A stretch of 64,000 nt of DNA from a virus. Its lineage: Duplodnaviria > Heunggongvirae > Uroviricota > Caudoviricetes. A model generated the notes under the pieces. The model was not told the DNA's origin. It did no database searches and worked only from the letters and a program-made list of their open reading frames with translations. Where the stretch lies: the IMG/VR virus record IMGVR_UViG_3300022822_000008. One strand, given 5' to 3'. Below, piece by piece: positions 1 through 64,000 of the stretch (within the stretch, counting starts at the first letter, position 1; every line of letters starts with the position of its first letter). The translations under genes were made by a program, and so were the position numbers.

Positions 1-122
1 TGCATATGAACTGTCCGAATGACAATTATAGTCATAACGTCCACAGATACCGTTTCTACCATTACCGAATTTTTTAATTCTTACGAAAAAGACGCAGTTT
101 CCGCAAGTTCGTCCTGTCGGCA

Positions 123-578
123 TTATGCTGATGTTATAATGATAGTTAGCGGTGGCATAAAATGATCAAAAGGCATACCTGAATATATCTTAGGTTGATT
201 ATATGTTTTAAAGTTTTGCAAAATGTCTTTATACCTACTTTGGCCTTGATCTGAAACTAACATTATTGCCTTGTCACCATTGAGTAGATAATAAAAGTCG
301 CAGCGAGACACTCCTCTGTGAAATGATTCTTCATAGTTTAATTTGAACATACAGTATTCTGCCAAAGCATCTAATTCGGTTGTTTTGCCTGTTTGTCTAG
401 GTCTTATAATTCCGAATGTAAGATGTTCTGTCATCGTAGATGCGATCCTGTCAAGAGACGGTATATGAGAAGGAAAACCTTTCAATAAATCAAGTGGTTT
501 AGAACCAATTTCCGTATAATATTTTTTGTCTATTAATTTAATACTGTGATATTCATCTATCAAATCTTTAAAATTCAT
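123..578 (-). CDS. Small P-loop NTPase (Walker A RPRQTGKTTE)
   Basis: 151-aa ORF with a Walker A motif. Confidence 0.45.
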   Translation of the reverse strand: MNFKDLIDEYHSIKLIDKKYYTEIGSKPLDLLKGFPSHIPSLDRIASTMTEHLTFGIIRPRQTGKTTELDALAEYCMFKLNYEESFHRGVSRCDFYYLLNGDKAIMLVSDQGQSRYKDILQNFKTYNQPKIYSGMPFDHFMPPLTIIITSA

Positions 579-610
579 AATAAATTCCTCAATTGAGTGT
601 CATGCAAAGT

Positions 611-688
611 TGGAAGGTGAAGCCAGATTCGAACTGGCGGTTGTAGAGATTTGCAATCCCCTGCGTTGGGCCACTCCGCCATTCACCT
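611..688 (-). tRNA. tRNA-Cys (anticodon GCA), CCA encoded
   Basis: Minus-strand cloverleaf folded by hand: acceptor AGGTGAA/TTCACCT, T-arm GCCAG-TTCGAAT-CTGGC, anticodon loop TTGCAAA. Confidence 0.65.
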
Positions 689-733
689 AATTAATTTATA
701 TTATAACACAACAGTAGTTTTGCTAACTTTTAT

Positions 734-1000
734 TTAAGCTGCGTAACTGCATGTCCATTTGTATGTACCACTGATGTGATACCAATCGCTGGGAATCTTA
801 TGATTAACTAAGAAAACAACATAGTTATTATCGTCTCTTAATCGACAGGCAATTGACATCCCTGAAGTATTGTGAAACCTTATAAAGGTCTTACCTTCAG
901 GATTTAAAGTTTGTTCGGTAGTTATAGCTACACCTCTTTCAGTTGCACCTATAACTGCAATCATCCCTATTAAACATAAAATTAATATTATTTTTTTCAT
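734..1000 (-). CDS. Small secreted protein (N-terminal signal peptide) within the tRNA cluster
   Basis: Hydrophobic N-terminus MKKIILILCLIGMIAVIGA. Confidence 0.4.
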   Translation of the reverse strand: MKKIILILCLIGMIAVIGATERGVAITTEQTLNPEGKTFIRFHNTSGMSIACRLRDDNNYVVFLVNHKIPSDWYHISGTYKWTCSYAA

Positions 1001-1043
1001 TTAATAAATCTCGTTTATAAGTTATTGAATGATTATTTAAATT

Positions 1044-1126
1044 TGGTGGGTATGATAGGAATCGAACCTATATTGCCTTGCGGATCAGATTTACAGTCTG
1101 AACACGATCCATACGTGTCTACACGC
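1044..1126 (-). tRNA. tRNA-Tyr-like (anticodon GTA, 13-nt variable arm); acceptor stem has 2 mismatches
   Basis: T-arm ATAGG-TTCGATT-CCTAT; perfect anticodon stem TCAGA/TCTGA with loop CTGTAAA; 3' CCA encoded; acceptor pairing is imperfect, so possibly a pseudogene. Confidence 0.45.
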
Positions 1127-1179
1127 CCAATTTAATACAACTATTATAACAAACTTGAAGTGAAATGTCAACCTTTATT

Positions 1180-1265
1180 TGGTACGAGTGGTGGGAGTCG
1201 AACCCACATGATTTTTCAATCAGAAGATTTTAAGTCTCCCGTGTATACCGTTCCACCACACTCGT
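1180..1265 (-). tRNA. tRNA-Leu (anticodon TAA), type II with 15-nt variable arm, CCA encoded
   Basis: Acceptor ACGAGTG/CACTCGT; T-arm GTGGG-TTCGACT-CCCAC; anticodon loop CTTAAAA; variable hairpin TGATT...AATCA. Confidence 0.75.
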
Positions 1266-1654
1266 AAATTCTGGACGACTCTAAACTCATGTTACGACTA
1301 GTATCGCATGAATCCGTTTTATACCTTTCTCACCGCGAACGCCCCAGCGGATACCTTTCGGTTAAGGATTTTTAAACTATTTCAATGATGAATTCTTCTA
1401 CTCTTCCCGAGTGTCGCCCGTAATTATTAATTACAGTTCTTGCCGTCAATATTCCTGTAGGTGCAAATGTAAAACCTATATAATAACCGTCTTTGTGTAA
1501 AACTAATCTTACAGGTCTGATTTCCAATTTTGTGGAAATGAGCAATGTCATAGTCTCTGAAAGTTTTTAGTTTTTTGAGAAATTTCATGATCAACCCTTA
1601 AATTCATTTCACGTTTCACGAGCAAGACTTAACCTCTTATCTCAATTAAAATTT

Positions 1655-1748
1655 CGGAGGGACAGAGATTCGAACTCTGACGCCACTTGCGCGGCTAACG
1701 GTTTTCAAGACCGCATCCGGTACCCAGAATCTTTCGGATTACCCCTCC
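1655..1748 (-). tRNA. tRNA-Ser (anticodon TGA), type II, no encoded CCA; oversized 24-nt D-region
   Basis: Acceptor GGAGGGG/TCCCTCC; T-arm CAGAG-TTCGAAT-CTCTG; anticodon stem GCGGT/ACCGT with loop CTTGAAA; 18-nt variable arm. Confidence 0.55.
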
Positions 1749-1899
1749 ATTAATAATGCTACAACCAGTTTAGGACTCGAACCATATCAACCGTCACTTT
1801 TCACCAATCACTACAAAGGTTATTACGATCTGGTATGCGCCAATACATCACATAGGTTGTATCATCTACTCGCGACAGTGAATCGCTTTCGATAATTCT

Positions 1900-2235
1900 T
1901 TACTTATACCATCTAACAAATAATTCTGATTTTTCTGTTTCTTTTATAACAGCGTCATCTGCAGTCATAACTACAATTCTTCTAAATGTATATGATACTT
2001 CTTTTGTTTCTTCTATCTTCTTTCTTTGCCGTTCAACATAAACTTGATACGTGCAACATTTTTTCATAGGTTCATAACCTTGCATCATTTCAACTGATTT
2101 AGTAAACTCAGCAAGAGACATTATATTTTCATCTCTTTCTTCAGGCGTAAGATGCGAAACGTAATACATAAAATATGGCATATTATATCCTATTGTTGAA
2201 TTAGGAGCCGGCTCCACGATAAAATGGAGTATCAC
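1900..2235 (-). CDS. Hypothetical protein
   Basis: 111-aa ORF between tRNA genes. Confidence 0.4.
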   Translation of the reverse strand: MILHFIVEPAPNSTIGYNMPYFMYYVSHLTPEERDENIMSLAEFTKSVEMMQGYEPMKKCCTYQVYVERQRKKIEETKEVSYTFRRIVVMTADDAVIKETEKSELFVRWYK

Positions 2236-2351
2236 CCGGTATTATTTGTTAAATTCTGTGGTTTCATGTTGGAGTCGTACCACACGTCATTATCAAGCCA
2301 TCATGAAACCACGACGGGACGTCTTTTCTTTCTGCAAAAAATAATTATAGG

Positions 2352-2423
2352 GGTGGCCTGCGATGATCGAAATCGCACCTTCAAGGTCACAACCTGGAGC
2401 TCTGCCACTTGAGCTAAGACCAC
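2352..2423 (-). tRNA. tRNA-His-like (anticodon GTG); anticodon stem has a C27-A43 mismatch; no CCA
   Basis: Perfect T-arm GCGAT-TTCGATC-ATCGC; D-arm GCTC-AAGTGGCA-GAGC; acceptor GTGGTCT/AGGCCAC; anticodon loop TTGTGAC. Confidence 0.5.
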
Positions 2424-2436
2424 ACCTATAATTACT

Positions 2437-2664
2437 TTAAATATGTTTATCTGAAAGCTTGCCAAATATATTCCATATAAGCCTATACAAATCTTCAGTT
2501 TGTTTTGGAGAAAAATTATGACCATGCATATCATGATACTCATTTGTTACTTCTTCTACAAACTTTTCTTGTTCTATTATTCTGTTATGTACATTAGTAG
2601 TAACATTATGATTCTTGAGTTTTTTGTATTCTTGGTATTCTTCTTCGTTTAATAAATATTGCAT
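2437..2664 (-). CDS. Hypothetical protein
   Basis: 75-aa ORF with a promoter-like -35/-10 upstream at 2696-2725. Confidence 0.4.
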   Translation of the reverse strand: MQYLLNEEEYQEYKKLKNHNVTTNVHNRIIEQEKFVEEVTNEYHDMHGHNFSPKQTEDLYRLIWNIFGKLSDKHI

Positions 2665-2695
2665 AATTTAATTCCTTTATCAATTCAATATAGCT

Positions 2696-2725
2696 ATTAT
2701 ATCAAACTTGGTACCAAATGTCAAT
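2696..2725 (-). promoter_or_regulatory. Sigma70-type early promoter (-35 ATTGAC, -10 TTGATATAAT)
   Basis: Minus-strand TTGATATAAT with 17-bp spacing to the -35 box. Confidence 0.5.
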
Positions 2726-2732
2726 AGTTATT

Positions 2733-2960
2733 TTATCTAAATTTTTGTTTATTACCAATTTTAGCTAAACCCCAAGCTAAAGATAAACAAACGATTACAA
2801 TTGCGATTGTAATCCAAAATGGAGAAAGTACCCACAACCAAGACCACGCAATAAACCCAGTCAGTTTCAATACAATGAAGACAATCGTCAATAGACCTAA
2901 GAAGCCAATACCACCATCGTTATTGTTGTTATTCACATTATTTCTGTTACTCATTTTCAT
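2733..2960 (-). CDS. Small membrane protein; paralog of 3572..3820
   Basis: Track ORF 2733..3080 trimmed to the internal start MKMSNRNN, preceded by GAGAGG, because the upstream part overlaps a tRNA; shares LTIVFIVLKL.G.I.WSW.WVLSP.W with 3572..3820. Confidence 0.5.
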   Translation of the reverse strand: MKMSNRNNVNNNNNDGGIGFLGLLTIVFIVLKLTGFIAWSWLWVLSPFWITIAIVIVCLSLAWGLAKIGNKQKFR

Positions 2961-2981
2961 TCCTCTCTCATTATTAAAAAT

Positions 2982-3056
2982 TGGCTGGGATATCAAGGTA
3001 CGATCCTGAAATGACGGATTTAAAGTCCGTAGTGTTGCCAATTGCACCATATCCCA
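2982..3056 (-). tRNA. tRNA-Gln paralog with anticodon TTA (reads UAA); candidate ochre suppressor; non-canonical T-loop ATCGTAC; CCA encoded
   Basis: Acceptor TGGGATA/TATCCCA is identical to the 5' acceptor of tRNA-Gln(TTG) at 3838..3912, and the discriminator G is shared; perfect anticodon stem ACGGA/TCCGT with loop CTTTAAA; D-stem 3 bp; T-stem TCAGG/CTTGA. Confidence 0.6.
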
Positions 3057-3069
3057 TTTATTAATAAGT

Positions 3070-3172
3070 GATGTTGCCATGGAATCGAACCACGAGGCTG
3101 CCGTCGCATTTAGCTCTTCCAGAACACGCAGGAATCGAACCTACTTGCCTATCCTTATACAACATCATAATT
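3070..3172 (-). other. Degenerate tRNA-like region: two T-arm/acceptor-like modules without a foldable D-arm and anticodon arm (tRNA remnants)
   Basis: Two motifs (CATGG-AATCGAA-CCACG at 3078-3094; GCAGG-AATCGAA-CCTAC at 3128-3144) each with an adjacent acceptor-like 7-mer; no 5-bp stem with 7-nt loop found between them. Confidence 0.3.
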
Positions 3173-3250
3173 TGGTGGGTAGTCACAGAATCGAACTGTG
3201 TTCTCAGGATCTTCAATCCCGCGCTGAATTACCAAACTAGCTCACTACCC
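3173..3250 (-). tRNA. tRNA-Phe (anticodon GAA), CCA encoded
   Basis: Acceptor GGGTAGT/ACTACCC perfect; T-arm CACAG-TTCGATT-CTGTG; anticodon loop TTGAAGA. Confidence 0.7.
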
Positions 3251-3260
3251 TTTATAACTT

Positions 3261-3336
3261 TGGTGGCCCACCCTGGGATCGAACCAGAAACCTTTCGATT
3301 ATGAGTCGAGTGCTCTACCAGTTGAGCTAACGGGCC
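3261..3336 (-). tRNA. tRNA-Met or Ile2 (anticodon CAT), CCA encoded
   Basis: Acceptor GGCCCGT/GTGGGCC; D-arm GCTC-AACTGGTA-GAGC; anticodon loop CTCATAA; the body is nearly identical to the tRNA at 7629..7704 but the acceptor stem differs. Confidence 0.75.
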
Positions 3337-3341
3337 GTATT

Positions 3342-3415
3342 TGGTACTAGGTGGAAGAATTGAACTTCCGTCTGACCATTATCAGTGGTCCGTTCTACCA
3401 TTGAACTAACCCAGT
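3342..3415 (-). tRNA. tRNA-Ile (anticodon GAT), CCA encoded
   Basis: Perfect T-stem GGAAG/CTTCC; perfect anticodon stem GACCA/TGGTC with loop CTGATAA; perfect D-stem GTTC/GAAC. Confidence 0.8.
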
Positions 3416-3435
3416 ATATTTAAAATAGTTAAAGG

Positions 3436-3508
3436 GGTGAACGACGGGGCTCGAACCCGCACAATCTCGAATCACAATCGAGGACATTACCAATTCTGCC
3501 ACGTCCAC
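3436..3508 (-). tRNA. tRNA-His (anticodon GTG), no CCA
   Basis: Perfect anticodon stem CTCGA/TCGAG with loop TTGTGAT; T-arm GCGGG-TTCGAGC-CCCGT; acceptor GTGGACG/CGTTCAC. Confidence 0.7.
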
Positions 3509-3571
3509 GCCTTTAACTACTTTTCAATTATATAACCATCCTTGGTCATGTTTTTAGTACATAGTATCAAA

Positions 3572-3820
3572 CTATGATTGTTTTGTTAACTTATATTTAA
3601 TTTTTTTGAAGCCTTCGATACCAAGTATCGCCACGAAAAAGATTAAATAACCAATAGCTCCGCAAGAAATGACAACAGTGATAGGTAACCATAAAGGCGA
3701 AAGTACCCACCACCAAGACCACGTAATTGTACCGACCAACTTTAAAACAATAAAGACAATAGTCAATACTCCCATTGTACCTATACCATCTGAACTTACT
3801 TCTTTTTTCCTTGAACTCAT
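3572..3820 (-). CDS. Small membrane protein; paralog of 2733..2960
   Basis: RBS GAGGAAG upstream of the ATG; two transmembrane segments; conserved motif shared with the paralog. Confidence 0.5.
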   Translation of the reverse strand: MSSRKKEVSSDGIGTMGVLTIVFIVLKLVGTITWSWWWVLSPLWLPITVVISCGAIGYLIFFVAILGIEGFKKIKYKLTKQS

Positions 3821-3837
3821 TTTACTTCCTCATCATA

Positions 3838-3912
3838 TTAATAATCTTGGCAGGGACAGAAGGATTCGAACCTTCGATACCGGATTCAAAGTCCAGCGCC
3901 TTAACCGCTTGG
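3838..3912 (-). tRNA. tRNA-Gln (anticodon TTG), CCA encoded
   Basis: Acceptor TGGGATA/TGTCCCT; perfect T-arm GAAGG-TTCGAAT-CCTTC; anticodon loop CTTTGAA. Confidence 0.75.
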
Positions 3913-3930
3913 CCATATCCCAATTGTAAT

Positions 3931-4005
3931 TTTATTAATTTGGTGCAAGGTGATGATAACGATCCATCCTCTAGGGATTTTCAATACCTTACTAATACAT
4001 CTCAG
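3931..4005 (-). tRNA. tRNA-Phe-like (anticodon GAA), second copy with non-canonical T-loop ATCGTTA; CCA encoded
   Basis: Acceptor GCAAGTT/ACCTTGC (6 of 7 pairs); D-stem ACTG/TAGT; anticodon stem AGGTA/TCCCT (4 of 5) with loop TTGAAAA. Confidence 0.5.
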
Positions 4006-4022
4006 TTAAACTTGCAAATATT

Positions 4023-4099
4023 TGGTATCAAGAACTGGAATCGAACCAGTATCAATTATTCGTATCTCTCGAAATGCTCTACCATTGAGCTATCCTGAT
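4023..4099 (-). tRNA. tRNA of undetermined specificity (anticodon loop AGAGATA lacks U33); CCA encoded
   Basis: Perfect T-arm ACTGG-TTCGATT-CCAGT; D-arm GCTC-AATGGTA-GAGC; acceptor ATCAGGA/TCTTGAT; the anticodon arm is non-canonical. Confidence 0.5.
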
Positions 4100-4216
4100 G
4101 TTTGAGATCGTACACGGCTCTCGACCGCAGACTAGATGAACTATTGAAGTGCATGAATCAACAAAGACGTCTCTATGTTGCTTTCTCAACTCAATCTAGT
4201 TATACGAAATAAGGTT

Positions 4217-4266
4217 ATCACAACTTGACATTTCCGCTCTAATTGCTTGATGTGAGAGGTTGTGAT
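4217..4266. other. Long imperfect hairpin (ATCACAAC...GTTGTGAT) immediately 3' of tRNA-Asp; possible processing site or small stable RNA
   Basis: 8-bp terminal inverted repeat with a partly self-complementary interior. Confidence 0.25.
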
Positions 4267-4271
4267 ATATT

Positions 4272-4347
4272 TGGCGGTGTGTGCGGGATTTGAACCCGCG
4301 ACCTCTTGCGTGACAGGCAAGCATTCTTACCCCTGAACTAACACCCC
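4272..4347 (-). tRNA. tRNA-Asp (anticodon GTC), CCA encoded
   Basis: Perfect T-arm GCGGG-TTCAAAT-CCCGC; perfect anticodon stem CTTGC/GCAAG with loop CTGTCAC. Confidence 0.8.
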
Positions 4348-4354
4348 AAAAATT

Positions 4355-4573
4355 TTAACTACACTTAATTCTGTTACCTATATAATCTCTAAAGATTTTA
4401 GGTTTTGTTTTTTGATCTGATTCAATATGAACCACATAAAAATGTTTTACATTATCAATACAAACGTATTTTACATTATGCGTTGGGTTTAGAATTGCAT
4501 ATATGCAAAGACATATAACCGTAATAACAGCTCCAATAATTCGTTTATATTTCATATTGTTTTCTTTTTTCAA
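4355..4573 (-). CDS. Small membrane or secreted protein
   Basis: 72 aa with a hydrophobic segment; promoter-like element at 4575-4604. Confidence 0.4.
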   Translation of the reverse strand: MKKENNMKYKRIIGAVITVICLCIYAILNPTHNVKYVCIDNVKHFYVVHIESDQKTKPKIFRDYIGNRIKCS

Positions 4574-4574
4574 T

Positions 4575-4604
4575 TCAGTGTGTACATTGTATCAAATATC
4601 TTGC
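4575..4604 (-). promoter_or_regulatory. Sigma70-type promoter (-35 GTTGAC, -10 TTGATACAAT)
   Basis: Consensus boxes upstream of ORF 4355..4573. Confidence 0.45.
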
Positions 4605-4627
4605 CAATGTCAACAACTAATATAATT

Positions 4628-4695
4628 TGGTGCGTCACAAGGGAGTCGAACCCTCAATGATTGGGTTTAGAATCCTACATTAACCATTATGACGC
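4628..4695 (-). other. Truncated tRNA-like element: acceptor plus T-arm and CCA, no anticodon arm
   Basis: T-arm GAGGG-TTCGACT-CCCTT and acceptor GCGTCAT/GTGACGC pair well, but only ~40 nt remain and no 5-bp stem with 7-nt loop exists; the 5' part overlaps the 3' end of ORF 4680..4949. Confidence 0.3.
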
Positions 4696-4949
4696 AATGT
4701 AACTCCAATACTTAAAACCCATCTGGAGCCTTTTTCAATCTTTTTAACTTTGTGGAAGTTAGCATCTGCTCTAAATAGACAGAATCGCCACCAACGAAAT
4801 ACAACGTTGCTACAAACAAATTCACCACCCTTATCAGCTTTTTTCAATGTAATATTAAACCGATAATGACGACCATATTTACCAGGATCTTTATGTTTTG
4901 GTATAAAGGAGCCTGTTTTATAATGGAATATATAAATGTCTGTCTTCAA
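4680..4949 (-). CDS. Hypothetical protein
   Basis: 89-aa ORF. Confidence 0.4.
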   Translation of the reverse strand: MKTDIYIFHYKTGSFIPKHKDPGKYGRHYRFNITLKKADKGGEFVCSNVVFRWWRFCLFRADANFHKVKKIEKGSRWVLSIGVTLRHNG

Positions 4950-5494
4950 ACGTTTGCTATAGAATAAAGTAAATATTCGATACCCCGAATTAAATTTATC
5001 ATTACCCCAACGGAATAATCTTAAACTTGGCGTTTGCGTTTTCTTCTACATTTTAGCACCTTCTTGTTTATCGAAAAATTCATCAAAACTGCAATGACCC
5101 ACATGAGCAGCAATTTTGTTTAGTTCTACTATCATGATATCTAAATAAGACATCACTTTGTTAAAATCTTCATTACTCATTTTACATTTCCTTATTAATA
5201 TCAATCAAAGAGCGAGTAGCAAGTGAAGCAATAAACAGTATTCGCTTGCCCCGAAGGATACAATACGAACAAAACAAATCACAAAAAACAAATCACACTT
5301 GTCGTTACATTAGTTCAGTTAGCAATGGACAAGTCTTAAGACACCCAATATAGACTGTAGCAGTAACAAATTGACCGTAAAGGTCTCCATTAATGTTCTG
5401 AAATTAATCAGAGGTACTTGTTCTCTTTTCTCTTGATTGATAGTCATCTGTATAGGTCCCCCTAGGGTAGACTGTTTCCGATGACGCGAACTCT

Positions 5495-6067
5495 TTAAAT
5501 TAGATTTGATTTTGAAAGTGATGCCTCTACACTAGGTGAAAGATCAATTTCTGTTTTTATATTCAACTCTAACAATTTATCTTTTAAATTTTGTCTAGTT
5601 CTTTTGTACGTAGCAATCTCTTTTTCCGCGTTACTTAAATACGACTTACTAAGTACTGAAGTTGAAAAATTGCTCGACATTCTATCGTAAGATGAACTGG
5701 ATTCATTGCTTTTAATTTTCCAAATTTTACCTGCGATCAATTCAGCACTCATTTGCTCACCAGCCGTAATTGCATCTTTGGCGTCTTTCAAATGCGCTTC
5801 AATTAAAGCGATTTCGGTAAGCAAGTCACTGACGCCTGCTTTATGATTACTCCTTGATACATCTTTGCGTATTCTGTACAAAATATTAGTCAGATCAGAT
5901 TTTAAAACTTCTGCATCTTTGAAATTACTTCTTGCTGTGTCAATTTGCACATTGGCATCTTCATGCTCATTCAATCGAACTACTGCAAGAGAAGAAAGAT
6001 TAATGTTTTTAATTACACTTTGTATTTCTTGTTGTAAGGCATTTGCCTTTCTTAAACTAATTTTCAT
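5495..6067 (-). CDS. Hypothetical coiled-coil protein
   Basis: 190-aa ORF in the tRNA region. Confidence 0.5.
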   Translation of the reverse strand: MKISLRKANALQQEIQSVIKNINLSSLAVVRLNEHEDANVQIDTARSNFKDAEVLKSDLTNILYRIRKDVSRSNHKAGVSDLLTEIALIEAHLKDAKDAITAGEQMSAELIAGKIWKIKSNESSSSYDRMSSNFSTSVLSKSYLSNAEKEIATYKRTRQNLKDKLLELNIKTEIDLSPSVEASLSKSNLI

Positions 6068-6092
6068 TTTACATCCTCATTATAAATTATAT

Positions 6093-6170
6093 TGGTGTTC
6101 ACGGTTGGAGTCGAACCAACGACCTCAGGATTAGAAATCCCGTGTTCTTTCCAGCTGAACTACGCGAACG
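6093..6170 (-). tRNA. tRNA-Arg (anticodon TCT), CCA encoded
   Basis: Perfect T-arm GTTGG-TTCGACT-CCAAC; anticodon loop TTTCTAA; perfect D-stem GTTC/GAAC. Confidence 0.7.
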
Positions 6171-6178
6171 TTATTAGG

Positions 6179-6254
6179 CATCCCCACGTGGATTTGAACC
6201 ACGGTTTCTGCTCCGAACAGAGCATTGTCCTAGGCCTGACTAGACGATAGGGAT
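6179..6254 (-). tRNA. tRNA of uncertain specificity (possibly Asn GTT); anticodon loop is 6 or 8 nt, not 7
   Basis: Perfect T-arm CGTGG-TTCAAAT-CCACG; acceptor ATCCCTA/TGGGGAT; D-stem GTCT/GGAC; anticodon region TGCTC-TGTTCG-GAGCA does not give a 7-nt loop. Confidence 0.5.
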
Positions 6255-6263
6255 ATTAAAATG

Positions 6264-6333
6264 AGCAGGTAAAGGGAATCGAACCCTTTCTACACAGCTT
6301 GGAAGGCTGGCGGATAACCTTTATCTTACCTGC
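6264..6333 (-). tRNA. tRNA-Gly (anticodon TCC), no CCA
   Basis: Perfect acceptor GCAGGTA/TACCTGC; perfect T-arm AAGGG-TTCGATT-CCCTT; anticodon loop CTTCCAA. Confidence 0.65.
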
Positions 6334-6523
6334 ATTAAACTACTTAAAACGCTGGTTCATCCTTCTTGCGAAGATGTTGAACTATATTGGTATTACACTT
6401 AATTATATTATCTGCATTCGCGCCTATGTGTGCAGTACGTAATGATTCACATAGATTCTCTAATTCAACTAAAAACTCATAATGATCTTCTTTGTAATCA
6501 AACATAATAATTCCCAAATAATT

Positions 6524-6598
6524 TGGTACACCTAGAGAGAATCGAACTCTCATTGTCAGGTTGAAAACCTGGTGTCCTGACCGTTAGACGATAGGTGT
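6524..6598 (-). tRNA. tRNA-Glu (anticodon TTC), CCA encoded
   Basis: Perfect acceptor ACACCTA/TAGGTGT; perfect T-arm GAGAG-TTCGATT-CTCTC; anticodon loop TTTTCAA. Confidence 0.8.
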
Positions 6599-6604
6599 AA
6601 AAAT

Positions 6605-6682
6605 TGGTAGCGAGTAATGGAATCGAACCATTCTCTGTTCGGCTTATGAGACCGATGAGTTCTACCAGAACTCTAACTCGCG
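6605..6682 (-). tRNA. tRNA-Met/Ile2 (anticodon CAT), CCA encoded; body differs from the other CAT tRNAs
   Basis: T-arm AATGG-TTCGATT-CCATT; anticodon stem TCGGT/GCCGA with loop CTCATAA; D-stem GAGT/ACTC; C1-U72 mismatch. Confidence 0.7.
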
Positions 6683-6807
6683 TTTGTCATTTATTGGAAC
6701 GGTTATCACTGAACGATCCGCAATCAGTAGCTTTATCCGTTATAGTATTTTTCAACTAAACATATAAGGCAGGTATTTATTTCTTCGTGTTTCGATTCAA
6801 TATAAAC

Positions 6808-6837
6808 ATTATATCAAAAAACTAAAGCAAAGTCAAC
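6808..6837 (-). promoter_or_regulatory. Early promoter cassette with conserved leader, positioned to drive the tRNA sub-cluster 6682..6093
   Basis: GTTGAC-17-TTGATATAAT followed by TGTTTATATTGAATCGAAACACGAAGAA; no ORF follows, only tRNA genes. Confidence 0.6.
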
Positions 6838-7187
6838 CTTTATTTTCAATTATTCTGATATTATTCTTAATATTTTCCGGCAAATTTAAATGTGCAATTT
6901 TTTTGATAAAGTTATTTCGTGCATTTTCTTCATTCTTCGCCTTTAAAGTCAACCTTACAAATTCACCTTCTTGTATCCCATATTCACCAGTTACAATAAA
7001 AGTTTTCATTCAACCTCTTTAGGAAATAATGCCGCGACTGCAGTGAAAAGGTTAAGTTCTCTCAATGACAGTTTTGTAATTTCATCAACTGCCGCATCAG
7101 GATCTTCTTTAAACATTTCTCGCATTTCCCTAACATATTGCGCGCTTATTTCCGGGTGTAACATATCGTACTCCATAATAAAAAAAT

Positions 7188-7260
7188 TGGCACCAGAGTT
7201 AGGAATTGAACCCAACAGACGAGGGGTTGGAATCCTGTCGATACCCTGTATCTCTCTGGC
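7188..7260 (-). tRNA. Compact tRNA, anticodon ambiguous (CCA/Trp or TCC/Gly)
   Basis: Acceptor GCCAGAG/CTCTGGT; T-arm TTGGG-TTCAATT-CCTAA; the anticodon region GGTTGGAAT gives two alternative weak stems. Confidence 0.45.
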
Positions 7261-7270
7261 ATTGTAAATG

Positions 7271-7336
7271 TATTCACTCTAGGGATCGAACCTCGGCGTT
7301 CGTAGCACCGCGCTCTTCCATCTGAGCTAAGCAAAT
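7271..7336 (-). pseudogene. tRNA-Arg(ACG)-like remnant: D-arm, anticodon arm and T-loop present; variable loop and T-stem collapsed; acceptor does not pair
   Basis: D-arm GCTC-AGATGGAA-GAGC; anticodon stem CGGTG/CGCCG with loop CTACGAA; GGTTCGATCC T-loop lies directly against the anticodon stem (~6 nt missing). Confidence 0.35.
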
Positions 7337-7341
7337 ATCAG

Positions 7342-7433
7342 TGGCGGATAGACTAGGATTCGAACCTAGGGATCCCTGTAACAGGACCGACGAGTTAGCA
7401 ACCCGTTGCCTTAAGCCACTCAGCCATCTATCC
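7342..7433 (-). tRNA. tRNA-Ser (anticodon GCT), type II, CCA encoded
   Basis: Perfect acceptor GGATAGA/TCTATCC; perfect T-arm CTAGG-TTCGAAT-CCTAG; anticodon stem ACGGG/CTCGT with loop TTGCTAA; 20-nt variable arm. Confidence 0.75.
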
Positions 7434-7440
7434 AAATAAA

Positions 7441-7518
7441 TGGTGTGAACGGTGGGAGTCGAACCCACAAGCATCTGTTTCTAAAACAGATAGGTAAACC
7501 AATTCCCGTCACATTCAC
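7441..7518 (-). tRNA. tRNA with anticodon TAG (Leu-type anticodon) but a short type I variable loop
   Basis: Perfect T-arm GTGGG-TTCGACT-CCCAC; perfect anticodon stem TCTGT/ACAGA with loop TTTAGAA; acceptor GTGAATG/CGTTCAC. Confidence 0.55.
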
Positions 7519-7533
7519 AATAAAAGCATAATG

Positions 7534-7608
7534 TCAGAAAGGAAAGATTCGAACTTTCGACCCCACGGATCCAAACCGTGTACTCTGACCAGACTGAGCT
7601 ACTCTCTG
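7534..7608 (-). tRNA. tRNA-Pro (anticodon TGG), no CCA
   Basis: Perfect T-arm GAAAG-TTCGAAT-CTTTC; perfect anticodon stem CACGG/CCGTG with loop TTTGGAT. Confidence 0.8.
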
Positions 7609-7628
7609 ACATTATGCTCTTTAAATTT

Positions 7629-7704
7629 TGGTGCACCGCCCTGGATTCGAACCAGAAACCTTTCGATTATGAGTCGAGTGCTCTACCAGTTGAGCTAGCA
7701 GTGC
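7629..7704 (-). tRNA. tRNA-Met/Ile2 (anticodon CAT), CCA encoded; near-duplicate body of 3261..3336
   Basis: The internal ~60 nt are identical to the tRNA at 3261..3336 apart from a T-loop base; acceptor GCACTGC/GCGGTGC. Confidence 0.75.
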
Positions 7705-7727
7705 GTAATTTTAACTTTAAACAAATT

Positions 7728-7798
7728 TGGTGGAGAACCAGAGAATCGAACTCTGTTCTAGTCGGTGCAAGCGACCATCTGCATCCATGACGTTCCCC
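7728..7798 (-). tRNA. tRNA-Ala (anticodon TGC) with the G3:U70 identity pair, CCA encoded
   Basis: Acceptor GGGGAAC/GTTCTCC gives G3-U70; perfect T-arm CAGAG-TTCGATT-CTCTG; anticodon loop CTTGCAC. Confidence 0.8.
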
Positions 7799-7804
7799 AA
7801 TTTT

Positions 7805-8197
7805 TTACACCTTTAACTTATCATCTCTAGTAAGGTAGTTTTTCTTTCGCATAGTTGTTTTTGCTATAACATCTAATTCATCATTTCGTTTATCGTACTT
7901 AACCATAAAAGGTATGTTGATGTTTGAGTTAATGTCGAATAAAACTGCTTCGACACCTGGATTCATACCTCCGATTTTAGGTCCATGTTTTGCAAATACC
8001 TTCTTGAACATACTCATTAGCTCAACTATTGTAATTGCATTACCGTTTCTAGCATCGTTGACTCTTTCTCTAAAATGAGTACCAGATAAATCTATATCTA
8101 CACCAACAGCAGCGAATAACTTATCAGCAAATTTCTCTACTATACCAATATCTGTTCTTGAAAGTTCTTCTGAGAACATTTCTTTAAATCTTTTCAT
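7805..8197 (-). CDS. Hypothetical protein
   Basis: 130-aa ORF. Confidence 0.5.
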   Translation of the reverse strand: MKRFKEMFSEELSRTDIGIVEKFADKLFAAVGVDIDLSGTHFRERVNDARNGNAITIVELMSMFKKVFAKHGPKIGGMNPGVEAVLFDINSNINIPFMVKYDKRNDELDVIAKTTMRKKNYLTRDDKLKV

Positions 8198-8385
8198 TGT
8201 GACTACCTTATTATTTTTATCTATTTATCTATTTATGTACAAGGTTATCAACTAAATAATTATATGTCCAGTATCCTCACCTAAAAGAGGAATGCATCGG
8301 CCGTTTGCATCGCTAATCTTGACCCTATGCGTCCGAGGATTGGCATTTAGGAACGATCAATTTTGCATACTGGCATATAATTATT

Positions 8386-8461
8386 TGGTAGTGTGAAATG
8401 GATTTGAACCATTATCTAATCCCTTATGAGGAGATTTCTTTACCAATTAAGATACCACACT
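8386..8461 (-). tRNA. tRNA with anticodon CAT (fourth CAT tRNA), CCA encoded
   Basis: Perfect T-arm AATGG-TTCAAAT-CCATT; anticodon stem ATCTC/GGGAT with loop CTCATAA; acceptor AGTGTGG/TCACACT. Confidence 0.7.
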
Positions 8462-8472
8462 ATTAAAAAATT

Positions 8473-8548
8473 TGGTACTCGATGATGGGATCGAACCATC
8501 AACATCTGCCATGTAAAGGCAGTGCTCTGCCTATTGAGCTAATCGAGT
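8473..8548 (-). tRNA. tRNA-Val (anticodon TAC), CCA encoded
   Basis: Perfect acceptor ACTCGAT/ATCGAGT; perfect T-arm GATGG-TTCGATC-CCATC; perfect anticodon stem with loop TTTACAT. Confidence 0.8.
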
Positions 8549-8610
8549 TTTGGTGCCGAAACCCGGAACTGACCCGAGAACTAATGGTTACAAATCACTT
8601 GTTTTTCCAG

Positions 8611-9252
8611 TTAAACTATTTCGGCTATTTCGTTAATTGATTGCCAACTAAGTTGGCTCTTATTTAAAATTATTATTCTAACGCCATTCTGTTCTTCTAC
8701 TAGTTTTATCTTTTCACAATCTTTGAACCCAAGGCTTGGGTTGATGTTGTTAATTAGAAAGTCGTTTTTAGGGTCTAAATATAAATCATAGTCTATTAAA
8801 TATATGTCTGGTGTATAGGTTCTTGCTTTGCCTTTTGGGTCAATATAATTGAACCTCGAGCAAGTATCCCATTTAATGTCATTTTCATCTAAGCTCTTTG
8901 CAACTTCTAATTCGTAACTACTACCTAAAGTTTTACCTTTATATTTTATCCATCTAGACTGAGTTACGCCACCAAGGCCACGTTTTTTCGCGGCTATTGA
9001 TAATTTATTCCTAGCTTCTTGAGACCAATTACGATTTCTATTACGTTCGCTAATCTTATTTCTCGCGTCATCACTTAAAATATAAGGTATACCAGTTTCC
9101 GAAGATTTGATCCATTGATTGCTATTCTTCCTCTTATCATAATCAATTTTAGGGTCTGCAATTCTATCTGGATTTTCTGCGCATCTTGGTTGATGTGCGC
9201 TCAATACCCTTTTCTTTTCTATTTCTTTGTTACAATATTTGCAATTAAACAT
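8611..9252 (-). CDS. Putative free-standing homing endonuclease (N-terminal CxxC zinc finger, NUMOD3-like repeats, C-terminal nuclease-like domain)
   Basis: CKYCNKEI...HQPRC; repeated KIS/KLS.RNRNRNWSQEARNKLS motifs; located directly beside the tRNA cluster. Confidence 0.45.
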   Translation of the reverse strand: MFNCKYCNKEIEKKRVLSAHQPRCAENPDRIADPKIDYDKRKNSNQWIKSSETGIPYILSDDARNKISERNRNRNWSQEARNKLSIAAKKRGLGGVTQSRWIKYKGKTLGSSYELEVAKSLDENDIKWDTCSRFNYIDPKGKARTYTPDIYLIDYDLYLDPKNDFLINNINPSLGFKDCEKIKLVEEQNGVRIIILNKSQLSWQSINEIAEIV

Positions 9253-9424
9253 TAATGTTCTCTAATAATTTTAATATATTTATATTTATATAATTTAATT
9301 ATTCAAAACCAGTGCATCACCATCAATGCTTAATCGGCAGTTTGTTTATCTTCCCTTAGAGCCGTTAACGATAAACTTTGGCACGGTTATCAATTTTTCA
9401 ATTGTTCATCAATTCAGAACGTGT

Positions 9425-9454
9425 ATTATATCAAACTAATTTCTATTTGTCAAC
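9425..9454 (-). promoter_or_regulatory. Sigma70-type early promoter
   Basis: GTTGAC-17-TTGATATAAT upstream of the homing-endonuclease-like ORF. Confidence 0.55.
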
Positions 9455-9910
9455 CATTATTTTTGTTTTTATTTCATTTAATTTCGCAGTTAATCGTAAA
9501 AATGCTTTATGATATTTTTTCATCCGTTCGAAATCTTTATCTGTAATTCCTTTAAGTCGAGTTATATCACTGTTGTCTTTCAAATCAGCAAGTTTAACTC
9601 TTATTGAGTCAACATTCGTTTCTACACGACATAGATAATCTTCGTACGGTTCGCCTTTAATCTTTGTCATACATATAATACCTGAAATGACCCGTTCGGT
9701 GAATCCTTCTTGTCGTAAATAATTCAGCGTTATTTCTGGGCAATCTTCAACTGTATCATGAAGAACTGCAATTTGTTGTGTTTCATATCCATCAACAGAT
9801 TTCATTACTCTTAATGGATGTAGAATATATGGATGTCCACCTTTATCAACTTGATCTACGTGAGCTCTTGCAGCTATCATAATTGCTTTGCTTAACATAT
9901 CAATTTCCAT
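9443..9910 (-). CDS. HD-domain (p)ppGpp hydrolase (small alarmone hydrolase, SpoT/Mesh1-like)
   Basis: AARAHVDQ..GGHPYILHPLRV..AVLHDTVED motifs in a 155-aa single-domain protein. Confidence 0.7.
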   Translation of the reverse strand: MEIDMLSKAIMIAARAHVDQVDKGGHPYILHPLRVMKSVDGYETQQIAVLHDTVEDCPEITLNYLRQEGFTERVISGIICMTKIKGEPYEDYLCRVETNVDSIRVKLADLKDNSDITRLKGITDKDFERMKKYHKAFLRLTAKLNEIKTKIMVDK

Positions 9911-10433
9911 AATTATTCTCTTAATGTTTTATTCAATACAACTATTGTATCAAGTTTAATAATTTTGTCAATGACTAATTTGCCCAATCTATACTAAAAA
10001 AGGTTAACAAATAAATGTTAACCTTTAGTTTAATTTTTTAAATTAATACTTACGTTAACATCGGTAGATCCACTCATCATTATTTTTATGTGACGGCATC
10101 CCTACAGGACTAATTATAAAATACGCGCTCACAATAGACTGTCGCGTCGAGGCGAGTCTTAAGTTTGCTTGTATTAGTTGAATTATAGAATTCATTTTAA
10201 TCCTTTGTTTAATTATTAATTTTATTTATAACACTTTGCATCTTTCGTGAAAAACTTTTTACCTGATATTCGTCAGTTTATTTAACATTGTAAACAAACG
10301 TATACACTCCATTTCTTCCGGCTCGACACTAGGATTTGATTGAATTTCTTTTGCCGTTGGAGCTTTGTCGTATTGACCATAGACACCTGATGTTTTACTT
10401 TTATACATGTACTTCGTCATAATCACTTTCCTG

Positions 10434-10637
10434 TTATTCTGGAATGCTATTTAAACACTCATTCACTAATTGACTATTTTCATAGCCGTTTGCTGTTGCA
10501 TCTAGAACCTCACATGGAGTAAGATTCCTCGTTTTTTGTGGTTCAGTTGTGGTGTCTGTAGTGTATATTTTCAATAAGAACACACACATCAGCAAAAAAA
10601 TTAAAATTGCTGCTGTTTTAGTTGTTTTATCTTTCAT
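10434..10637 (-). CDS. Small secreted or membrane protein
   Basis: Hydrophobic N-terminus. Confidence 0.35.
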   Translation of the reverse strand: MKDKTTKTAAILIFLLMCVFLLKIYTTDTTTEPQKTRNLTPCEVLDATANGYENSQLVNECLNSIPE

Positions 10638-10751
10638 GTTATGTAACCCTCTACTAATTGTAAACCTAAGAACATTCCAACAAAAAGTATTACTAAAACT
10701 TTTATGATATGTCCTAATATTTTTGCTGTTTGATGTATTCTCAAAATATGA

Positions 10752-11351
10752 TCACTCAGTAGTATTTACTATTTTCTTGCCGGAGGTGCCTATCATTATT
10801 TTGGTATGCATTTTTCCGCCGATTTCACGCTGATAAAAGTAATCTTTTAACTGTGGTGTATATCGGACATTTTCATCATCATCTGGAACTTCACTTAATT
10901 CCTCTCCCGATATTTTCTCAGCTTCTTCAGGTGTCTTTGCATATTTAATAATGAAATCCAGACCTAGAATTTTTTTCGTAAAACCTAAGGCATTGCCTGA
11001 AATTTCCGAATATGACCTACCAAATTCATCTTTTTTGATGTCAATTAAAGCATCTTTACCAGCATCGGATCCATCAGTAAATGAAGCAACACCTTTTCGG
11101 CCGCCTTTATCTTTATAAAGGATTCCAGCTACGATTTTATCATTTTTTCTGACTATTTTCCAAAACGGAATTTTTTTAATCATATCTTCAGCAGAGTTAA
11201 AACCACTACCCTTAATTCCACCTTGTGATTTATATGATTGTTGTAGCATATCAAATACAGTATCAGCATACTTTTCACGTTCATCTTTATCTTTTGTGAA
11301 TAAATTTAACACTCGCTCATTTAACTGCATGTGATTTTTAAAACTTTCCAT
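10752..11351 (-). CDS. Hypothetical protein
   Basis: 199-aa ORF. Confidence 0.5.
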   Translation of the reverse strand: MESFKNHMQLNERVLNLFTKDKDEREKYADTVFDMLQQSYKSQGGIKGSGFNSAEDMIKKIPFWKIVRKNDKIVAGILYKDKGGRKGVASFTDGSDAGKDALIDIKKDEFGRSYSEISGNALGFTKKILGLDFIIKYAKTPEEAEKISGEELSEVPDDDENVRYTPQLKDYFYQREIGGKMHTKIMIGTSGKKIVNTTE

Positions 11352-11384
11352 CGATCCGTATTCCTATTAAACATTTAAAACTAT

Positions 11385-11921
11385 TTATAATTCACAATCG
11401 ACGAAGTAAGTGTTAAAAGCATAGTCGATCAACTCATTAACATTATCCATATTTTCAACTCTATGGTGTCCACCTTCGTGACATTTTAAATAAGACACAT
11501 CTTTCAACATCTTAATTGTTTTCGAGACTTCAATAATTTCGTCGCTTGTTTCGATGTAAACGTATTTCGGGACTCTATTTTTTAACTCATTTTCACTAAT
11601 ATTTGGATATGCCAAATGTGGCAAGCTTTTTTCTGGGAAAATTGCGGGGTTGATAATCACTGCAGGTATTTCATATTTCGCAGACATTTTCAATGCCCAA
11701 TAAGCACCCAAACTATGACCAACAAGCATTTCAGGTTTCGACGATTCTATTTGTTCAGAATAAAGTGCGTTAATCTCTGCATAGCTCAAGAAATCATAGT
11801 TTACGGTTTGACATTTTTTGTCATACCTTTTGATTTGAGTGAATTTATTTGTTTGACTACTTGATTGATAGCCATGGTAAAACATAATCATTTTGTAAAA
11901 CTCCGTAAATCGAAACAACAT
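11385..11921 (-). CDS. Alpha/beta-hydrolase fold esterase (GHSLGA nucleophile elbow)
   Basis: GxSxG motif MLVGHSLGAYWA; size and layout of YqiA-like esterases. Confidence 0.55.
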   Translation of the reverse strand: MLFRFTEFYKMIMFYHGYQSSSQTNKFTQIKRYDKKCQTVNYDFLSYAEINALYSEQIESSKPEMLVGHSLGAYWALKMSAKYEIPAVIINPAIFPEKSLPHLAYPNISENELKNRVPKYVYIETSDEIIEVSKTIKMLKDVSYLKCHEGGHHRVENMDNVNELIDYAFNTYFVDCEL

Positions 11922-11973
11922 TAATTCGATGTGTTAATTGTATCAAGCGCTGCAGAGACTGTCAACCTTTATT

Positions 11974-12261
11974 TTAATAAGCCTGTATTTGTATGATTTT
12001 CGTGTATTCACCTTCATAGTCATGAATATCATCTTCAGATATTTCATCAGCCAAATATTCAGCATCGTCTGATATATATGATAGACCAATCCAAGTGGCA
12101 CTCATCAGTTCTTGACCGTGGTCACAGCTAAGACGAACATTAGTATCCCCGCCGTATTCTTTTTTAAGTTCAATTATTGCTATTTCTAATTCGTTTAATG
12201 TCATGTTATTTACCTTCTGGTCTTTTTGCTTTTGCGTTTTTTGCCAATGCCAAACCGTCAC
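11974..12261 (-). CDS. Hypothetical protein
   Basis: 95-aa ORF. Confidence 0.4.
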   Translation of the reverse strand: MTVWHWQKTQKQKDQKVNNMTLNELEIAIIELKKEYGGDTNVRLSCDHGQELMSATWIGLSYISDDAEYLADEISEDDIHDYEGEYTKIIQIQAY

Positions 12262-12430
12262 GTTGCATCTTTTCGTAATAATGGAATCCCATATCGCTGA
12301 GTTTTTCTAAGTCCACGTAGTCAAGGCCTAGTGCCTTTGAATTCGTCTGTATAAATGTTGCAGCTTTAACAATTTCTGCTTCGTTTTTTGCTTTTTCTAA
12401 CAGCTCGCGAGCCATATGAAATTTGGACAT
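12206..12430 (-). CDS. Hypothetical protein
   Basis: 74-aa ORF. Confidence 0.35.
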   Translation of the reverse strand: MSKFHMARELLEKAKNEAEIVKAATFIQTNSKALGLDYVDLEKLSDMGFHYYEKMQRDGLALAKNAKAKRPEGK

Positions 12431-12693
12431 TATGATTTACCTTTTTTTAATTTCTTTTTGAGTTTCTTATTCTTTTCAGCAAGCTTTATGTATTCAGTCT
12501 TCAATTCATCGTACTTTCCTTGAAGTTCAACAAGTGCAATTTTGTTCCACATTTCAGTTAATAATTCTGACATTTTTGGCATATTAAGTAGCACCTCCAG
12601 TTGCGCCGGACAAAACGAACCAGCATATGATAAATACAGCGACCCAGAAAGCAAGACACACACCCTTTTTGAATGAGTCGAACCAACTCTCAC
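12430..12693 (-). CDS. Hypothetical protein (membrane N-terminus)
   Basis: 87-aa ORF. Confidence 0.35.
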   Translation of the reverse strand: MRVGSTHSKRVCVLLSGSLYLSYAGSFCPAQLEVLLNMPKMSELLTEMWNKIALVELQGKYDELKTEYIKLAEKNKKLKKKLKKGKS

Positions 12694-12751
12694 CGCCGAT
12701 TATCGCACCGATGATTATAAAGAACAGTATTAGAAGTATTATTTCCATGAC

Positions 12752-12973
12752 TTATTCAAACCCCAATTTATTCAGTGATTGTATAAAACTAAGTGCGCTT
12801 CCTTCTGTTTCGATTCCTATATAACTTGAGGCAAAGTAAACCTCAGCGATTACGAATGAATCGTTTTTTATCCAGTCTTGTAAATTTGTTGTAACTTCAG
12901 TTATCAAATTTCCGAAGGTAGAAATTATTTTTAAATTCTTTTCGCTACGTTCCAAGTGTATAATTGTTTTCAT
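12752..12973 (-). CDS. Hypothetical protein
   Basis: 73-aa ORF. Confidence 0.35.
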   Translation of the reverse strand: MKTIIHLERSEKNLKIISTFGNLITEVTTNLQDWIKNDSFVIAEVYFASSYIGIETEGSALSFIQSLNKLGFE

Positions 12974-12985
12974 AAGTTTCTCAGT

Positions 12986-13237
12986 CTAGACAAGTTCAAG
13001 GCATACGGCGTATGTTTTACCGATATGTAATAAGTCGGAGGTTTTATAAGAACCTTCGATAATTCCGTCTTGTATTTCAGTTGCGATATCAGTCACTTTG
13101 CAAGAATAAGAATCAACTTTGTATTCATTAGTTTCTATTGATCTTTCAGTTTTTGATTCATCCAATTTTCTATGAAATTTCACAAGTTTAATACTCATAA
13201 TTTCGTATGATTTGCAAAGTGATAATAAAGTTTTCAT
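12986..13237 (-). CDS. Hypothetical protein
   Basis: 83-aa ORF downstream of the promoter cassette at 13269-13299. Confidence 0.45.
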   Translation of the reverse strand: MKTLLSLCKSYEIMSIKLVKFHRKLDESKTERSIETNEYKVDSYSCKVTDIATEIQDGIIEGSYKTSDLLHIGKTYAVCLELV

Positions 13238-13268
13238 GTTTCTCTTTGTTGTTTCGATTCAATACAAA

Positions 13269-13299
13269 TATTATATCAAAATATGACGTCCGTGTCAAT
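13269..13299 (-). promoter_or_regulatory. Early promoter cassette with conserved leader (ATTGAATCGAAACA)
   Basis: -35 ATTGAC, -10 TTGATATAAT, then TATTTGTATTGAATCGAAACAACAAAGAG. Confidence 0.6.
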
Positions 13300-13302
13300 G
13301 GT

Positions 13303-13536
13303 TTACCGCGTATTTGTATAAGGATGATCCGATATATTTAAAGCATCATAAAGCCTTTTCAGTAACATACAGATTCCATAGCCTGTCACCAGACCGCCCG
13401 TAAATAACATCACATATTCAAAGATGAACCAAAATTGGAACGTAATAAAAAGCGCAATTATTAGGGATCCTATAGCAGTAGTAACAACAAACCAATATTG
13501 TTCTTTATCACTCATGTTTCTTAATCTATTCAACAT
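13303..13536 (-). CDS. Small membrane protein
   Basis: Two hydrophobic helices. Confidence 0.4.
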   Translation of the reverse strand: MLNRLRNMSDKEQYWFVVTTAIGSLIIALFITFQFWFIFEYVMLFTGGLVTGYGICMLLKRLYDALNISDHPYTNTR

Positions 13537-13538
13537 GA

Positions 13539-14645
13539 CTACATATCTCTCGCGGTTTTATATAATGCAATCGACACAGGAAATCTAGGAACCCCATCAG
13601 GAGTTCGCGTGAAGAATTTCACAGTGACTTCACCACCAACATATAATTCAGCATCTTCTAATAATTGTTTGGCATATGCAAAATTACCTTTCAAACCAGA
13701 ACCACATTCGCGGCCGTCTTCCAATTTAAAAACAACTCGTTTTGCGTGACCAGACCAATTACCTTTACCTTCTTCAACACGAACGATTTCAAATTCGGCG
13801 TCTTCGAAGTCTTTACGTTTCATCAACGATTTACTACGTTTTCCTTCGTAAGGTTCATCTAATCGAGCCATACCACCTTCATATCCTTCACTCATGAATT
13901 CGCCGTAATATTCATCAGCTTCAGATTCATTTTCAGCTCTGAAGGTAGGAACGAATTTAGTGTATTTCAAATCTTGCGTCAGTTCGAAGAGTTCAACAGT
14001 TCGTGAAGTAAAAACACCTGGATTGCTCGGCAAGTCATAAGTATGAAATTGAGCCATTTCTTTTGACTTCACAAGGTCGTCTTCAGATGGTTTGGTACGT
14101 CGAACGATAGAAATAATCTCATTGAAATCTTCTTTCAGGTCGTGGTTGTACAATTCGCCGTCAAGAATAAGATCAGGATTTTTCTCAAACAATGGTGCAA
14201 GCTCTTCGAGGATATGAGGAATTGTGGGAATTGGTTTGCCGTTGCGTGTAGTAGCGCCTGTTGAAGATATGATGCAGCGAATGCCATCAAGTTTTGGCTG
14301 AACGAATATGGGATAAGTTATTTTATCTTTACGATCTTCCCATTTACATGCAAGCATTGGTCCGAAAAAGATGAATTTTCCGACATCTTCAATTTTGTCA
14401 TGATAATTTTGTTCACGTTGCTTAGTGTACATAGCTGTCACCTTAGCGATAGCTTGTTCCTCATTTGTAGTTGCATTCGCCTTTCCTACATTAACGCCTT
14501 TAGCGGTCGTCCACTTCGCGACTACCATTTTGCCGCCATAAACACCAGCGACTGTGCGGTATTTGTCATCTTCTAATTCGCAGAACCATTCGCGGGTTTT
14601 GCCTTTTGTGTCCAGTTTGAATAACGAGCTCATTTGATAAATCAT
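13539..14645 (-). CDS. ATP-dependent DNA ligase (T7-type, ~368 aa)
   Basis: Motif I KLDGIR, motif III LDGELY, motif IV EGGMARL, motif V LMKRKDF, plus a C-terminal OB-like region. Confidence 0.7.
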   Translation of the reverse strand: MIYQMSSLFKLDTKGKTREWFCELEDDKYRTVAGVYGGKMVVAKWTTAKGVNVGKANATTNEEQAIAKVTAMYTKQREQNYHDKIEDVGKFIFFGPMLACKWEDRKDKITYPIFVQPKLDGIRCIISSTGATTRNGKPIPTIPHILEELAPLFEKNPDLILDGELYNHDLKEDFNEIISIVRRTKPSEDDLVKSKEMAQFHTYDLPSNPGVFTSRTVELFELTQDLKYTKFVPTFRAENESEADEYYGEFMSEGYEGGMARLDEPYEGKRSKSLMKRKDFEDAEFEIVRVEEGKGNWSGHAKRVVFKLEDGRECGSGLKGNFAYAKQLLEDAELYVGGEVTVKFFTRTPDGVPRFPVSIALYKTARDM

Positions 14646-14707
14646 AATATTTCTCTTTGTTGTTTATTTGATACAACCATAATAACAATAATGCAGGCAG
14701 CTGTCAA

Positions 14708-15031
14708 TCATTCTTTATAAGTAACATCAAACAATTCAAATAATTCTTCTAAAAGATTCTGGGCGACCTCATCAGAAAATTGAGAGCTGACACCACCCTT
14801 TTCTAGCATATCAACATACGTCTTATAAAGTGTATCGTAAGCACTTTTACTTTCCAGTTTCGCTAATTTCAATTTTAATTCTGCATTTTCTTTTTTCAAT
14901 TCTTCATAATTAGATAAGTTTGGGGTCGAGAAAGGCGGAGAACTTCCATCGATTCTTCTTGACGTGGCTTTACTGAGTTCTTGCCATGCCCTTGCGTTTT
15001 CATCTTTATCGTTAATGTGTGAACCTGCCAT
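14708..15031 (-). CDS. Hypothetical protein
   Basis: 107-aa ORF. Confidence 0.4.
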   Translation of the reverse strand: MAGSHINDKDENARAWQELSKATSRRIDGSSPPFSTPNLSNYEELKKENAELKLKLAKLESKSAYDTLYKTYVDMLEKGGVSSQFSDEVAQNLLEELFELFDVTYKE

Positions 15032-15061
15032 TATGTTTCCTCTTTTATTTTAATACGCAAA

Positions 15062-15085
15062 AAGGCCACCCGAAGGCAGCCGTTT
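15062..15085 (-). terminator. Rho-independent terminator (UUCG-tetraloop hairpin plus U-tract) downstream of the SPFH gene
   Basis: Minus strand reads GGCUGCC-UUCG-GGUGGCC-UUUUUGCG. Confidence 0.55.
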
Positions 15086-15098
15086 CATTATTTAATCA

Positions 15099-15983
15099 TT
15101 ACTGATTTTTTGTTCCGTAAATGCGATTTTGTGCACCGACGGTTGACATTGCTTCATAAGGCATAAACACAGCGGCCTTATTTTTTGCCATTTCACTTTG
15201 AACTTCTAAGGCGCGTAATGATAACAAGTCTTCGGTAATACCTTCTCCGATTATCTTGTTGGCATCACGAACCGCTTTAGCACGAGTGATTTCAATTTCG
15301 TAATCTTTCAGAGCAAGAACCAATTCGTTCTCTTTCTTGGTCATATCGATTGCGGCCTGTGCCTCTTCTTTTTCAATTGCGAGACGTCTTTCCTCGTTAG
15401 CTTCAATCGAGGCATTAATGACTTCAGGATAATTAATATTACCAATCATCACTTGAGACAATTCAATAGGCGTAGTTTTAAACGATAACAAAACAGCATC
15501 AGCGATTTGTTGGCTTATTCGTTTGTAATTAGTATGAACATCATCGACAGTATATTCGCTGATTATTTCACGAGTTTTATTACGGATGATCATTCGACCA
15601 TACACAGCATAAACTTCATCAAAAGCGACTCGACGATCATCACCAGCCACGATATCATTAAAGATCGTATTCACAACAGACGGATCACTTGAAATTCGAC
15701 CTGAGAACTTAACATCGACGAACAAAGTCAATTTGTCTTTCAGTTTAACTTCAATGTTATTTTCGCTATAAACTTTTGAAGATGTGTCTAAAATGACCAT
15801 ATCATCACGACCGAACAGGGTGTATTTACCAGGTTCTAATACTTCAGGTTGATAACCGGAGGTGGTTAGGATTTTACCTTTACTGGCAGGTTCGACAGTG
15901 TAAAAACCACAGCCGCCTAATGTGATTGCTGTTAATAGTAATAGTGTTTTACTTAGGGTTTTCATTGTTGATCTCATTTTCAA
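15099..15983 (-). CDS. SPFH/band-7 (prohibitin/HflC-like) lipoprotein
   Basis: Lipobox LTAITLGGC; band-7-type coiled-coil C-terminus AIEKEEAQAAIDMTKKENEL. Confidence 0.7.
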   Translation of the reverse strand: MKMRSTMKTLSKTLLLLTAITLGGCGFYTVEPASKGKILTTSGYQPEVLEPGKYTLFGRDDMVILDTSSKVYSENNIEVKLKDKLTLFVDVKFSGRISSDPSVVNTIFNDIVAGDDRRVAFDEVYAVYGRMIIRNKTREIISEYTVDDVHTNYKRISQQIADAVLLSFKTTPIELSQVMIGNINYPEVINASIEANEERRLAIEKEEAQAAIDMTKKENELVLALKDYEIEITRAKAVRDANKIIGEGITEDLLSLRALEVQSEMAKNKAAVFMPYEAMSTVGAQNRIYGTKNQ

Positions 15984-16386
15984 TTTCCTGTTGATTTTGT
16001 TTAATTACTTCAGCTTGTTTGCGGAAGTCTTGGTTTAAAGGGTCTTTTGCACCCTCGGATTTTTCTACGATTGATTTTTGTGTATTTGTGAAACTTGTTT
16101 TACCTGTCATGGAAGTACTTTCCAATCTGACGGGCATTCCTAACAACACAATAATAATAAGACTTACAGCACCGAGCATCTTATATTTGTGGTTTGAAAT
16201 CTTTGTTGCTGTTTCTTCTTCAAGAAACGGTTTTAATAATTTCGTATAAACTAAGCAGAAAACACTTAGCGCTAAAAATGCGGCTATATAGCTATAAATC
16301 ATTGTATTTCTCCACTTTTGTTTTATCATTCCTGAGTTTTTGAATAAACCCAAGGTTCTTTTTACATCTGATACATATTCCATCAC
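15949..16386 (-). CDS. NfeD-like membrane protein partnered with the SPFH gene (35-nt overlap)
   Basis: Two transmembrane helices followed by a soluble C-terminus; operon position typical of NfeD-SPFH pairs. Confidence 0.45.
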   Translation of the reverse strand: MMEYVSDVKRTLGLFKNSGMIKQKWRNTMIYSYIAAFLALSVFCLVYTKLLKPFLEEETATKISNHKYKMLGAVSLIIIVLLGMPVRLESTSMTGKTSFTNTQKSIVEKSEGAKDPLNQDFRKQAEVIKQNQQEIENEINNENPK

Positions 16387-16545
16387 ATGATCTGGTTTCG
16401 GTGTATATCAAATGTTCACAAAAATGCTGGTTTACAGATTCTCTTAATGCACCCATTAATTTTATAAACAACATGATAGTTTCACCCATTTCGTTACTCC
16501 GTATTTGTTTTGATAGACACATTATTACAAATTATATTAGTAATG

Positions 16546-17451
16546 TCAACCATTATATTCTTCCATGATGATATCTTTTATTTTGCTCATATCGTTATAT
16601 TCTGGCAAATCACTCGCCTCAAGTTTTTCCGTAACACTATCATACATATCAGTGATTATAGAAACAGCATCTTCTTGAGGTACTTGACCTAATTTGATTT
16701 TCATAATTTCGTCAGCACGAACCAAAGGAAATACTAAATCTCTTGTGTCGATTATTTCCTCAAGTTGGATAATAGCCCTGACTGCATGACTCAATGCCTT
16801 CCAATCGCCACCTGAATGTGAACTTACTACAGTTCGGTCACCGTAACGACTTATTTTTTGCTCCAAACAAGTTTTAAGATGCTCCATACGACAGGTAATT
16901 TGATTGCGGCTGCCACAAATATCAATGTTAGCAATAATATTATCTTTATGTGGAGTGAACGTAATATATTTAAAATCAGATCTCATTATTTGTTCAGGTA
17001 TCGTGGTTTCAGCAACTCTAACACTATCGTGATAAACATGCAACCAATTATTTAGTTCCTGCATTTCCTGATAACGTCTAACTTTATGGCCATATTTCGT
17101 AGACATCGTTTTTATATAACCAAGAATTCCTCTCATATTTTTACAATAAATGCCAGATCTATTTTTCTGAATTTCATCCCAAGCAGGCGTCGAGTTTAGT
17201 GTAAATTCCTTCGGTGTGTGTATCATATCAACAGAAACAGTATCACCCTTGTCTAGCATGCTGAAATATTTTCCAATTGCATACAGCGAAGTGTCAATAT
17301 CATCAGTTTGTTTTTCTATGACAGGTTGAAAATTTCCAAATACAACATCTTCTAAAGTAGGAACAAAAAGGCCTTTGTAATCTGTATCGCTCTGTGGCCT
17401 AGATAATCCATACAGATGCGAACCAAATACTCCATTAAATAAAATTTTCAT
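16546..17451 (-). CDS. Pol-beta-superfamily nucleotidyltransferase (GS..DxD motif)
   Basis: GVFGSHLYGLSRPQSDTDYKG plus a downstream acidic residue in VSVDMIH. Confidence 0.6.
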   Translation of the reverse strand: MKILFNGVFGSHLYGLSRPQSDTDYKGLFVPTLEDVVFGNFQPVIEKQTDDIDTSLYAIGKYFSMLDKGDTVSVDMIHTPKEFTLNSTPAWDEIQKNRSGIYCKNMRGILGYIKTMSTKYGHKVRRYQEMQELNNWLHVYHDSVRVAETTIPEQIMRSDFKYITFTPHKDNIIANIDICGSRNQITCRMEHLKTCLEQKISRYGDRTVVSSHSGGDWKALSHAVRAIIQLEEIIDTRDLVFPLVRADEIMKIKLGQVPQEDAVSIITDMYDSVTEKLEASDLPEYNDMSKIKDIIMEEYNG

Positions 17452-17732
17452 TAATAGGCACCTAAGTAGACTTTGCGAACTTCATAAGCAGGAATTTCTA
17501 TAAATCCTTGCTTCATTGCGGCAATGTAAGAAATAGATTTTCTTTCATGTGTATGGAATATATCAGCATTATCAAGGCTAGTAACTTCACTTACATTATT
17601 CAAATCATTTTTACCCCAACCTGCATCTTTAGAAACTCTTTTGGCATATAAACCTTTCGTGTTAATAAGTACAAAAGTTTTCGATATTGATTGAATTCCT
17701 TTTTCGTCATAAGACGTTTCGTTTTCTGACAT
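17451..17732 (-). CDS. Hypothetical protein, start/stop-coupled to the nucleotidyltransferase
   Basis: ATGA overlap at 17451. Confidence 0.4.
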   Translation of the reverse strand: MSENETSYDEKGIQSISKTFVLINTKGLYAKRVSKDAGWGKNDLNNVSEVTSLDNADIFHTHERKSISYIAAMKQGFIEIPAYEVRKVYLGAY

Positions 17733-18049
17733 TAGTAATCTCTTATTTTGCTATGTTTTGAATTCATCAACATTTGAAGCTGACGATCCATTAGAGTAAA
17801 CATACCTCGAGGCCAGTTATTTAACCGGCCATCTTTGCCGCATTCGATAGTTTCACCTTCGAATTTAAAAGACCAAGGTGCAATTTCACCAAGCATAACC
17901 CCAATTCTAAGCTCTGTAAATTGACAATCATTCGCTACGAAAACATGAGACTCGTTACTGGAAAGCATCGAGTCATACCAGGTTCTTAGCTCCGAGTCAG
18001 GTATGCAGTCATCAGGGTCTGTACTTATACAGAGGATTATATCTTTCAT
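17732..18049 (-). CDS. Hypothetical protein
   Basis: 105-aa ORF. Confidence 0.4.
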   Translation of the reverse strand: MKDIILCISTDPDDCIPDSELRTWYDSMLSSNESHVFVANDCQFTELRIGVMLGEIAPWSFKFEGETIECGKDGRLNNWPRGMFTLMDRQLQMLMNSKHSKIRDY

Positions 18050-18232
18050 TGTTTTAACAACTCTTTAAATTGGTTGTAAGTGCGAATGCTGCGAACTTCA
18101 CCTTTATCTACACGATCAACAAAGTTTTGCATGGCTTTTTCAAGGTCGATAATTCTTAGATTGAGAATTTGCGTCTCTGTTAGTTCAACATATGGCATTT
18201 GTTTATACTCTTTGTTATTAAAACGATATGTA

Positions 18233-18261
18233 TATTATAACAAGTAATGAGAGAATGTCAA
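18233..18261 (-). promoter_or_regulatory. Sigma70-type promoter (-35 GTTGAC, -10 GTTATAAT)
   Basis: Consensus boxes upstream of ORF 17732..18049. Confidence 0.45.
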
Positions 18262-18264
18262 CAA

Positions 18265-18504
18265 TTAAGTTGCATTCTCATCAAATAATTTTGCATCATA
18301 ACGAGTCATCCATTTGCCATTCATTTTCATCGCTCTGAGGAATATTTGATCAGTGTCAAGAAAACCTATAACAACCTCTTCGGGTGTTTTAACGATGTCA
18401 TATCCAGCTTGACTACAATCTTTAGCGATTTGATTAACGAATTTTTTGTCCCAAATTCTCACGACAGGACGAGCAATGTTGCTATGATTAAATGATTTTT
18501 TCAT
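18265..18504 (-). CDS. Hypothetical protein
   Basis: Preceded by the promoter/leader cassette at 18549-18579. Confidence 0.5.
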   Translation of the reverse strand: MKKSFNHSNIARPVVRIWDKKFVNQIAKDCSQAGYDIVKTPEEVVIGFLDTDQIFLRAMKMNGKWMTRYDAKLFDENAT

Positions 18505-18548
18505 GATTTTTTCTCTTAGGTTGTTTTCGTGTTTCGATTCAATATAAA

Positions 18549-18579
18549 TATTATATCAAAAACTCACCTTCAAGTCAAA
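18549..18579 (-). promoter_or_regulatory. Early promoter cassette with conserved leader
   Basis: TTTGAC-17-TTGATATAATATTTATATTGAATCGAAACACGAAAACAA, then the ATG of 18265..18504. Confidence 0.6.
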
Positions 18580-18582
18580 CAT

Positions 18583-18894
18583 TTATTTCAACAATTCATC
18601 ATTTAATTTTTCTGTATCCTTCTTATCACTGGCACGTGCAGCTGCTAAACTTTTTGCAACACACTTCATAGCTGCTCGGTGTACTATGATTTTACCTATA
18701 AACCCAAATGGACTATATTCAACAGGCGACCATACTCTACAAAACATAAACCCATTTGCTATCCACAATTTTTTATCGGTATTTGTTTTCTGTATAGTAA
18801 TAAAGGACGAGTCTGCGCGACTCCATATTGGTTCCCAAAGACCTTCGTCAATCTGTTTCGCAACTGCGCGTGCTAGTTTTATTCCGCTTTTCAT
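18583..18894 (-). CDS. Hypothetical protein; tandem paralog A
   Basis: Shares KLARAVAKQI.EG.W...LWIANG..FC....PV.Y.PFGFIG.IIVHRAA with 18891..19208. Confidence 0.5.
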   Translation of the reverse strand: MKSGIKLARAVAKQIDEGLWEPIWSRADSSFITIQKTNTDKKLWIANGFMFCRVWSPVEYSPFGFIGKIIVHRAAMKCVAKSLAAARASDKKDTEKLNDELLK

Positions 18895-19208
18895 AATGTA
18901 TCCAGTAATTTAGCATTCATTTGTTTTATTTGTTCCCTTTTAATCTCAGTCGGCTTTATCTTCATCCGACCAATATATTTCCAAGCGGCTCGATGTACTA
19001 TGATTCTACCTATAAAACCAAATGGGTTATATTGAACTGGTTTGTACATTTCACAGAAAAACCATCCATTTGCAATCCACAATTCGTTATCGGTTCTTAT
19101 CTTTTGCATCGTAACGTAACTAATAGTTGATGGATTCCAATATGGAATCCATTGTCCTTCCTCTATTTGTTTCGCAACTGCACGCGCCAGTTTTATCCCA
19201 TTTTTCAC
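18891..19208 (-). CDS. Hypothetical protein; tandem paralog B
   Basis: See 18583..18894. Confidence 0.5.
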   Translation of the reverse strand: MKNGIKLARAVAKQIEEGQWIPYWNPSTISYVTMQKIRTDNELWIANGWFFCEMYKPVQYNPFGFIGRIIVHRAAWKYIGRMKIKPTEIKREQIKQMNAKLLDTL

Positions 19209-19411
19209 GGTTTAAATCTTCCACAGCAATTGTCTTTGTTTAACTTACGCTCTAGATGTAAAATGTATTCGGCCATTTCTTCGAAGAGATGCGTCGAGCG
19301 CCAATCTTCAGTGTCTCTATACTTTACATAATCTCTCATTATGTGATTATCTAATTCTCCACCAGCTTCAAAGTAATCACGCAGTTTGTCTCTAGATTCT
19401 TTCAAATTCAT
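19205..19411 (-). CDS. Hypothetical protein
   Basis: 68-aa ORF. Confidence 0.35.
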   Translation of the reverse strand: MNLKESRDKLRDYFEAGGELDNHIMRDYVKYRDTEDWRSTHLFEEMAEYILHLERKLNKDNCCGRFKP

Positions 19412-19583
19412 TTGATAATTCTCCTATTATTTTAGCACATTGCATACAAAAAAATATAGTCATTCCTCTATTTCTAAGTGAATAAGTATAGATTAAATCA
19501 GTACCTTTTTTCATTTCTTTGTCACACCCGCGGCACATGCAAGTTCTTTCAGCCTTTCGCCTTATGATAGAATCAACACGCAT
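19392..19583 (-). CDS. Small C4 zinc-ribbon protein
   Basis: CMCRGC...CMQC. Confidence 0.4.
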   Translation of the reverse strand: MRVDSIIRRKAERTCMCRGCDKEMKKGTDLIYTYSLRNRGMTIFFCMQCAKIIGELSNEFERI

Positions 19584-19936
19584 TAGAATGGTATCCCATC
19601 TGGATCGTTTGGGTCAATTCCGTTTTCTAGACATAATCGACGTAAACGATCCACATCAGATTCCAATCTAGAAATTTCCCCGTGTAACGCATGTCTGTAA
19701 TTTTTTATACCATCAGGACTGAATATGTCTAACCAATTTCTAGACATTGATTCATAATCGGCCCAAGGTCTTATATTTTTATTGTCGGTATACATATACA
19801 GTTCACTCGAGCAATGACTTAAATCATAGGCACATCTTCTTGCCGCCTTTAAAGTTAATTCATATTGCTGTGCCAGCTCAGAAAAAGGTTTATTTCTTTG
19901 TTTCCAGCATATGATATAAAACCATAACATTTTCAT
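19583..19936 (-). CDS. Hypothetical protein
   Basis: 117-aa ORF adjacent to thyA. Confidence 0.45.
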   Translation of the reverse strand: MKMLWFYIICWKQRNKPFSELAQQYELTLKAARRCAYDLSHCSSELYMYTDNKNIRPWADYESMSRNWLDIFSPDGIKNYRHALHGEISRLESDVDRLRRLCLENGIDPNDPDGIPF

Positions 19937-19939
19937 TAT

Positions 19940-20803
19940 TTATACCGCCATAGGAGCTTTTATGTTCGGATGTGGATTGTAGTTTTCTAATTCGTAATCG
20001 CTTGTCTTTGTTTCGAGTAACTCTTCAAGAGTAGTAAAGGCGGGCATTTTCAATGTAGGTGCTTTTCTTGTTGTTCTGCTCAACTGTTCTTCAGCCTGTT
20101 CGACGTGATTAGAATAGACATGAGCGTCACCAATTGTATGGATGAAATCACCTACTTTTAAATCGCAAATCTGAGCTAGCATATGAGTCAACAGCGAATA
20201 ACTTGCTATATTGAATGGTACACCTAAAAAGAAATCAGCGCTGCGTTGATACAACTGACAACTTAATTCACCGTCTTGGACGTGAAATTGAGCAAGACAA
20301 TGACAGGGAGGTAGAGCCATAAATTCGACTTCATTAGCATTCCACGCAGACAATATATGTCTACGGCTATTTGGGTTGTTTTGAAGATCATTAATAAGTT
20401 TTGCTATTTGGTCGTTACCCCAAAATCTCCACTGGAATCCATATACAGGCCCAAGTTCTTTAATCATGGGAGTATTTTCATAACCCAATGCAACACCTTG
20501 ATTGTCAGCGTTTTCTGTCCAAATTGTAGTCTTATCTGCAAGTTCGGCACGAGGTTTTTCAAACCGAATCTCTGCCAACCTGCGTTCGTCTGTATTTCCT
20601 TCAAGGAACCACAACAGTTCTGATACAACACCTTTCCAAGCAAGTTTCTTTGATGTTGGTGCAGGAAATCCATTGCGGAGATTGTATCGAGTTTGCATGC
20701 CAAAAAGACCAATCGTGCCTGTACCCGTTCGGTCGTCGCGGCGTTTGCCATTTTCTAGGATGTATCTTAAATCGCATAAATATCGGTTCATTTTAGCACT
20801 CAT
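19940..20803 (-). CDS. thyA: Thymidylate synthase
   Basis: Hallmark ThyA motifs including the catalytic LPPCH. Confidence 0.95.
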   Translation of the reverse strand: MSAKMNRYLCDLRYILENGKRRDDRTGTGTIGLFGMQTRYNLRNGFPAPTSKKLAWKGVVSELLWFLEGNTDERRLAEIRFEKPRAELADKTTIWTENADNQGVALGYENTPMIKELGPVYGFQWRFWGNDQIAKLINDLQNNPNSRRHILSAWNANEVEFMALPPCHCLAQFHVQDGELSCQLYQRSADFFLGVPFNIASYSLLTHMLAQICDLKVGDFIHTIGDAHVYSNHVEQAEEQLSRTTRKAPTLKMPAFTTLEELLETKTSDYELENYNPHPNIKAPMAV

Positions 20804-20838
20804 TGTTAATTATAGACTGCGATTGATCTCTATTCAGA

Positions 20839-21045
20839 TCAATCAGTATTTTGAACGTAGTCACACATTGCCATCATTGCATTGCAGAACCAACCCATCA
20901 TGAATTCTTCATCTATAACAATATCAGGATTTTCTTCAATTGTTTTCATAAAGAATTGAGCCCAAGCTTGACCGTCGGGATTTTGATGTATACTCATATC
21001 ATAACCTCCCATTTGTGCTGTTTCTTCCCCGTTGTAATCTTTCAT
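20839..21045 (-). CDS. Hypothetical protein
   Basis: 68-aa ORF. Confidence 0.35.
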   Translation of the reverse strand: MKDYNGEETAQMGGYDMSIHQNPDGQAWAQFFMKTIEENPDIVIDEEFMMGWFCNAMMAMCDYVQNTD

Positions 21046-21356
21046 TTTAAACTCCTGTTATATTCTATTTCTATTTCTTTCTTAGCGTTGCGTTTACCAA
21101 AGTAAGCTCTCATTAATATAAAGATAGGTAATAAGGGGATAACAATTATTAAAGATATTAAATGCCCCACCGTATACTCAATTGGGTTTTTGTGTACTAC
21201 TTCCTTTATTTCCCTACAAAGATAAAAAGCAGATAGTTTTACTCTTTTTATAAAACTTTGGTGATACATAGCCCTAGGTGAATTTCCATTTATATCAAAG
21301 TCAGATTTTAGCTGAGCTTTTCTGTATTGCTCATTTTCATATTCTTCAAAAGTCAT
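21042..21356 (-). CDS. Hypothetical membrane protein
   Basis: Transmembrane segment LISLIIVIPLLPIFILM. Confidence 0.4.
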   Translation of the reverse strand: MTFEEYENEQYRKAQLKSDFDINGNSPRAMYHQSFIKRVKLSAFYLCREIKEVVHKNPIEYTVGHLISLIIVIPLLPIFILMRAYFGKRNAKKEIEIEYNRSLK

Positions 21357-21545
21357 AATTTATCCTTTATTCCACGATAGCTGAAACACACCAGTCAATT
21401 GTCATTACAAGTACTGTAAAACCAGTCATAACAATGTTGCCGATGGTGAATGCCATAAAAATGCTGAAGTCACTCTGATCTAAAATTAAACCAGTTATGG
21501 GGATGAGGAACATACACCATAAAATAACCCATGCTATAATTTTTT

Positions 21546-21854
21546 TCATCTTTTGTTCTCCAATTTCATAAAGTGTCTGAATTGATCTGCGCTCATAACG
21601 ACTGGGCAGGCTATACTATGTGGATAATCGTGATAGTCGTCCTGATATATCCAACATTCTTCGTTGTTAAACCATTTGAATGTTTTCAGTTGCAACTCGA
21701 ATACTTCTTGGTGATATTTTCTAGCGAATTTACTTAATGATTCAAGTTTCATTTTTAAGGTATCACGTTCGGCAATAACTTCATCAAGTTGTTCTTGTAC
21801 AGTTTTCATAGTTGATTGTCCATTAAGTTTTTCCAGAGGTGTCTGGGGAATCAA
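21546..21854 (-). CDS. Hypothetical protein
   Basis: 102-aa ORF. Confidence 0.4.
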   Translation of the reverse strand: MIPQTPLEKLNGQSTMKTVQEQLDEVIAERDTLKMKLESLSKFARKYHQEVFELQLKTFKWFNNEECWIYQDDYHDYPHSIACPVVMSADQFRHFMKLENKR

Positions 21855-22233
21855 CTATGATATCATAACACCACGAAAAGATCATCATGATCATTACAAG
21901 CACAAATAAAATAAGTAGAACCACATTTGCTATTGCGAATGCTGGTAATATAGAGCCGTGTTCTAAATAAAGAGGAAAAGTAATCATAGAGGTTGCCATA
22001 ACATAAAGGATAATAACTGCTAGTATTTTTTTCATAGTTGATTGTCCATTAAGTTTTCTTCAGCGGTGTCTGGCCTATACAATGGTTTAAAACTTGAAAT
22101 GCAGTGATTTCCATCTTGTTTGTAATCCCATTCATCAAACATATAACAATGTTGACCTTCTTTTTTGTCGGGCCAAGTGGCATTTTTATTAAAATATTGA
22201 CAACCACTGCATTTTGGCCCGTTAGGATTAAAT

Positions 22234-22722
22234 CTAGTATTCATCGCCATTCTCATCGAAATCATCTTCACACCAATATGAGTCTTCGTCTTCGTCTTCA
22301 TAGAAATCATCTTCTTGATGATCGAAAATTTCAGAATCACTTGGGAGAGTTGCAATTTTTGTGTATTCGATATTAAAACGAACAGCATAATCTACGATAG
22401 TATCAAGAGCAAGTTCAACGTATTTAGTAATAGTAGAATAACTGTCTGTGTTGGTAAGCGGAATTATAAGGTCCAAAGAATCTTTTAATTCTTTGTAATC
22501 TTCATTTTTGAAATTTGGCAATAAACAAAGATTCAAGAAAATTGCGGCGCCTGAGGTGTTGTTGAGGAAACCGTTATTGAATGCATCATAATAAAGTTTC
22601 ATCGCACCGCGCAACACTTCACCGCCCAGAGTATCACACGCACCAGAATGTGGTACAAGAGTCGTAGACATAGCATCAAGTTCTGTTTGGTACGTACCTG
22701 CGTTATTCCAATATTTTGTCAT
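22234..22722 (-). CDS. Hypothetical protein with a highly acidic C-terminus
   Basis: Promoter cassette at 22764-22793; tail DEDEDSYWCEDDFDENGDEY. Confidence 0.5.
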   Translation of the reverse strand: MTKYWNNAGTYQTELDAMSTTLVPHSGACDTLGGEVLRGAMKLYYDAFNNGFLNNTSGAAIFLNLCLLPNFKNEDYKELKDSLDLIIPLTNTDSYSTITKYVELALDTIVDYAVRFNIEYTKIATLPSDSEIFDHQEDDFYEDEDEDSYWCEDDFDENGDEY

Positions 22723-22763
22723 AATAATTACCTTTTGTTTTTCGTGTTTCGATTCAATATAAA

Positions 22764-22793
22764 CATTATATCAAATCTTCAAGCAGAGTCAAC
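22764..22793 (-). promoter_or_regulatory. Early promoter cassette with conserved leader
   Basis: GTTGAC-17-TTGATATAATGTTTATATTGAATCGAAACACGAAAAACAA. Confidence 0.6.
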
Positions 22794-22798
22794 AACTA

Positions 22799-23098
22799 TT
22801 ATAAAGGAGTCCCGTTTTTTTCGCATTTAATTAACACTGGAGCTATTACTGCGTTCCAATGTGATACTTCGCCGCATTTGCCACAGGTTGTAATAGATCC
22901 AATATCAACCTCATCAATGTCGAATAATGCTTCATATTTGTGATTGTATTGTATTGCACTTATGCTATACCAAGTTTGGCAATTTGTACAAAGAATATCA
23001 GTTTTATGCTTTGCAAGATGTTGTTCTTTAATTTTAGATTCGGACCTTACATACATTGCGGTATAAAACTTTTGCATACAATTAGTTAAACTAAACAT
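22799..23098 (-). CDS. Small zinc-finger protein (two CxxC pairs)
   Basis: CTNCQTW...CGKCGEV. Confidence 0.4.
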   Translation of the reverse strand: MFSLTNCMQKFYTAMYVRSESKIKEQHLAKHKTDILCTNCQTWYSISAIQYNHKYEALFDIDEVDIGSITTCGKCGEVSHWNAVIAPVLIKCEKNGTPL

Positions 23099-23495
23099 TA
23101 CGCATCTTCTTTTTTATTTTCGCAAGATTTTCTTCGGCTATACTAAGTGCTTTATTATCTTTCAATTTTTCAGACAATACTTTTCTCATTTCTTTTGCGT
23201 CAACTCTTTGCTGCAAACGGACGAAATACGACTGGCGTTTTTCTTCATCCAACAAATCGTCAGGCAAAATACCAAAACTATATTCATCATCACTACAACC
23301 GCGTAGATATTTAGTACCCTCAAATGAAATCTCTCCGTACTCATCGAATCCTGTATAACTTAATAATTCATAACCATCAATAGGTTCGATTAGGTTGTGG
23401 TCCGAAAGGAAGTTTTTAGCTAAATCCTCAACAGCATTTTGTAGTGCTATTCTATCGGAATTCATTTTGTGTACGGCTTTCAATAAGTTATTCAT
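23091..23495 (-). CDS. Hypothetical protein
   Basis: 134-aa ORF. Confidence 0.45.
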   Translation of the reverse strand: MNNLLKAVHKMNSDRIALQNAVEDLAKNFLSDHNLIEPIDGYELLSYTGFDEYGEISFEGTKYLRGCSDDEYSFGILPDDLLDEEKRQSYFVRLQQRVDAKEMRKVLSEKLKDNKALSIAEENLAKIKKKMRNV

Positions 23496-23549
23496 AATTT
23501 TCTCGTTTATTTGATTGAGGTTACATCATAACAAAATTAGTCTTAATTG

Positions 23550-24014
23550 TCAACCTTCATTTAACGATATTGGAGTTTTTGTGGAAAATATTCCTACAAA
23601 CTCGGACAGTTCACAATCAAGTAATACGACATCTGCTTTGTTATATGAGTGACGTATGAACCGTTTCAATGTAACGCAAGACGCCTTCAACCGATATTTT
23701 ACATTACAAAACTGTTCAGCTTTATATACGCAACCTTCAACATAATTATTCATGTATCTTAAGGCAAGCATCTTTTCCTGTATGCTATCATAAGAATTAT
23801 CTCCTCGAAATACGCTACCCAAATGAGTTCTTAGTATTTCGGATTTAGTTTTCTCACGCTTCCAGAAAAGTATTCCAGTGGTCACACCTTTGAAATCTTC
23901 ATAAAAATCACTGGTCCCTTTTTTATAGTTGGCATTCTGCAATTCATATTCTTTGTCGTAATTATCTACAGCATTTTTAATATCGCCGCATTTTATTTCT
24001 CTTAAGCCTTCCAT
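23550..24014 (-). CDS. Hypothetical protein
   Basis: 154-aa ORF. Confidence 0.45.
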   Translation of the reverse strand: MEGLREIKCGDIKNAVDNYDKEYELQNANYKKGTSDFYEDFKGVTTGILFWKREKTKSEILRTHLGSVFRGDNSYDSIQEKMLALRYMNNYVEGCVYKAEQFCNVKYRLKASCVTLKRFIRHSYNKADVVLLDCELSEFVGIFSTKTPISLNEG

Positions 24015-24237
24015 AATTAATTAATCCATTTTACTCTGTGAATTTCTGGGATCGTATCGCAAGAATCTCTTCTGCCATTATCATGTTCAATTCGGATACA
24101 AGCTCTCGTCTCGTTTGACATAATCACAATCGGAGCTTCAGCCATTTCTAAAACATATGTTACTTGTCTTTGTAGAATGAAAGCCATTGTACAAGTAAGT
24201 ATCACAACTATACCAAAAAATATTCTAAATTTAATGT

Positions 24238-24534
24238 TCATATCACACCTGATTGTTTTAAGATCGTTTCGTAGTTAAAATCAGCGATTCTTAAGTTTAA
24301 AGTTTCGCCCCATTTTTGAGTTTTGAAGTTGTAAGTATCAACATAGAATCTACTTTTATCTTGATTAGCATCTCGTACGTCAATGAAGTAGTTTGAAGTG
24401 GCCACGCGATAATTGTCTTTACCAGACTGAGCATGATCAATGACAGATTTTGTTGGTATATCATCATTTAATTTAATGACGATTTCTGGGACTGGATACT
24501 TACGAGCCATTATAATGCCTCTTTTAATTGGCAA
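24238..24534 (-). CDS. Hypothetical protein
   Basis: 98-aa ORF. Confidence 0.4.
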   Translation of the reverse strand: MPIKRGIIMARKYPVPEIVIKLNDDIPTKSVIDHAQSGKDNYRVATSNYFIDVRDANQDKSRFYVDTYNFKTQKWGETLNLRIADFNYETILKQSGVI

Positions 24535-24701
24535 ATCGAATCTTCTAAATCAGCAATACGACTTTTGTATATTGAAATTCCGTTTCGACCGTCGATTTTT
24601 TCATAAATTCTTAATGATATTTTCGCCGATTGAAGATCTTGTTCATAAGATACGAGGAATACTTCAGCATTATCTAATTCGTGTTGATTTAAAGGTTTCA
24701 T
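24510..24701 (-). CDS. Small protein; tandem paralog of 24772..24963
   Basis: Shares GISIYKSR(I/V)ADLE..ICQLKE; has its own promoter/leader cassette. Confidence 0.45.
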   Translation of the reverse strand: MKPLNQHELDNAEVFLVSYEQDLQSAKISLRIYEKIDGRNGISIYKSRIADLEDSICQLKEAL

Positions 24702-24736
24702 AATTTTCTCTTTTCGTGTTTCGATTCAATACAACT

Positions 24737-24765
24737 ATTATATCAAAACTCACGTTAAAGTCAAC
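24737..24765 (-). promoter_or_regulatory. Early promoter cassette with conserved leader
   Basis: GTTGAC..TTGATATAATAGTTGTATTGAATCGAAACACGAAAAGAG. Confidence 0.6.
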
Positions 24766-24771
24766 ACTTAT

Positions 24772-24963
24772 TTACAAATATTCTTTTAATTGACAAATAG
24801 CAGCTTCTAAATCAGCAACACGACTTTTGTATATTGAGATTCCTGGAGGATATTCAATTTTAGTCATTTCAGCTAGCTTTTCTTCAGCATCAACAATATA
24901 TCTTTCATAGTCTGAAATGAATATAGCCGCGTTTTTTATTACAAATGGAGTCATTAATCTCAT
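24772..24963 (-). CDS. Small protein; tandem paralog of 24510..24701
   Basis: See 24510..24701. Confidence 0.45.
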   Translation of the reverse strand: MRLMTPFVIKNAAIFISDYERYIVDAEEKLAEMTKIEYPPGISIYKSRVADLEAAICQLKEYL

Positions 24964-25289
24964 TTTTGCATCTCTATCAATAATTGCTTAGCGCTTTCTA
25001 ATCTTTCAATAAGAACGTCGAAGGAAGCAACATTGTCCGAAATTATTTGATAGTGTGCGTTTTTTTGTAAGTAATCATCTTCCTCGTCGGGTTCAACTAG
25101 AACACCGTCAATCATATAATTTGCGCCCACAGATCTAGGCTTGTTACTGTTTGTGAATGAGACACCTGCATAACCTTCGTCAGGATTAGACATAGTACCA
25201 ACTAAGGTACTTCCATTACCTAACACCAAAGTATCTATCTGTAAATCATCTAAATCTGGGTATATAAAAGTACATTGACCATAATTCAT
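24960..25289 (-). CDS. Hypothetical protein
   Basis: 109-aa ORF. Confidence 0.4.
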   Translation of the reverse strand: MNYGQCTFIYPDLDDLQIDTLVLGNGSTLVGTMSNPDEGYAGVSFTNSNKPRSVGANYMIDGVLVEPDEEDDYLQKNAHYQIISDNVASFDVLIERLESAKQLLIEMQK

Positions 25290-25475
25290 TTTTGTATTTC
25301 CTCTGCATAAACTGACCAGAACGTATCAATATCTCGTGAATTTTTCTGGCAATAATAATTTGAACCTTCCATATTACAAGCTATGGCTTCACCAAGTGCA
25401 ATTGCGCTGTCATAAGAATTAGCTTGTATTTGCATGGAGACCTCAGCGCCAAGTCGTGATAATGAGAATATTAAT

Positions 25476-25883
25476 TTATAATCCATCATAACCACGATGT
25501 CCAATCCATTTCTTGACATTTTCTTTGGAACCTCTGGCTGAATTGGGGAATTCATTATACATAAATTCTACAATACGAAGCATTAAACGACGGTTTACAA
25601 AGTCGGCACAACCGAACGAATCTGTAAGGTCATTTTCCAACACAGCATTAAGGAAACTGCCACATTCAATGCCATGTTTTAGGTAGCGATTGAGACTAGG
25701 TTCTAAGTGAACCAAGTCGGAATATTGTGTAAAATCTAATTCTCTCATACATTTCTCTTTGTTGTTTATTTCAATACAACCATTAAGGAAACTGCCACAT
25801 TCAATCCCATGATGTAAATAGCGATTAAGAACAACCCAGAAACTGAGCCAATAGCAAAACCTTGTAAAAAATCTCTCATACAT
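25476..25883 (-). CDS. Hypothetical protein whose N-terminal extension comes from a divergent ~145-bp tandem duplication that includes the 5' leader
   Basis: Internal repeat RYL(H/K)HGIECGSFLN; the peptide CIEINNKEKCM is the translated duplicate of the leader ...tgaaataaacaacaaagagaaatgtatg. Confidence 0.45.
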   Translation of the reverse strand: MYERFFTRFCYWLSFWVVLNRYLHHGIECGSFLNGCIEINNKEKCMRELDFTQYSDLVHLEPSLNRYLKHGIECGSFLNAVLENDLTDSFGCADFVNRRLMLRIVEFMYNEFPNSARGSKENVKKWIGHRGYDGL

Positions 25884-25912
25884 TTCTCTTTGTTGTTTAT
25901 TTCAATACAACC

Positions 25913-25941
25913 ATTATATCAAACATTCAAGCAGAGTCAAC
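25913..25941 (-). promoter_or_regulatory. Early promoter cassette (leader variant TTGTATTGAAATAAACAACAAAG)
   Basis: GTTGAC-17-TTGATATAATGG. Confidence 0.55.
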
Positions 25942-26226
25942 AATTAATTTATCTATATAAGAGATTTCATCTTTTGCGTCTTGGATGATTTCTAATAATT
26001 GTTCGCGTCTCTTTCCATGTAAGTTATAATGTACGAATAAATCTGCTGGGTGTGAGAATAGTATCGGAAAGTTGCCTTCAACTAATGATACTGCTAAGAA
26101 ATCTTGGCGATAATCTTCAAACAAAAATGCTTTTCTTATAGTATATAGGGCGTCAACCTTTAAATAGTTTTTTTCATCTTCTTCTACACAGACAACAGGG
26201 TCTCCGACTTTAAATTTAGGTATCAT
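25927..26226 (-). CDS. Hypothetical protein
   Basis: 99-aa ORF. Confidence 0.4.
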   Translation of the reverse strand: MIPKFKVGDPVVCVEEDEKNYLKVDALYTIRKAFLFEDYRQDFLAVSLVEGNFPILFSHPADLFVHYNLHGKRREQLLEIIQDAKDEISYIDKLIVDSA

Positions 26227-26671
26227 TGTCTATCCACTCCCAACCAAGCATTTCTTTGTGGTTATCAATATATTTCTGCAATGGTCTTTCTTCAAGGTAA
26301 ACCTCTAAACCATCACAGATTTTATATCTGCCTGCATTAACGGGATATGAAAATGTAAGTGTTGTGTGCATTAGTGAGCTATTCGTTAGGTTATCACTTA
26401 TCGAATATGTATCGGAACCTTTCTGTGGACGTTCATTCTGATCTTCATAATCATTTACGGGTTCATAATCATCCATATTATTTAATCCTCTCTTAGATAA
26501 TAGTTGTCAGCTTGAAATTGCGTGTAAGTTTTTGTGCATTCAGCGCCAACGTGATTGATATAATTAACGAAACCTGCATAGATTAATGCACCTTCCGAGT
26601 CATATTTGCTTTCTTTTAAGGAAGTCACACTTACTGGTTGTGGTTGTTTAGGCAAATAAGTTCCGCCTACT

Positions 26672-27148
26672 TTAATTTCTTCCATAACTCATTCTCCTGA
26701 AATATTCATTAATCGTCAACCAATCAGGAAAACGAACACTGCCAAACTGTATAAGTTCACCGTCGAATCTGTCTTGGCCTTTTCCTGATATACAATCATC
26801 TATCAATATATCGCCCTTTGATAGATGTTTAACTGGGCTTATGATGAGTCGTTGCAACACATCAAGGCCCAAATGTTTTTCGATGGAGTTTCTCTTTTCA
26901 GTGTAACAAAGGGGATTCATTACAGAAGGTGCTGTCAAGATGTAGGGGTCGAAATCTGTATGTTTCAGCAATCTATTAAAGGTTTTAATGGCACCTTCGA
27001 TTGGATGGAGATTTTCAAAGAAACCATACTGTGATTGTGGATATTGTATGCTTGGATTTTTTTTGATCATTTCATCAAAACGTCTAGTGAAATGGAACAT
27101 GGTATCATCCATATCAAAGTATACAATAATCTTAGTGTGAAACGTCAT
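26672..27148 (-). CDS. HAD-family 5'(3')-deoxyribonucleotidase-like protein
   Basis: N-terminal DxDxT motif VYFDMDDTMF. Confidence 0.55.
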   Translation of the reverse strand: MTFHTKIIVYFDMDDTMFHFTRRFDEMIKKNPSIQYPQSQYGFFENLHPIEGAIKTFNRLLKHTDFDPYILTAPSVMNPLCYTEKRNSIEKHLGLDVLQRLIISPVKHLSKGDILIDDCISGKGQDRFDGELIQFGSVRFPDWLTINEYFRRMSYGRN

Positions 27149-27648
27149 TACATTTGCTCTTTACAAATAGTCTGGATATATTGCATATATTCAATAGCAT
27201 CTTCGGGTGTGGAAGTGTCAAGTTGCAAATGAGGGAATGAGTCATGAAACAACCCAGCATCTATAGCTGCTTCGTTTCTGACATCGAAAGATTCGTCGTA
27301 GATAGAAATTGCCAAATCATTACCTAATAAAAATTTCAATTTGTCGGCTACAATCATGGCCATATCTGTGAGTATATCGATGGCCGTGTATTCTGGATTT
27401 TCTACAATTGCTTGATATCCACAAATGCAGGCGGTTGTTCCACAAAAGTGTTGCTGGTCATTCAGACTAAATCTATTATTGTTCGGTGTTATAAATTGAG
27501 ACATATCAAAATTTGCTTTTTCTTCTAATTTATCTGTAAACTTATTGTAGTCAATAACTTGCTGCATCGTGTTGATGAATTCTTGCAGATATAAAATCGC
27601 GTCTCTAGGTTCAGGTATTGTCGTTAACATTGGTTCTAATTTTCTCAT
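27148..27648 (-). CDS. Cys-motif family protein, tandem copy 3 (CGTTACICGYQAI ... DAIEYMQYIQTICKEQM)
   Basis: Translationally coupled triplet with 27648..28115 and 28115..28621; a distant fourth member is at 42675..43115. Confidence 0.5.
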   Translation of the reverse strand: MRKLEPMLTTIPEPRDAILYLQEFINTMQQVIDYNKFTDKLEEKANFDMSQFITPNNNRFSLNDQQHFCGTTACICGYQAIVENPEYTAIDILTDMAMIVADKLKFLLGNDLAISIYDESFDVRNEAAIDAGLFHDSFPHLQLDTSTPEDAIEYMQYIQTICKEQM

Positions 27649-28115
27649 TACATTTTTTCCTTACAAACAGTCTGGATGTATTCCATATATTCAATTGCAT
27701 CTTCTATTGTAGGATATTCACACTGTAAATGTCTGAAGTCAACATCTAGGTGTTTGCATTTTTTGGCGTATTTTCTTCGGCGCTCGGCCGTTGTTGAGTA
27801 AATTGAAAATGCTATATTTTCACCTAATCTTTTTCTAAGTTTGTAAGTAATTCCTAATGCAAGATTCCCAAGCTCGAATGCACATTTTTCTTTTGGGTTT
27901 TCTGCGATTGCTTGATACCCACAAATACAACCTGTCGTCCCGCAAAGATTATTTAGTTCACGCAAGTGCGAAGGCAAAACAAAGTCTTGCATCTTGAACT
28001 TTGCTTTTTGATTAAAATTGCCTTGCAGTAGACCGTTATAGTCATTAACTTTATGCATGGTATTAATAATTTCTTGTAAATAATCAAAAGATTCAGAAGG
28101 TTGTAGTATTTCCAT
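27648..28115 (-). CDS. Cys-motif family protein, tandem copy 2
   Basis: N-terminus FDYLQEIINTMHKVNDYN, CGTTGCICGYQAI, C-terminus DAIEYMEYIQTVCKEKM. Confidence 0.5.
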   Translation of the reverse strand: MEILQPSESFDYLQEIINTMHKVNDYNGLLQGNFNQKAKFKMQDFVLPSHLRELNNLCGTTGCICGYQAIAENPKEKCAFELGNLALGITYKLRKRLGENIAFSIYSTTAERRRKYAKKCKHLDVDFRHLQCEYPTIEDAIEYMEYIQTVCKEKM

Positions 28116-28621
28116 TACATCTGTTCCTTACAAATAGTCTGGATGTATTGCATATATTGAATAGCATCTAAAGGCGTTGGTGTATCTAAAATTAAATGTG
28201 AAAATGTTATATCATCCATCTCACAATCTTCAGCGTGTGACATTCTGTATCCGGAACTTTCTTCATAAATGCTACTTGCTAATTCTTCGCCCAACAATTT
28301 GTCCAGTTTATATGATACTTTAGCTGCTTTAGATTTAAGTATGACGGTGAGACTATATTGATTCGAAACATTATAAATGCTTAAATCGGCAAGTTTGTTT
28401 TCTTCAATTGCTTGATAGCCACAAATGCAAGCGGAAGTACCACAAAGATGCTCACTAGTTACACTATTAATTTTGATAAACTCAGTCATATTAAACTTTG
28501 TTTTTTTATTTTCATCAGGAGTAATTGCATTGTAGTCATTAACTTTATGCATGGTATTAATAATTTCTTGTAAATAATCAAACGCAAGTTTTGGATGTGG
28601 TACTGCATATTTAGTTTGCAT
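28115..28621 (-). CDS. Cys-motif family protein, tandem copy 1
   Basis: Same conserved blocks as the other two copies. Confidence 0.5.
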   Translation of the reverse strand: MQTKYAVPHPKLAFDYLQEIINTMHKVNDYNAITPDENKKTKFNMTEFIKINSVTSEHLCGTSACICGYQAIEENKLADLSIYNVSNQYSLTVILKSKAAKVSYKLDKLLGEELASSIYEESSGYRMSHAEDCEMDDITFSHLILDTPTPLDAIQYMQYIQTICKEQM

Positions 28622-28679
28622 ATTTTTCTCAATTTATTATCTAACAAAAAGGACCGACAATCGCCAGTCTATTTCTTTA

Positions 28680-29075
28680 CTATAACGCAGCGATACGAGA
28701 CTTAATATCCTCTTCGGATAAATTCTCAAGACCTGCATCTTGTTTACGCGACAGAATTTCAAGCAATTTCGCTTTTTCCGCTCTTTTGTTAGCGACCGCA
28801 GCACGTTCTAAGACTTCGTTTTGTCTGTCTGCGATTATTTCTTTCACAATATCCAATTGCAATTCAAGAGTAGATGATTTATTTGATTTTTTGACAACAA
28901 AGCTCTCATCAGCAAGTTCTTTAATTTGGCGACTCAGTGCAATAGCAACACCATCAAGAGAAGGACGAGTTGCTGCAGCTGACAATGGCAAATCAAAAAG
29001 ATCTTGTATTGTAATTTTGCCTGCTGGGCATGGAAACAAGAGTTTTAATGCGAGTACAGTTTTAAATTTGTTCAT
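28680..29075 (-). CDS. Hypothetical protein
   Basis: 131-aa ORF. Confidence 0.45.
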   Translation of the reverse strand: MNKFKTVLALKLLFPCPAGKITIQDLFDLPLSAAATRPSLDGVAIALSRQIKELADESFVVKKSNKSSTLELQLDIVKEIIADRQNEVLERAAVANKRAEKAKLLEILSRKQDAGLENLSEEDIKSRIAAL

Positions 29076-29166
29076 AATGTAATTCCTTTATTCGATTATT
29101 CGATTTATTGAGGTTGTATTATAACAAAATGGCAAACAGTTGTCAACCATTTTGTTTGTTTATTGA

Positions 29167-31182
29167 TTAAAAATTAACCTTCAATACCCGATTGAAAGAA
29201 CCTTTGACGCGAACAACAACACTGTTGCGTTGAGTTGAACTGAAACCTAATCCACTTAGTTGTTCCTTTGTGTGTTCAGCTTTAAATTTACTACTTAATA
29301 CTTCAAACACTTTACGATGTTTTACCAAACTTCCGTTCAGGAATTCGTTGTAAAAACCACGCGCGGGTTCAGGATTCAGACAACCATCAAGAATAAAGAA
29401 AACATGCTTGTTGCCAGTTTCACAGTTATCCCAATGATTAGGACTATTCATGATCATAGACACCTTCGTCCATTCGTTTGTATTTACACCCCAAACTTCT
29501 TTTGATGAAGTAGTACTTTCCATCGATTTGGTTATAACCACACCTTTAGATTTGCTGTAATTAAAATGCAACACAGTAACTTTTTTGCCATCGGGTAAAG
29601 CATCAGGATGTTTAATTAATTGAGTAGCGCCTTTTATATCAAGTTCCAATTCAAAACCCACATTAGATGTAGATCGTTTGGAATAATTATGAACAATAAC
29701 TTTATAATTACCTTCAATCATTGTCGATAAGCGATTCCAAGTAATATTTTCTACTGGGTCTGTTTTATTTGAAGGACCTCCAGCATTCATATCAACATCA
29801 AGGAGACCACCGCTGGCACCTTTCTTTGAAGAAAAGTATATAGCATTACCACTAGGTTCGATTACACTTAAGTCCAAATCGTCGCCATTGTACCACGCAA
29901 GACTAAATCGTAATTCACCAGTGACGGATCCACCAGCAGTCTTAACACGTTCCTTTATACCGTCTGTAACTTCTCCATTGTAACTCCAAGAGAAATTATT
30001 ATCCCATTTCAGCATGTTATTTGAATCTGCATCAACAGGCGCGACAACACTCATAAGATTATTAACTTGATTGTTGGCAACTTGCATCTCTATGCTATCA
30101 ACCTTCGGAAGCACTTTTGAGATGAAATCATCAATTGCAATTTCTTCAATTTTATCTGTTTTAGGTATTGAAGATTTAGTCGGTGATAGACCAAGGACGC
30201 CCATTTGTTCTTTAGCAGCTCTGTCTGCAAACAGCACATTATTGATCGTAATGTCATGAACATTAGCAAATCTGCGTTGAAGCGAATTTTCCAGACCAAG
30301 TTCAGTCACGGTCGCTTCTGCACTTGTTATCATGGACTGTGTAATAAGTGAAGTTGTGCGTTTGTAATTCGTTGGCGCAACTTTCGACTCAAATGATTTC
30401 ACTGCTTTTTCAAGTTCAACACCTTCACTTATATCAGCAATAAGAGTTCCAATTACATCATTGCGGAAACGAGCAGCACCTTTTAATTTTGCGGCAAGTG
30501 ACCATATAAAATTGGATTTATTTTGAGTTACAAGAACCGTATAATCAATTTTATATTGTTTGATTGTATTAACCAACTGACGTTTTTCAGTACCGCGATA
30601 TAAGCTGTTTTGTTCAATCAAGTCACTCACGATGTGGATCGCCTCAAGATTAAATTCACGAAGGCTACGTTCCAATACCTGCGAATCAGCAAGTTTACCG
30701 CCTGCGAAGTCACCGTATGATTTACCATGTGGCAATACATATTGTTTAGGAAGTTCAATAAAGAAATGCTCATGTTCAACGGTCTGACCTGAATCAGTCA
30801 GTTCGATATTCATTTTATTGCCGATTTTCTTTTCGTCAGACATAAATTGATTTCTGATATCAAGCGATTTTACATAAGCACTCATTGCATTAGCAACTTC
30901 TTGATAATAACCTTCAACTTCAATATCCCAAATACTTGATATGGATAAGTCTGCATTGATAGAAACTACTCCACCCATTCTACGAATAAATGTTTTGCAA
31001 CAGTTACAGTCATGAACAGTACGTTCTCGATGAATTGGATTTGTGCCTTCAGGAAAAGATGGCAGATATACATTATAATAGATTTCGTCTTTGTCGAAGT
31101 CAACTACAAATAAGGTTTCACCATTCGCTGTCATTTTCTTGAATTGTTTTTCAACTGCTTGTTGAAATATACTGAATTTCAT
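29167..31182 (-). CDS. Large hypothetical protein (671 aa), function unknown
   Basis: Long uninterrupted ORF with an HDCNCC motif near the N-terminus and a beta-rich C-terminal half. Confidence 0.6.
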   Translation of the reverse strand: MKFSIFQQAVEKQFKKMTANGETLFVVDFDKDEIYYNVYLPSFPEGTNPIHRERTVHDCNCCKTFIRRMGGVVSINADLSISSIWDIEVEGYYQEVANAMSAYVKSLDIRNQFMSDEKKIGNKMNIELTDSGQTVEHEHFFIELPKQYVLPHGKSYGDFAGGKLADSQVLERSLREFNLEAIHIVSDLIEQNSLYRGTEKRQLVNTIKQYKIDYTVLVTQNKSNFIWSLAAKLKGAARFRNDVIGTLIADISEGVELEKAVKSFESKVAPTNYKRTTSLITQSMITSAEATVTELGLENSLQRRFANVHDITINNVLFADRAAKEQMGVLGLSPTKSSIPKTDKIEEIAIDDFISKVLPKVDSIEMQVANNQVNNLMSVVAPVDADSNNMLKWDNNFSWSYNGEVTDGIKERVKTAGGSVTGELRFSLAWYNGDDLDLSVIEPSGNAIYFSSKKGASGGLLDVDMNAGGPSNKTDPVENITWNRLSTMIEGNYKVIVHNYSKRSTSNVGFELELDIKGATQLIKHPDALPDGKKVTVLHFNYSKSKGVVITKSMESTTSSKEVWGVNTNEWTKVSMIMNSPNHWDNCETGNKHVFFILDGCLNPEPARGFYNEFLNGSLVKHRKVFEVLSSKFKAEHTKEQLSGLGFSSTQRNSVVVRVKGSFNRVLKVNF

Positions 31183-31212
31183 TTTAATCTCACTTTTCTC
31201 ATTTTATAATGT

Positions 31213-31235
31213 GGGCGCTTTGTGTAACAGCGCCC
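31213..31235. terminator. GC-rich hairpin (GGGCGCT-N9-AGCGCCC), possible terminator after ORF 31246..31446; the U-tract is better on the + strand
   Basis: Perfect 7-bp stem; GUGAUUUUGG follows on the + strand, while the minus-strand flank is A-rich. Confidence 0.3.
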
Positions 31236-31245
31236 GTGATTTTGG

Positions 31246-31446
31246 TTAGTAAACGCCGCGTTCGGCTACCGATTGAGCGTAATCATAAAGTTTCGTGTGT
31301 ACTGATTTTGTAATATATTCTTGTGCCCATAATGCGTCAGCTGTTCCTCTAACTGCGTTTAATTTGCACATATAAGATCTACCTTCTAAATCTTTGGGTG
31401 TCATAAATTGCGTTTTCTTAGCTTGTGCAACAGTCATTTTTTTCAT
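31246..31446 (-). CDS. Hypothetical protein
   Basis: 66 aa downstream of the promoter cassette at 31488-31517. Confidence 0.45.
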   Translation of the reverse strand: MKKMTVAQAKKTQFMTPKDLEGRSYMCKLNAVRGTADALWAQEYITKSVHTKLYDYAQSVAERGVY

Positions 31447-31487
31447 AATAATTACCTTTTGTTTTCGTGTTTCGATTCAATGTAAAT

Positions 31488-31517
31488 ATTATATCAAAAC
31501 CCAAAGATGCTGTCAAC
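31488..31517 (-). promoter_or_regulatory. Early promoter cassette with conserved leader
   Basis: GTTGAC-17-TTGATATAATATTTACATTGAATCGAAACACGAAAACAA. Confidence 0.6.
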
Positions 31518-31610
31518 CGTTTTATGCAAATACAAAAAAAATAATCATCACTGCGCAACAGATTACCAAAGCAAAAAGCGCACCAATTGCAAAACCTTCC
31601 ATAAAATGCT

Positions 31611-31931
31611 TCATTTTAGTTGCTCTTTGATGTATTTTTCTAACAAAGCATCATATGCTGTAATTGCATTCGTCCAACCGAAGGTATAATCATCATGATA
31701 GTCATCATTTAAGTCAAGACTGCCTGATTGCATAGCTTCTCGAACTGCAGCAGCTTTATTTACTGCAGCTGCGTCTGCACCCATCGTTTCAGAATGACTT
31801 AATTTTTTTCGTAATGCTTCTGTTATTTCTTGCATTTTAATAAAATTGCATTCATGGATCGTTGCAGTAGTTTCTAGAGTTTTAATGCGTTCTAGTAAAT
31901 ATAATTCTGTTTTACTTGTCATCATTCTCAT
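31611..31931 (-). CDS. Hypothetical protein
   Basis: 106-aa ORF. Confidence 0.4.
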   Translation of the reverse strand: MRMMTSKTELYLLERIKTLETTATIHECNFIKMQEITEALRKKLSHSETMGADAAAVNKAAAVREAMQSGSLDLNDDYHDDYTFGWTNAITAYDALLEKYIKEQLK

Positions 31932-32083
31932 TCCTTAATTCGTGTATTTTTTTCATTGCTAGTCTAAAATCTTCGGTGTGTTTTGCAGACCATACAAAGT
32001 CTGGGTTAATTTCGGATCCGTCGTTTATATGTACTGTTTTCTTTTCATCTTTTCTAAATAACGACTTTATGAACTCGAGCAAA

Positions 32084-32416
32084 TTATTTTTCATCTTCAC
32101 TTAACCTTTCAAAGCCAGTTTCTACAAAATAATAATCCTGAATTCCTTTAGTAAAAAACACTTTGACGGTTTCAACTTCACAAAAGTTTTCAACAGCCAT
32201 GTGTTTGCAGATTTTAATCCAATCCTCTGGTTCTTCATCTGATTTGGGATTTGCATTTGATATGCAGCTTAATGTAAAATCAGCAACTTGATTTTTAATC
32301 TCAGTAGTTGAACAAAATGATCTACTTTCTAATCGTACCATATGTTCAATTTCTTTAGGATCAGCACACCCTGTAAGAACTGTAATTGACATAGCAAGCA
32401 TTAATAATTTTTTCAT
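32084..32416 (-). CDS. Lipoprotein (lipobox LTGC)
   Basis: MKKLLMLAMSITVLTGCADP. Confidence 0.5.
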   Translation of the reverse strand: MKKLLMLAMSITVLTGCADPKEIEHMVRLESRSFCSTTEIKNQVADFTLSCISNANPKSDEEPEDWIKICKHMAVENFCEVETVKVFFTKGIQDYYFVETGFERLSEDEK

Positions 32417-32512
32417 GAGTTTTCCTTGTTAATTCGATATACAAACTATAACAAAAAGGTCAACCGAAGTCAACCTTTTTTATAAAACAATTCACGTTCG
32501 ATTTAATCGTCT

Positions 32513-34261
32513 TTAGATCGAATCAAGAACGTTTTTACGCACTTCTTCGAGCGTTGTTGTCAATATCATTTTAGAGTCCTTAAAAATCGTTTTGAGTTCG
32601 CCTTGTTTTTCTTGTTCCTGAGTTTGCCCATCATATTGAACATAGACGCCATCTTCAAGTTCGATACGTAATAAACCAAATGCAGATTTCTTTTTAGAAT
32701 CAGTTTTTGGGTCTTTACAAACATTAACAGAATTTCCGTTTTCTTCAATGTAAGTTGCTTTTACAGCAGAACCGTGGGTGTCACGACTAACAAACTGATA
32801 AGAATATGAACCAACACCCATTACGACAAGTGGAGCGAAACCTTTTTCCATCAAACGACGGTAAATTTCAGTTTGTCTAACAAGCGTAATTGAATCACCG
32901 TAGATTGCGCCAATTTGGTCGTGCAAGATTTTATATCCAACTTCAGTTTCAACACCACCAAAGATATCCCACAAACATTCAACCAAACCTTTGTCTTCGG
33001 AAGACAATTGCATCTCAGTAAATGTACAAAAGTCAAGATCATCACCGTAGTTATCAACATAATAATAAGTTTTATCATGGCGATTCAGTTCAGGTTCATA
33101 TGTGACTTTATAAGGAGTTCCGTCTGGAGCTCTATAGAATCCAGTTGAGCAGCTTATTGGGTTTGTGCAGTCTTCAGCCAATTCATCACAAAATTCCTCA
33201 TCTAATTCTGCAGCAACGGCTTCTTTCCAAGATTGTACGTTATCATTAAAATCAGTTACTTTTTTGAATTCACGACCACAAAGAACTTCTACAGGATCAC
33301 CAGAATCAGGCCGAACAACAAATTTACCAGAACGAGCAAGGATGTCTTCTTTCAATAAAGGAATACCTTCAGATACAAATTTCCAAAAGTCAAAAGAATC
33401 AGAAACATGCGAAAGGATTTTATTTTCTTTAACTTTAGTAAATAAATATCTGACATACATCAATTCAGCGTCGAATTTGCTAATTCCTTCTTTTTGAGCA
33501 ATTGCCATAATGAATGAAGTTGCTGTGCTGTGTTCAGTTGCATAAACGCTTTTACCTACACATTCACCTTTAACTTTCGCACCATAGTATTTTTCGACAC
33601 CCATAATACCAGCGATAGTATCAGTTCCGAATGAGCTTGTTAATTGACCCATTGAACTCATCATAGCGGCCTCCGGTCCGAACATACCGCGCGCCGAAAA
33701 ATCGTGATTCATAAACCAAGCAACACCTGGATCTACACCAGATGCCAAATAAGCTTTAATGGTATTTTTCAGATAGGCGCGTGAAGTTGTAGCTGAAGTT
33801 TGTAAAGGCCAAACGCATTGACTGTGTAGCGTTTCTAAGTAGTTTCCAATCCAAGCAAAATCATCATGAGTTGTTTGATAAGTAGTACTAGCAACACCGT
33901 AAGGAACCATAACACCTTCAGGTAGAGATTTAATTTCGAGCGGCAAATATTGCAAATCATGCAAAGCTTCAAAGTGCGAAACATCTACATCTTCATCAAG
34001 AATAGCATCAACATGTGACTTTAAAAACTTACAAGCGATAGCTTTATCAACTTGAAAGAAAGTCTCATTCCATTGTTTAATAAGATATTCAGTCACATAA
34101 TACTGATTACCAAAGTTCATAACACCGTCACGTTCTTCATGTGGGATATTACTCAACCGAGAGTTTCGGTTTGTCATGTTACCATAAACTTTAGTTATTC
34201 CATCGATGTAAGCATCTTTATGGAATAACTTATAAGCATCTGTTGCTAGTGCTACAAACAT
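32513..34261 (-). CDS. nadV: Nicotinamide phosphoribosyltransferase (NAMPT/NadV)
   Basis: N-terminus LATDAYKLFHKDAYIDGITKVYGNMTNR matches the NAMPT signature. Confidence 0.8.
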   Translation of the reverse strand: MFVALATDAYKLFHKDAYIDGITKVYGNMTNRNSRLSNIPHEERDGVMNFGNQYYVTEYLIKQWNETFFQVDKAIACKFLKSHVDAILDEDVDVSHFEALHDLQYLPLEIKSLPEGVMVPYGVASTTYQTTHDDFAWIGNYLETLHSQCVWPLQTSATTSRAYLKNTIKAYLASGVDPGVAWFMNHDFSARGMFGPEAAMMSSMGQLTSSFGTDTIAGIMGVEKYYGAKVKGECVGKSVYATEHSTATSFIMAIAQKEGISKFDAELMYVRYLFTKVKENKILSHVSDSFDFWKFVSEGIPLLKEDILARSGKFVVRPDSGDPVEVLCGREFKKVTDFNDNVQSWKEAVAAELDEEFCDELAEDCTNPISCSTGFYRAPDGTPYKVTYEPELNRHDKTYYYVDNYGDDLDFCTFTEMQLSSEDKGLVECLWDIFGGVETEVGYKILHDQIGAIYGDSITLVRQTEIYRRLMEKGFAPLVVMGVGSYSYQFVSRDTHGSAVKATYIEENGNSVNVCKDPKTDSKKKSAFGLLRIELEDGVYVQYDGQTQEQEKQGELKTIFKDSKMILTTTLEEVRKNVLDSI

Positions 34262-34263
34262 AA

Positions 34264-34593
34264 TTATTTTCCTTCTTCATTTTGAATTAATTCAAAATAC
34301 ACCACGGCGCGGCATATTGCTTTTTCGTGCGTTTCATCTTCATTTTCAAATGCGAGAAACCTTTCAAGTTCTTGATTTTCGTGGCACCAGTAATTAGGAC
34401 CAAGACAATCGTAATCTTCATAGCTTTTATTTACGTTGAATTCTTGTGCTATGTAAGCACCACCCGACAATGAAAAGGGATCCAATGGAGCAATCATCCA
34501 TTCATATGAGTTACATATTGCGATTATTGCTTCACTCAACTCGTCATCGGTCATATCGAATACTTTATAATATAATGGTAATTCTTCTCTCAT
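34264..34593 (-). CDS. Hypothetical protein
   Basis: 109 aa between nadV and the prs-like gene. Confidence 0.4.
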   Translation of the reverse strand: MREELPLYYKVFDMTDDELSEAIIAICNSYEWMIAPLDPFSLSGGAYIAQEFNVNKSYEDYDCLGPNYWCHENQELERFLAFENEDETHEKAICRAVVYFELIQNEEGK

Positions 34594-35471
34594 TGTATTT
34601 TACTCATTTTGTTTTTTATTCGTTGATCATCATTATAGGTATTTAGTGATTTTTCAGTTACATAGTCAGCAATGATATTATGAGTATAAATTGCGTCAAT
34701 ATGATCTTTGAATATCTCTAGACCTTTTGCAGCGATTAAGTGAGTGACGTAGAGATCTACTTCATATCCCATTTCTTTCAATTTTACGGCGAGTGGAATA
34801 AAAGTACCTCCACCGTCTAAGATATCATCCACAATTAATACTCTTCGCTTGGATTTAACTAAATCTGCATGTGATTTGCAATTCAATTCCACACTTTCAA
34901 TTCTGCCAGTTTCAAGATTACGTTTCTTTAATGCATACAAAACAGGAACTCCAGACATTTCAGATATCTTTTGTATTTTGGTAACAGCGCCAGCGTCAGG
35001 AGAAACTATATAATCGTAATCTGCCATTTGGATATGAGATTTTTTCAAAGTTTCCCGTAGGCAAGTCGCCTGTGTATTAATAACGTAGTTAAGATAATGA
35101 TGATCTAAGGCCTGTTCATTATGCGGGTCGTTGATGTGGATTTCGTCAAAGTTAAATCTTGACAACCAATCTTGAAATACTCTCAGAGGCTCAGTATTTC
35201 CAGTTTGAAAGATTCTATCCGCACGAGCGTAAGGTAAATATCCCAATACTAGAATTTCTTGAATATTATCCATATCGAAAGTATCATAAATTGCATAGTA
35301 AAGCATTTCCATTTTTTCTTTCATTAGAGGAATGTTGTTAGTTTCATCTGTCACATCGATTGAGATGTATTTTTCAATTACTGCATCTGGGTCAACACGA
35401 CAGGTAATAGCAGAATCAGAGAAGGTTAACCATTGTACGTCGATCACTTCGTTGTTAGATATTAGTTGCAT
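34590..35471 (-). CDS. prs: Ribose-phosphate pyrophosphokinase-like protein (PRPP synthetase family)
   Basis: VSPDAGAV..KI flexible-loop motif and PRPP-binding loop RRVLIVDDILDGGGT. Confidence 0.65.
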   Translation of the reverse strand: MQLISNNEVIDVQWLTFSDSAITCRVDPDAVIEKYISIDVTDETNNIPLMKEKMEMLYYAIYDTFDMDNIQEILVLGYLPYARADRIFQTGNTEPLRVFQDWLSRFNFDEIHINDPHNEQALDHHYLNYVINTQATCLRETLKKSHIQMADYDYIVSPDAGAVTKIQKISEMSGVPVLYALKKRNLETGRIESVELNCKSHADLVKSKRRVLIVDDILDGGGTFIPLAVKLKEMGYEVDLYVTHLIAAKGLEIFKDHIDAIYTHNIIADYVTEKSLNTYNDDQRIKNKMSKIQ

Positions 35472-35554
35472 TATATAGATTCTCTTTATGTTGTTTAACG
35501 CGATAGGTCTATTATAACAAGATTATAACGACCTGTCAACCCTTATTTCAATTA

Positions 35555-36136
35555 TTAATGAATTAAAGCACCAGCGGGCATTTTTGGGAATTTGTAAATT
35601 GTTGCAGTTTTCGTAGGCGTTTTAACAATCGGAGTTTGTGTTACCTTAGCGTCTGGATGTATCAGAACAACCGCAGGTTCGAACGTCTCAGCGACACCCT
35701 TTGTGAGGATATATGGCTTATCGTGTGAACCGATGTTGATGTCTACGTAGTGTGAGCGGTGAAAATAATCAGTCATCGTATCGTCATCATTAAAAAATGA
35801 TGGTCCTTCCATTGCAGTTTTCAATTCCTCAAGGAACTGAGTGACAGTAGGACAATCGAACGACTCTGATATCCAATATGTGTTAACATCAATGCAATCT
35901 CTCGTTAGAACGTAGTTGAGGCGTTGTACATCATAAACATCATACATATCGTTTTTAAGACTTTTCAAAGCATTTCGTTTGTTCGCGGCAAGAAGGTCAA
36001 GGTCGCCTGATTTTATGTTAACGATGAGTGTGCTATGATGACGGACACCGATTGTACCTTTCATTCCAAATTTTTTCAAAACAGCCTTGATAGCCGGAGC
36101 GAGGTTTTTTTTGTTTTCTTGTGAAATATAAGCCAT
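35555..36136 (-). CDS. Hypothetical protein
   Basis: 193-aa ORF. Confidence 0.45.
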   Translation of the reverse strand: MAYISQENKKNLAPAIKAVLKKFGMKGTIGVRHHSTLIVNIKSGDLDLLAANKRNALKSLKNDMYDVYDVQRLNYVLTRDCIDVNTYWISESFDCPTVTQFLEELKTAMEGPSFFNDDDTMTDYFHRSHYVDINIGSHDKPYILTKGVAETFEPAVVLIHPDAKVTQTPIVKTPTKTATIYKFPKMPAGALIH

Positions 36137-36184
36137 GATTGTAATTCCTAATGATTGTTGTTTGTGTTTCGATTCAATATAAAT

Positions 36185-36214
36185 ATTATATCAAAGATTC
36201 ATCTTCAAGTCAAC
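36185..36214 (-). promoter_or_regulatory. Early promoter cassette with conserved leader
   Basis: GTTGAC-17-TTGATATAATATTTATATTGAATCGAAACACAAAC. Confidence 0.6.
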
Positions 36215-36226
36215 GTTTATTTCAGG

Positions 36227-36547
36227 TTATTTTTCAAGTAAGCGATGTTTTTTCAGTTTATTTTGAAACTTTATTTCTTCATGATGCATTTCAACGATTG
36301 TGTAAGCAAGAGCGTGCATTTTAATACCTACATAAGATATGGTGTGAGTGCTTCCATTCATTTCAATTTCAGCTGTCATTGTATTGTAGTCAATAAGAGC
36401 GTAGGCAATAATCTGGCCAAATCCGTCGATAACTGTAACTCGGGGAGAAGGCATTTCTTTTCTGAAGGTTGCACCGTATATTTTATTTTCGTAATCAAAA
36501 ACATAATCAGCATAAGCGTAGATGTAGAATTGTGGTTTTGTATTCAT
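36227..36547 (-). CDS. Hypothetical protein
   Basis: 106-aa ORF. Confidence 0.4.
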   Translation of the reverse strand: MNTKPQFYIYAYADYVFDYENKIYGATFRKEMPSPRVTVIDGFGQIIAYALIDYNTMTAEIEMNGSTHTISYVGIKMHALAYTIVEMHHEEIKFQNKLKKHRLLEK

Positions 36548-36594
36548 GATTTAATTCCTAATAATTGTCGTTTGTGTTTCGATTCAATACAACT

Positions 36595-36624
36595 ATTATA
36601 TCAAGTCTCACCTTCAAGTCAACT
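36595..36624 (-). promoter_or_regulatory. Early promoter cassette with conserved leader
   Basis: GTTGAC-17-TTGATATAATAGTTGTATTGAATCGAAACACAAACG. Confidence 0.6.
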
Positions 36625-36687
36625 TTATTATGAATCTTTTTCGTTTCTTTTGAAACGAAACCATCAGAATACACGAAAATAGATAAT

Positions 36688-36933
36688 TTATCTTTTTGAC
36701 CTCCCGATACACTGCCGAGTAAATGTATCTTGAAAAATTGACCAACCCCTATCCCAAGATATATGACGTCTCAAGGCCCAAAATTCGTCTGCGTATTGCT
36801 CGATATCATCTTCAAATATATAATGCCAAGGAGTTTCGTTGTGCGTTATAGAAACCCATTCATCAATAGAAAAAGATGGGTGAGTGAGTTTGTTACCGAG
36901 TCTCAGCGACTCCATTGCCTCTAATCTGTTCAT
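36688..36933 (-). CDS. Hypothetical protein
   Basis: 81-aa ORF. Confidence 0.4.
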   Translation of the reverse strand: MNRLEAMESLRLGNKLTHPSFSIDEWVSITHNETPWHYIFEDDIEQYADEFWALRRHISWDRGWSIFQDTFTRQCIGRSKR

Positions 36934-37340
36934 GATCTTTCCTGAATTGCTTTATAACCTTCCTCAATATAATCTAAACATGATGAAGGTAAATGCCCAG
37001 CATTTGTGCGAGTTGCAATGCGACACGCAAAGTCATGAACAAACCCAACTAGAGCATTTCCGTGGTGTAGCACATCATGAGATAGCTGTATATCAACCAT
37101 GCATTTATTTGTATAGGTATCAACTGTACCATATTTTTTGTTTATATATCCCAGTTGTATCAACTTTTCTACTGTAAACTCTTCAAGTTCGGGTGTATAC
37201 AAATCATCAGGAATAACTTGACCAACAGCACATTTAAAATTTCCACATTGCGATCTATAAACGCAGCCACCGTTAGAATTTACAGAAATTCTACCTTGCA
37301 ACATAGTTTTTACTATCATATCTCTCAATATTAATGACAT
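36930..37340 (-). CDS. LQG...GGC.YRS...C.IGQ.IP family protein (paralog 2)
   Basis: Shares MLQG....GGCxYRS....KCA(I/V)GQ(L/V)IP and C-terminal LP..CL.YIEE with 37340..37780; a weaker copy is at 40500..40916. Confidence 0.5.
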   Translation of the reverse strand: MSLILRDMIVKTMLQGRISVNSNGGCVYRSQCGNFKCAVGQVIPDDLYTPELEEFTVEKLIQLGYINKKYGTVDTYTNKCMVDIQLSHDVLHHGNALVGFVHDFACRIATRTNAGHLPSSCLDYIEEGYKAIQERS

Positions 37341-37780
37341 TATACTTCCTCAATATAGGTTAGACAAATTTCAGGTAAGACACCTTCCGCGACAGCATCC
37401 TTTATAAGACTAATGAATGATTTTACAAATAAATGTGGCTGCCTGCTAGAGCAGTCATGGGAAGCCTGTATTCTTTGTAATTGAAAATCTTTCTTTGCAG
37501 TAAGTTTACCATATTTTTTATACATCAAACCCTTCGCAAACAGTTTTTTTATAGACAGGCCTTCTATTTTGACATCATATTTTTTATTTGGTATTAATTG
37601 CCCAATTGCGCATTTATATTGTAAATCATTAGAACGATAGGCGCAGCCGCCTAAATAACCCACACAAGCCTTTCCCTGCAATATAGTTTTTTGTATTGAA
37701 TCTTTTAATACCTTTGACATAATTTTTATCTCATTTTGTTTCAGTGTGTTTATTCTATCAAATGTAAAATAGTATGTCAA
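37340..37780 (-). CDS. LQG...GGC.YRS...C.IGQ.IP family protein (paralog 1)
   Basis: See 36930..37340. Confidence 0.5.
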   Translation of the reverse strand: MTYYFTFDRINTLKQNEIKIMSKVLKDSIQKTILQGKACVGYLGGCAYRSNDLQYKCAIGQLIPNKKYDVKIEGLSIKKLFAKGLMYKKYGKLTAKKDFQLQRIQASHDCSSRQPHLFVKSFISLIKDAVAEGVLPEICLTYIEEV

Positions 37781-37828
37781 CCATTATTACAGCCTATACT
37801 AAAAAAGTTGACATAAGTCAACTTTGTT

Positions 37829-38164
37829 TTATTCAGGATAATCAATATTAATCCAGTCGGTGTCTTCGTCCATCAAGACAACGACTTCGCCGTATATGTC
37901 TTTCAGTTGTTGGTAAATACCTGTTGTGTTCATTCGTAAACCAAAACCATTTTTATGGCAGACATAAATAGAACCTGACGAACCATGGAAAAGATAGTTA
38001 TCTCCTTCTCTTGTCACTTTGACGATTCCGCTGTTCATGCGCCAAGAATCTCCGTCTAAGTATCCGCCGCTCCATCCTCCCAATACTTTATATAAACTTT
38101 TCTTCGTTGGCTTTACTATTTTTATTTCTAAAATCACCCAATTGTCTGGTGTGTATTGATTCAT
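37829..38164 (-). CDS. Hypothetical protein
   Basis: 111-aa ORF. Confidence 0.4.
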   Translation of the reverse strand: MNQYTPDNWVILEIKIVKPTKKSLYKVLGGWSGGYLDGDSWRMNSGIVKVTREGDNYLFHGSSGSIYVCHKNGFGLRMNTTGIYQQLKDIYGEVVVLMDEDTDWINIDYPE

Positions 38165-38475
38165 AATTTAAATTCCTTGACTAATTTACTATTTATTTTA
38201 CCAAAAACTAGGTCGTCTTTATCATATCTTGTTAATGATACCTCCTCATCAACAATTGCAAGATCATACCTCAATCCCCTTAATCGACCAGGATCTTCCA
38301 TTGAAATGAATTTATATTGCAGTAGGTCTACATCTAAAATAATATAATTTCCACTAACCACGGCTTTGTGACCGGACTCACATAACAGTCGGTATAATTT
38401 TATTTTTTCTTCATGCGCTTCTTGAGCAGAATTATAAACCTTCAGGACGCTTTTCATTTCTATAATCCAATTCAT
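38161..38475 (-). CDS. Hypothetical protein
   Basis: 104-aa ORF. Confidence 0.4.
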   Translation of the reverse strand: MNWIIEMKSVLKVYNSAQEAHEEKIKLYRLLCESGHKAVVSGNYIILDVDLLQYKFISMEDPGRLRGLRYDLAIVDEEVSLTRYDKDDLVFGKINSKLVKEFKL

Positions 38476-38827
38476 TTAGCATTGCTTGACGCATCTGGGG
38501 ATACATATAAGGACAGTCGGCGATCACAGCGTAAATGTGAGCGGTGTCCATGTCTCGTACAGATACATAAGTTTTTGGTTGATCACCTTTAGGTCCGTAG
38601 GTTCCCCACGTAGCAGCTTCACGAACAATTTCATGGCCGTCTGAAGTGCGTATAGAAAGGTCAACTTGATCGGCATGCGTTGAGCATCTAATGTAACTGA
38701 GACCACCATCGACCATATATTCTAAACCTGAAATTTCATCAGTATGTGTTTTATAGTCATGGCGAGTCAAGCTTTCAATTATCGTTCCGTCTGGAGTCTG
38801 AATTGCGTTTCTAATTAAATCGCTCAT
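38432..38827 (-). CDS. Hypothetical protein
   Basis: 131-aa ORF. Confidence 0.4.
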   Translation of the reverse strand: MSDLIRNAIQTPDGTIIESLTRHDYKTHTDEISGLEYMVDGGLSYIRCSTHADQVDLSIRTSDGHEIVREAATWGTYGPKGDQPKTYVSVRDMDTAHIYAVIADCPYMYPQMRQAMLNELDYRNEKRPEGL

Positions 38828-39087
38828 TATAATTTGCCTTGTGCCTGTTGATTAACCAGTTGAATTCTCCCACCTTCGAACATGTCATCCATGAAACCTG
38901 ATATGGGTGTACAGAATGATGGTTCGCCCATATCGTAAACTTTGTCTTCAGAAACCGCTTCGATAATATCACAAAAATATAAACCACGTGCTGCGTCAAT
39001 GTCGGTAATTGTACCTGTTATGTAGCAGTCCGTGCGGCCTGGGAAATCGAAAGATTTGATCGTCTCTCCAATTAGAAATCTAGTCAT
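38827..39087 (-). CDS. Hypothetical protein
   Basis: 86 aa downstream of the promoter cassette at 39123-39151. Confidence 0.4.
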   Translation of the reverse strand: MTRFLIGETIKSFDFPGRTDCYITGTITDIDAARGLYFCDIIEAVSEDKVYDMGEPSFCTPISGFMDDMFEGGRIQLVNQQAQGKL

Positions 39088-39122
39088 AATTTAATTCCGT
39101 TCGTTGTTTAATTCAATACAAT

Positions 39123-39151
39123 TATTATATCAAGATTGGCAGCATTGTCAA
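39123..39151 (-). promoter_or_regulatory. Early promoter cassette (leader variant ATTGAATTAAACAACGAACGG)
   Basis: GTTGAC-17-TTGATATAATAATTGTATTGAATTAAACAACG. Confidence 0.55.
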
Positions 39152-39360
39152 CCGTTATTTCAAATTTCGCCATCATATCTTTTAAACTCAGCACCATTTG
39201 AACATTTAAAGGAGGTAAAATCATAGTACACCAATTCTGCATCTACTGATAAACACTTTCTAGACAATGGCCCTTCTCGGGGTGATGTGTCAGTAAAAGA
39301 TGCAGCTGCCAAAGTAATAAGAACCCCAAGGATCAAACCTACAAAAAATACCATCATCGT

Positions 39361-40536
39361 TCATAATTTCATCCCTAACCAAGTTGAAAATTTATCCCAC
39401 TTAGTATTTGATCCTACATTAGATTTCACTTTAGACATCATCATATCTTCAACCTTCTTTGAATCAAGATATCCGAATATAAAGTAACCCAGAGACTTGT
39501 CGTCAAGTTGAGTAATGAATTCCAGCGCAATTGCTTTGCGATTGTCTCCGTACATATTCACAACAAACTTACACATCAGTCCTATTTCAAGTTCTTTATC
39601 TTCGATAGATTTGAAAAACAAGGCTTGTGTATCTTTAACTTTTTTCACATCAGCTTCAAGTAAAATAGGCAACACATCATCAACTTCGTTATTAATAATT
39701 AAATTAATAATATTACGCTGAGAACGTACTAAGTCTTTTACTTTATGAATGCGAACATACCACTCGTTTTTGATTTTAATCATATGACCGGAATCAAATC
39801 GAATAACGACACCCTCGCGTCCTTCCTCTAATTTTATTCCATCAGAAAACCCTTTTAAATTCTTATCAACTTGTCCGTATTCAGGTGCTTTATTAAAAGG
39901 AGGGTAATCTTCGAGAGGTAAGTATTCGCCTGTAATGTTATGACGAAGTGCTAACAAAACCAAATCAGCTGCTTCATATTCCAATACTATTTGATTATCA
40001 GGCGCGATAAATTCAAACAAAGGAGTCACATTAAATCTTAGACATTTTTCCATCCATCCGTAGGATATAGCAGAATCTTCCAATCCTGCAAGATAGGTTT
40101 CAGCCTGCATTGCAACATCAGTCACTCCCATTTTTGTACCTAAGCGAATATGACCATCAACCACAAAAGGGCGAATCATCGAACCATCCATTTTTTCCAT
40201 GACCGTATGAGGTTGAGTAATATCTACAACAGATGGTTGTGTTTCCTCACGTTCATTAAGATTGAAGAACTTATGGAATGGACGGCTGATGATTCGGCCC
40301 GTAGTATCGAAGATTAAACCGCGACATTCTCGGCGCATTGAACCAGTAAGAGGATTTCCTGCAATATCAAAAGTATCATCTTTACAGACGACATAGTTAA
40401 TTACAGTATAACCTTCTTTTTCGACTACAACAAACTCGGTGCGGCCTTCGATGTGCGGTAATACATCTTCGATTGTGTTGATAATTGGAAATTTATAATT
40501 CATTTTTTGCTTCCGCCTTGACCCATTGAAATCCAT
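39361..40536 (-). CDS. rnlA: RNA ligase 1 (T4 RnlA / gp63 family)
   Basis: ECRGLIFD, KFFNLNE and nucleotidyltransferase motif I EKMDGSM align with T4 Rnl1. Confidence 0.8.
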   Translation of the reverse strand: MDFNGSRRKQKMNYKFPIINTIEDVLPHIEGRTEFVVVEKEGYTVINYVVCKDDTFDIAGNPLTGSMRRECRGLIFDTTGRIISRPFHKFFNLNEREETQPSVVDITQPHTVMEKMDGSMIRPFVVDGHIRLGTKMGVTDVAMQAETYLAGLEDSAISYGWMEKCLRFNVTPLFEFIAPDNQIVLEYEAADLVLLALRHNITGEYLPLEDYPPFNKAPEYGQVDKNLKGFSDGIKLEEGREGVVIRFDSGHMIKIKNEWYVRIHKVKDLVRSQRNIINLIINNEVDDVLPILLEADVKKVKDTQALFFKSIEDKELEIGLMCKFVVNMYGDNRKAIALEFITQLDDKSLGYFIFGYLDSKKVEDMMMSKVKSNVGSNTKWDKFSTWLGMKL

Positions 40537-40916
40537 ACATCAATATTTGGATTGCTAACATCTAAGCCGTAAGACATAAATATGGGTTTTAGCGATCCTC
40601 TGTACTTAGCATTAACTATATCGTGAAAGCTTTGAATGTCTTTAAACAGATTTGCGTTATCTAAAATAATGTCGGGTAACAGATGTCTATCAAATGTATT
40701 AATTAAATCTTCTACATCACCCTGAAATTCCATTAAGTCTTTATTGTTATGATCCAATAAAAATCCTATTGAGCAATGTAGGCCGTCCCGGGTTCCATAT
40801 GCACAAGTGCCAAATAGTGTTATTGATTGCTCTCCTTGAAGTACCAATCGATCAATTACATAGTCGAAATTTTCTTGTAAGTTCATTTCAATATCTCCTG
40901 TTATTAATTTATGCAA
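40500..40916 (-). CDS. Hypothetical protein, distant member of the LQG..C.YG..C.IG family
   Basis: VLQGEQSITLFGTCAYGTRDGLHCSIGFLL; lies between the pnk kinase ORF and rnlA. Confidence 0.4.
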   Translation of the reverse strand: MHKLITGDIEMNLQENFDYVIDRLVLQGEQSITLFGTCAYGTRDGLHCSIGFLLDHNNKDLMEFQGDVEDLINTFDRHLLPDIILDNANLFKDIQSFHDIVNAKYRGSLKPIFMSYGLDVSNPNIDVWISMGQGGSKK

Positions 40917-40932
40917 CCATTATAACAAAATT

Positions 40933-41475
40933 TTAATCAGTGTCAACGACTAATTGACTCATTAACAAACCAGCCATCTCGCCATAAATATCTATAAATA
41001 TCACAGTATCAAATCCTTCTTTAAGAGTAGGTTCTTGATAAGATTCCTTCATGCTTTTTAATATGCCTGGCGGTATAGTCTTACCTGGTCGACTTTCAAG
41101 ACGTCGATTCCATTCCGCAATATCTTTTTCTGTTTTTGCAGGCAAAAAAGTCTGGCAAACTACTGTATAGCCTGCTTTGGTCATACGTTCCACGATCACT
41201 TTTCGCTTTTTAGAAGTGAGGTTAGTTTGATCCCATATAACATCTTGATTGTTCACTATGGCTTGAGTTAAACCCACTTCGCAAACTTTAATAGCAGGTT
41301 TAATCGTTTCCATAAAAACATCATTATATGTTTTATCTTCCAATTTAGCTACGGATTCTATATAAGCATCCGACGAATACACAAAAATATTTTTTGATGC
41401 TTTAGACGTCATTGTGCTTTTTCCTGAGGCAGGAAGACCAACCATTACGTGACAGAACTTTTGTTTCGTTTCCAT
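40933..41475 (-). CDS. pnk: Polynucleotide 5'-kinase domain protein (T4 Pnk N-terminal-domain homolog) as a stand-alone ORF
   Basis: Walker A GLPASGKST; SSDAYIE and DQTNLTSKKRK align with T4 Pnk kinase motifs. Confidence 0.65.
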   Translation of the reverse strand: METKQKFCHVMVGLPASGKSTMTSKASKNIFVYSSDAYIESVAKLEDKTYNDVFMETIKPAIKVCEVGLTQAIVNNQDVIWDQTNLTSKKRKVIVERMTKAGYTVVCQTFLPAKTEKDIAEWNRRLESRPGKTIPPGILKSMKESYQEPTLKEGFDTVIFIDIYGEMAGLLMSQLVVDTD

Positions 41476-41933
41476 TAGAAATCTACTCCACTTTGATTAC
41501 AATCAAATACCCAGATGCCTTCTTCGCGCCACATTTTGACAACACGAGGACGATCATCGAATACCATATCAGGCATCTGTTTATAACTTTCTATGATACC
41601 ATATAAGATTTCTCTCTTTACGATTGAGTCGCAGCGATAGTCACCGAATCTACGCATGTATAAATCATCATATTCTCCCATGCCATTTTCGCTCAACCAC
41701 GTTTCAGTATCTTTTCGTGTATCGTCAGAACGCCCAGATGCAAAGATTACATACACATTTGGATCTTCAATATAACGGATGCAAACGTCAACGGTTGCTT
41801 TAATAGGCAAATCAAATTTAATGGCCTTATTAAAAGCAGGCCAGTTTTTTGGTTTACATCTCACATATTTTAAACGGTGATCCAAGTTTGCAACAGTTCC
41901 ATCAATGTCAAACACTACTAATAATTTACTCAT
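41475..41933 (-). CDS. Polynucleotide 3'-phosphatase domain protein (HAD; T4 Pnk C-terminal-domain homolog) as a stand-alone ORF upstream of the kinase ORF
   Basis: DxDGT motif VVFDIDGTVA; C-terminus DDRPRVVKMWREEGIWVFDCNQSGVDF closely matches the T4 Pnk C-terminus. Confidence 0.7.
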   Translation of the reverse strand: MSKLLVVFDIDGTVANLDHRLKYVRCKPKNWPAFNKAIKFDLPIKATVDVCIRYIEDPNVYVIFASGRSDDTRKDTETWLSENGMGEYDDLYMRRFGDYRCDSIVKREILYGIIESYKQMPDMVFDDRPRVVKMWREEGIWVFDCNQSGVDF

Positions 41934-41942
41934 AATAATCTC

Positions 41943-42380
41943 TTAATCCGTAAAATCAATAAAGGGGCAAATTTTTGCTTTCTTAGCTTTAATATAAGAT
42001 ACGACTAATCCATCTTCAACTGGGACAAAGTCTCTGCTAAGGTATCTGCGATTTTTATAACGAGAATATATTTTTAATGCATAACTTCCACTATTCCATA
42101 CAAGCAATGCGTAAGAACCCGTTCCGAATATTAATGTAGCAGCTAAGATACCATCAGGCGAAAGTGTCACAACACCAAACAAAGTAAGGGGTACTGTGAA
42201 TATACCAACTAAGCATGCTAATGCCAAAATTACAATAGCAGATAAAATTAACAGCGCTATCCCAGGAAATATAGTGGTTGAAAACACGACTTGCCATAAA
42301 TATACGCACAAACTTCGACTTTGTACTATTTTCAATTTGCTTAACCATCTGTAATGCCACGACTTTGTACTAATTTTCAT
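41943..42380 (-). CDS. Integral membrane protein
   Basis: Several hydrophobic helices. Confidence 0.45.
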   Translation of the reverse strand: MKISTKSWHYRWLSKLKIVQSRSLCVYLWQVVFSTTIFPGIALLILSAIVILALACLVGIFTVPLTLFGVVTLSPDGILAATLIFGTGSYALLVWNSGSYALKIYSRYKNRRYLSRDFVPVEDGLVVSYIKAKKAKICPFIDFTD

Positions 42381-42381
42381 T

Positions 42382-42678
42382 TTAATCTTTCCTCATATAT
42401 GTATCTTTGGTTAATGGATGTACCATCAACATGTAGTCAATTGCTCTATGGCGGCTGACAAAACCGTAAACTAACGTAGGTATTTTATGTTTATATGTGT
42501 ACTCATCACCATAAACCATACATACCCAACTGTTATCATTTCTGGTGCCACTTTTGCCTATGCATCCTATGCTCGTTTCGCCAAGATGAAATGAATAATC
42601 AAATGGATGTGCATCAGATAATTTTTTAAATTTAAAATCATGAGGCACACCTTCGACAAATGCAAAATATTTACTCAT
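42382..42678 (-). CDS. Hypothetical protein
   Basis: 98-aa ORF. Confidence 0.4.
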   Translation of the reverse strand: MSKYFAFVEGVPHDFKFKKLSDAHPFDYSFHLGETSIGCIGKSGTRNDNSWVCMVYGDEYTYKHKIPTLVYGFVSRHRAIDYMLMVHPLTKDTYMRKD

Positions 42679-43115
42679 CTTAATTTAGACCTTAACATTT
42701 TCATATAAGATATTGCTTCTTTCAAGGAAGTGTCACTGTTTAAGTGAGGATGGTTTAATTCCTCAGGCGTGAAATAACCTGATGCCACAGCACGGTGCCT
42801 GCGTACCTTTTCCCCTGGCCCAGTGATAGAATCAGATAGGTCAAGGCCAATCACTCGAGTTATTTCTCTTTCAACAGCACTAGCTTCGTTTCTAATTCTA
42901 TTCTCATAATCTTCATCATTCTCTGTAGGTTGTCGATCCGATAGAGTACGCAAAGCCACAAAGCCGCATATACAGGCGGCATAACCACAAAAATGTGTGC
43001 TCTCATATCTAAATTGAACCCACTCTCTCATATCTAAAACTTCTTCCCTTGAGTTTGATAATTCTAAGGTTTCTATCAAATACGATAATAGTTGAACTTT
43101 ATTTAAACCATTCAT
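42675..43115 (-). CDS. Distant member of the CGY..CICG Cys-motif family
   Basis: HFCGYAACICGFVAL ... KEAISYMKMLRSKL. Confidence 0.4.
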   Translation of the reverse strand: MNGLNKVQLLSYLIETLELSNSREEVLDMREWVQFRYESTHFCGYAACICGFVALRTLSDRQPTENDEDYENRIRNEASAVEREITRVIGLDLSDSITGPGEKVRRHRAVASGYFTPEELNHPHLNSDTSLKEAISYMKMLRSKLR

Positions 43116-43654
43116 TTACTTAGACTCTCCAATAATTCTTCCGCTGTGTATGTACCATCAACTCTGATACCCCAATGGAGTAACGCCTGACGTCTCACAG
43201 GACTGCCAGTATTTTTTGTCCACGTGTCCATTTCAAAACGATTAGTAATATAAGTCAAATGTCGCTTAATTTTTTTCCAGCGCATAATTTGTCTAGCATC
43301 ATCATCGGTGCGGCGACCCATATAGAAACGGCAGTACCATTGAAACCAACCGCGCGGATCTTGTTCGTGAATCCAGCCACTATCACGCCACTCTTTAAGA
43401 TTTTGACTTGCCTTGCATTTGAAGAAATTAAGATTTACGTTGTATTTCTTTGAATCCAATTTAGCATTATCGAACCAAACAGCAGGAAATTCATCACGAC
43501 AGTCGGTCATGTATTTTCCGCCAAAGACGCCCATTTCAAGCATATCTTTTGGAGTCGCTGTAGGATTGAAGTTGTCTGGCAAATCGCCTACATTTGCGGG
43601 GCAGCCGTATTGATAATTCGACTGCATTTTATCATTAACAGTGACTAACCGCAT
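43112..43654 (-). CDS. Hypothetical protein
   Basis: 180-aa ORF. Confidence 0.45.
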   Translation of the reverse strand: MRLVTVNDKMQSNYQYGCPANVGDLPDNFNPTATPKDMLEMGVFGGKYMTDCRDEFPAVWFDNAKLDSKKYNVNLNFFKCKASQNLKEWRDSGWIHEQDPRGWFQWYCRFYMGRRTDDDARQIMRWKKIKRHLTYITNRFEMDTWTKNTGSPVRRQALLHWGIRVDGTYTAEELLESLSK

Positions 43655-43854
43655 ATGACAATCTCCAGTTTTTTGTCGTCTTCGAAGTGAAGGATTTCAT
43701 AATTCATAAAACCCATATTGGAAGCCAATTCTTGAAGTTCGAGTATCAAGAAATCTCTATCAATAGAGTCGTCTGTGACTATATCAAGAATACCTGAATG
43801 TGGGTTGAAAGTGAATTCGTGGTAAGATAAACCTTTTTTAAATACATTTCGCAT
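43645..43854 (-). CDS. Hypothetical protein
   Basis: Downstream of the promoter cassette at 43889-43917. Confidence 0.4.
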   Translation of the reverse strand: MRNVFKKGLSYHEFTFNPHSGILDIVTDDSIDRDFLILELQELASNMGFMNYEILHFEDDKKLEIVICG

Positions 43855-43888
43855 AATTATTCCGTTTGTTGTTTAATTCAATACAACT

Positions 43889-43917
43889 ATTATATCAAGC
43901 CTAATCTTAAAATCAAC
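43889..43917 (-). promoter_or_regulatory. Early promoter cassette (-35 variant GTTGAT)
   Basis: GTTGAT..TTGATATAATAGTTGTATTGAATTAAACAACAAACGG. Confidence 0.5.
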
Positions 43918-43919
43918 CA

Positions 43920-44120
43920 TTATTTTGATTTTAATTTAAAACAGACAATTACGAGCTCGTCGTCTTTTAATTTACCAACTATACGAAATCTTGTTGCGGC
44001 ATGTTCAGATTTCAATACAGATTTCAATTCATCGACTGCGTAACTTGGTACTCTATATGCAGCGTGAGTTTGCACCGGATCAAAAAGAGTTTGTACGCTG
44101 TAATCTAAAATGTTATGCAT
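43920..44120 (-). CDS. Hypothetical protein
   Basis: Downstream of the promoter cassette at 44157-44185. Confidence 0.4.
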   Translation of the reverse strand: MHNILDYSVQTLFDPVQTHAAYRVPSYAVDELKSVLKSEHAATRFRIVGKLKDDELVIVCFKLKSK

Positions 44121-44156
44121 GATTTATTTCCGTTTGTTGTTTAATTCAATACAACT

Positions 44157-44185
44157 ATTATATCAAAACTCACCTTCAAGTCAAC
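44157..44185 (-). promoter_or_regulatory. Early promoter cassette
   Basis: GTTGAC-17-TTGATATAATAGTTGTATTGAATTAAACAACAAACGG. Confidence 0.55.
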
Positions 44186-44447
44186 AATTATCTTCGCTAA
44201 ACCAAAAAACTTTTCTTGCATTATTGAACTCTAAACATTTAGTCGGTAGTTCTTTTCTCGCTTTAAATGAAATATGATCTCGCAATACGTCTGACATATA
44301 AACCATGTCTTTGAATGCCCAAGGACTGTTTAGCACCAGTGTATAATAAGTCATCTTGGATTCAACCTCACCTGATATGCATAGATCTTCATTGCTGCAT
44401 GCTAGAAATTGATTCAAATCTGCAATAAATTCGTGTTCGGTTTTCAT
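44181..44447 (-). CDS. Hypothetical protein
   Basis: 88-aa ORF. Confidence 0.4.
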   Translation of the reverse strand: MKTEHEFIADLNQFLACSNEDLCISGEVESKMTYYTLVLNSPWAFKDMVYMSDVLRDHISFKARKELPTKCLEFNNARKVFWFSEDNC

Positions 44448-44460
44448 TGTTTAATTACCT

Positions 44461-44775
44461 CTAGTAGTTCTTACATTCGCCTTTGACAGCTGGAAATACT
44501 CGCCCATCTTTTGTGGTTCGTCTCTTTAAACTTTCCGCTTCACATTGTTCTACTTGTCTGTTGTGCTTTTCCCAATCGCAAGTCATACCAAAATCTTTAT
44601 CGCTATTTCTATACGTGATACACTCCAGTCCGTTGTATCTGTGTACTTCGTCAAAATGAACCTCCAATGGAGTTTTTTGAGTACCAGGTGTGTTATAGCT
44701 GTATATAAAAAACACTACAATCACACAAGCTAATATGACATTAACAGTCTTCCAACTCATAATTTTAAACTTCAT
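44461..44775 (-). CDS. Membrane-anchored protein
   Basis: N-terminal transmembrane segment. Confidence 0.4.
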   Translation of the reverse strand: MKFKIMSWKTVNVILACVIVVFFIYSYNTPGTQKTPLEVHFDEVHRYNGLECITYRNSDKDFGMTCDWEKHNRQVEQCEAESLKRRTTKDGRVFPAVKGECKNY

Positions 44776-45160
44776 GATCGAGTGACATTTTAAGGTTATC
44801 TATGTTCTTGATTTCGCCAACGAAAGTTTGATATGAAACTCCAAATTTTGCGGCAAGGCCTTTTGCGTTAGGATTTGCTTTTTGAAAAATGGTTTTTGAT
44901 TCGCCTTCAATAAGGCCTTTGGATAGAAGTGATAAGCAAGCGTTATATGAGATTTTACTTTTGTTAGATTGACCGTAAATTCTTCCGTATGTAAAACCGA
45001 TACGGTTGATAGATTCTTTAAGTAATTTTCTTTCAGCTTTATTGAGGAACATAATTTTCTCTTTTGTGTTTTGATTCAATACAACTATTATATCAAAGTC
45101 CCAAGTAGAGTCAACCCTTTTATGCACTATACTAAAAAAGTTGCAAACAAACGTCTGCAA
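44765..45160 (-). CDS. Hypothetical protein
   Basis: 131-aa ORF. Confidence 0.4.
   Translation of the reverse strand: MQTFVCNFFSIVHKRVDSTWDFDIIVVLNQNTKEKIMFLNKAERKLLKESINRIGFTYGRIYGQSNKSKISYNACLSLLSKGLIEGESKTIFQKANPNAKGLAAKFGVSYQTFVGEIKNIDNLKMSLDHEV
45087..45115 (-). promoter_or_regulatory. Early promoter cassette
   Basis: GTTGAC-17-TTGATATAATAGTTGTATTGAATCAAAACACAAAAGAG. Confidence 0.55.
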
Positions 45161-45347
45161 CCTTTTCTCTAGTCTAAGTAAGCTTCACCGAAACCCCAAT
45201 CTTCTTCTTGAGTTTTCATTATATTCTCTTTATGTTAATCCCAGTAGCCGTCTTCGTAATTGTTGACTCTGCTTGTTGGGAGTTGATACCACAAACATAT
45301 TAAATATCTATAATATGTTTTGCAATGCTGATTTGCTAGGCTGTTCA

Positions 45348-45830
45348 TCAACATACCAAATTTTGAAAATATTTGCCAAACAATACAAACCCACGATCTA
45401 CTCTCTGATAAAACTGAAACATTTTATCGTCATCGCATTTATAAGTATGATTTTTACCTTCTTTCATATTTTTTCCTATATATTCAATTGCACCAGTCGC
45501 GTAAAAGTAGTCTTCATTGTAGTCTGGATCGTTTTGACATTTGTAAGTATGATTAAATGAAAAGATCATCTCATCAAGAATCCAGGCCCAGCGCTTTTCA
45601 CTAAAACCTTCATGTTTTTCTTCTGGATCAAGTTGTAATAAAAAAGGAACATCCAATTTATCAGTTAATGGTGTTCCTTTTTTATTTTTTCTCAACTGTT
45701 TCAGCATCGGCAATATAACAGGAGAAAGTGTGCAGCCGAAATCCCAGCTGTCATGCTTGTCCAATCTTAGTTTGTATCTTGCGCCATAATTCTTTTTTGT
45801 GTTATCGAACTTATAACTATATTTCATCAT
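45348..45830 (-). CDS. Hypothetical protein
   Basis: 160-aa ORF. Confidence 0.45.
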   Translation of the reverse strand: MMKYSYKFDNTKKNYGARYKLRLDKHDSWDFGCTLSPVILPMLKQLRKNKKGTPLTDKLDVPFLLQLDPEEKHEGFSEKRWAWILDEMIFSFNHTYKCQNDPDYNEDYFYATGAIEYIGKNMKEGKNHTYKCDDDKMFQFYQRVDRGFVLFGKYFQNLVC

Positions 45831-46185
45831 TTAATCCTTTCAACCACGGGTGCCGTCAATCCTCTTGTATATCATGCTTAATATACGCATCGAGAATTCT
45901 TTGTTTTTGTTACAATTTTCAGGTAATATCATATAGCCATCTTCATCAGTTAGAGCTGGACTGAATTTGGCGTGATTTGGTCTCTTTGTAGTAACTCTCA
46001 TTCTTTCCCCTCTACATACGAATCAAGTTTCTTTCCTATAAACCTACCGAGGTGCCAACCTCCTATCACGGTCATCATAGGAACACTAACTTGATATGCT
46101 AATACGATAGTCACTGAAACAAGACACAGTATTATCAGTGATAATACAATTCTAAACTTCTTACTTTCAAACATAATCCCAACCT

Positions 46186-47205
46186 TTATTTTTCTTTCAA
46201 CAGATATTTATTGCTTATTGCTTTGAAACTTTTTTGGCCGTCATGGCTTTTAAATACTAAACCTTCTCGATTAGTACTATTTAGAATACTCATTCCGTCT
46301 GCATCTTTAATAATATCAGAAGCAGTTGTATATCGTACAGACAGAGGCGTATAGTATAAAACAGGCACTGAATCTATCCCAACACGTTTAAATTCGAATC
46401 TTGCATCTGGGGTTAAGTATCGTTGTGTTTGTATATCGAATATATCAAATACCTTAAATTGAGTTTTATCAAGTTTGTAGATGTTTTTCTGAATGCCTGG
46501 TCCGATAAGCTCACCTTGAATCGCAATATTATCCCAATATCTACCATCAATAAATCCACAATTTCTCATCTTTGTTTCGATATCTAAACGTCTTGCGCAT
46601 TCCCAAAAGCCATTACCTTCGGTCTCTTTAAGATCGAGATTTCTGCTACATACACCAAATTCACCGTCAATTAGATAACAGGTCATTGAACTGCCTTCTA
46701 ATTTTTCTGTAATTTCCCATGATTCAGGAGAAGTCAAATAGTTGGCAACATGAGACATACAATTTTGAATTCTTTCTTGATCTGTTTTTCTTATTTGCGG
46801 AGGGAAATTACCTTTGGCCATACCTGCAAGTTGAGCATTTACGGGAGGATCGTATTTAGCGATATTCAAAATTTCAGAAACATCGTCACCGATATCCCAA
46901 AAGTCAGTTAGGAGTTCAGTAGATAATATTAGACCTTGACTAATTTGCCCGCGCAATTTAATTGTTCTGAGGCGTTCACCTTTCACGCCTTCATACGTGC
47001 GAGGTTCTTTTCCTTTAGATAGAAACGGTGCCAAATCTATAGGTATCCAACTGTCAATTTCACAAAAAACAATTATCTGTCCTTCGTTGTATTCACCTTT
47101 TCTGATTACAACTTTCCAGCCGTCTACGGTCGCGACTTCAATTGCGTCAGCGTTTTCGATTGGGCTCACGTCGCTAATCATTCGTACTGTTGCCATCTGT
47201 CTCAT
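46186..47205 (-). CDS. Rnl2-superfamily RNA ligase with an extra N-terminal (OB-like) domain and no Rnl2 C-terminal domain (Rnl5/DraRnl-like architecture)
   Basis: Motif I EKLEGSS; GELIGPGIQKNIYKLDKTQFKVFDIFD aligns with T4 Rnl2 GEFAGPGIQKNV...FYVFDI; motif IV EGLVFKS; motif V KAISNK. Confidence 0.7.
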   Translation of the reverse strand: MRQMATVRMISDVSPIENADAIEVATVDGWKVVIRKGEYNEGQIIVFCEIDSWIPIDLAPFLSKGKEPRTYEGVKGERLRTIKLRGQISQGLILSTELLTDFWDIGDDVSEILNIAKYDPPVNAQLAGMAKGNFPPQIRKTDQERIQNCMSHVANYLTSPESWEITEKLEGSSMTCYLIDGEFGVCSRNLDLKETEGNGFWECARRLDIETKMRNCGFIDGRYWDNIAIQGELIGPGIQKNIYKLDKTQFKVFDIFDIQTQRYLTPDARFEFKRVGIDSVPVLYYTPLSVRYTTASDIIKDADGMSILNSTNREGLVFKSHDGQKSFKAISNKYLLKEK

Positions 47206-47277
47206 AATATAATTCCAGTTTATTTAAGTTTATAGGTGTATTATACGTAAAATTTGTTTTACTGTCAACATTTATTT

Positions 47278-48252
47278 TTATTTTCTTTCCCACATATAAG
47301 GTGTCATATTAAAGAATTGTTTTTCCATTTTTACATAGCCTTTATCACGCATAAGTTGGTTGAATCTTCTACTTATTTTCTTCCAATCAATTATGTCAGT
47401 GCCAACAAAGAAATTACTATCTTTATATTCTTTGAAGTGCCCGATGCCTACAGTACCGAAAGAGTTGGCGATTATCATATATCTAGGATTGTTTGCTTCA
47501 ATAACCTCAGCAAGATGTTCTAGCGGATATTCGATGTGTTCAAAGTATTCACAAGCAAATAATATATCAATTTCACCCAAGTTGAGTGAATTTTCTTCTA
47601 GTCGGAAATCGCAGGTTTTTTGTAACGCCTGGGATATTTTCCATTGTTCGCAGTCTTTAAAATTTGTAGCAATAACCTCTGCATCTGGATATAGGCTTTT
47701 CCAACCTACAGTCGTTCTACCTATACCGTTACCGAGATCCAATATGCGTTTCACGTCTGAAAATATGTGTAAGTGTTTAGAAAGACCTTTCATAACATTT
47801 CGAGTATAAACCATCCAGCAAGCATAAGCCTCTACATAATAATCATCGTCAGAATAAACCGAGTAGTCTATTTCGCCTTTATCTAGAGCATCAATCCATT
47901 GTCGCTCTAAATGCTCCAATGGATTTGCCGGGCGTTCTGGATCTTTAGAACCGTAGGAATAATATTTAATTAAAGAATTAACTTTTGCTGTTGCTTCATC
48001 AGCATCTAGCGTCCTTACATTTTCATTAAATAGTTCGATGAACTGTCTTAAATCTTCTATAGGTCGTATTTCTAAACTGTTCATAATGTATATTGCCTTA
48101 CTGTCGAATATTATTTTGGATTCGTTTTCAATTTTCCTAGGTATGTATAATTTCCCATCCAATACAATTTTAGTTTTAACGTCAAAAGGGTCTCTTGTGT
48201 TGAACTCATCGACCGTAAAATTTGCATCGGCTCCTTTCCGACAGTGTACCAA
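47278..48252 (-). CDS. Hen1-like SAM-dependent methyltransferase (candidate RNA 3'-terminal 2'-O-methyltransferase)
   Basis: SAM motif I ILDLGNGIGRTT; motif II DAEVIATNF; motif IV DILFACEYFEHIE plus downstream LEHL resemble the Hen1 metal-binding E..EH/H signature; gene is adjacent to the RNA ligase. Confidence 0.5.
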   Translation of the reverse strand: MVHCRKGADANFTVDEFNTRDPFDVKTKIVLDGKLYIPRKIENESKIIFDSKAIYIMNSLEIRPIEDLRQFIELFNENVRTLDADEATAKVNSLIKYYSYGSKDPERPANPLEHLERQWIDALDKGEIDYSVYSDDDYYVEAYACWMVYTRNVMKGLSKHLHIFSDVKRILDLGNGIGRTTVGWKSLYPDAEVIATNFKDCEQWKISQALQKTCDFRLEENSLNLGEIDILFACEYFEHIEYPLEHLAEVIEANNPRYMIIANSFGTVGIGHFKEYKDSNFFVGTDIIDWKKISRRFNQLMRDKGYVKMEKQFFNMTPYMWERK

Positions 48253-48370
48253 TTTTCGTATACCGTCTTTACACCTTTGTAATAAATTGTCTTAAGTTCT
48301 TCATAGGTATCAACGATGTACTTGTTATCAACATCAAAGTAAATGTAATTAATTAAATCAGAACCTTCTT

Positions 48371-48787
48371 CTACATTAGACATAATTTTTCTTCCATTTC
48401 ATAGGCTTCAATTTCCCATGGACGTTCTAAGTAAGGCGTTCCAAAATAATCAACGCCTTCCCATGTAAAATCATCAAGGCGACCAGACAAGAATTGCTGT
48501 ACGTGTACCAACTCGTGAGCTATGTTGCGCAGCATTTCGTCGATTGGTATCACGCCTTGAGAGTCATGTTGAGCGATTGAAACGTAAGCGGTTTGGTCGT
48601 CACCGCTTGATCCTCCGCCGTGTCCATCCAAGTCGTGAAGAAATTCAATATCAACGAAGCCTTCATAGTCATAGATATTTAGTTCTTCGCAAACTCTACC
48701 GATGAATGAAACCAAATAATTAAAAGATTCACATAGGTTTGAAGGTTTGTGTATAGTTACATTTTCAATTGTTTTCATTTTATCCAA
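48371..48787 (-). CDS. Small HExxH protein (putative zinc metallopeptidase)
   Basis: IAHELVHVQQF. Confidence 0.4.
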   Translation of the reverse strand: MDKMKTIENVTIHKPSNLCESFNYLVSFIGRVCEELNIYDYEGFVDIEFLHDLDGHGGGSSGDDQTAYVSIAQHDSQGVIPIDEMLRNIAHELVHVQQFLSGRLDDFTWEGVDYFGTPYLERPWEIEAYEMEEKLCLM

Positions 48788-48807
48788 ACTAGGCTTTTTG
48801 AGTGAAT

Positions 48808-49374
48808 CTATTTTTCATTAGATTTATAATTATTCAAACTTTTTTCTAGATTCTTAATGTGAGACTTATAAAGTTCTGAGTCAGCATGAAGTTTATCGTT
48901 TTCAAGTTGGAGTTCGGATTTTGTATCGGATATAGTTTTGTATTTAGCTAATAGTGCTTTGAATTCACCGTAGAGTTTCTCATGTTTATCTCGCATCGCA
49001 TGTCTTTCTTGTGGTTCGGCGCTTAATTCTTCAATATGAGACTTATAGATTTTTACATCGGCGTCAATCCTAAGTAGCGAAACTCTAAGAGTATTATTAG
49101 CATTTGTCAATTTCAAAACGTCATCCTGCAATTTTGAAATTTTAATGTCTTTATCATCAGGTTCGGGATTTACATTTTTCACCAGACTTTGTTCATGTGT
49201 TTCTTGCAATTCTTCAAACCGCAGCTGATAAATTGTGTACATACCTAGTAATGCATTAAGTATGTTATCTTTATTATCGCCGAAATCAGTATCACTTATG
49301 TTACGGTACAACAAATCAATATCATCCACGACCTGCCATGCTTTCATGTATTTGTCTTCAACTGTATATTTCAT
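48808..49374 (-). CDS. Coiled-coil protein
   Basis: 188-aa ORF with heptad-rich sequence. Confidence 0.45.
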   Translation of the reverse strand: MKYTVEDKYMKAWQVVDDIDLLYRNISDTDFGDNKDNILNALLGMYTIYQLRFEELQETHEQSLVKNVNPEPDDKDIKISKLQDDVLKLTNANNTLRVSLLRIDADVKIYKSHIEELSAEPQERHAMRDKHEKLYGEFKALLAKYKTISDTKSELQLENDKLHADSELYKSHIKNLEKSLNNYKSNEK

Positions 49375-49562
49375 TTTATAGCTCCTAAGAATTCTTCATA
49401 ATTCATACTACCATTTTTCAGTAATATGTTCAATTTTAATATAACGTGGTCCGCATAATCGACACCACACTTTGTACACTCTAGAAAAAACATTTGTTCG
49501 CCGTTGTATCTTTCGGATTTAATTTTAATTTCAGAACGTTCTCCACATACGTCACAGTTCAT
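49371..49562 (-). CDS. Small zinc-ribbon protein
   Basis: CDVCGE...CTKCG. Confidence 0.4.
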   Translation of the reverse strand: MNCDVCGERSEIKIKSERYNGEQMFFLECTKCGVDYADHVILKLNILLKNGSMNYEEFLGAIK

Positions 49563-49848
49563 GCTTGCGCATCCGATCGGGATAAAAATCCGAATCTGTT
49601 ATGATAATATCGTTAATTTCCAAAGATGTGTATGTTGTGCCATCCATACATAATACACGTATATGTTTTGTTGATTTCATGTTAGCAGTGGCTGGAAAGG
49701 GATAAAACTCATACATCCCACCATTATCTTTACAAATAAATTTTCCTTTTGCTATGTGCATATTGCTCATCTTGCCGCAACCAAATATGATTGCAATTGC
49801 AAAAAGCAAACATATAGGTTTGCTAAACTTTTTCATATTCACTAACAC
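49552..49848 (-). CDS. Small secreted protein or lipoprotein
   Basis: Signal-like N-terminus ending in FGCGK. Confidence 0.4.
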   Translation of the reverse strand: MLVNMKKFSKPICLLFAIAIIFGCGKMSNMHIAKGKFICKDNGGMYEFYPFPATANMKSTKHIRVLCMDGTTYTSLEINDIIITDSDFYPDRMRKHEL

Positions 49849-50266
49849 CTCTGAACTGCAATTCGTCTAAAACATAGGTCAAGCCTGCACAATGTAAAGC
49901 CATTCCGTGAGAACCGTCTTGACAAGATGCCCAATGTTCGTTTTTATCTCTTATCGAGAAACATTCAGCGCGTAATTCTTCAATTGTCATTTCTTTTACG
50001 TTCATGGTTATTACCTGTTTTTTGATTAGGATGTAATCATATCAAATGCTAATGTCAGTGTCAATGTTTAAATTGTAAAATCTAAAATTACTTTCTGATA
50101 TGCCGTAATGTGTTCTTCGATAATATCAATGTCTTGCAGATTATTATTATAGACAAAAATATTCAGACTCTCGCCTGCTCTTATTTTCTTTGCGCTTTCT
50201 TGGAGGAACATGAGTCCTTCCTGTAAACTTTTTCGTACTATGGATTCTACCATTTCATCATTTAAC

Positions 50267-50812
50267 TTAATCTTCATAACCGTACTCCACAAGTAATGAT
50301 TCTCTAAAGCGTTGTTCTTTTAATTGATGTAAATTTACAGGCTTATACCTTACGTTTTCACAAGATACATTAATGAAGCCCGGGTCGCGCACAGTGTTTC
50401 CGTGAACGTGACCATGGATATTAATACAGCCCCTAAGTTCATCTGGATGAATTGGAGGATGAGTCAACCAAAAACCTGACTGTTTGAACATGGAACCTAC
50501 CTTTGCGTAATATCCTTGCTTGATAGACTCTTTTAAAATCTCAACTCTCTCGGCGTTGTCCGTATCGTGGTTACCTGGAACAAAATTAATACGCTCATAA
50601 TATGGCGCAATTTCTTGAAGAAACTTATACGATTCCCAAGTGAAGAAACAGTCACCTAGCATCCAGAGTTGATTTCTTTTGCTGCCCGCAAGTTTAATAT
50701 TTTCTTTCAAAAGTTCGTCGTGTTCTTCAATCGAAGAAAACTCAGGTCTGTACTTAATTATTGAGCCGTGCCCAATGTGAAGGTCGCTGATAATATAACT
50801 ACTGCTCATCAT
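50267..50812 (-). CDS. Calcineurin-like metallophosphoesterase (Ser/Thr phosphatase or diadenosine tetraphosphatase family)
   Basis: SDLHIGH, GDCFF, GNHD and HGHVHG motifs. Confidence 0.7.
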   Translation of the reverse strand: MMSSSYIISDLHIGHGSIIKYRPEFSSIEEHDELLKENIKLAGSKRNQLWMLGDCFFTWESYKFLQEIAPYYERINFVPGNHDTDNAERVEILKESIKQGYYAKVGSMFKQSGFWLTHPPIHPDELRGCINIHGHVHGNTVRDPGFINVSCENVRYKPVNLHQLKEQRFRESLLVEYGYED

Positions 50813-50824
50813 GTTTTGCTCCTG

Positions 50825-51043
50825 TTAATTATATTCTTTGTCGTATTCATCTTGAGTTAAGTCTCTGAAAGACTCATAAACAATTAAACCCTCTTTGCCC
50901 CTGCCTACTTGTAAGCAAGGCGCACCATCTTTATCTTTATGTCTACCATGCCAACCTCCATGCGTACACCACCATCCAGCACCGTCCTTTTTAAAGTAAG
51001 TTTTAATAATACCTCTTTCATATACTCTATAAGGATTACTCAT
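50825..51043 (-). CDS. Hypothetical protein
   Basis: 72-aa ORF. Confidence 0.35.
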   Translation of the reverse strand: MSNPYRVYERGIIKTYFKKDGAGWWCTHGGWHGRHKDKDGAPCLQVGRGKEGLIVYESFRDLTQDEYDKEYN

Positions 51044-51528
51044 GTAAAGATGCCTTTTCTGAAAACATCATCAATAATATGAGTCGTACCTTCGGTGTAC
51101 TTGCTTTAATACTTTCTAGCGTTTGTAGTTCAGACATTAGCTTTACCATCCCCCGCCGCTTGAATTTTTAAGATTAAAACAAAACATTACATTTTCATGT
51201 AGTGGTTTCATCACTATGTCTTCCGTATGTGTAGGCCCACACATTAGATTGAGATTATTGCTATCCTCTAAATACCAATTTATATTTTGGTCTGAGTCCG
51301 TTTGTATCTCATCTCTAGCATCATTTAATGCTTTAACGGCTCTTTTAATTTTATTATATTGCTTTGTCGTCAATTCAATCATTACTCTACACTCCCGTTA
51401 AATAATTAAAACATTCTTGTCATTGTCGGAACTGAGGTATTCCATTTGTTCATATATAACCTTATCGCTAGACATATCGCTGGTATATACTGCACCATCT
51501 GAATTTCTTTTAACTTTGATCATCATAT

Positions 51529-52080
51529 TTATCCTTGTTTCATTGATTTTGTGAATATGTCCCAAAGGCGATCTTCTGACCATTGTTTTCTGTCAAAATC
51601 CTCATCAGGTTTCACGTTTACTTTACAGTATGAATGAGCGCCTACGTTTTCAGAATGTGTTTTTGTCATTAAAGTAACTGTGATATCTTCGCACTGAGTG
51701 GAGTGAAGCATATAAGGATTCATTTCATAGCTTTCTCCAGGCAGTATTATTCTTGGTTCTCCTACCTTTTCAAGTAAACAAGGATAAACTTTCAGCCAAG
51801 GTCGATTGCCAAATTTAGTTCTTTCGCCTTCGTGCAAATATGACCAGTGAGTCACTTTTTCAGAATTATGTATTTCTCTGTAAAGTTGATTCACTTGTGT
51901 CCCAATAAGCACTTTAGAAACAAAGCCAAATCGATGATCGTGAATAGAAGAACTTTCAAAGCAACTGCGTCTTGGTAGATCAGGATGCCATACATGCAAC
52001 CTTTGATCGCCTGGTAATATCACTTGAAGAAATCCGAGACCATGTAGAGTTATTTGTTCTTTTGTTTTTTCAAACTTCAT
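51529..52080 (-). CDS. Hypothetical protein
   Basis: 183-aa ORF. Confidence 0.45.
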   Translation of the reverse strand: MKFEKTKEQITLHGLGFLQVILPGDQRLHVWHPDLPRRSCFESSSIHDHRFGFVSKVLIGTQVNQLYREIHNSEKVTHWSYLHEGERTKFGNRPWLKVYPCLLEKVGEPRIILPGESYEMNPYMLHSTQCEDITVTLMTKTHSENVGAHSYCKVNVKPDEDFDRKQWSEDRLWDIFTKSMKQG

Positions 52081-52669
52081 CTTTTTTATCCTCTAATAGA
52101 TTCGCATATGATACCAACTCTTGTTTTAGCACAGCAAACCCAGGTAAAGCAGATGCGACGGGATGTAAGTTAATATCACAGTGCGTTAAAGCTTCTCGGA
52201 TGCCATCAATCTTTGCAGCAGCTAAACGATTTGGTATAGACCACAATTCTTTGGAAATTAAACCATTATCATTGTATTGTTTCAGATACTTAGTTCTCCA
52301 GTGATCAATCGCTTTGCTTTCAGAGGTTGAGTATCCTGCATCATATAAGTTTTCCGCAAAATCACAACACAAAGAATCCAATTTACATTCTGCGTAGCTT
52401 AACATTTTATCAACCGCTTTTTCTTTTGCGGTTATCTCTGGGTCTGGTACAAGTCTATATTGCGGCTGTTTAACAGCTATGCTATATATAGAAATTTGTT
52501 TATTGTTCATAAGATTTTCAACAAAGAACTGGACTCCGTCTGCATGATGTCCTACTACTTTATGAGTAGCTTTACACCACCATTCTTCAATACCTTTACT
52601 TCCAAAAACTTTACCCGTATCTAACTGTGTACCTAAAAGAGGCACTCCGATGCCGTTCCACTTATTCAT
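52070..52669 (-). CDS. Hypothetical protein
   Basis: 199-aa ORF. Confidence 0.45.
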   Translation of the reverse strand: MNKWNGIGVPLLGTQLDTGKVFGSKGIEEWWCKATHKVVGHHADGVQFFVENLMNNKQISIYSIAVKQPQYRLVPDPEITAKEKAVDKMLSYAECKLDSLCCDFAENLYDAGYSTSESKAIDHWRTKYLKQYNDNGLISKELWSIPNRLAAAKIDGIREALTHCDINLHPVASALPGFAVLKQELVSYANLLEDKKDEV

Positions 52670-53006
52670 TGTCTTTACCTTCTAGTTGTTTGGTGTTCTT
52701 TATTTTGAAATGTAAACAAAAGTTACGTAAAAAAGGAATTAAGCTATTTGAATATATTTTTATATTGTTGTGTGTCCATAGGTAATCGCTAATCTCTTCG
52801 TTTGATATATTGAAAGCATCAGCCTTTGCACTAGCTAACTGCTCGCGTAATCTTTTAATTTCATTTTCTTTCTCAAGAAGTAACTTCAGTGACTCACGCA
52901 ATGCCTTGTTTTTTTCTCTCGCATTGCTTGGAATTGTTATTTCATAACTATAACCCCCAGATAACTCATCCGTAACTGACGCTTTGCCCACATTTACTGT
53001 TGTCAT
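52662..53006 (-). CDS. Hypothetical protein
   Basis: 114-aa ORF. Confidence 0.4.
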   Translation of the reverse strand: MTTVNVGKASVTDELSGGYSYEITIPSNAREKNKALRESLKLLLEKENEIKRLREQLASAKADAFNISNEEISDYLWTHNNIKIYSNSLIPFLRNFCLHFKIKNTKQLEGKDNE

Positions 53007-53587
53007 TAGCCTTTACCCTCTAGTAATTCAAAATGTGGGTTTTCCATCCAAGCTACAATTTTCTTGCTTGCATTTTCAACAAATGAATTTGATCTTTGCC
53101 AGCATCCGCCAACCTCTAAATCTGAATTAAAGTAAGATAAAGAATAAACTAAACCTATATCACATAAACCTATAACTCTTTTTGACCAAGTACCATTCGC
53201 TGATCTTGGCAAGTATTCATCAACACTTATCCATTTTGGCGCACTAGCTAACTGCTCATTTAAACAAACATTATCCCAAACTATGTTTCTGTTTTGTGAG
53301 TCCATAGAATTAAAAGCACTTGTCATTTCAGCTAACTGTTCACGTAAACTATCAATCTCTTTCAACTGGTCTATCTGTTTTTCTATGTCAGCGAGTGAGC
53401 GCATTAAAAGAATGTTATAACCATCTGCAATAATCCATTCGCCATCTTCAAAAATAAACCATTCATCAAATAATTTGCATTTAGTGTTTTGGAGTACTTT
53501 TATGAATAAGTTTGTCTTTTCTTCTATATGAGTAGCCCTTTCTGGCTTATCCGCGATAATACTTTCTAGCGTTTCTAATTCATTCAT
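53006..53587 (-). CDS. Hypothetical protein
   Basis: 193-aa ORF. Confidence 0.45.
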   Translation of the reverse strand: MNELETLESIIADKPERATHIEEKTNLFIKVLQNTKCKLFDEWFIFEDGEWIIADGYNILLMRSLADIEKQIDQLKEIDSLREQLAEMTSAFNSMDSQNRNIVWDNVCLNEQLASAPKWISVDEYLPRSANGTWSKRVIGLCDIGLVYSLSYFNSDLEVGGCWQRSNSFVENASKKIVAWMENPHFELLEGKG

Positions 53588-53877
53588 TAGCTAAATATCT
53601 CATATAGGTGATAGATTATTTTGTTATGTTTAACACTACGAATATATTGGACATTTTTATATCCAATCGGAGTTCCTGTATAGTAATAGACAAAGGTTCT
53701 GACATCATGAACACAAGAACCAACATCCTCTTCGAAGAATACCCACAATTTTTCGTATTCCGTATTGTCGCCTACTTGCATTTCAGCACCCAATAATTCA
53801 GAACCACAAGGAACGGTTATCTTTTCTCTTTGCCCCTCGCCCCATCTTATTTGATATTTTCGGATTATTCTATTCAT
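53587..53877 (-). CDS. Hypothetical protein
   Basis: 96-aa ORF. Confidence 0.4.
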   Translation of the reverse strand: MNRIIRKYQIRWGEGQREKITVPCGSELLGAEMQVGDNTEYEKLWVFFEEDVGSCVHDVRTFVYYYTGTPIGYKNVQYIRSVKHNKIIYHLYEIFS

Positions 53878-54171
53878 GTGTACCTCTACTAATTCATTAC
53901 AGCAATCATATCACAGAAACAAGCAAAAGTCAAATAATTGTCGCTTTGAACTTTTCAAAAGTTCTTGTGTTCATTAATATTTTTGATTCTGTTTTCAATA
54001 TTTGGTCGTCAATGAGTATTTCTGTGAGTGTCGTACTTGTTTTTGTTCTTTTGAAGGACCAAGGTCTTTCTGTGAAAAATTGGCGCAATGTTCGCTTTCT
54101 TACTATTTTTGTTTCAACCGGAGGTACTATATAAACTTGATATCCTCCATAACAACATTGATATTCGTGGC

Positions 54172-54645
54172 TCATTTTACCTCCAAAGACCTGTAATGAG
54201 AACGCAAAGTTGTTATTCCGCTCCTTTCCATGAGAGCGTTATAGACCATTCTGTTATGCATCTCGTAACCGACGAGTTGCTGACAATCTATATTATAAAA
54301 ATCTCTATAATATTTAGCGATTGCGGCGCTACGACTGATGCCCGCGAAGCAATGAACTAATAACATCTTGTTTTGTTTTTTAGTCTCTGCTAGGAATTCA
54401 ATTATCTTGTCAACTTTTGCATCAGTAAGACCTGAACTATATTCGTCTTCGGTATCGGCAAAGTTAAGGAATATAGCGGCGCTCATTGGACCTTTGGTTA
54501 TTTTCCAGACGTTGTGCATATGTTCTTTTTCTTTGTTGGTATCACTTACGCTTATGAAGTCTACTTTACCGTCTTCTAAATTTTCATCGTCTTCAATAAA
54601 CTTTAAAGCTTCAGCACGTCCTATGAAAGCAATTTTTAAATTCAT
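54172..54645 (-). CDS. Cys-based protein phosphatase (dual-specificity/PTP fold, HCxxGxxRS)
   Basis: P-loop VHCFAGISRSAA. Confidence 0.7.
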   Translation of the reverse strand: MNLKIAFIGRAEALKFIEDDENLEDGKVDFISVSDTNKEKEHMHNVWKITKGPMSAAIFLNFADTEDEYSSGLTDAKVDKIIEFLAETKKQNKMLLVHCFAGISRSAAIAKYYRDFYNIDCQQLVGYEMHNRMVYNALMERSGITTLRSHYRSLEVK

Positions 54646-54872
54646 AACAATCCTTTGTAATTCTTAAGTATATATGCTGGGCATTCTTCATGCACTGTGA
54701 CTATATAATAAGGTTCATTTAAGTAAGACTCTGGATCATAGACTATAGGGTTATTTTTAATCCATTCGAAAGGAACCTCAGGACAATTGGACACGAACTT
54801 AGTTGTGCTTGAAATACCTTCGTGATCAAACTCTAGTATTTCTTCAACTATGTAATAAAATTTATTCATCAT
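54642..54872 (-). CDS. Hypothetical protein
   Basis: 76-aa ORF. Confidence 0.35.
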   Translation of the reverse strand: MMNKFYYIVEEILEFDHEGISSTTKFVSNCPEVPFEWIKNNPIVYDPESYLNEPYYIVTVHEECPAYILKNYKGLL

Positions 54873-55177
54873 TGTTCTCCTGAAATTCCTTCAAGGGCAA
54901 AACCGCCTGGGGCGAAGTCATATATTTGCATGGTAACCTGAAAATCACCAGTTAAACCATTGACCTTTTTTGATAAGTAAGTTCTTTGTAAAATTTCTTT
55001 TTGATACATATTGACCAGCTCTCCTGTTTTCAAGTTATGCATGTCTTCCAAGTCTGTAAGTTGTTTATTGATATTGTCGTTACCCATAAACAAGATTGTT
55101 TGGTCGAGAGTAAATCCTAAAGATGAGATAGTTACATCAAGCATCGGACGATACATTTCAAGAATTGTATTTTTCAT
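54869..55177 (-). CDS. Hypothetical protein
   Basis: 102-aa ORF. Confidence 0.4.
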   Translation of the reverse strand: MKNTILEMYRPMLDVTISSLGFTLDQTILFMGNDNINKQLTDLEDMHNLKTGELVNMYQKEILQRTYLSKKVNGLTGDFQVTMQIYDFAPGGFALEGISGEQ

Positions 55178-55395
55178 AATAGTTCCTTTACAGCGCTGAT
55201 TTGATTGCAGAGTCAGGCGTGTCGCCGTTCATAAAATAATCGTACCATTCGATAAGTGATATTTCCGATATTCTCTCAAAAGAAGCACGTTGTGAAATGG
55301 CCAACATAAATTCTTCAAATTTTGATTTTTCGTTTTCGCAAAGGTCGTCATAAAAATCGTTCATAAAATGTAATTCCTTATTAATTCAATACAAC

Positions 55396-55424
55396 TATTA
55401 TATCAAAGTCTCAAGCAGAGTCAA
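55396..55424 (-). promoter_or_regulatory. Early promoter cassette
   Basis: GTTGAC..TTGATATAATAGTTGTATTGAATTAATAAG. Confidence 0.55.
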
Positions 55425-55768
55425 CCATTAATATATGCTTCCATAACTTTAATTTCAGTTACTTCTAGATTTTGTCTTTTGACTTGTTGTTCCTTAATTT
55501 GAACAATGTAACCGTAATTAGGATATTTGCTCTTGTTGTTTGCAGTTACTTCTTCATCTAATTTTTCGGATTTCTTGGCGTCAGTAGTAAAATAATATTC
55601 ATTATCAATATTATAGTCACCATCCTTGGACAATTGTCTGATTCCTTTTTGGGCGTTTTTAGCATTTGTAAATATGCTTGCCATGTTGATATCGTGGGTG
55701 AAAGCCTGATAATTTAGGCTTCTGAGATATGTTTCAGTGAGGGTGTCTTTGATGGTAAATAATTTCAT
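55421..55768 (-). CDS. Hypothetical protein
   Basis: 115-aa ORF. Confidence 0.4.
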   Translation of the reverse strand: MKLFTIKDTLTETYLRSLNYQAFTHDINMASIFTNAKNAQKGIRQLSKDGDYNIDNEYYFTTDAKKSEKLDEEVTANNKSKYPNYGYIVQIKEQQVKRQNLEVTEIKVMEAYING

Positions 55769-55781
55769 TTTATACGACCAT

Positions 55782-56063
55782 TTAAGTTAAATAATTAGAA
55801 ATTATTGTTGCGGATGTTCCGTGTTTTTCTTTAATAAATTCCGTCATTTCTTTTATTGTAGATTTGATTACTGTTTCTCCATAAGAACCCCAAGCTGATT
55901 GTTTGGTCTCTGTAACATTTTCCCATTTACCAAACCAAGCTATTTTATATTTTGCGTAATAATAAATACCATCTTGAGCCACAACTGGGTATATTTTAAC
56001 TTGCATGTTCTTCATTATATTTTCCAACCTTGATCTTGTGCTATGTTTCGTATCATTTGACAA
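55782..56063 (-). CDS. Hypothetical protein
   Basis: 93-aa ORF. Confidence 0.4.
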   Translation of the reverse strand: MSNDTKHSTRSRLENIMKNMQVKIYPVVAQDGIYYYAKYKIAWFGKWENVTETKQSAWGSYGETVIKSTIKEMTEFIKEKHGTSATIISNYLT

Positions 56064-56299
56064 ATCGTCTCATTATCTTTATCCTTACTCTCTGATAATT
56101 TCACAACCTCTTTTTCAAGTAAGACAATTCGCTGTTCAAGGCTAGCTGTATAAGAATCTTCAGGTGCTGAGGTGTTGACAAATTTAGCTTCATAAAGTTC
56201 TTTAAATCTTTCGTCTGTCATACCGCTCCTTTCAAGTTCGTCCATTTGAAACCAACTTTTTTCTGTACCCCAGTCATATGGTGGTGTGCTACTCATAAT

Positions 56300-56554
56300 T
56301 TATAACTCCTCTTCTTTTATGAATTCTATCATTCTCAGTCTTTCTGAGATTCTAATCATCTGTGAAGTGTGTCCTAGTTTATCATAAAAACCTTTACAAC
56401 ATACATCGCCATCGTCAGCAATGCTTGACTTATGACATACAAAATAACCTTGTTCGCCAGTTATTTCTTTCAATAGCTGTACTCTACGTTCATCACTTAC
56501 AACCTTGTTCTTGTACATCAGACATTCATTGCAGCAGGTTTTCATGACTCTCAT
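56300..56554 (-). CDS. Cys-rich small protein
   Basis: CCNEC...C..C. Confidence 0.35.
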   Translation of the reverse strand: MRVMKTCCNECLMYKNKVVSDERRVQLLKEITGEQGYFVCHKSSIADDGDVCCKGFYDKLGHTSQMIRISERLRMIEFIKEEEL

Positions 56555-57076
56555 AATTGATTCTTCTTCTTTACGACTGCAATGATATGTTCCATTAAAT
56601 GAATATTATTGAAATCATCACCTTCTAAGAATTTGATAATATTCTCAAGTGTTACATAACCATCAATATCTCCTGATAGCTTATTTCTAAATTCATCGCG
56701 TAAATACGACACATCAGAAGCGATTGATTCAATTTGGTGTATTGTTAAACTCATTTTGCGTAGCTCTCATATTTTGATTTAGTGATATAAAGAGAGTCAG
56801 CAATTATTATTGCCAACACATTAAGAGGTGTATCAGAAATGGCATCAAGAGGTGTATCAGAAACGACATCAAATTCATCTTCAATATCAGTTTCTAATCT
56901 TTCTGCAAAGGCTTCTATCGCCTCCTCAGAATAAGCGTCGATTAATATCAACACTTCGGCATAACTGTTAAGAATGATTTGTATGTTTTTTTTGAGTTCT
57001 TCGGTTGAAGACATAATATATTTCCTTTAATTCAATACAAGCACAATAACAAGTTATTGTGCTGCTGTCAACCATT

Positions 57077-58234
57077 TTACTCGTCAGATAAGATATCACA
57101 AATTTCGTCTGCAAGAGCAGAGAAGAAACCATAATCATTTTTTGGATTGCATCTTGTTGTTTCAGCTGCTGTACCTAATCTAATACCGCTTGTTTGAACG
57201 AATGACCTCGGATCATTAGGAACACTATTTTTGTTTACCGTTATATGTCTTAATTCTAAAAGATCAGCTGCTTCTCTACCGCTATATTTTGAATTACTTA
57301 AATCAAGCAATATGATATGACATTCAGTACCTCCAGTCAGAACTTTAAATCCTCTTTCAATAAAAATATTGGCCATGGTTTGAGCATTAGAAATAACTCT
57401 TTTTGCGTAGCTTATAAATTCTGGTGTATCTGCTTCAATAAAACACTGAGCCTTCGCTGCAATAATATGCATCAATGGACCGCCTTGAGTACCTGGGAAT
57501 ATAGCGCTGTTGATTCGTTTGGATAAGCATTCAGAATTCCATAAAATAAATCCACCACGCGGGCCGCGTAAAGTTTTGTGTGTTGTAGAAGTTACTACAT
57601 CAGCATAGGGTACGGGTGAAGGATAAGCTTTTGCAGCAATTAAACCAGAGTAGTGTGACATATCAGCAACTAAAAAAGCGCCTATTTCGTCTGCAATTTC
57701 TCTGAAGATATGCCATTCGATTATACCTGAATATGCACTAGCACCAGCAACAATAACTTTAGGTTTAAATGTTAACGCTTTGTTTCTAACGTCTTGCATA
57801 TCGATATAGCCATCTTCATCAACTCCATAGGAATAAGAGTCGTAAGTTTTACCTGATATATTTACAACACTGCCATGCGAAAGATGACCGCCTGCAGATA
57901 ATGACATTCCTAACAAAACATCACCAGGTTCAAGAAGTGCTTGATAAACAGCTGTGTTTGCATTCGCGCCAGAATGGGGTTGGACATTTGCAAATCTTGC
58001 ACCATATAACTTACAAACAGAATCAATTGCTAATTGCTCAATTTCGTCCATATGATCGCAGCCATTATAATAACGCCTGCCTGGATATCCTTCAGCATAT
58101 TTGTTAGTAAAGACAGAACCGCACAAATCCATAACTTCTTGACTAGCGAAATTTTCACTAGCAATTAGCTCGATTGTTCTATCTTGTCTTTTCGTTTCTT
58201 TATATAATATTTTTGCTATGCTGTTATCTATCAT
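57077..58234 (-). CDS. glyA: Serine hydroxymethyltransferase
   Basis: SHMT motifs LIASENFAS, YSGLIAA and the PLP-lysine loop TSTTHKTLRGPRGG. Confidence 0.9.
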   Translation of the reverse strand: MIDNSIAKILYKETKRQDRTIELIASENFASQEVMDLCGSVFTNKYAEGYPGRRYYNGCDHMDEIEQLAIDSVCKLYGARFANVQPHSGANANTAVYQALLEPGDVLLGMSLSAGGHLSHGSVVNISGKTYDSYSYGVDEDGYIDMQDVRNKALTFKPKVIVAGASAYSGIIEWHIFREIADEIGAFLVADMSHYSGLIAAKAYPSPVPYADVVTSTTHKTLRGPRGGFILWNSECLSKRINSAIFPGTQGGPLMHIIAAKAQCFIEADTPEFISYAKRVISNAQTMANIFIERGFKVLTGGTECHIILLDLSNSKYSGREAADLLELRHITVNKNSVPNDPRSFVQTSGIRLGTAAETTRCNPKNDYGFFSALADEICDILSDE

Positions 58235-58681
58235 TTATAACCCCATTGTCTTTAGTATATCGTCGTATTCCATTTGACGTCTTTTATCATCTGATAGAAT
58301 TGCCTGTGCTCGTTTTTCCAGTTGCGCCAATGCAGTTTCTTTTTGTTTTAGCTCTATCATGGACATTCTTTTCTTGATGTCAGTAGTCCAATCTTTAACG
58401 TAAAAGCTTTTAAACAATATAGGTTTTGCTATCTGATTCAACGTTGCATCTGCACGACCTCTAAATTCTTCCCACATTAAAAGTTGAGTCAATGATTCAA
58501 CTAACACAGGCGCCGATGCTGTGGCGATATTAATAGAATCAGAATTTCCGAACTTCAAGGAACAATTGGTAACCCAACAACTCTGAAGCTCTGATTTAAC
58601 TTTTGCAATTTCTGTTCTGTCGCTTTCTATTTTTTGGATGATTGCTTCGATCTTATCGTCGATGCCGTAATCTTTACTCAT
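58235..58681 (-). CDS. Hypothetical protein
   Basis: 148-aa ORF, start/stop-adjacent to glyA. Confidence 0.45.
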   Translation of the reverse strand: MSKDYGIDDKIEAIIQKIESDRTEIAKVKSELQSCWVTNCSLKFGNSDSINIATASAPVLVESLTQLLMWEEFRGRADATLNQIAKPILFKSFYVKDWTTDIKKRMSMIELKQKETALAQLEKRAQAILSDDKRRQMEYDDILKTMGL

Positions 58682-58693
58682 TTTTATTTCTCC

Positions 58694-59908
58694 TTAGTAT
58701 CTACGTACAGGGGTAGATGTGCCGTTTGAACAAACCAGAGTAGCCACTTTAAACCCAGTTACTTCTAGCTGTTGTAATAATCTTTCTCTTGTTGTTTCTG
58801 TTTTATTTTCAAAAATAATACTTTCATAGCGCGCCAAAATTTCTCTGGAAGCGGAATCTGGATCGTAATCTTTTATCATTTGACCGTCGATAAATTCTAC
58901 AATTGCAAATAAGTTTCTATTTCTTCCGTTTCCGTAACCGTTATGAAAATGTCTTCTATCATATCTACTTACTAAATTTGATTGGTGATAATAACTTATA
59001 GTGCCATCGAATGTAACGAATTTACCCTTCGTCTCAATCTCTTTAAAAAAAGATACATTACCGGAATAATTGTTTGCAAGTAAATAAGCATCACTTTCTT
59101 TCTTTGTTACATCAGTCAACTTATAACCTGTAATGGGCTGACTTAGTCGCGATTTTTCAAATTCAATTACACGATCTGCATAGTCATCCACACATTCGTC
59201 AAGGATACATTCAGCAAGTTGGGAAGTAGACGGTACAATAAATGTCCTTCTTTCAAAACTGTATTCACAGCAATCTGTGTATTGAAAGATGTGTTTGTTA
59301 CCCTTCAATAACATTCTTCGGCTCATTGCGTTTGAATTGAGTGTGCCGTGAGATTCCTCTTGATACCACGGACGAAATCCGATATAAATCAGTTTGTTTT
59401 CGTTACTTTTCATACTGTAGGTATGACCTTTAACAAAGTCTTTAGTGGATAAGTTTTTGGACTGTTTCTTGGTGTGAATTACGGATTCTCTGTACTGTTC
59501 GGAGTTTGTAGGTAACAACACTAAGTCTTTGCCGCACCAAGCATAAACGCATTCTTCAACAATATCGCGCTTGGATACGTCTGAGTGCATGAGAATACCG
59601 ATTAGATTATCTACTGAAATTTCAAATTCGAAATCGCGCTCATCGTGTACTCTGACTACGCTTCGCCCAGAACCAAAATGTGATCCAGATCTTTCAATTC
59701 CCTTATTGAACATAAAGGAGGTTTGTGGTTTGTTTTCAAGTTCTAAAGTTCCGAGCTGATGATTTCTCCAACTGTCCCATGAGGGTTTCTTCCTGTGTAC
59801 GCCTTTATCATCAACATAGACAATGTAAGCAAGTTTACCAGTGAAGGTACCATAACGTTCTTGAAATCCTACCATAATGGTTTTTGGTATATACAATTTA
59901 CTATTCAT
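58694..59908 (-). CDS. Hypothetical protein (404 aa)
   Basis: Long ORF with no recognisable motif. Confidence 0.55.
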   Translation of the reverse strand: MNSKLYIPKTIMVGFQERYGTFTGKLAYIVYVDDKGVHRKKPSWDSWRNHQLGTLELENKPQTSFMFNKGIERSGSHFGSGRSVVRVHDERDFEFEISVDNLIGILMHSDVSKRDIVEECVYAWCGKDLVLLPTNSEQYRESVIHTKKQSKNLSTKDFVKGHTYSMKSNENKLIYIGFRPWYQEESHGTLNSNAMSRRMLLKGNKHIFQYTDCCEYSFERRTFIVPSTSQLAECILDECVDDYADRVIEFEKSRLSQPITGYKLTDVTKKESDAYLLANNYSGNVSFFKEIETKGKFVTFDGTISYYHQSNLVSRYDRRHFHNGYGNGRNRNLFAIVEFIDGQMIKDYDPDSASREILARYESIIFENKTETTRERLLQQLEVTGFKVATLVCSNGTSTPVRRY

Positions 59909-59915
59909 AATTTAG

Positions 59916-60176
59916 TTACTCTCTGCTCTTTGGCCTAACATCACTGCATGGGGTTTCCATATAATCATTTTTCATTTTGTTGATAATTTCTATACACTCA
60001 CGAATAGCACCATTATATGCCATCTCATATTCGTCATTTCCGAATAATTCTAGGCTCATAATTTCTTCGACTATGTCATAAGTCATTAGCGATATATTTA
60101 TATCAGATACAGATCTATTCTTCATCTTATTTCTTCCACAATTTTTTGGCGAGTTTAAGTGCGGATATAATAGCAT
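59916..60176 (-). CDS. Hypothetical protein
   Basis: 86-aa ORF. Confidence 0.35.
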   Translation of the reverse strand: MLLYPHLNSPKNCGRNKMKNRSVSDINISLMTYDIVEEIMSLELFGNDEYEMAYNGAIRECIEIINKMKNDYMETPCSDVRPKSRE

Positions 60177-60351
60177 CTACATCATCCATTTTTAAATGTC
60201 CAACTTTTTTGCCTTCCCAGGTAATTAAATCAATATTGCCGCCACAGTGCATACCTTTCATAGAAGCGATCATTTCAGTTCCACCACTACCTGTAGTAAA
60301 CTGTAATTCATTAACACTTTCCGAACCATTACCTATAAATATTTTAGTCAT
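60127..60351 (-). CDS. Hypothetical protein
   Basis: 74-aa ORF. Confidence 0.35.
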   Translation of the reverse strand: MTKIFIGNGSESVNELQFTTGSGGTEMIASMKGMHCGGNIDLITWEGKKVGHLKMDDVDAIISALKLAKKLWKK

Positions 60352-60353
60352 TT

Positions 60354-60632
60354 TTATTTCTTTCCCGTTAATGTTGCAAGTTTGTTAAAAGTGAATGGGA
60401 TACCTTTTGCAAAAGTAAGAGTTATGGTTACGCTTATTAACAATAATATTATTCCCAATAAAGATATCGGCCAGATTAAACATCCACAAAATAATGCAAT
60501 TGTCCATCTGTTGAAGAATTCTTTATTATCGTCTGTTATTTTTCTGAACCTGGCATGACAGAATGAAACTATGCAGCCCAAAAATACGCCGGAAATTAAC
60601 ATAGTCAAAACTGTATCGGGTTGAATTATCAT
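60354..60632 (-). CDS. Small membrane protein
   Basis: Two transmembrane helices. Confidence 0.4.
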   Translation of the reverse strand: MIIQPDTVLTMLISGVFLGCIVSFCHARFRKITDDNKEFFNRWTIALFCGCLIWPISLLGIILLLISVTITLTFAKGIPFTFNKLATLTGKK

Positions 60633-61066
60633 TATTCACATCTCTCTAAGATTTCATAAACATCAAAGAATAAATCACGAACAACGGTGTCTAGATGGTA
60701 AATTGAGGCGATCAATTCTTGGTCATCACGATCCGTTTTGTAAGCTTTGATGAATAAATCCATAGCGGCAAGATCATCTGCAATCATTTCTGCAATCGTT
60801 TCTTTTAATTCGACATCGCCGTCATACTCTTCTTGATCTTTATTATCACTTAAATACGCTGCGCGGATAGAATCTAGTTTGTCAATAACATTCCAAACTG
60901 TAACTTCTTCAGGTGCCGGTTCACATCCACGTTCTCTCATTATCTGGGCCTGTAAATCACTAACCTGAGTTTCCAAGTTGTGAATATAAGTAAACATGTT
61001 GGCAATATCTTCATCAGAAGTGCCATGTTCTAGGTGATGGGCAAGTACAACGTTTGGTTTAATCAT
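60632..61066 (-). CDS. Hypothetical protein
   Basis: 144 aa downstream of the promoter cassette at 61101-61129. Confidence 0.45.
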   Translation of the reverse strand: MIKPNVVLAHHLEHGTSDEDIANMFTYIHNLETQVSDLQAQIMRERGCEPAPEEVTVWNVIDKLDSIRAAYLSDNKDQEEYDGDVELKETIAEMIADDLAAMDLFIKAYKTDRDDQELIASIYHLDTVVRDLFFDVYEILERCE

Positions 61067-61100
61067 AATTATTCCGTTTGTTGTTTAATTCAATATAACT

Positions 61101-61129
61101 ATTATATCAAAGACTCAAGTAAAGTCAAC
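61101..61129 (-). promoter_or_regulatory. Early promoter cassette
   Basis: GTTGAC-17-TTGATATAATAGTTATATTGAATTAAACAACAAACGG. Confidence 0.55.
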
Positions 61130-61355
61130 AAAATATTTTGATTTATCCATCAGCATATACTTTGTTACTATTGATTGTTCAGTCCAATCAGGAAGATAAG
61201 TTTCTTCTTTATCGTAATGGTAGATTGTGTTGTCTATCATTTTTTCTATAACATGTGATTGTTTTGTAGTTTCGCAAGTCTCGATGCATTTTTGAATCTT
61301 TAAAAGTGCCTGCCAATAATTTAATCGTAGTGGTTTTTTCATTTAATACTCCAGT

Positions 61356-61757
61356 TTATTTGTGAGCTTCAATAAAGTCGCGGTAGAAATATATCTCCTT
61401 TCCACTAACCAGCGTGACTGTATCGTTTGTTTTTAGTGCACTGTGCAGTTTAATCAAAAACATAGCATAATCATTATAGTACACTTGTTTATCTTTATCA
61501 TCCCAAAACCTTCGACCCATTGAACTTAGTGCGGGATGATCTGTAAACCGTTCGAGAGCCGCCGTATCAAGGACTTTCTTTTTGTATTTGATAAATCCTA
61601 AACGTGTTACCTTCACAGTCTTAAGAAACGTTTTGGGTCTGGTTTCAAATAAGTCACGAATGTTGATCATATATTCAGTTAATGCCACCTTTGTTTCAGG
61701 TGATGCCTTTATGTCTTGATTCATTTTAAATTTACCTTTATTAATTTCAATACTCAA
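61356..61757 (-). CDS. Hypothetical protein
   Basis: 133-aa ORF. Confidence 0.4.
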   Translation of the reverse strand: MSIEINKGKFKMNQDIKASPETKVALTEYMINIRDLFETRPKTFLKTVKVTRLGFIKYKKKVLDTAALERFTDHPALSSMGRRFWDDKDKQVYYNDYAMFLIKLHSALKTNDTVTLVSGKEIYFYRDFIEAHK

Positions 61758-61782
61758 ATTGTATCAAGTTTAAAAGTGAGTG

Positions 61783-62124
61783 TCAACAACTATCTTTGCT
61801 CATTTGTTCTTCAATGTTCTCTTCCCAAGATCCGCCGCCATTATGATGATTCGTTAAGAAACTAATGTTGCCGTTTTTCTCATAATTCAGAACCGTGAAT
61901 TCACTTTCTCCATGCGTTTCATGTTTTAATAATGTATACCATTCGCCGTTGAATTTTCGCATATTAATATCTTCTACATGATCTAAAAAATATTCACACA
62001 TCTCGCTAAAGTCTTCATAGAATTTTCTTATGTCAGGTTCTTCTTCCCACATATAAACACAAACTTGATAATCATTCATATTGCTAGGTCTCAAAAGACC
62101 TTTGTTTATTTCCATGTTGCTCAT
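61783..62124 (-). CDS. Hypothetical protein
   Basis: 113-aa ORF. Confidence 0.4.
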   Translation of the reverse strand: MSNMEINKGLLRPSNMNDYQVCVYMWEEEPDIRKFYEDFSEMCEYFLDHVEDINMRKFNGEWYTLLKHETHGESEFTVLNYEKNGNISFLTNHHNGGGSWEENIEEQMSKDSC

Positions 62125-62773
62125 AAGTCACCAAACGGGCTTATCAAAATGTATTCTTTAGGTTTGTAACTTTCAATCGTCCTGTCGTTTCTACGCATTA
62201 CCGCTTTATAGGCTTTCATGCCACGTTTACCTTCTTCTGTTACACCCTCACCCATTGATTCACAACTAGCTGCACAATCCATAAGAGCGTCAAGTTCTTT
62301 TTGAGTTATTAACAGATGCTTTGTCATTTCTTTTCAGCCTTTTCGTGTGCAATCGCCATGTTTACTATTGTTTTTTCAAGCGTCTGAATTTTAAGAATTA
62401 ACTTTTCATTTTCATTCTTTAGTTTATTAGTATTGTCTTGATTAAGGATAGAAGTGCAGGGAGCACAGGAAAAGTCACGTTTCCTTCCCATGAAATTATC
62501 ACCACATTTAGTGCACGTGCAGGTATAACCTTGATTTTTCGCATTAAAACCACTATACATTATTAGTGCCTCTATTTAACTTTTTCGTTTCAGTATTATA
62601 CCTAATTGTAAATGTTCTTGCCAAGGCGACAATAGTAAATATTGCAGTTGCTACCACGCTTATAACAAGCGTGCTTTTTATTTGTAATACATCAATCAAC
62701 AAATATAGTATTACAATATTCAAAGGAAAATTGATAGCAAGACCTGAGAAAACTAACCACATGGTCTCTTTTG

Positions 62774-63292
62774 CTATTTCTTTTTTGTTTGCTTTTTGCA
62801 TCTTTTAAATCCTATAATGAATAAAACTAAAATAAAAAACCCCATTGTTCCGAAAAAACTTGGCGCCGAAACTTCATATACAGGTTTATTTTTAAATTGT
62901 GGTATGGGTTGGGTCTCAATAGGTATTACAACTTGATACCATTGTTCACCTCTCATTAATACCATAAAATTATTAGTGCCTGTTTGTGGTAAAAATTTAG
63001 GTTGATCGACCACTTCAGTCAAGTTCTTATTAATTAATACCACCAAAACGCTAGATGTTTCTAGTTCAAGTATGTAATCACGACGAACTTTTGAATAATA
63101 TTCGTAGTTGTCATTCATACCGCAATCAATATAAAGTTTAAATTCGTTTGGCGCAAAGGCAACATTGTAATCTTGATTATTACAAGCGATGGGTTTATTC
63201 ATCAACTTGCCGTCGTCTTTAAAATACAAATTATCGCCAGCAACTATGCCGAATGATATTATAAAAAATAACAGTATGAATGATTTTTTCAC
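62774..63292 (-). CDS. Secreted/membrane-anchored protein (signal peptide plus C-terminal transmembrane segment and basic tail)
   Basis: MKKSFILLFFIISFGIVAG ... FFILVLFIIGFKRCKKQTKKK. Confidence 0.45.
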   Translation of the reverse strand: MKKSFILLFFIISFGIVAGDNLYFKDDGKLMNKPIACNNQDYNVAFAPNEFKLYIDCGMNDNYEYYSKVRRDYILELETSSVLVVLINKNLTEVVDQPKFLPQTGTNNFMVLMRGEQWYQVVIPIETQPIPQFKNKPVYEVSAPSFFGTMGFFILVLFIIGFKRCKKQTKKK

Positions 63293-63295
63293 GAG

Positions 63296-63574
63296 TTAAT
63301 CAGCCTTTGCCTGAGTGATATCTTTGCCGTCAAAACTTACTAAAGAGTCAACGCGGAACGAACGCCATTGCTGTATTCCAGTATCGAAACACCGCACGAC
63401 AGATTCGTTTTCTTTAGCGGGTTCTTGGCCTTCTTTCAAGACAGGTAGTAATTCTTTTGGGATGTAACCGCTGTTTAAAGTTCCAGTCATTACTCTTTTT
63501 TCACCGTTCACTTTCGTGAAGGTGAACATTACAACTTCTTGTCTAAGTGCGTCTTGTATTTGTGATCTGTTCAT
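63296..63574 (-). CDS. Hypothetical protein
   Basis: 92-aa ORF. Confidence 0.4.
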   Translation of the reverse strand: MNRSQIQDALRQEVVMFTFTKVNGEKRVMTGTLNSGYIPKELLPVLKEGQEPAKENESVVRCFDTGIQQWRSFRVDSLVSFDGKDITQAKAD

Positions 63575-64000
63575 TTTGCTTCCTTTGTTTTAACGGCTAT
63601 GCCGTAGTCATTTTTGAGTTTATGTCTTTTAAAGTTTTCAATTGTACGTTCTGCATCTTTATAGGTATGATGACAGAACTCATGTACGTATGAGTTTTCC
63701 TTTCCCAAGAAGATGGAAATCCAGGACCCACAGATTGTGGCATATTCATACCAAAATAACCCAAGATGGCGTCTTCGAACGCCAAATTTACCATCGTTAA
63801 ATTCTACAATTTTCATGATTATGCCTTAGCGCCTGGAGTGAATTTATAAGAGATAGGTACAGTGGTATCCTTAACTTTAAAAACTAGCATTTCTTTAATT
63901 AAGGTATTAATGCCGGTTTTTTCATCATCGTTTAATTCATCATAGATTACCGTGGTTTTACGAACAAGAGCGGCGACTGCCATACGAGTTGGCCTACTGC

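Follow-up and report, generated by a model that had tools for sequence, protein, structure and literature searches.

The tRNA array analysed here belongs to a large, uncultured, AT-rich phage of the virulent type, and is a real and mostly ordinary cluster of about 30 genes. It probably combines a decoding set, cassettes undergoing turnover, and an amber module in which a gene with an early in-frame TAG codon is linked to a non-canonical tRNA with the anticodon CUA. "The window" below denotes the whole 64-kb stretch of DNA that was analysed.

All elements of this dense array lie on the minus strand, between positions 611 and 8625 (Table 1). ARAGORN reports 23 tRNAs in this interval, and 23 score above the gathering score of the Rfam tRNA model RF00005; their union comprises 25, with the Tyr and Gly genes contributed only by Rfam, and Ser(TGA) and the 6177-6254 element only by ARAGORN. 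Beyond these calls, three further non-canonical tRNAs (Ala, Trp and CUA) are plausible and about five remnants are present, which bears out the dense cluster described in a sequence-only reading of this DNA. The Trp candidate carries C.C and A.C mismatches within its anticodon stem and has no Rfam match, and the sole Rfam match of the Ala-like element is the tRNA-like domain of tmRNA (26 bits). All the isotypes named in that reading were found, and neither program assigned canonical structures to the elements it had called aberrant. As a whole it is partly confirmed: most of its oddities stand, but not its view of 4628-4695 as a remnant, nor the absence of a Thr tRNA.

Table 1. Features of the tRNA array and its surroundings, in order of position
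Feature	Position	Strand	Evidence
tRNA-Cys(GCA)	611..688	-	ARAGORN; Rfam 52 bits
tRNA-Tyr(GTA), type II, one C.A mismatch in acceptor stem	1044..1128	-	Rfam 36.8 bits; ARAGORN at relaxed threshold
tRNA-Leu(TAA), type II	1180..1265	-	ARAGORN + Rfam
tRNA-Ser(TGA), enlarged D arm (5-bp stem, 15-nt loop)	1655..1748	-	ARAGORN; Rfam tRNA-Sec match
His-like stub, GUGGUUU/AAACCAC stem extended to 11 bp round T-loop-like sequence	2245..2320	-	fold
tRNA-His(GTG) copy 1, position -1 is U, not G	2350..2423	-	ARAGORN + Rfam
tRNA with anticodon UUA (ochre-type suppressor), T loop AUCGUAC (A54/U58)	2982..3056	-	ARAGORN 'Stop(tta)'; Rfam 47.5 bits
Remnant, two T-arm modules in one acceptor-like stem GAUGUUG/CAACAUC	3068..3172	-	fold
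tRNA-Phe(GAA)	3173..3250	-	ARAGORN + Rfam
tRNA(CAT), Ile2-like, acceptor GGCCCGU with C4:G69 and C5:G68	3261..3336	-	ARAGORN + Rfam
tRNA-Ile(GAT)	3342..3415	-	ARAGORN + Rfam
tRNA-His(GTG) copy 2	3434..3508	-	ARAGORN + Rfam
tRNA-Gln(TTG)	3848..3922	-	ARAGORN + Rfam
Degenerate Phe(GAA)-like element, T loop AUCGUUA	3935..4022	-	hand fold, nearest-neighbour comparison
Conserved tRNA-like gene after tRNA-Asp, non-decoding loop AGAGAUA, no U33	4023..4099	-	ARAGORN + Rfam
tRNA-Asp(GTC)	4272..4347	-	ARAGORN + Rfam
Non-canonical tRNA(CUA), 68 nt, no D stem	4628..4695	-	covariance model R1; family covariation
2OG-Fe(II)-oxygenase-like gene	4680..5051	-	Pfam, phrog, AF2 model
190-aa ORF, within tRNA arrays of many phages	5495..6067	-	related loci
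tRNA-Arg(TCT)	6093..6169	-	ARAGORN + Rfam
Second Glu-type tRNA, 8-nt anticodon loop	6177..6254	-	ARAGORN
tRNA-Gly(TCC), weak D arm	6263..6334	-	Rfam 39.2 bits
tRNA-Glu(TTC)	6524..6598	-	ARAGORN + Rfam
tRNA(CAT), initiator-like, C1xU72 mismatch, A11:U24	6605..6682	-	ARAGORN + Rfam
Near-consensus sigma-70 promoter, extended -10	6808..6836	-	consensus match
Similar promoters	9425-9453, 4586-4613, 2696-2724, 1143-1171	-	consensus match
Probable tRNA-Trp(CCA), G73, short D arm	7188..7260	-	ARAGORN, only at relaxed threshold
Arg(ACG)-like pseudogene, 7-nt deletion in variable loop and T stem	7271..7336	-	alignment to intact Arg(ACG) genes
tRNA-Ser(GCT)	7342..7433	-	ARAGORN + Rfam
tRNA-Leu(TAG), type I (no long variable arm), 78 nt, Leu-type D arm, A73	7441..7518	-	ARAGORN + Rfam
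tRNA-Pro(TGG)	7533..7608	-	ARAGORN + Rfam
tRNA(CAT), Met-like	7629..7704	-	ARAGORN + Rfam
tRNA-Ala(TGC)-like, G3:U70, reduced D arm	7728..7798	-	hand fold
Fourth tRNA(CAT), acceptor AGUGUGG	8386..8461	-	ARAGORN + Rfam
tRNA-Val(TAC)	8473..8548	-	ARAGORN + Rfam
tRNA-Thr(TGT), T loop GUCAGUU	8551..8625	-	ARAGORN + Rfam (50 bits)
Endonuclease-like ORF (phrog_15137), overlaps tRNA-Thr 5' end	8611..9252	-	profile match

With U34 tRNAs for the four-codon boxes and G34 or U34 versions for the split boxes, the array would constitute an almost complete minimal decoding set, in which Lys, Asn and an intact Arg(ACG) are the gaps. The phage favours AT-rich codons, ATA and AGA being abundant, and AAA is the commonest codon of all (988 of 15213). 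ARAGORN detects no Lys or Asn tRNA in the array or the entire window. The earlier reading, in which no Lys or Thr tRNA was recognised, hence holds for Lys but not for Thr, whose gene sits just beyond position 8560, where that description ended. The four CAT tRNAs, two of them sharing one body, are as described: the Ile2-like and Met-like genes share every base from position 8 to 58, their differences lying in the acceptor stem and two bases of the T loop. The accompanying proposal of initiator, elongator and Ile2 types is consistent with the sequences under identity rules that we take to carry over from established E. coli work; 6605-6682, whose nearest relatives are CGCGGG-type initiators, fits the initiator type, and 3261-3336, with its GGCCC acceptor, fits Ile2. 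Transcription of the array may start from several host-type promoters, which have an extended -10 and agree with the consensus in 12 or 11 of 12 positions.

The putative special-purpose module pairs the D-stem-less tRNA(CUA) with a small oxygenase-like gene whose second codon is TAG. This gene begins ATG TAG AAG (ATG at 5051-5049, TAG at 5048-5046), has an upstream GAAGGTG ribosome-binding site, ends with TAA at 4682-4680 and offers no alternative start ahead of codon 35. Its product matches Pfam 2OG-FeII_Oxy_3 (26.1 bits) and phrog_13746 (E 1.6e-30), its AF2 model has a pLDDT of 92.5, and homologs 111-125 aa long span the part encoded beyond the TAG. In the window the tRNA overlaps the 3' end of the gene, and since its 5' end lies inside the gene, a transcript processed by RNase P would be lost as mRNA for the gene.

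The tRNA itself had been taken for a remnant without an anticodon arm. The arm is in fact present, with the loop UUCUAAA, the anticodon CUA and an A31.C39 mismatch, and it is the D stem that is missing; the acceptor is GCGUCAU/GUGACGC, followed by A73 and CCA. Decay was rejected on account of the conserved structure and a 54-bit match (E 4e-12) to R1, a covariance model made from other phages only, with the window sequence excluded, on which the best ordinary tRNA of the window scores 33.5 bits. The same model gives 55.4 bits for the CUA tRNA of phage XaC1 and 51.5 bits for that of phage nt-1, and finds nothing beside homologs with plain starts. Across 12 non-window sequences of the family, pairing reaches 97.6% in the acceptor stem, where all seven pairs show double-sided changes, and 100% in the T stem, and none of 500 shuffles reaches the observed covariation. 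As the anticodon stem has only two to three Watson-Crick pairs and the D stem is absent, function on the ribosome is putative.

An in-frame TAG at codons 2-8 recurs in 17 lineages, and a CUA tRNA adjoins the gene in 16 of them, including the cultured Vibrio phage nt-1 and Xanthomonas phage XaC1, although these lineages are related to one another and their counts are not independent events. The tRNA lies upstream of the ATG in nine lineages (19 nt to 1.9 kb away, mostly about 20 nt), overlaps the 3' end of the gene in four to six, and follows it by 56 nt in one; a single lineage (L200) has the TAG and no CUA tRNA within 3 kb. The early stop is TAG in every lineage except one (L183-185), which has TAA at codon 3, accompanied by an ATG of its own. 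The linked RNA always carries CUA at 34-36 in a 7-nt loop with U33. The codons after the TAG are under protein-level constraint, with five synonymous to no nonsynonymous changes in one pair (L188 versus L191) and nine to one in another (L192 versus L196). Additionally, the base following the TAG is A in 16 of the 17 lineages, a context that favours suppression according to established E. coli genetics.

If, as we infer from these patterns, the tRNA is charged and suppresses the TAG, the oxygenase-like gene would be translated only when the CUA tRNA reads this codon. Such a gate would confine the enzyme to cells that express, process and charge the phage tRNA, and a failed attempt would cost just a peptide of 1-7 residues because the stop is at the very N-terminus. 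TAG also terminates 15-17 other ORFs of the window, including that of DNA ligase, and backup stops are not in excess among these (p = 0.32); hence suppression, if any, must be weak or tolerated.

Comparison with diverged phages indicates that several further genes described as aberrant are conserved with compensatory changes and not decayed. The oversized D region reported for Ser(TGA) measures 25 nt from position 9 to the anticodon stem; the gene has the acceptor GGAGGGG/UCCCUCC and G73, does not encode CCA, is not listed by RF00005, has tRNA-Sec as its top Rfam match (36 bits, 1656-1748) and was placed by ARAGORN with the acceptor in the wrong register. Its ortholog in a relative (L087) has the same D region, and differs in a compensatory way in the 1-72 pair and the variable arm. 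The type I tRNA with the Leu anticodon TAG was likewise correctly recognised, and belongs to a family of 77-78-nt Leu(TAA/TAG/CAA) homologs in related phages. The U33-less loop noted at 4023-4099 is also real; orthologs in L087 and L089 have acceptor and T stems altered by compensatory changes, and the loops AGAGAAA and AUAAAUA, respectively. The second Glu-type tRNA does have the irregular loop ascribed to it, CUGUUCGG, of 8 nt, or 6 nt given one extra pair, and its counterpart in strain variants (L091/L092) is UUUUCAG, 7 nt long, with three changes in the loop and none elsewhere in the tRNA. The UUA tRNA, which reads UAA and is absent from the sequence-only reading, has U1:A72, G2:C71, G3:C70 and G73, and by its nearest relatives, the Gln(TTG) tRNAs of related phages, derives from a tRNA-Gln lineage.

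The odd loops and the lack of Lys and Asn tRNAs might stem from an arms race against anticodon nucleases of the host, for which there is published precedent (PMC10264068, PMC11464382, PMC11555353); the unusual tRNAs would then be nuclease-resistant replacements or decoys, and host tRNA-Lys would undergo repair instead of replacement. Consistent with this, changes in the second Glu tRNA are confined to the anticodon loop, the U33-less gene keeps its body and varies its loop in three lineages, Lys tRNA is missing despite the prevalence of AAA, and the window encodes Rnl1-like, Rnl2-like, P-loop kinase, metallophosphoesterase, HD and RlaP proteins. However, SNPs also cluster elsewhere in the region (four within 11 nt at 6013-6023), so that the Glu loop cluster could be a single event, and further tRNA genes may sit beyond the window. 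We regard this explanation as possible but tentative; as it leaves the linkage of the TAG to the tRNA(CUA) unaccounted for, it would complement the amber module.

A genome-wide reading of TAG as an amino acid, akin to code 15-like recoding of late genes, would make the CUA tRNA a general suppressor and the oxygenase one target of many. Such recoding is known in phages where TAG stops are rare and suppressor tRNAs occur (bioRxiv 10.1101/2021.08.26.457843), only 15 of the window's 137 ORFs end in TAG, fewer than in TAA or TGA, and the window covers only the early region of the phage; further, some database proteins of the family have Q at the TAG position, which means that the gene caller picked a TAG=Gln code for those contigs. 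We nevertheless consider it unlikely, given that the standard code yields 86% ORF coverage of the window, that no other window gene needs read-through of TAG, that real genes such as the ligase end in it, that genes split by TAG are not in excess among the neighbours in 16 family loci (TAG 9, TGA 14, TAA 11), and that Vibrio phage nt-1, a T4 relative, is annotated in the standard code with 405 features.

It is quite improbable that the array is an ordinary codon-compensating one accompanied by neutral debris, with the CUA element, the TAG of the oxygenase gene and the other oddities all being decaying pseudogenes. Arg(ACG), the two-T-arm element and the stubs are clearly broken, the 8-nt-loop Glu copy is a derived allele redundant with the Glu gene at 6524-6598, and the UUA tRNA has no ortholog beyond this strain. 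Neutral decay is nonetheless at odds with a TAG kept in 17 diverged lineages ahead of almost exclusively synonymous change, with a strongly covarying CUA tRNA that an independent model detects, and with the conserved Ser(TGA), type I Leu and U33-less genes. Most improbable is that ATG-TAG or ATG-N1-6-TAG serves as a minimal upstream ORF of the start-stop kind, tuning a downstream gene, with the tRNA-like element as a processing or stability signal or a decoy: a stop always within eight codons of a start with a ribosome-binding site, the poor anticodon stem and missing D stem of the tRNA, and overlaps that would couple processing to translation would suit it, but most lineages have no start codon from the TAG to the conserved core, and the constraint on the immediately following codons, the near-exclusive use of TAG, the invariant CUA loop and the A after the TAG all speak against it.

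Alongside the decoding set and the amber module, the array is probably a hotspot of recombination and homing endonucleases, in which cassettes of a tRNA plus a small ORF come and go or are exchanged, leaving truncated tRNA debris behind. Arg(ACG), the two-T-arm element and the Phe-like and His-like stubs look like such debris, and for these the earlier picture of decayed copies holds, as it does not for the conserved odd tRNAs. The deletion in the Arg(ACG)-like gene, put at about 6 nt before, is 7 nt against intact genes, and the doubled T arm consists, as claimed, of two GGTTCGATTCC modules, with no homolog found beyond the same strain. The Phe-like element, undetected by ARAGORN and Rfam, has a D arm similar to Phe tRNAs of related phages; the fold of the His-like stub is not significant against shuffles. 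We attribute these remnants to the turnover of cassettes and homing endonucleases, a process that can be seen by comparing strain variants of 97-100% identity. In one (L083), a 767-nt insert, which brings a CAT tRNA of its own and encodes a 215-aa endonuclease (phrog_15137, E 2e-33), interrupts the tRNA-Met at 7629-7704, and orphan 5' and 3' tRNA fragments remain; the ORF at 8611-9252 is a paralog of the inserted one. A second variant (L086) lacks 4620-5060, that is, the oxygenase gene and the CUA tRNA. In L091, a canonical Gly gene occupies the place of the window's Gly(TCC) gene, which differs from it and forms one cassette with the ORF at 6344-6553. The 190-aa ORF occurs in 163 related loci with 2167 tRNAs around it.

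The element at 4628-4695, set down in the sequence-only reading as a tRNA remnant lacking its anticodon arm, can instead be folded as a 68-nt tRNA with a CUA loop. Its acceptor stem (GCGUCAU/GUGACGC) is followed by A73 and CCA, the T arm is normal, the D region comprises 11 nt without a helix, and the 7-nt anticodon loop, UUCUAAA, places CUA at positions 34-36 after U33. Of the features of an amber suppressor, the element has the CUA anticodon, U33, a 7-bp acceptor stem, a T arm and a 3' CCA. A YUCUAAA loop recurs in 13 of the 14 members of this CUA tRNA family, and most copies escape the default tRNA finders.

A register-true alignment of 12 family members, with the window sequence excluded, has an acceptor stem that is 97.6% paired and a T stem that is 100% paired, with double-sided changes at 14 of the 17 pairs. 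The observed covariation was reached by none of 500 shuffles, and controls with shifted register gave 26-42% pairing; these compensatory changes indicate that the structure is under selection. The family lacks a canonical D arm (the D region spans 10-15 nt, with no conserved helix), and its anticodon stem is not fully paired, with only 2-3 Watson-Crick pairs: 10 of the 12 sequences have no pair at 31-39, where A.C or C.A recurs, and nine have none at 27-43. The 31-39 pair shifts E. coli amber suppressors between LysRS and GlnRS (PMC1483225), and by analogy the mismatch may offer a lead to the amino acid inserted. A covariance model built from the same 12 non-window tRNAs scored the window element at 54 bits (E = 4e-12), as compared with 33.5 bits for the best ordinary tRNA in the window and 43 bits for the best across related loci totalling some 1.8 Mb. 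It also recovered copies in Xanthomonas phage XaC1 (55.4 bits) and Vibrio phage nt-1 (51.5 bits), and found no match beside oxygenase homologs with plain starts (see below).

In the window the CUA tRNA overlaps the 3' codons of a 2OG-Fe(II)-oxygenase-like gene, which opens ATG TAG AAG AAA downstream of a ribosome-binding site and has no alternative start before codon 35. Homologs of 111-125 aa align with it through the residues after the TAG, and the iron triad (H, D and H) and the 2OG-binding R diagnostic of 2OG-Fe(II) oxygenases are invariant (H53, D55, H100 and R110 in alignment A1). The Pfam score of 26.1 bits lies slightly below the 27-bit cut-off, and a PDB sequence search with the oxygenase profile returned nothing significant. 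An AF2 model (pLDDT 92.5) is an all-beta cupin/DSBH structure matching AspH, P4H and 6n1f at TM 0.55-0.62, a likeness generic to the cupin/DSBH class. On the strength of this model the protein can be assigned with confidence to a predicted DSBH fold of minimal size that bears the HxD...H triad, the fold search offering no informative structural neighbour. Homologs adjoin Thg1, aaRS-like, QueC-like and RNase T genes, which is only a hint that the substrate could be linked to tRNA or translation.

The early TAG is not confined to the window gene. The nearest homologs, from independent metagenomes (L181/L182 and L186), also begin ATG TAG, and all IMG/VR and metagenome members at least 48% identical carry TAG at codons 2-8, except L183-185 (~73% identical) with TAA at codon 3 plus an ATG of their own. 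Plain starts are found in a few homologs from cultured phages at a comparable level of identity (FLC9, Vp_R1/SJSY21) and in more distant members. Among the 17 lineages with an in-frame TAG at codons 2-8, an A follows the TAG in 16 and a CUA tRNA with this unusual architecture adjoins the oxygenase gene in 16, lying upstream of the ATG (mostly by ~20 nt), overlapping the 3' end of the gene, or 56 nt downstream. Directly after the TAG, synonymous to nonsynonymous changes in close pairs number 5:0 and 9:1; such nearly synonymous-only change implies that these codons are translated in that frame, and most TAG lineages have no start codon in the constrained stretch. The conserved N-terminus would hence need read-through of the TAG, which indirectly supports the CUA tRNA as the predicted suppressor. 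In the window (4680-4695) the tRNA begins 13 nt before the stop codon of the oxygenase gene is reached, and the same overlap recurs in three related loci (L186, L187, L204); with the tRNA 5' end inside the gene, RNase P processing would strip the stop codon from that copy of the mRNA. No description of such a module was found in the literature searched, coverage of which was incomplete. In GenBank, the nt-1 oxygenase gene appears as a truncated 77-aa ORF, that of XaC1 is annotated from an internal Met, and the CUA tRNA is annotated in neither; the XaC1 paper makes no reference to a suppressor or stop codon.

The simplest reading, and a probable one, is that of an amber-gated gene which carries its own suppressor tRNA. 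Read purely as a start-stop uORF, an unlikely alternative, the ATG TAG accounts neither for the constraint on the codons that follow it, nor for TAG being the only stop used, nor for the CUA anticodon. A genome-wide recoding of TAG, as in code 15, finds no support in the regions sampled, although it could apply to late genes: the standard code gives 86% ORF coverage, only one gene in 64 kb needs TAG read-through, and 16 family loci have no excess of TAG-split genes. Backup stops after TAG-terminated window genes were not significant (p = 0.32).

Carrying the amber-gated reading further, the case is evenly poised for the D-stem-less tRNA(CUA) and the oxygenase gene forming a self-contained, horizontally mobile translational switch in the tRNA arrays of standard-code phages. 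Enzyme output would be gated by the activity of the phage's own suppressor, and the oxygenase may in turn target the translation apparatus or tRNA. If this is correct, the module would be a natural, compact case of single-gene, suppressor-dependent expression in standard-code phages, which bears on the origin of stop-codon recoding as a plausible step toward its full form, and it would provide a minimal scaffold for amber suppression that evolved naturally. A further consequence would be a systematic failure of default tRNA finders and gene callers, which overlook or truncate both partners. Odd members of phage tRNA arrays are usually dismissed as pseudogenes, and the arrays themselves are read as codon-usage helpers; here one such "remnant" is a conserved putative suppressor of unusual shape, tied to a single gene whose translation would depend on it. 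The cultured carriers, nt-1 (on V. natriegens) and XaC1, bring the module within reach of direct experiment.

Stop-codon recoding with phage suppressor tRNAs has been described in crAss-like, Lak and other gut phages (bioRxiv 10.1101/2021.08.26.457843). These share with the window a phage tRNA with a stop anticodon (read-through being predicted here), low GC and rare TAG stops, as well as in-frame-stop genes that are expressed, as proposed here, once the phage machinery is present. Unlike in those phages, a single gene family is involved in the sampled regions, with one TAG in the first eight codons; the tRNA is physically attached to its target gene and lacks a D stem, and TAG serves as a stop in the rest of the window region. 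Mitochondrial tRNAs without a D arm and other non-canonical cloverleaves are also known (PMC5389517). The CUA tRNA is likewise shortened and retains the acceptor/T minihelix and the 7-nt anticodon loop; it differs from them in its occurrence in bacteriophages, its conserved A.C or C.A at 31-39, its CUA anticodon and its linkage to one protein gene.

The array contains a second suppressor-type anticodon, UUA, on a tRNA which the sequence-only reading had overlooked. In E. coli supB and T4 psu the UUG anticodon of tRNA-Gln is changed to UUA, and in Su7 the CCA of tRNA-Trp to CUA. The window UUA tRNA has the Gln-type residues U1:A72, G2:C71, G3:C70, G73 and G10, and judging from these it is a Gln-derived tRNA of the ochre-suppressor type; as in supB and psu, UUA replaces UUG with the Gln acceptor features kept. 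Comparably to Su7, the CUA tRNA has an anticodon arm similar to that of the probable Trp(CCA) of the window. Whereas the classical suppressors are laboratory mutants, both suppressor-type tRNAs here occur as natural alleles that have become fixed in phage populations in the wild. No ortholog of the UUA tRNA was found outside the same strain, and exact-pattern scans of IMG/VR for its anticodon arm gave nothing useful. A recoding of TAA can be ruled out, with TAA the main stop codon (80 of 137 window ORFs) and no window gene requiring TAA read-through. In this tRNA, in the Phe-like stub and in two related loci (L188 ~2887-2955, L191 ~1911-1979), the T loop begins AUCGU (A54...U58) in place of UUCGA, a swap that could preserve the 54-58 reverse-Hoogsteen pair.

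The setting is a region of ~35% GC with genes almost all on the minus strand. ARAGORN finds 23 tRNA genes between 611 and 8625, every one on the minus strand; Rfam RF00005 likewise finds 23, and its union with the ARAGORN default set comprises 25 genes that reach the canonical cloverleaf threshold. Relaxed thresholds and hand folding add three more, i.e., the CUA tRNA and the Ala-like and Trp-like genes, which fall below that threshold together with the Phe-like stub, the Arg(ACG) remnant and the two-T-arm element. With several broken elements, this accords with the earlier estimate of about 30 genes.

tRNA-array features and associated genes discussed in the text (window coordinates)
Feature	Position	Strand	Basis or character
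His-like stub	2245-2320	-	broken element
His tRNA	2350-2423
UUA-anticodon tRNA	2982-3056		Gln-type body
CAT tRNA, Ile2 type (predicted)	3261-3336
His tRNA	3434-3508
Phe-like stub	3935-4022	-	broken element
U33-less tRNA	4023-4099
CUA tRNA	4628-4695	-	relaxed threshold/hand folding
Oxygenase-like gene	4680-5051	-	starts ATG-TAG
190-aa protein ORF	5495-6067	-	function unassigned
tRNA with 8-nt anticodon loop	6177-6254
CAT tRNA, initiator-like	6605-6682
Probable Trp(CCA)	7188-7260	-	relaxed threshold/hand folding
Arg(ACG)-like gene	7271-7336		broken, 7-nt deletion
CAT tRNA (tRNA-Met)	7629-7704		split in strain variant L083
Ala(TGC)-like, G3:U70	7728-7798	-	relaxed threshold/hand folding
CAT tRNA	8386-8461
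Thr(TGT)	8551-8625
Endonuclease ORF	8611-9252

All isotypes named in that reading are found in the array; Thr, which it had failed to recognise, is also represented. It was right that Lys is missing: ARAGORN finds neither a Lys nor an Asn tRNA in the array or the 64-kb window, and AAA is the commonest window codon despite the lack of a Lys tRNA. The ATA codon is also frequent (381 occurrences). The array and the stretch directly upstream of it hold six sigma-70 promoters, all of them near-perfect and with an extended -10 box. A ~30-80 nt repeat at ~6788-6836 contains the consensus promoter and its leader, and has copies near 13250, 18526, 22734, 24705, 25883, 31464, 36158, 44127 and 45056; it probably represents a family of early promoters. 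Dozens of tRNAs among small ORFs in the early region, strong host-type promoters, non-canonical and pseudo-tRNAs, and nearby RNA ligase/kinase repair genes are shared with the arrays of large virulent phages (T4, T5, KVP40/nt-1, jumbo phages), from which the window set differs in being near-complete yet without Lys and Asn, and in its two suppressor-type anticodons.

No close DNA relative was found among 50,697 phage records, megablast and blastn matches being tRNA-sized only, and Paraglaciecola Antarctic GD virus 1, which comes closest among cultured phages, lacks a comparable array. The same phage recurs at 97-100% identity in several metagenome assemblies. A metagenome scan with the 190-aa protein encoded within the array recovered chiefly distant freshwater phages (≤38% identity); the contigs of P0004 and P0005 have no tRNA array. 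In one distant relative (L180, 374-763), a 129-aa, ArfB-like RF-1-domain protein is encoded immediately upstream of the homolog of this ORF.

Several of the tRNA features previously singled out as odd hold up. The pair of CAT tRNAs said to share a body is indeed identical at positions 8-58 with differing acceptor stems; an exact-pattern IMG/VR scan for this body gave nothing useful. The C4:G69 and C5:G68 pairs are the E. coli TilS determinants. Both occur in the member of the pair at 3261-3336 (acceptor GGCCCGU/GUGGGCC, CAU anticodon), whose acceptor is typical of tRNA-Ile2, the lysidine type to which it is predicted to belong. Bacterial initiator tRNA-fMet is marked by a 1-72 mismatch, A11:U24 and three G:C pairs at 29-31:39-41; the initiator-like CAT tRNA has C1xU72 and A11:U24, with only two G:C pairs and U31.G39 in the anticodon stem. 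The Ser(TGA) tRNA does have an enlarged D region (25 nt), but the suggestion that it is aberrant does not extend to decay: the diverged relative L087 keeps the same region with compensatory changes elsewhere, which argues for a functional variant. The type-I Leu(TAG) is real, with homologs of 77-78 nt reading TAA, TAG or CAA in many related phages. The tRNA reported to lack U33 does so, and its body is preserved, through compensatory changes in the acceptor and T stems, in the orthologs of two lineages whose flanking 190-aa protein shares just 50% identity; the loop itself varies across three lineages (AGAGAUA, AGAGAAA, AUAAAUA). Two exact-pattern IMG/VR scans for it gave nothing useful. The 8-nt anticodon loop was likewise correctly described; in strain variants the tRNA is the same apart from having a normal Glu loop, and three of 13 differences over 1.1 kb fall in this loop. 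In bacterial tRNA-His an encoded G-1 is usual. The two His tRNAs of the window carry C73, yet position -1 is U or C; the window ORFs scanned include no Thg1, and in L186 a Thg1-like guanylyltransferase (3537-4223) adjoins the amber module.

True debris is nevertheless present. The Arg(ACG)-like gene is broken, as had been proposed, and the element with two T arms measures 105 nt; the folding energies of the remnants are not better than those of shuffled sequences. Homing endonuclease activity is known in the T4 tRNA region, where SegB is a freestanding homing endonuclease. In the near-identical strain variant L083, a 767-nt insert splits the tRNA-Met, leaving orphan tRNA halves, with both flanks 100% identical to the window. 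The insert (L083 7650-8416; window ~7651-7671) encodes a 215-aa PD-(D/E)XK-type endonuclease (phrog_15137) and its own Ile2-like CAT tRNA. Presence or absence of the ORF at a precise site in near-identical genomes marks it as a putative freestanding homing endonuclease cassette, and a paralogous endonuclease ORF abuts tRNA-Thr in the window. Of two other strain variants, L086 lacks 4620-5060 and L091 has a different Gly gene in place of the window's ORF and Gly gene. The strain variants thus display cassette turnover directly, by analogy the same kind of process as that of the T4 tRNA-region homing endonucleases, and give a concrete picture of endonuclease cassettes generating tRNA debris. SegB shares the presence/absence polymorphism of the endonuclease ORF and the replacement of flanking tRNA sequence along with it; unlike SegB, the endonuclease here is PD-(D/E)XK/endonuclease I-like, and the cassette brings a substitute CAT tRNA. 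The Gln-type tRNAs UUA and UUG are each followed by a paralogous small membrane-protein gene (2733-2956 and 3572-3820; 68% DNA identity), which indicates a duplicated tRNA-plus-ORF cassette. A 143-nt non-coding spacer (8236-8378) between the CAT tRNA at 8386-8461 and ORF 7805-8197 has a 12-bp long-range closing stem, with a folding energy no better than shuffles (z = -0.98) and no Rfam match.

Host anticodon nucleases have been proposed to mould the tRNA sets of phages (PMC10264068), a pressure that the lack of Lys and Asn tRNAs would fit. The full RNA repair gene set and the variability of anticodon loops within the phage may be in keeping with this. The early functions encoded in the window are typical of large phages and include a DNA ligase, NAMPT and PRPP synthetase besides the RNA repair genes. 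The heal-and-seal genes (39361-40536, 40933-41475, 46186-47205, 50267-50812, 9443-9910 and 16546-17451) include the Rnl1-like ligase beside the P-loop (AAA_33) kinase, the Rnl2-like ligase, the metallophosphoesterase, the HD phosphohydrolase and the RlaP nucleotidyltransferase, and so full a set suggests that tRNA repair could proceed as in T4. The window also carries NAD salvage genes, a trait it shares with KVP40-like and other large phages, namely NAMPT (32513-34261) and ribose-phosphate pyrophosphokinase (34590-35471).

Follow-up and report, generated by a model that had tools for sequence, protein, structure and literature searches.

Results

The window, by which we mean the whole 64,000-nt stretch of phage DNA analysed here, carries on its gene (minus) strand many copies of a unit about 85-95 bp long, in which a promoter is joined to a leader. 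Aligned copies show column conservation between about -46 and +20. First comes a UP-like, A-rich stretch, AAAATAAnGG (about -46 to -37), and after it the consensus -35 TTGAC(A/T), a spacer and the extended -10 TGATATAAT; the original prediction had the extended -10 right, while the spacer, given as 17 bp, is seen as 16-17 nt. Between the -10 and the start block lies a class-specific discriminator, A-N-T-T-N-T, and the initial transcribed sequence (ITS) then reads ATTGAAT(C/T)(G/A)A..., in its fuller form ATTGAAT(C/T)(G/A)AAACA, where we predict from the letters that transcription starts at the A of ATTGAAT. A leader of 23-42 nt, 51% A and unstructured, leads on to a Shine-Dalgarno sequence (SD) and (A)ATTATG. 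The two leader subtypes described earlier, ATTGAATCGAAACAC... and ATTGAATTAAACAACAAACGGAA, are both real, and there is a third, ATTGAATTGATAAAGGAATTA / ATTGAATTAATAAGGAATTA. The copies are as follows, from high to low coordinate.

61725-61786, minus: cassette TTGACA-17-TGATACAAT, ITS ATTGAAATTAATAAAG, leader 27 nt to ATG
61067-61128, minus: cassette, leader type B (ATTGAATTAAACAACAAACGGAATAATT-ATG)
57015-57071, minus: weaker copy TTGACA-17-TGTTATTGT, then GCTTGT-ATTGAATTAAAGGAAATATATT-ATG
55365-55424, minus: cassette, leader type C (ATTGAATTAATAAGGAATTA)
47206-47268, minus: consensus promoter lacking TG and the ATTGAAT start (ATAAACTT)
45053-45114, minus: cassette, type A variant (ATTGAATCAAAACAC); strong terminator hairpin upstream at about 45134-45166, then TTTTTTAGTATAG
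44121-44184, minus: cassette, type B; shares its spacer exactly with type A copy 18555
43855-43916, minus: cassette, type B, -35 TTGATT
40887-40946, minus: consensus promoter, T5-like start ATAAATTAAT
39088-39151, minus: cassette, type B; orthologous gene in L077 has a type A leader
37721-37780, minus: promoter TTGACA-17-TGATAGAAT, start ACTGAAAC; terminator 37804-37825 immediately upstream
36548-36622, minus: cassette, type A' (ATTGAATCGAAACACAAACGACAAT...), leader 41 nt
36137-36213, minus: cassette, type A'; L058 ortholog identical over 32 nt (TGATATAATATTTATATTGAATCGAAACACAA), with -35, spacer and distal leader diverged
35472-35539, minus: consensus promoter, own start ATCGCGTT, kept in ortholog L066 (ATCGCTTT)
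31447-31516, minus: cassette, type A (CATTGAATCGAAACACGAAAACAAAAGGTAATTATT-ATG), T-run upstream
29076-29146, minus: consensus promoter, start TCAATAAA, kept in ortholog L058 (TCAATTAA)
25884-25940, minus: cassette, type B variant (ATTGAAATAAACAACAAAGAGAAATGT-ATG)
25741-25786, minus: leader-only copy lacking a -35 and a complete -10, from a 135-nt tandem duplication (junction TTAATG/GTTG)
24702-24764, minus: cassette, type A, between two paralogous 63-aa genes; repeat family D18
22723-22792, minus: cassette, type A; the ortholog carries type C in L066 but lacks a cassette in L060
18505-18578, minus: cassette, type A
18199-18261, minus: consensus promoter, start ATCGTTTT
13238-13298, minus: cassette, type A variant (ATTGAATCGAAACAAC)
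11891-11965 (low coordinate approximate), minus: promoter TTGACA-17-TGATACAAT, start ATCGAATT
9911-9971, minus: cassette (ATTGAATAAAACATT); terminator upstream at about 9996-10026, then TTTTTTAGTATAG
9399-9453, minus: consensus promoter, start TCTGAATT; no ORF within 110 nt
6782-6836, minus: cassette, type A, lacking a downstream RBS or ORF; tRNA-Met and tRNA-Glu follow
4556-4613, minus: promoter TTGACA-16-TGATACAAT, start ACTGAATT
2665-2724, minus: cassette, type C (ATTGAATTGATAAAGGAATTAAATT-ATG)
1117-1171, minus: cassette, start ATTAAATT; Rfam tRNA (1047-1128) directly after

Counts over the whole window confirm that these units are real, non-random and oriented. GTTGAC-N15-19-TATAAT matches 19 times, always on the minus strand, as against 0.15 on average and at most 2 in shuffled sequence; TTGAC-N16-18-TATAAT gives 22 minus and 0 plus matches, and TATAAT-NNTTNN-ATTGAA 15 and 0. 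A TATTGAA-type start, with the variants CATTGAA and TATTAAAT included, is found in 19 promoters. Scoring the gene strand on the hexamers plus TG (cut-off at least 11 of 13) yields 28 strong sites, with about seven weaker copies near 57071, 53933, 50064, 32473, 23553, 16558 and 14716, and an independent repeat search recovers the cassette as families D1-D5, with 7-18 copies apiece. The earlier claim of at least 19 near-identical units thus agrees with the 19 strict matches, and the looser scan adds to it; every position then listed is a real copy, and both limits of the span then given, 2696 and 61129, are outer ends of real copies.

Called gene junctions contain 24 of the 28 strong sites; the other four were left unplaced by the junction test and are by inspection the copies in the tRNA region. 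Cassettes lie about 2.3 kb apart and a run of genes follows each, rather than the single small ORF or ORF pair first described. Three copies (6813, 1148 and 9430) have no ORF within the next 110 nt. About 118 nt separate the 6813 copy from the downstream tRNA-Met (6605-6682), with tRNA-Glu next, as had been proposed for a copy at 6808-6837, and at 1148 the tRNA called by Rfam starts 8 nt past the predicted +1. The start block +1..+8 is retained both ahead of tRNAs (1148) and where no ORF follows (6813).

The short palindrome reported in the leader is trivial, with a predicted RNA pairing of 3 bp at -0.5 kcal/mol, and folding reveals no structure beyond it: leader sequences fold more weakly than random same-strand 45-mers (mean -1.4 vs -4.6 kcal/mol, p = 1e-10). 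An Rfam scan of the window found tRNA and no other family. The start context ATTATG is commoner in cassette genes (48% vs 15%), and complete leaders through the ATG are common to unrelated genes, for example at 22770 and 31493.

We compared eight orthologous cassette pairs between the window and related metagenomic phages (L058, L066, L075 and L077), the protein identity of the paired genes being 51-78% where reported. Identity between orthologous copies is 0.96 at -15..-7 and 0.94 at +1..+8; it is 0.71 in the discriminator, 0.59 at +9..+16, 0.47 in the UP tract, 0.46 at +17..+30 and 0.44 in the spacer. Both -15..-7 and +1..+8 are thus shown to be under purifying selection among orthologs. The L058 pair is identical across 32 nt, from TGATATAAT through +16, and the promoters with ATCGCGTT and TCAATAAA keep their own +1..+8 equally well. 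Cassette positions are stable among orthologs over the same range of protein identity (where measured). Leader type can change: the window copy ahead of a 162/148-aa gene is type A, L066 has type C there and L060 lacks a cassette, and an 86/105-aa gene preceded by type B in the window is preceded by type A in L077.

Spacer and leader similarity are uncoupled among the copies (Mantel r = 0.13, p = 0.07). Copies 44162 and 18555 have identical spacers and different leaders, while 61106 and 43894 have leaders that are 100% identical and spacers that are just 33% identical. For 38 of 61 cassettes the nearest-neighbour spacer is in the same genome group, vs 13.5 expected (p = 0.0005), and a second phage (L076/L018) shows the same half-cassette mosaic.

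Discussion

Our analysis suggests that the cassettes are early-class promoters of an uncultured large lytic phage, read by host RNA polymerase (RNAP) carrying the primary sigma factor, that the promoter extends into the start region, and that the two halves reassort; we consider this account probable. The earlier description of an early sigma-70-type promoter with a conserved leader is almost certainly right, where activity, start site and timing are inferred from the sequence and by analogy with T5. The cassettes would drive early genes and tRNAs. The +1..+8 block would act at the level of DNA and initiation within the promoter, not as a translation signal, possibly in start-site choice, in initial transcription and escape, or in tuning of the class by a phage factor, as has been suggested for T5; the distal leader would merely offer an open ribosome-loading site. 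The likeness of the copies probably has two causes, selection on the core and concerted evolution, in which copies would recombine at their invariant core, some 22-24 bp long (TGATATAAT-NNTTNT-ATTGAAT), so that the -35/spacer and leader/RBS halves would reassort and genome-specific subfamilies would form. Gene shuffling from such recombination, if any, would be a by-product, not a demonstrated function.

The same -10 and start block occur in T5-like phages (Demerecviridae): Providencia PR1, PSTCR5, PM135, My1 and the E. coli T5-likes. The annotated early promoters of T5, TGTATAAT-ATATTC-ATAAATTGA, contain the same ATTGA element with a 3-nt shift, and PR1 has both the unshifted and the shifted forms. 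With T5 proper the window pattern shares only a variant form, because T5 itself, unlike the window cassettes, has a non-consensus -35 (TTGCTT) and the shifted ITS. T5 promoters were verified by primer extension, a class-specific discriminator ATATT is present in every T5 early promoter, and the phage protein gpT5.026 alters RNAP contacts at -5/+2 (PMC7472727). More generally, the first 10 transcribed bases can shift promoter output by about three orders of magnitude, and escape is slower with T-rich starts and with a TG dinucleotide among the first 7 nt, most strongly at +5/+6 (PMC5961368). Since the cassette ITS has such a TG, at +3/+4, we do not claim that it is optimised for escape.

Could the conserved block instead be read by something other than the polymerase? 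A DNA operator, with the stretch from -10 to about +16 bound by a phage repressor or an RNAP-associated factor that modulates or shuts off the early class, would explain why selection at +1..+8 equals that at -10; a protein bound there would occlude RNAP, and the T5 discriminator and gpT5.026 offer a precedent. However, the block lacks dyad symmetry, the starts that ATCGCGTT and TCAATAAA promoters keep as their own fit tuning of individual promoters better than a single common operator, and the promoter-plus-start pattern also occurs, singly, in unrelated bacterial MAGs, which hints at a feature intrinsic to RNAP. Moreover, the top 25 families listed from each of the Pfam and PHROG scans of 135 window ORFs include no HTH, repressor or sigma-like family, though such a regulator may be encoded beyond the window, and a search of window ORFs against the first 50 kb of T5 (tblastn) found no gpT5.026 homologue; two window ORFs had matches there, from which no shared regulator can be inferred. 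We regard an operator as rather unlikely. Recognition on the mRNA, of the shared 5' end (AUUGAAUCGAAACAC) or of the AAUUAUG context, whether by the ribosome (S1/standby enhancer), by an RNase of phage or host, or by a translational repressor like RegA, strikes us as quite improbable. A/C-rich, unstructured leaders do favour ribosome loading, the excess of ATTATG leaves room for a signal near the AUG, and unrelated genes share the whole leader to ATG; but conservation peaks at +1..+8 and not at the RBS or AUG, +17..+30 being only 46% identical in orthologs, and the start block persists where no ORF follows (6813, 1148). The leader has neither a hairpin for a structure-specific binder nor an Rfam match, and no RegA-like family is among those top 25, so that the repressor site first suggested is unsupported.

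A possible but doubtful alternative is that the units are mobile cassettes of the promoter-early-stem-loop (PeSL) type, portable tracts of homology through which recombination would remove, add and exchange the flanked small genes, mini-circles being one route, as proposed in T4-type phages. Part of this original proposal stands: the layout of A/T tract, -35/-10, SD and ATG, in the order of the PeSL description; a setting rich in variable small ORFs (38 variable segments vs 23 conserved junctions among relatives); and recombination between copies, seen in the reassorted halves and in the leader types that vary at orthologous genes. PeSLs are, however, defined by a stem-loop (PMC4122927), and just 3-5 of the 28 copies have a terminator, then TTTTTTAGTATAG, then the promoter (45092, 37757 and 9949, with 44162 and 31493 as weaker cases). 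The energy of the best hairpin upstream equals background (-7.45 vs -7.27 kcal/mol), as does the share of upstream hairpins at or below -8 kcal/mol (38% vs 38%), and terminator-like sites do not exceed shuffle counts. Enrichment at breakpoints is unclear, with cassettes at 11/38 right and 5/38 left breakpoints, 3/23 conserved junctions and 24/148 of all junctions, counts that are non-independent. The two recent strain-level events seen, an extra ORF past thyA in L072 and the loss of 78 nt at a direct repeat TTTCAA in L081, do not involve cassettes. A 5.4-kb NAPRTase-NT5C block missing in L066 has no strong bounding cassettes, with a weak copy near its left edge. The stable positions of orthologous cassettes argue the same way. 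They argue also against a non-autonomous, MITE-like element that incidentally carries a promoter, a reading to which the many dispersed 85-95 bp copies might point and which is effectively refuted: all 28 copies have one orientation, on the gene strand, and a constant register relative to the start codon that follows; no terminal inverted repeats are common to the copies (four of eight tested copies have none, the others idiosyncratic ones); and no transposase or integrase is among the families listed for 135 ORFs.

Host-read early promoters, the account we prefer, would place a known T5-type pattern in a new lineage; the kind of element is itself not new. The window bears no T4-type marks, and the type A leader pattern (ATTGAATCGAAACA) has 0 matches in 185,579 species genomes. 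The window's exact 671-aa protein is also encoded on a 210,608-bp metagenomic contig.

Structure and conservation of the cassettes

Our analysis indicates that the repeated cassettes (-35, spacer, extended -10, discriminator, conserved start, leader, RBS and ATG) are best read as T5-type early promoters whose initial transcribed sequence (ITS) probably belongs to the promoter itself. The window is ~35% GC and has every gene on the minus strand; GTTGAC-N15-19-TATAAT occurs 19 times on that strand and 0 times on the plus strand, against a shuffle mean of 0.15. A scored scan (threshold at least 11/13, TG included) returns 28 strong sites, on the gene strand only, with ~7 weaker copies beyond them, and every position listed in the original prediction is a real copy. 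The -10 is TG-extended (TGNTATAAT) in 27 of the 28. Since generic 9-of-12 promoter matches do not rise above shuffles (88 vs 82.4; 89 vs 81.0), the promoter signal is confined to this top class, and an independent repeat search recovers the same unit as families D1-D5.

Anchored alignments place the conservation at about -46 to +20, with the consensus AAAATAAnGG (an A-rich tract at -46..-37), TTGAC(A/T), a 16-17 nt spacer, tTTGATATAAT, A-g-T-T-g-T and ATTGAAT(C/T)(G/A)AAACA(C/A). By standard promoter geometry, the transcript is predicted to start at the A of ATTGAAT (+1). An ORF starts 23-42 nt past this predicted +1 in 25/28 copies, for a median leader of 28 nt (the 9-nt value for cassette 11942 reflects a spurious ATG). 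Three copies, 6813, 1148 and 9430, have no ORF within 110 nt; tRNA-Met and tRNA-Glu lie downstream of 6813, and at 1148 a tRNA starts 8 nt past +1. The tRNA block itself, at 611-8625, holds 23-25 genes. A second promoter, built from the TTGAAT of the start region and a downstream -10, was considered by eye and dropped because the spacing is unsuitable.

The leaders fall into three subtypes, A (ATTGAATCGAAACACGAAAA...), B (ATTGAATTAAACAACAAACGGAA...) and C (ATTGAATTGATAAAGGAATTA), of which two had been recognized before and C is additional. They are 51% A and essentially without structure, with a mean MFE of -1.4 kcal/mol as against -4.6 for random 45-mers from the same strand (p = 1e-10), so that the palindrome earlier noted in the leader carries no structural weight and a hairpin is rejected; an Rfam scan returned tRNAs only and no known RNA family in the leader. 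Of the cassette genes, 48% begin in the context ATTATG, vs 15% of other genes, which means that the homology extends as far as the ATG.

One cassette region (25646-25920, minus strand) contains a 135-nt tandem duplication running from the -10 TAATG to codon ~30, with the junction TTAATG|GTTG; its ends are 90-100% identical and its middle only ~45%. The duplication yields a second leader, RBS and ATGAGAGA that lack a promoter, as well as a new hydrophobic 37-codon ORF that is partly an out-of-frame copy of the downstream gene.

Relatives and selection on the core

Searches of phage records with 24 kb (megablast) and 8 kb (blastn) of the window gave no useful nucleotide match, and the related-locus search in viral contigs found no relative. 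The exact 671-aa protein encoded at 29167-31182 also occurs in JGI metagenome 3300022841 and on a 210,608-bp contig; its closest isolate homologues, at ~53%, are in phages of ~135-147 kb infecting Klebsiella, Proteus and Escherichia. The giant enterobacterial phages CBB and GAP32 were rejected as relatives, the match being short RNA-ligase DNA only and the annotated CBB genes around it unlike the window gene set. A metagenome pattern scan gave 19 loci. Among the loci fetched from our searches (L-numbers), L072 (99.1%) and L081 (97.6-99.1%) are strain-level variants of the window phage from sister metagenome samples, L058 and L060 are syntenic metagenomic relatives at 69% identity, and L065, L066, L071 and L075-L077 are contigs of one or more co-occurring related phages (~65-77% nucleotide identity to the window over aligned parts), L076 and L018 being one and the same phage.

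Identity by segment in eight positionally orthologous cassette pairs, window vs relatives
UP tract: 0.47
Spacer: 0.44
-15..-7: 0.96
Discriminator: 0.71
+1..+8: 0.94
+9..+16: 0.59
+17..+30: 0.46

At the 193/200-aa gene, for example, where the proteins are 64% identical, the two cassettes are identical over 32 nt, from TGATATAAT through +16, and have diverged in the -35, the spacer and the distal leader. Promoters with alternative starts keep them: ATCGCGTT at the phosphoribosyltransferase gene and TCAATAAA at the 131-aa gene are both retained in the ortholog. The identity at +1..+8, together with this retention, implies a constraint on the first 8 transcribed bases equal in strength to that on the -10; the leader beyond them is not so constrained. 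Selection on these 8 bases, which T5-like phages also share, supports the view that a promoter includes its initial transcribed sequence, and singles out ATTGAAT as a candidate.

Probable exchange between copies

Paralogous cassettes within the window resemble each other in the spacer or the whole leader far more closely than orthologous ones do. Cassettes 61106 and 43894, with leaders identical over +8..+25, agree at only 33% in the spacer; 44162 and 18555 share a 12-nt spacer exactly but have leaders of type B and type A, respectively. Spacer and leader similarity are uncoupled (Mantel r = 0.13, p = 0.07). With six genome groups, the nearest-neighbour spacer lies in a cassette's own group for 38/61 cassettes vs 13.5 expected (p = 0.0005), and the nearest-neighbour leader for 22/61 vs 13.6 expected (p = 0.02). 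The related phage represented by L076/L018 shows the same mosaic, with GTTGACTTTAAGGTCTAAGTT joined to A and C leaders alike. Subtypes also change between orthologous genes: the leader of the 162/148-aa gene is type A in the window and type C in L066, with no cassette in L060, and for the 86/105-aa gene the window has type B where L077 has type A. Recombination or gene conversion via the invariant core would explain this reassortment most simply; inter-copy recombination of this kind would both homogenise the cassettes and reassort their halves.

Comparison with T5-like early promoters

The pattern TTGATATAAT-NNTTNT-ATTGAAT has 48 matches in viral contigs, mostly in genomes of ~104-123 kb, and BLAST with a 55-nt cassette sequence matches mainly Demerecviridae (Providencia PR1 and PSTCR5, Proteus PM135, Pectobacterium My1 and T5-likes of E. 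coli/Salmonella), with a few Vibrio and unclassified phages besides. For closer comparison we used the annotations of T5 (NC_005859) and Providencia phage PR1 (KY363465). PR1, which is T5-like, carries TGATATAAT-ATTTAT-ATTGAATCGGAACACGG alongside T5-form promoters. The string TGATATAAT-ATTTAT-ATTGAATCGGAACAC of PR1 and PSTCR5 is identical at 15/16 positions to the window's type A start, and their ATTTAT followed by ATTGAAT forms a block identical to that of the window, where the discriminator is A-N-T-T-N-T. Annotated early promoters of T5 read AAAAATT..TTGCTT..TGTATAAT-ATATTC-ATAAATTGA(T)GAGAGG; T5 proper has the ATTGA element as in the window, but 3 nt further downstream (ATAAATTGA).

More generally, the cassettes share with T5-like early promoters their many one-strand copies in an early region with small ORFs and tRNA genes interspersed, an A-rich upstream tract and TG-extended TATAAT (both seen in T5 and PR1), a class-specific A/T-rich discriminator, an ATTGA-containing start and an SD directly after it. 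By analogy, we predict that they are read by host sigma-70 RNAP. The likeness has limits: the -35 is the consensus TTGACA/TTGACT rather than the T5-type TTGCTT or TTGCCA, and promoter halves visibly reassort in the window phage. As to membership of Demerecviridae, only thyA and a phosphoesterase match T5 1-50 kb, and the source contig measures 210,608 bp; kinship of the window phage with T5 is not demonstrable from these data.

T5 promoters have been confirmed by primer extension, all known T5 early promoters have ATATT in the discriminator, and RNAP contacts at -5/+2 become weaker with the phage protein gpT5.026 (PMC7472727); no gpT5.026 homologue is visible among the window ORFs compared with T5 1-50 kb. 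Effects of downstream or initial transcribed sequence have been described at strong phage promoters such as T5 N25 (PMC12464699, PMC5961368). The first 10 transcribed bases can shift output by about three orders of magnitude, and it has been argued that the ITS should count as part of the promoter (PMC5961368). As in those N25-type effects, where the first 8-20 transcribed bases behave as promoter part, the corresponding bases are here conserved as the -10 is; the published work measured function at a few promoters, whereas the window evidence is purely comparative and ATTGAAT is not among the sequences measured. The result is a comparative definition of an early promoter class in an uncultured large phage, usable for annotating transcription units in it and in its relatives.

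An invariant core of ~24-32 nt (TGATATAAT-NTTTNT-ATTGAATCGAAACAC) is common to unrelated phage lineages, T5-like siphoviruses and the window lineage of at least 210 kb. We think it improbable that this core is more than a good promoter and forms a dedicated portable element, serving either as the common target of a transferable early-class regulator or as a cross-family recombination linker. In that case the half-reassortment seen within genomes would also act between families, and, with a linker, co-infecting phages of different families could swap ready-to-express early-gene cassettes.

Alternative interpretations

The original prediction took the cassettes for promoter-early-stem-loop (PeSL) modules of T4-type phages, which we compared using PMC2839356 and PMC4122927. 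The elements of a PeSL are a stem-loop, an A/T-rich tract directly downstream of it, a sigma-70-like promoter, an SD and the start codon, and PeSLs are located in hyperplastic regions and near indels (PMC4122927). The window cassettes share with them the repeated near-consensus sigma-70 promoter units (28 sites scoring at least 11/13), the A/T-rich upstream part, the SD and ATG at the 3' end, to which homology extends, a position among small variable ORFs, and signs of inter-copy recombination. They differ in having an extra conserved element downstream of the -10 (discriminator and ITS), absent from the PeSL description in PMC4122927, and in that the PeSL-defining terminator-like stem-loop directly upstream accompanies only 3-5/28 copies. 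The best hairpin in the upstream 75 nt averages -7.45 vs a background of -7.27 kcal/mol, and terminator-like sites in the window are not above shuffles. Clear upstream terminators are found only at 45092, 37757 and 9949, with weaker T-runs at 44162 and 31493. Those three, at ~45134-45166, 37804-37825 and ~9996-10026 (minus strand), are each followed by the motif TTTTTTAGTATAG and then the cassette. Within the set, only this three-member group of terminator-promoter units has the arrangement of a PeSL.

Would the cassettes nonetheless mark places where genes have been gained or lost? In a synteny walk by reciprocal best hits, with eight related loci compared, we counted 38 variable segments and 23 conserved junctions. 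In the window, 11/38 variable segments have a cassette at their right boundary and 5/38 at their left, and 3/23 conserved junctions carry one, against a baseline of 24/148 junctions, in an underpowered test with distant relatives (protein identity mostly 35-80%) and counts that are not independent; the excess at right-side breakpoints is at most weak. In L066 (at 3821) a 5.4-kb block corresponding to window 27148-32513 is missing, and NT5C directly follows NAPRTase; in the block, which is present in L058 and L060, lie the genes for the 671-aa DUF8224 protein and the 131-aa product as well as a paralog array. Strong cassettes bound neither of its edges, and one weak copy lies near the left edge. 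L072 has an extra ORF of ~360 nt (5747-6110, against window 19939) right after thyA, and in L081 an 81-aa ORF has at its 3' end a 78-nt deletion (window 36656-36733) flanked by direct TTTCAA repeats; no cassette is involved in either case. Of the PeSL idea, the layout, the inter-copy recombination and the location in variable regions stand, the stem-loop does not (hairpins at background level), no clear breakpoint association is seen, and nowhere in the window is there support for a T4-type genome. 'PeSL-like' is apt as a functional analogy, not as family membership, and a gene-shuffling role of the cassettes is not demonstrated: the promoters recombine, yet this data set does not show them as the chief places where genes are gained or lost.

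Less probable alternatives are that the cassettes contain a DNA operator or an RNA-level signal. The original prediction envisaged a translational repressor of the RegA type. T4 RegA operators are A/U-rich sequences around the start codon, common to several early genes, and AAUUAUG is likewise common at start codons of the window cassettes. Unlike RegA operators, however, the cassettes have their conservation peak at the 5' end of the transcript rather than at the AUG, and the 5'-end block also precedes tRNAs. A specific role in translation is further opposed by the lack of structure in the leader and by promoters that keep their own alternative starts, and no RegA family member is among the matches listed for the window ORFs (Pfam, PHROGs); apart from one WYL_2-domain protein, the same holds for regulators and recombinases (Pfam/PHROG families of 135 ORFs, among the matches listed). 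The remaining possibility named earlier, a MITE or other transposable repeat, is excluded, as all copies have one orientation and a fixed register to start codons; we looked in the window for terminal inverted repeats common to the copies and for a transposase, and found neither (for the latter, among the matches listed in Pfam and PHROGs for the 135 window ORFs).

Host-promoter mimicry was likewise set aside, the type A leader pattern being without a match in 185,579 species genomes. The pattern TTGAC-N-TGNTATAAT-NNTTNT-ATTGAAT occurs as single copies in unrelated bacteria (L088; MAG contigs L082-L099), five of these lying at orthologous loci of Ruminococcus and another forming an A/T-rich island within a contig of 62% GC. 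Such scattered single matches of the looser promoter-plus-ATTGAAT pattern in unrelated MAGs are uninformative on the host; they hint, weakly, that this arrangement is one that works well with bacterial RNAP generally.

Gene content

The window holds early or auxiliary genes only, with no structural or replication core visible in it. We infer the early timing of the cassettes from the host-type promoter and from this gene content (tRNAs, thyA, NAPRTase, RNA repair genes and small ORFs).

Gene groups of the window
39361-41933, 46186-47205, 16546-17451, minus strand: RNA-repair gene set
32513-35471, 57077-58234, 19940-20803, 26672-27148, minus strand: auxiliary metabolism genes
27148-28621, 18583-19208, 24510-24963, minus strand: tandem paralog arrays

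The RNA-repair set includes a T4 Rnl1-type RNA ligase, a polynucleotide kinase split into kinase (AAA_33) and phosphatase (HAD_PNKP) in separate ORFs, an Rnl2-like ligase with a PHA02142 OB domain, and an RlaP nucleotidyltransferase. The auxiliary genes encode a NAPRTase/NadV-like protein, a phosphoribosyltransferase (PHROG: ribose-phosphate pyrophosphokinase), a full-length serine hydroxymethyltransferase (Pfam E = 1e-146), thymidylate synthase and an NT5C 5'-nucleotidase. The paralog arrays comprise three genes of ~160 aa (3-4 copies in relatives), two of ~104 aa, and two 63-aa genes with a cassette in between. One window ORF matches Pfam WYL_2 (PF10902, E = 1.9e-17), a domain presumably associated with ligand-sensing regulators.

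Within the tRNA cluster, the ARAGORN calls at 2982-3056 and 6177-6254 (minus strand) are a tRNA with anticodon TTA, which would read the UAA stop (also a tRNA by Rfam, 47.5 bits), and an odd tRNA with a 2-base anticodon. The former is possibly an ochre-suppressor tRNA.
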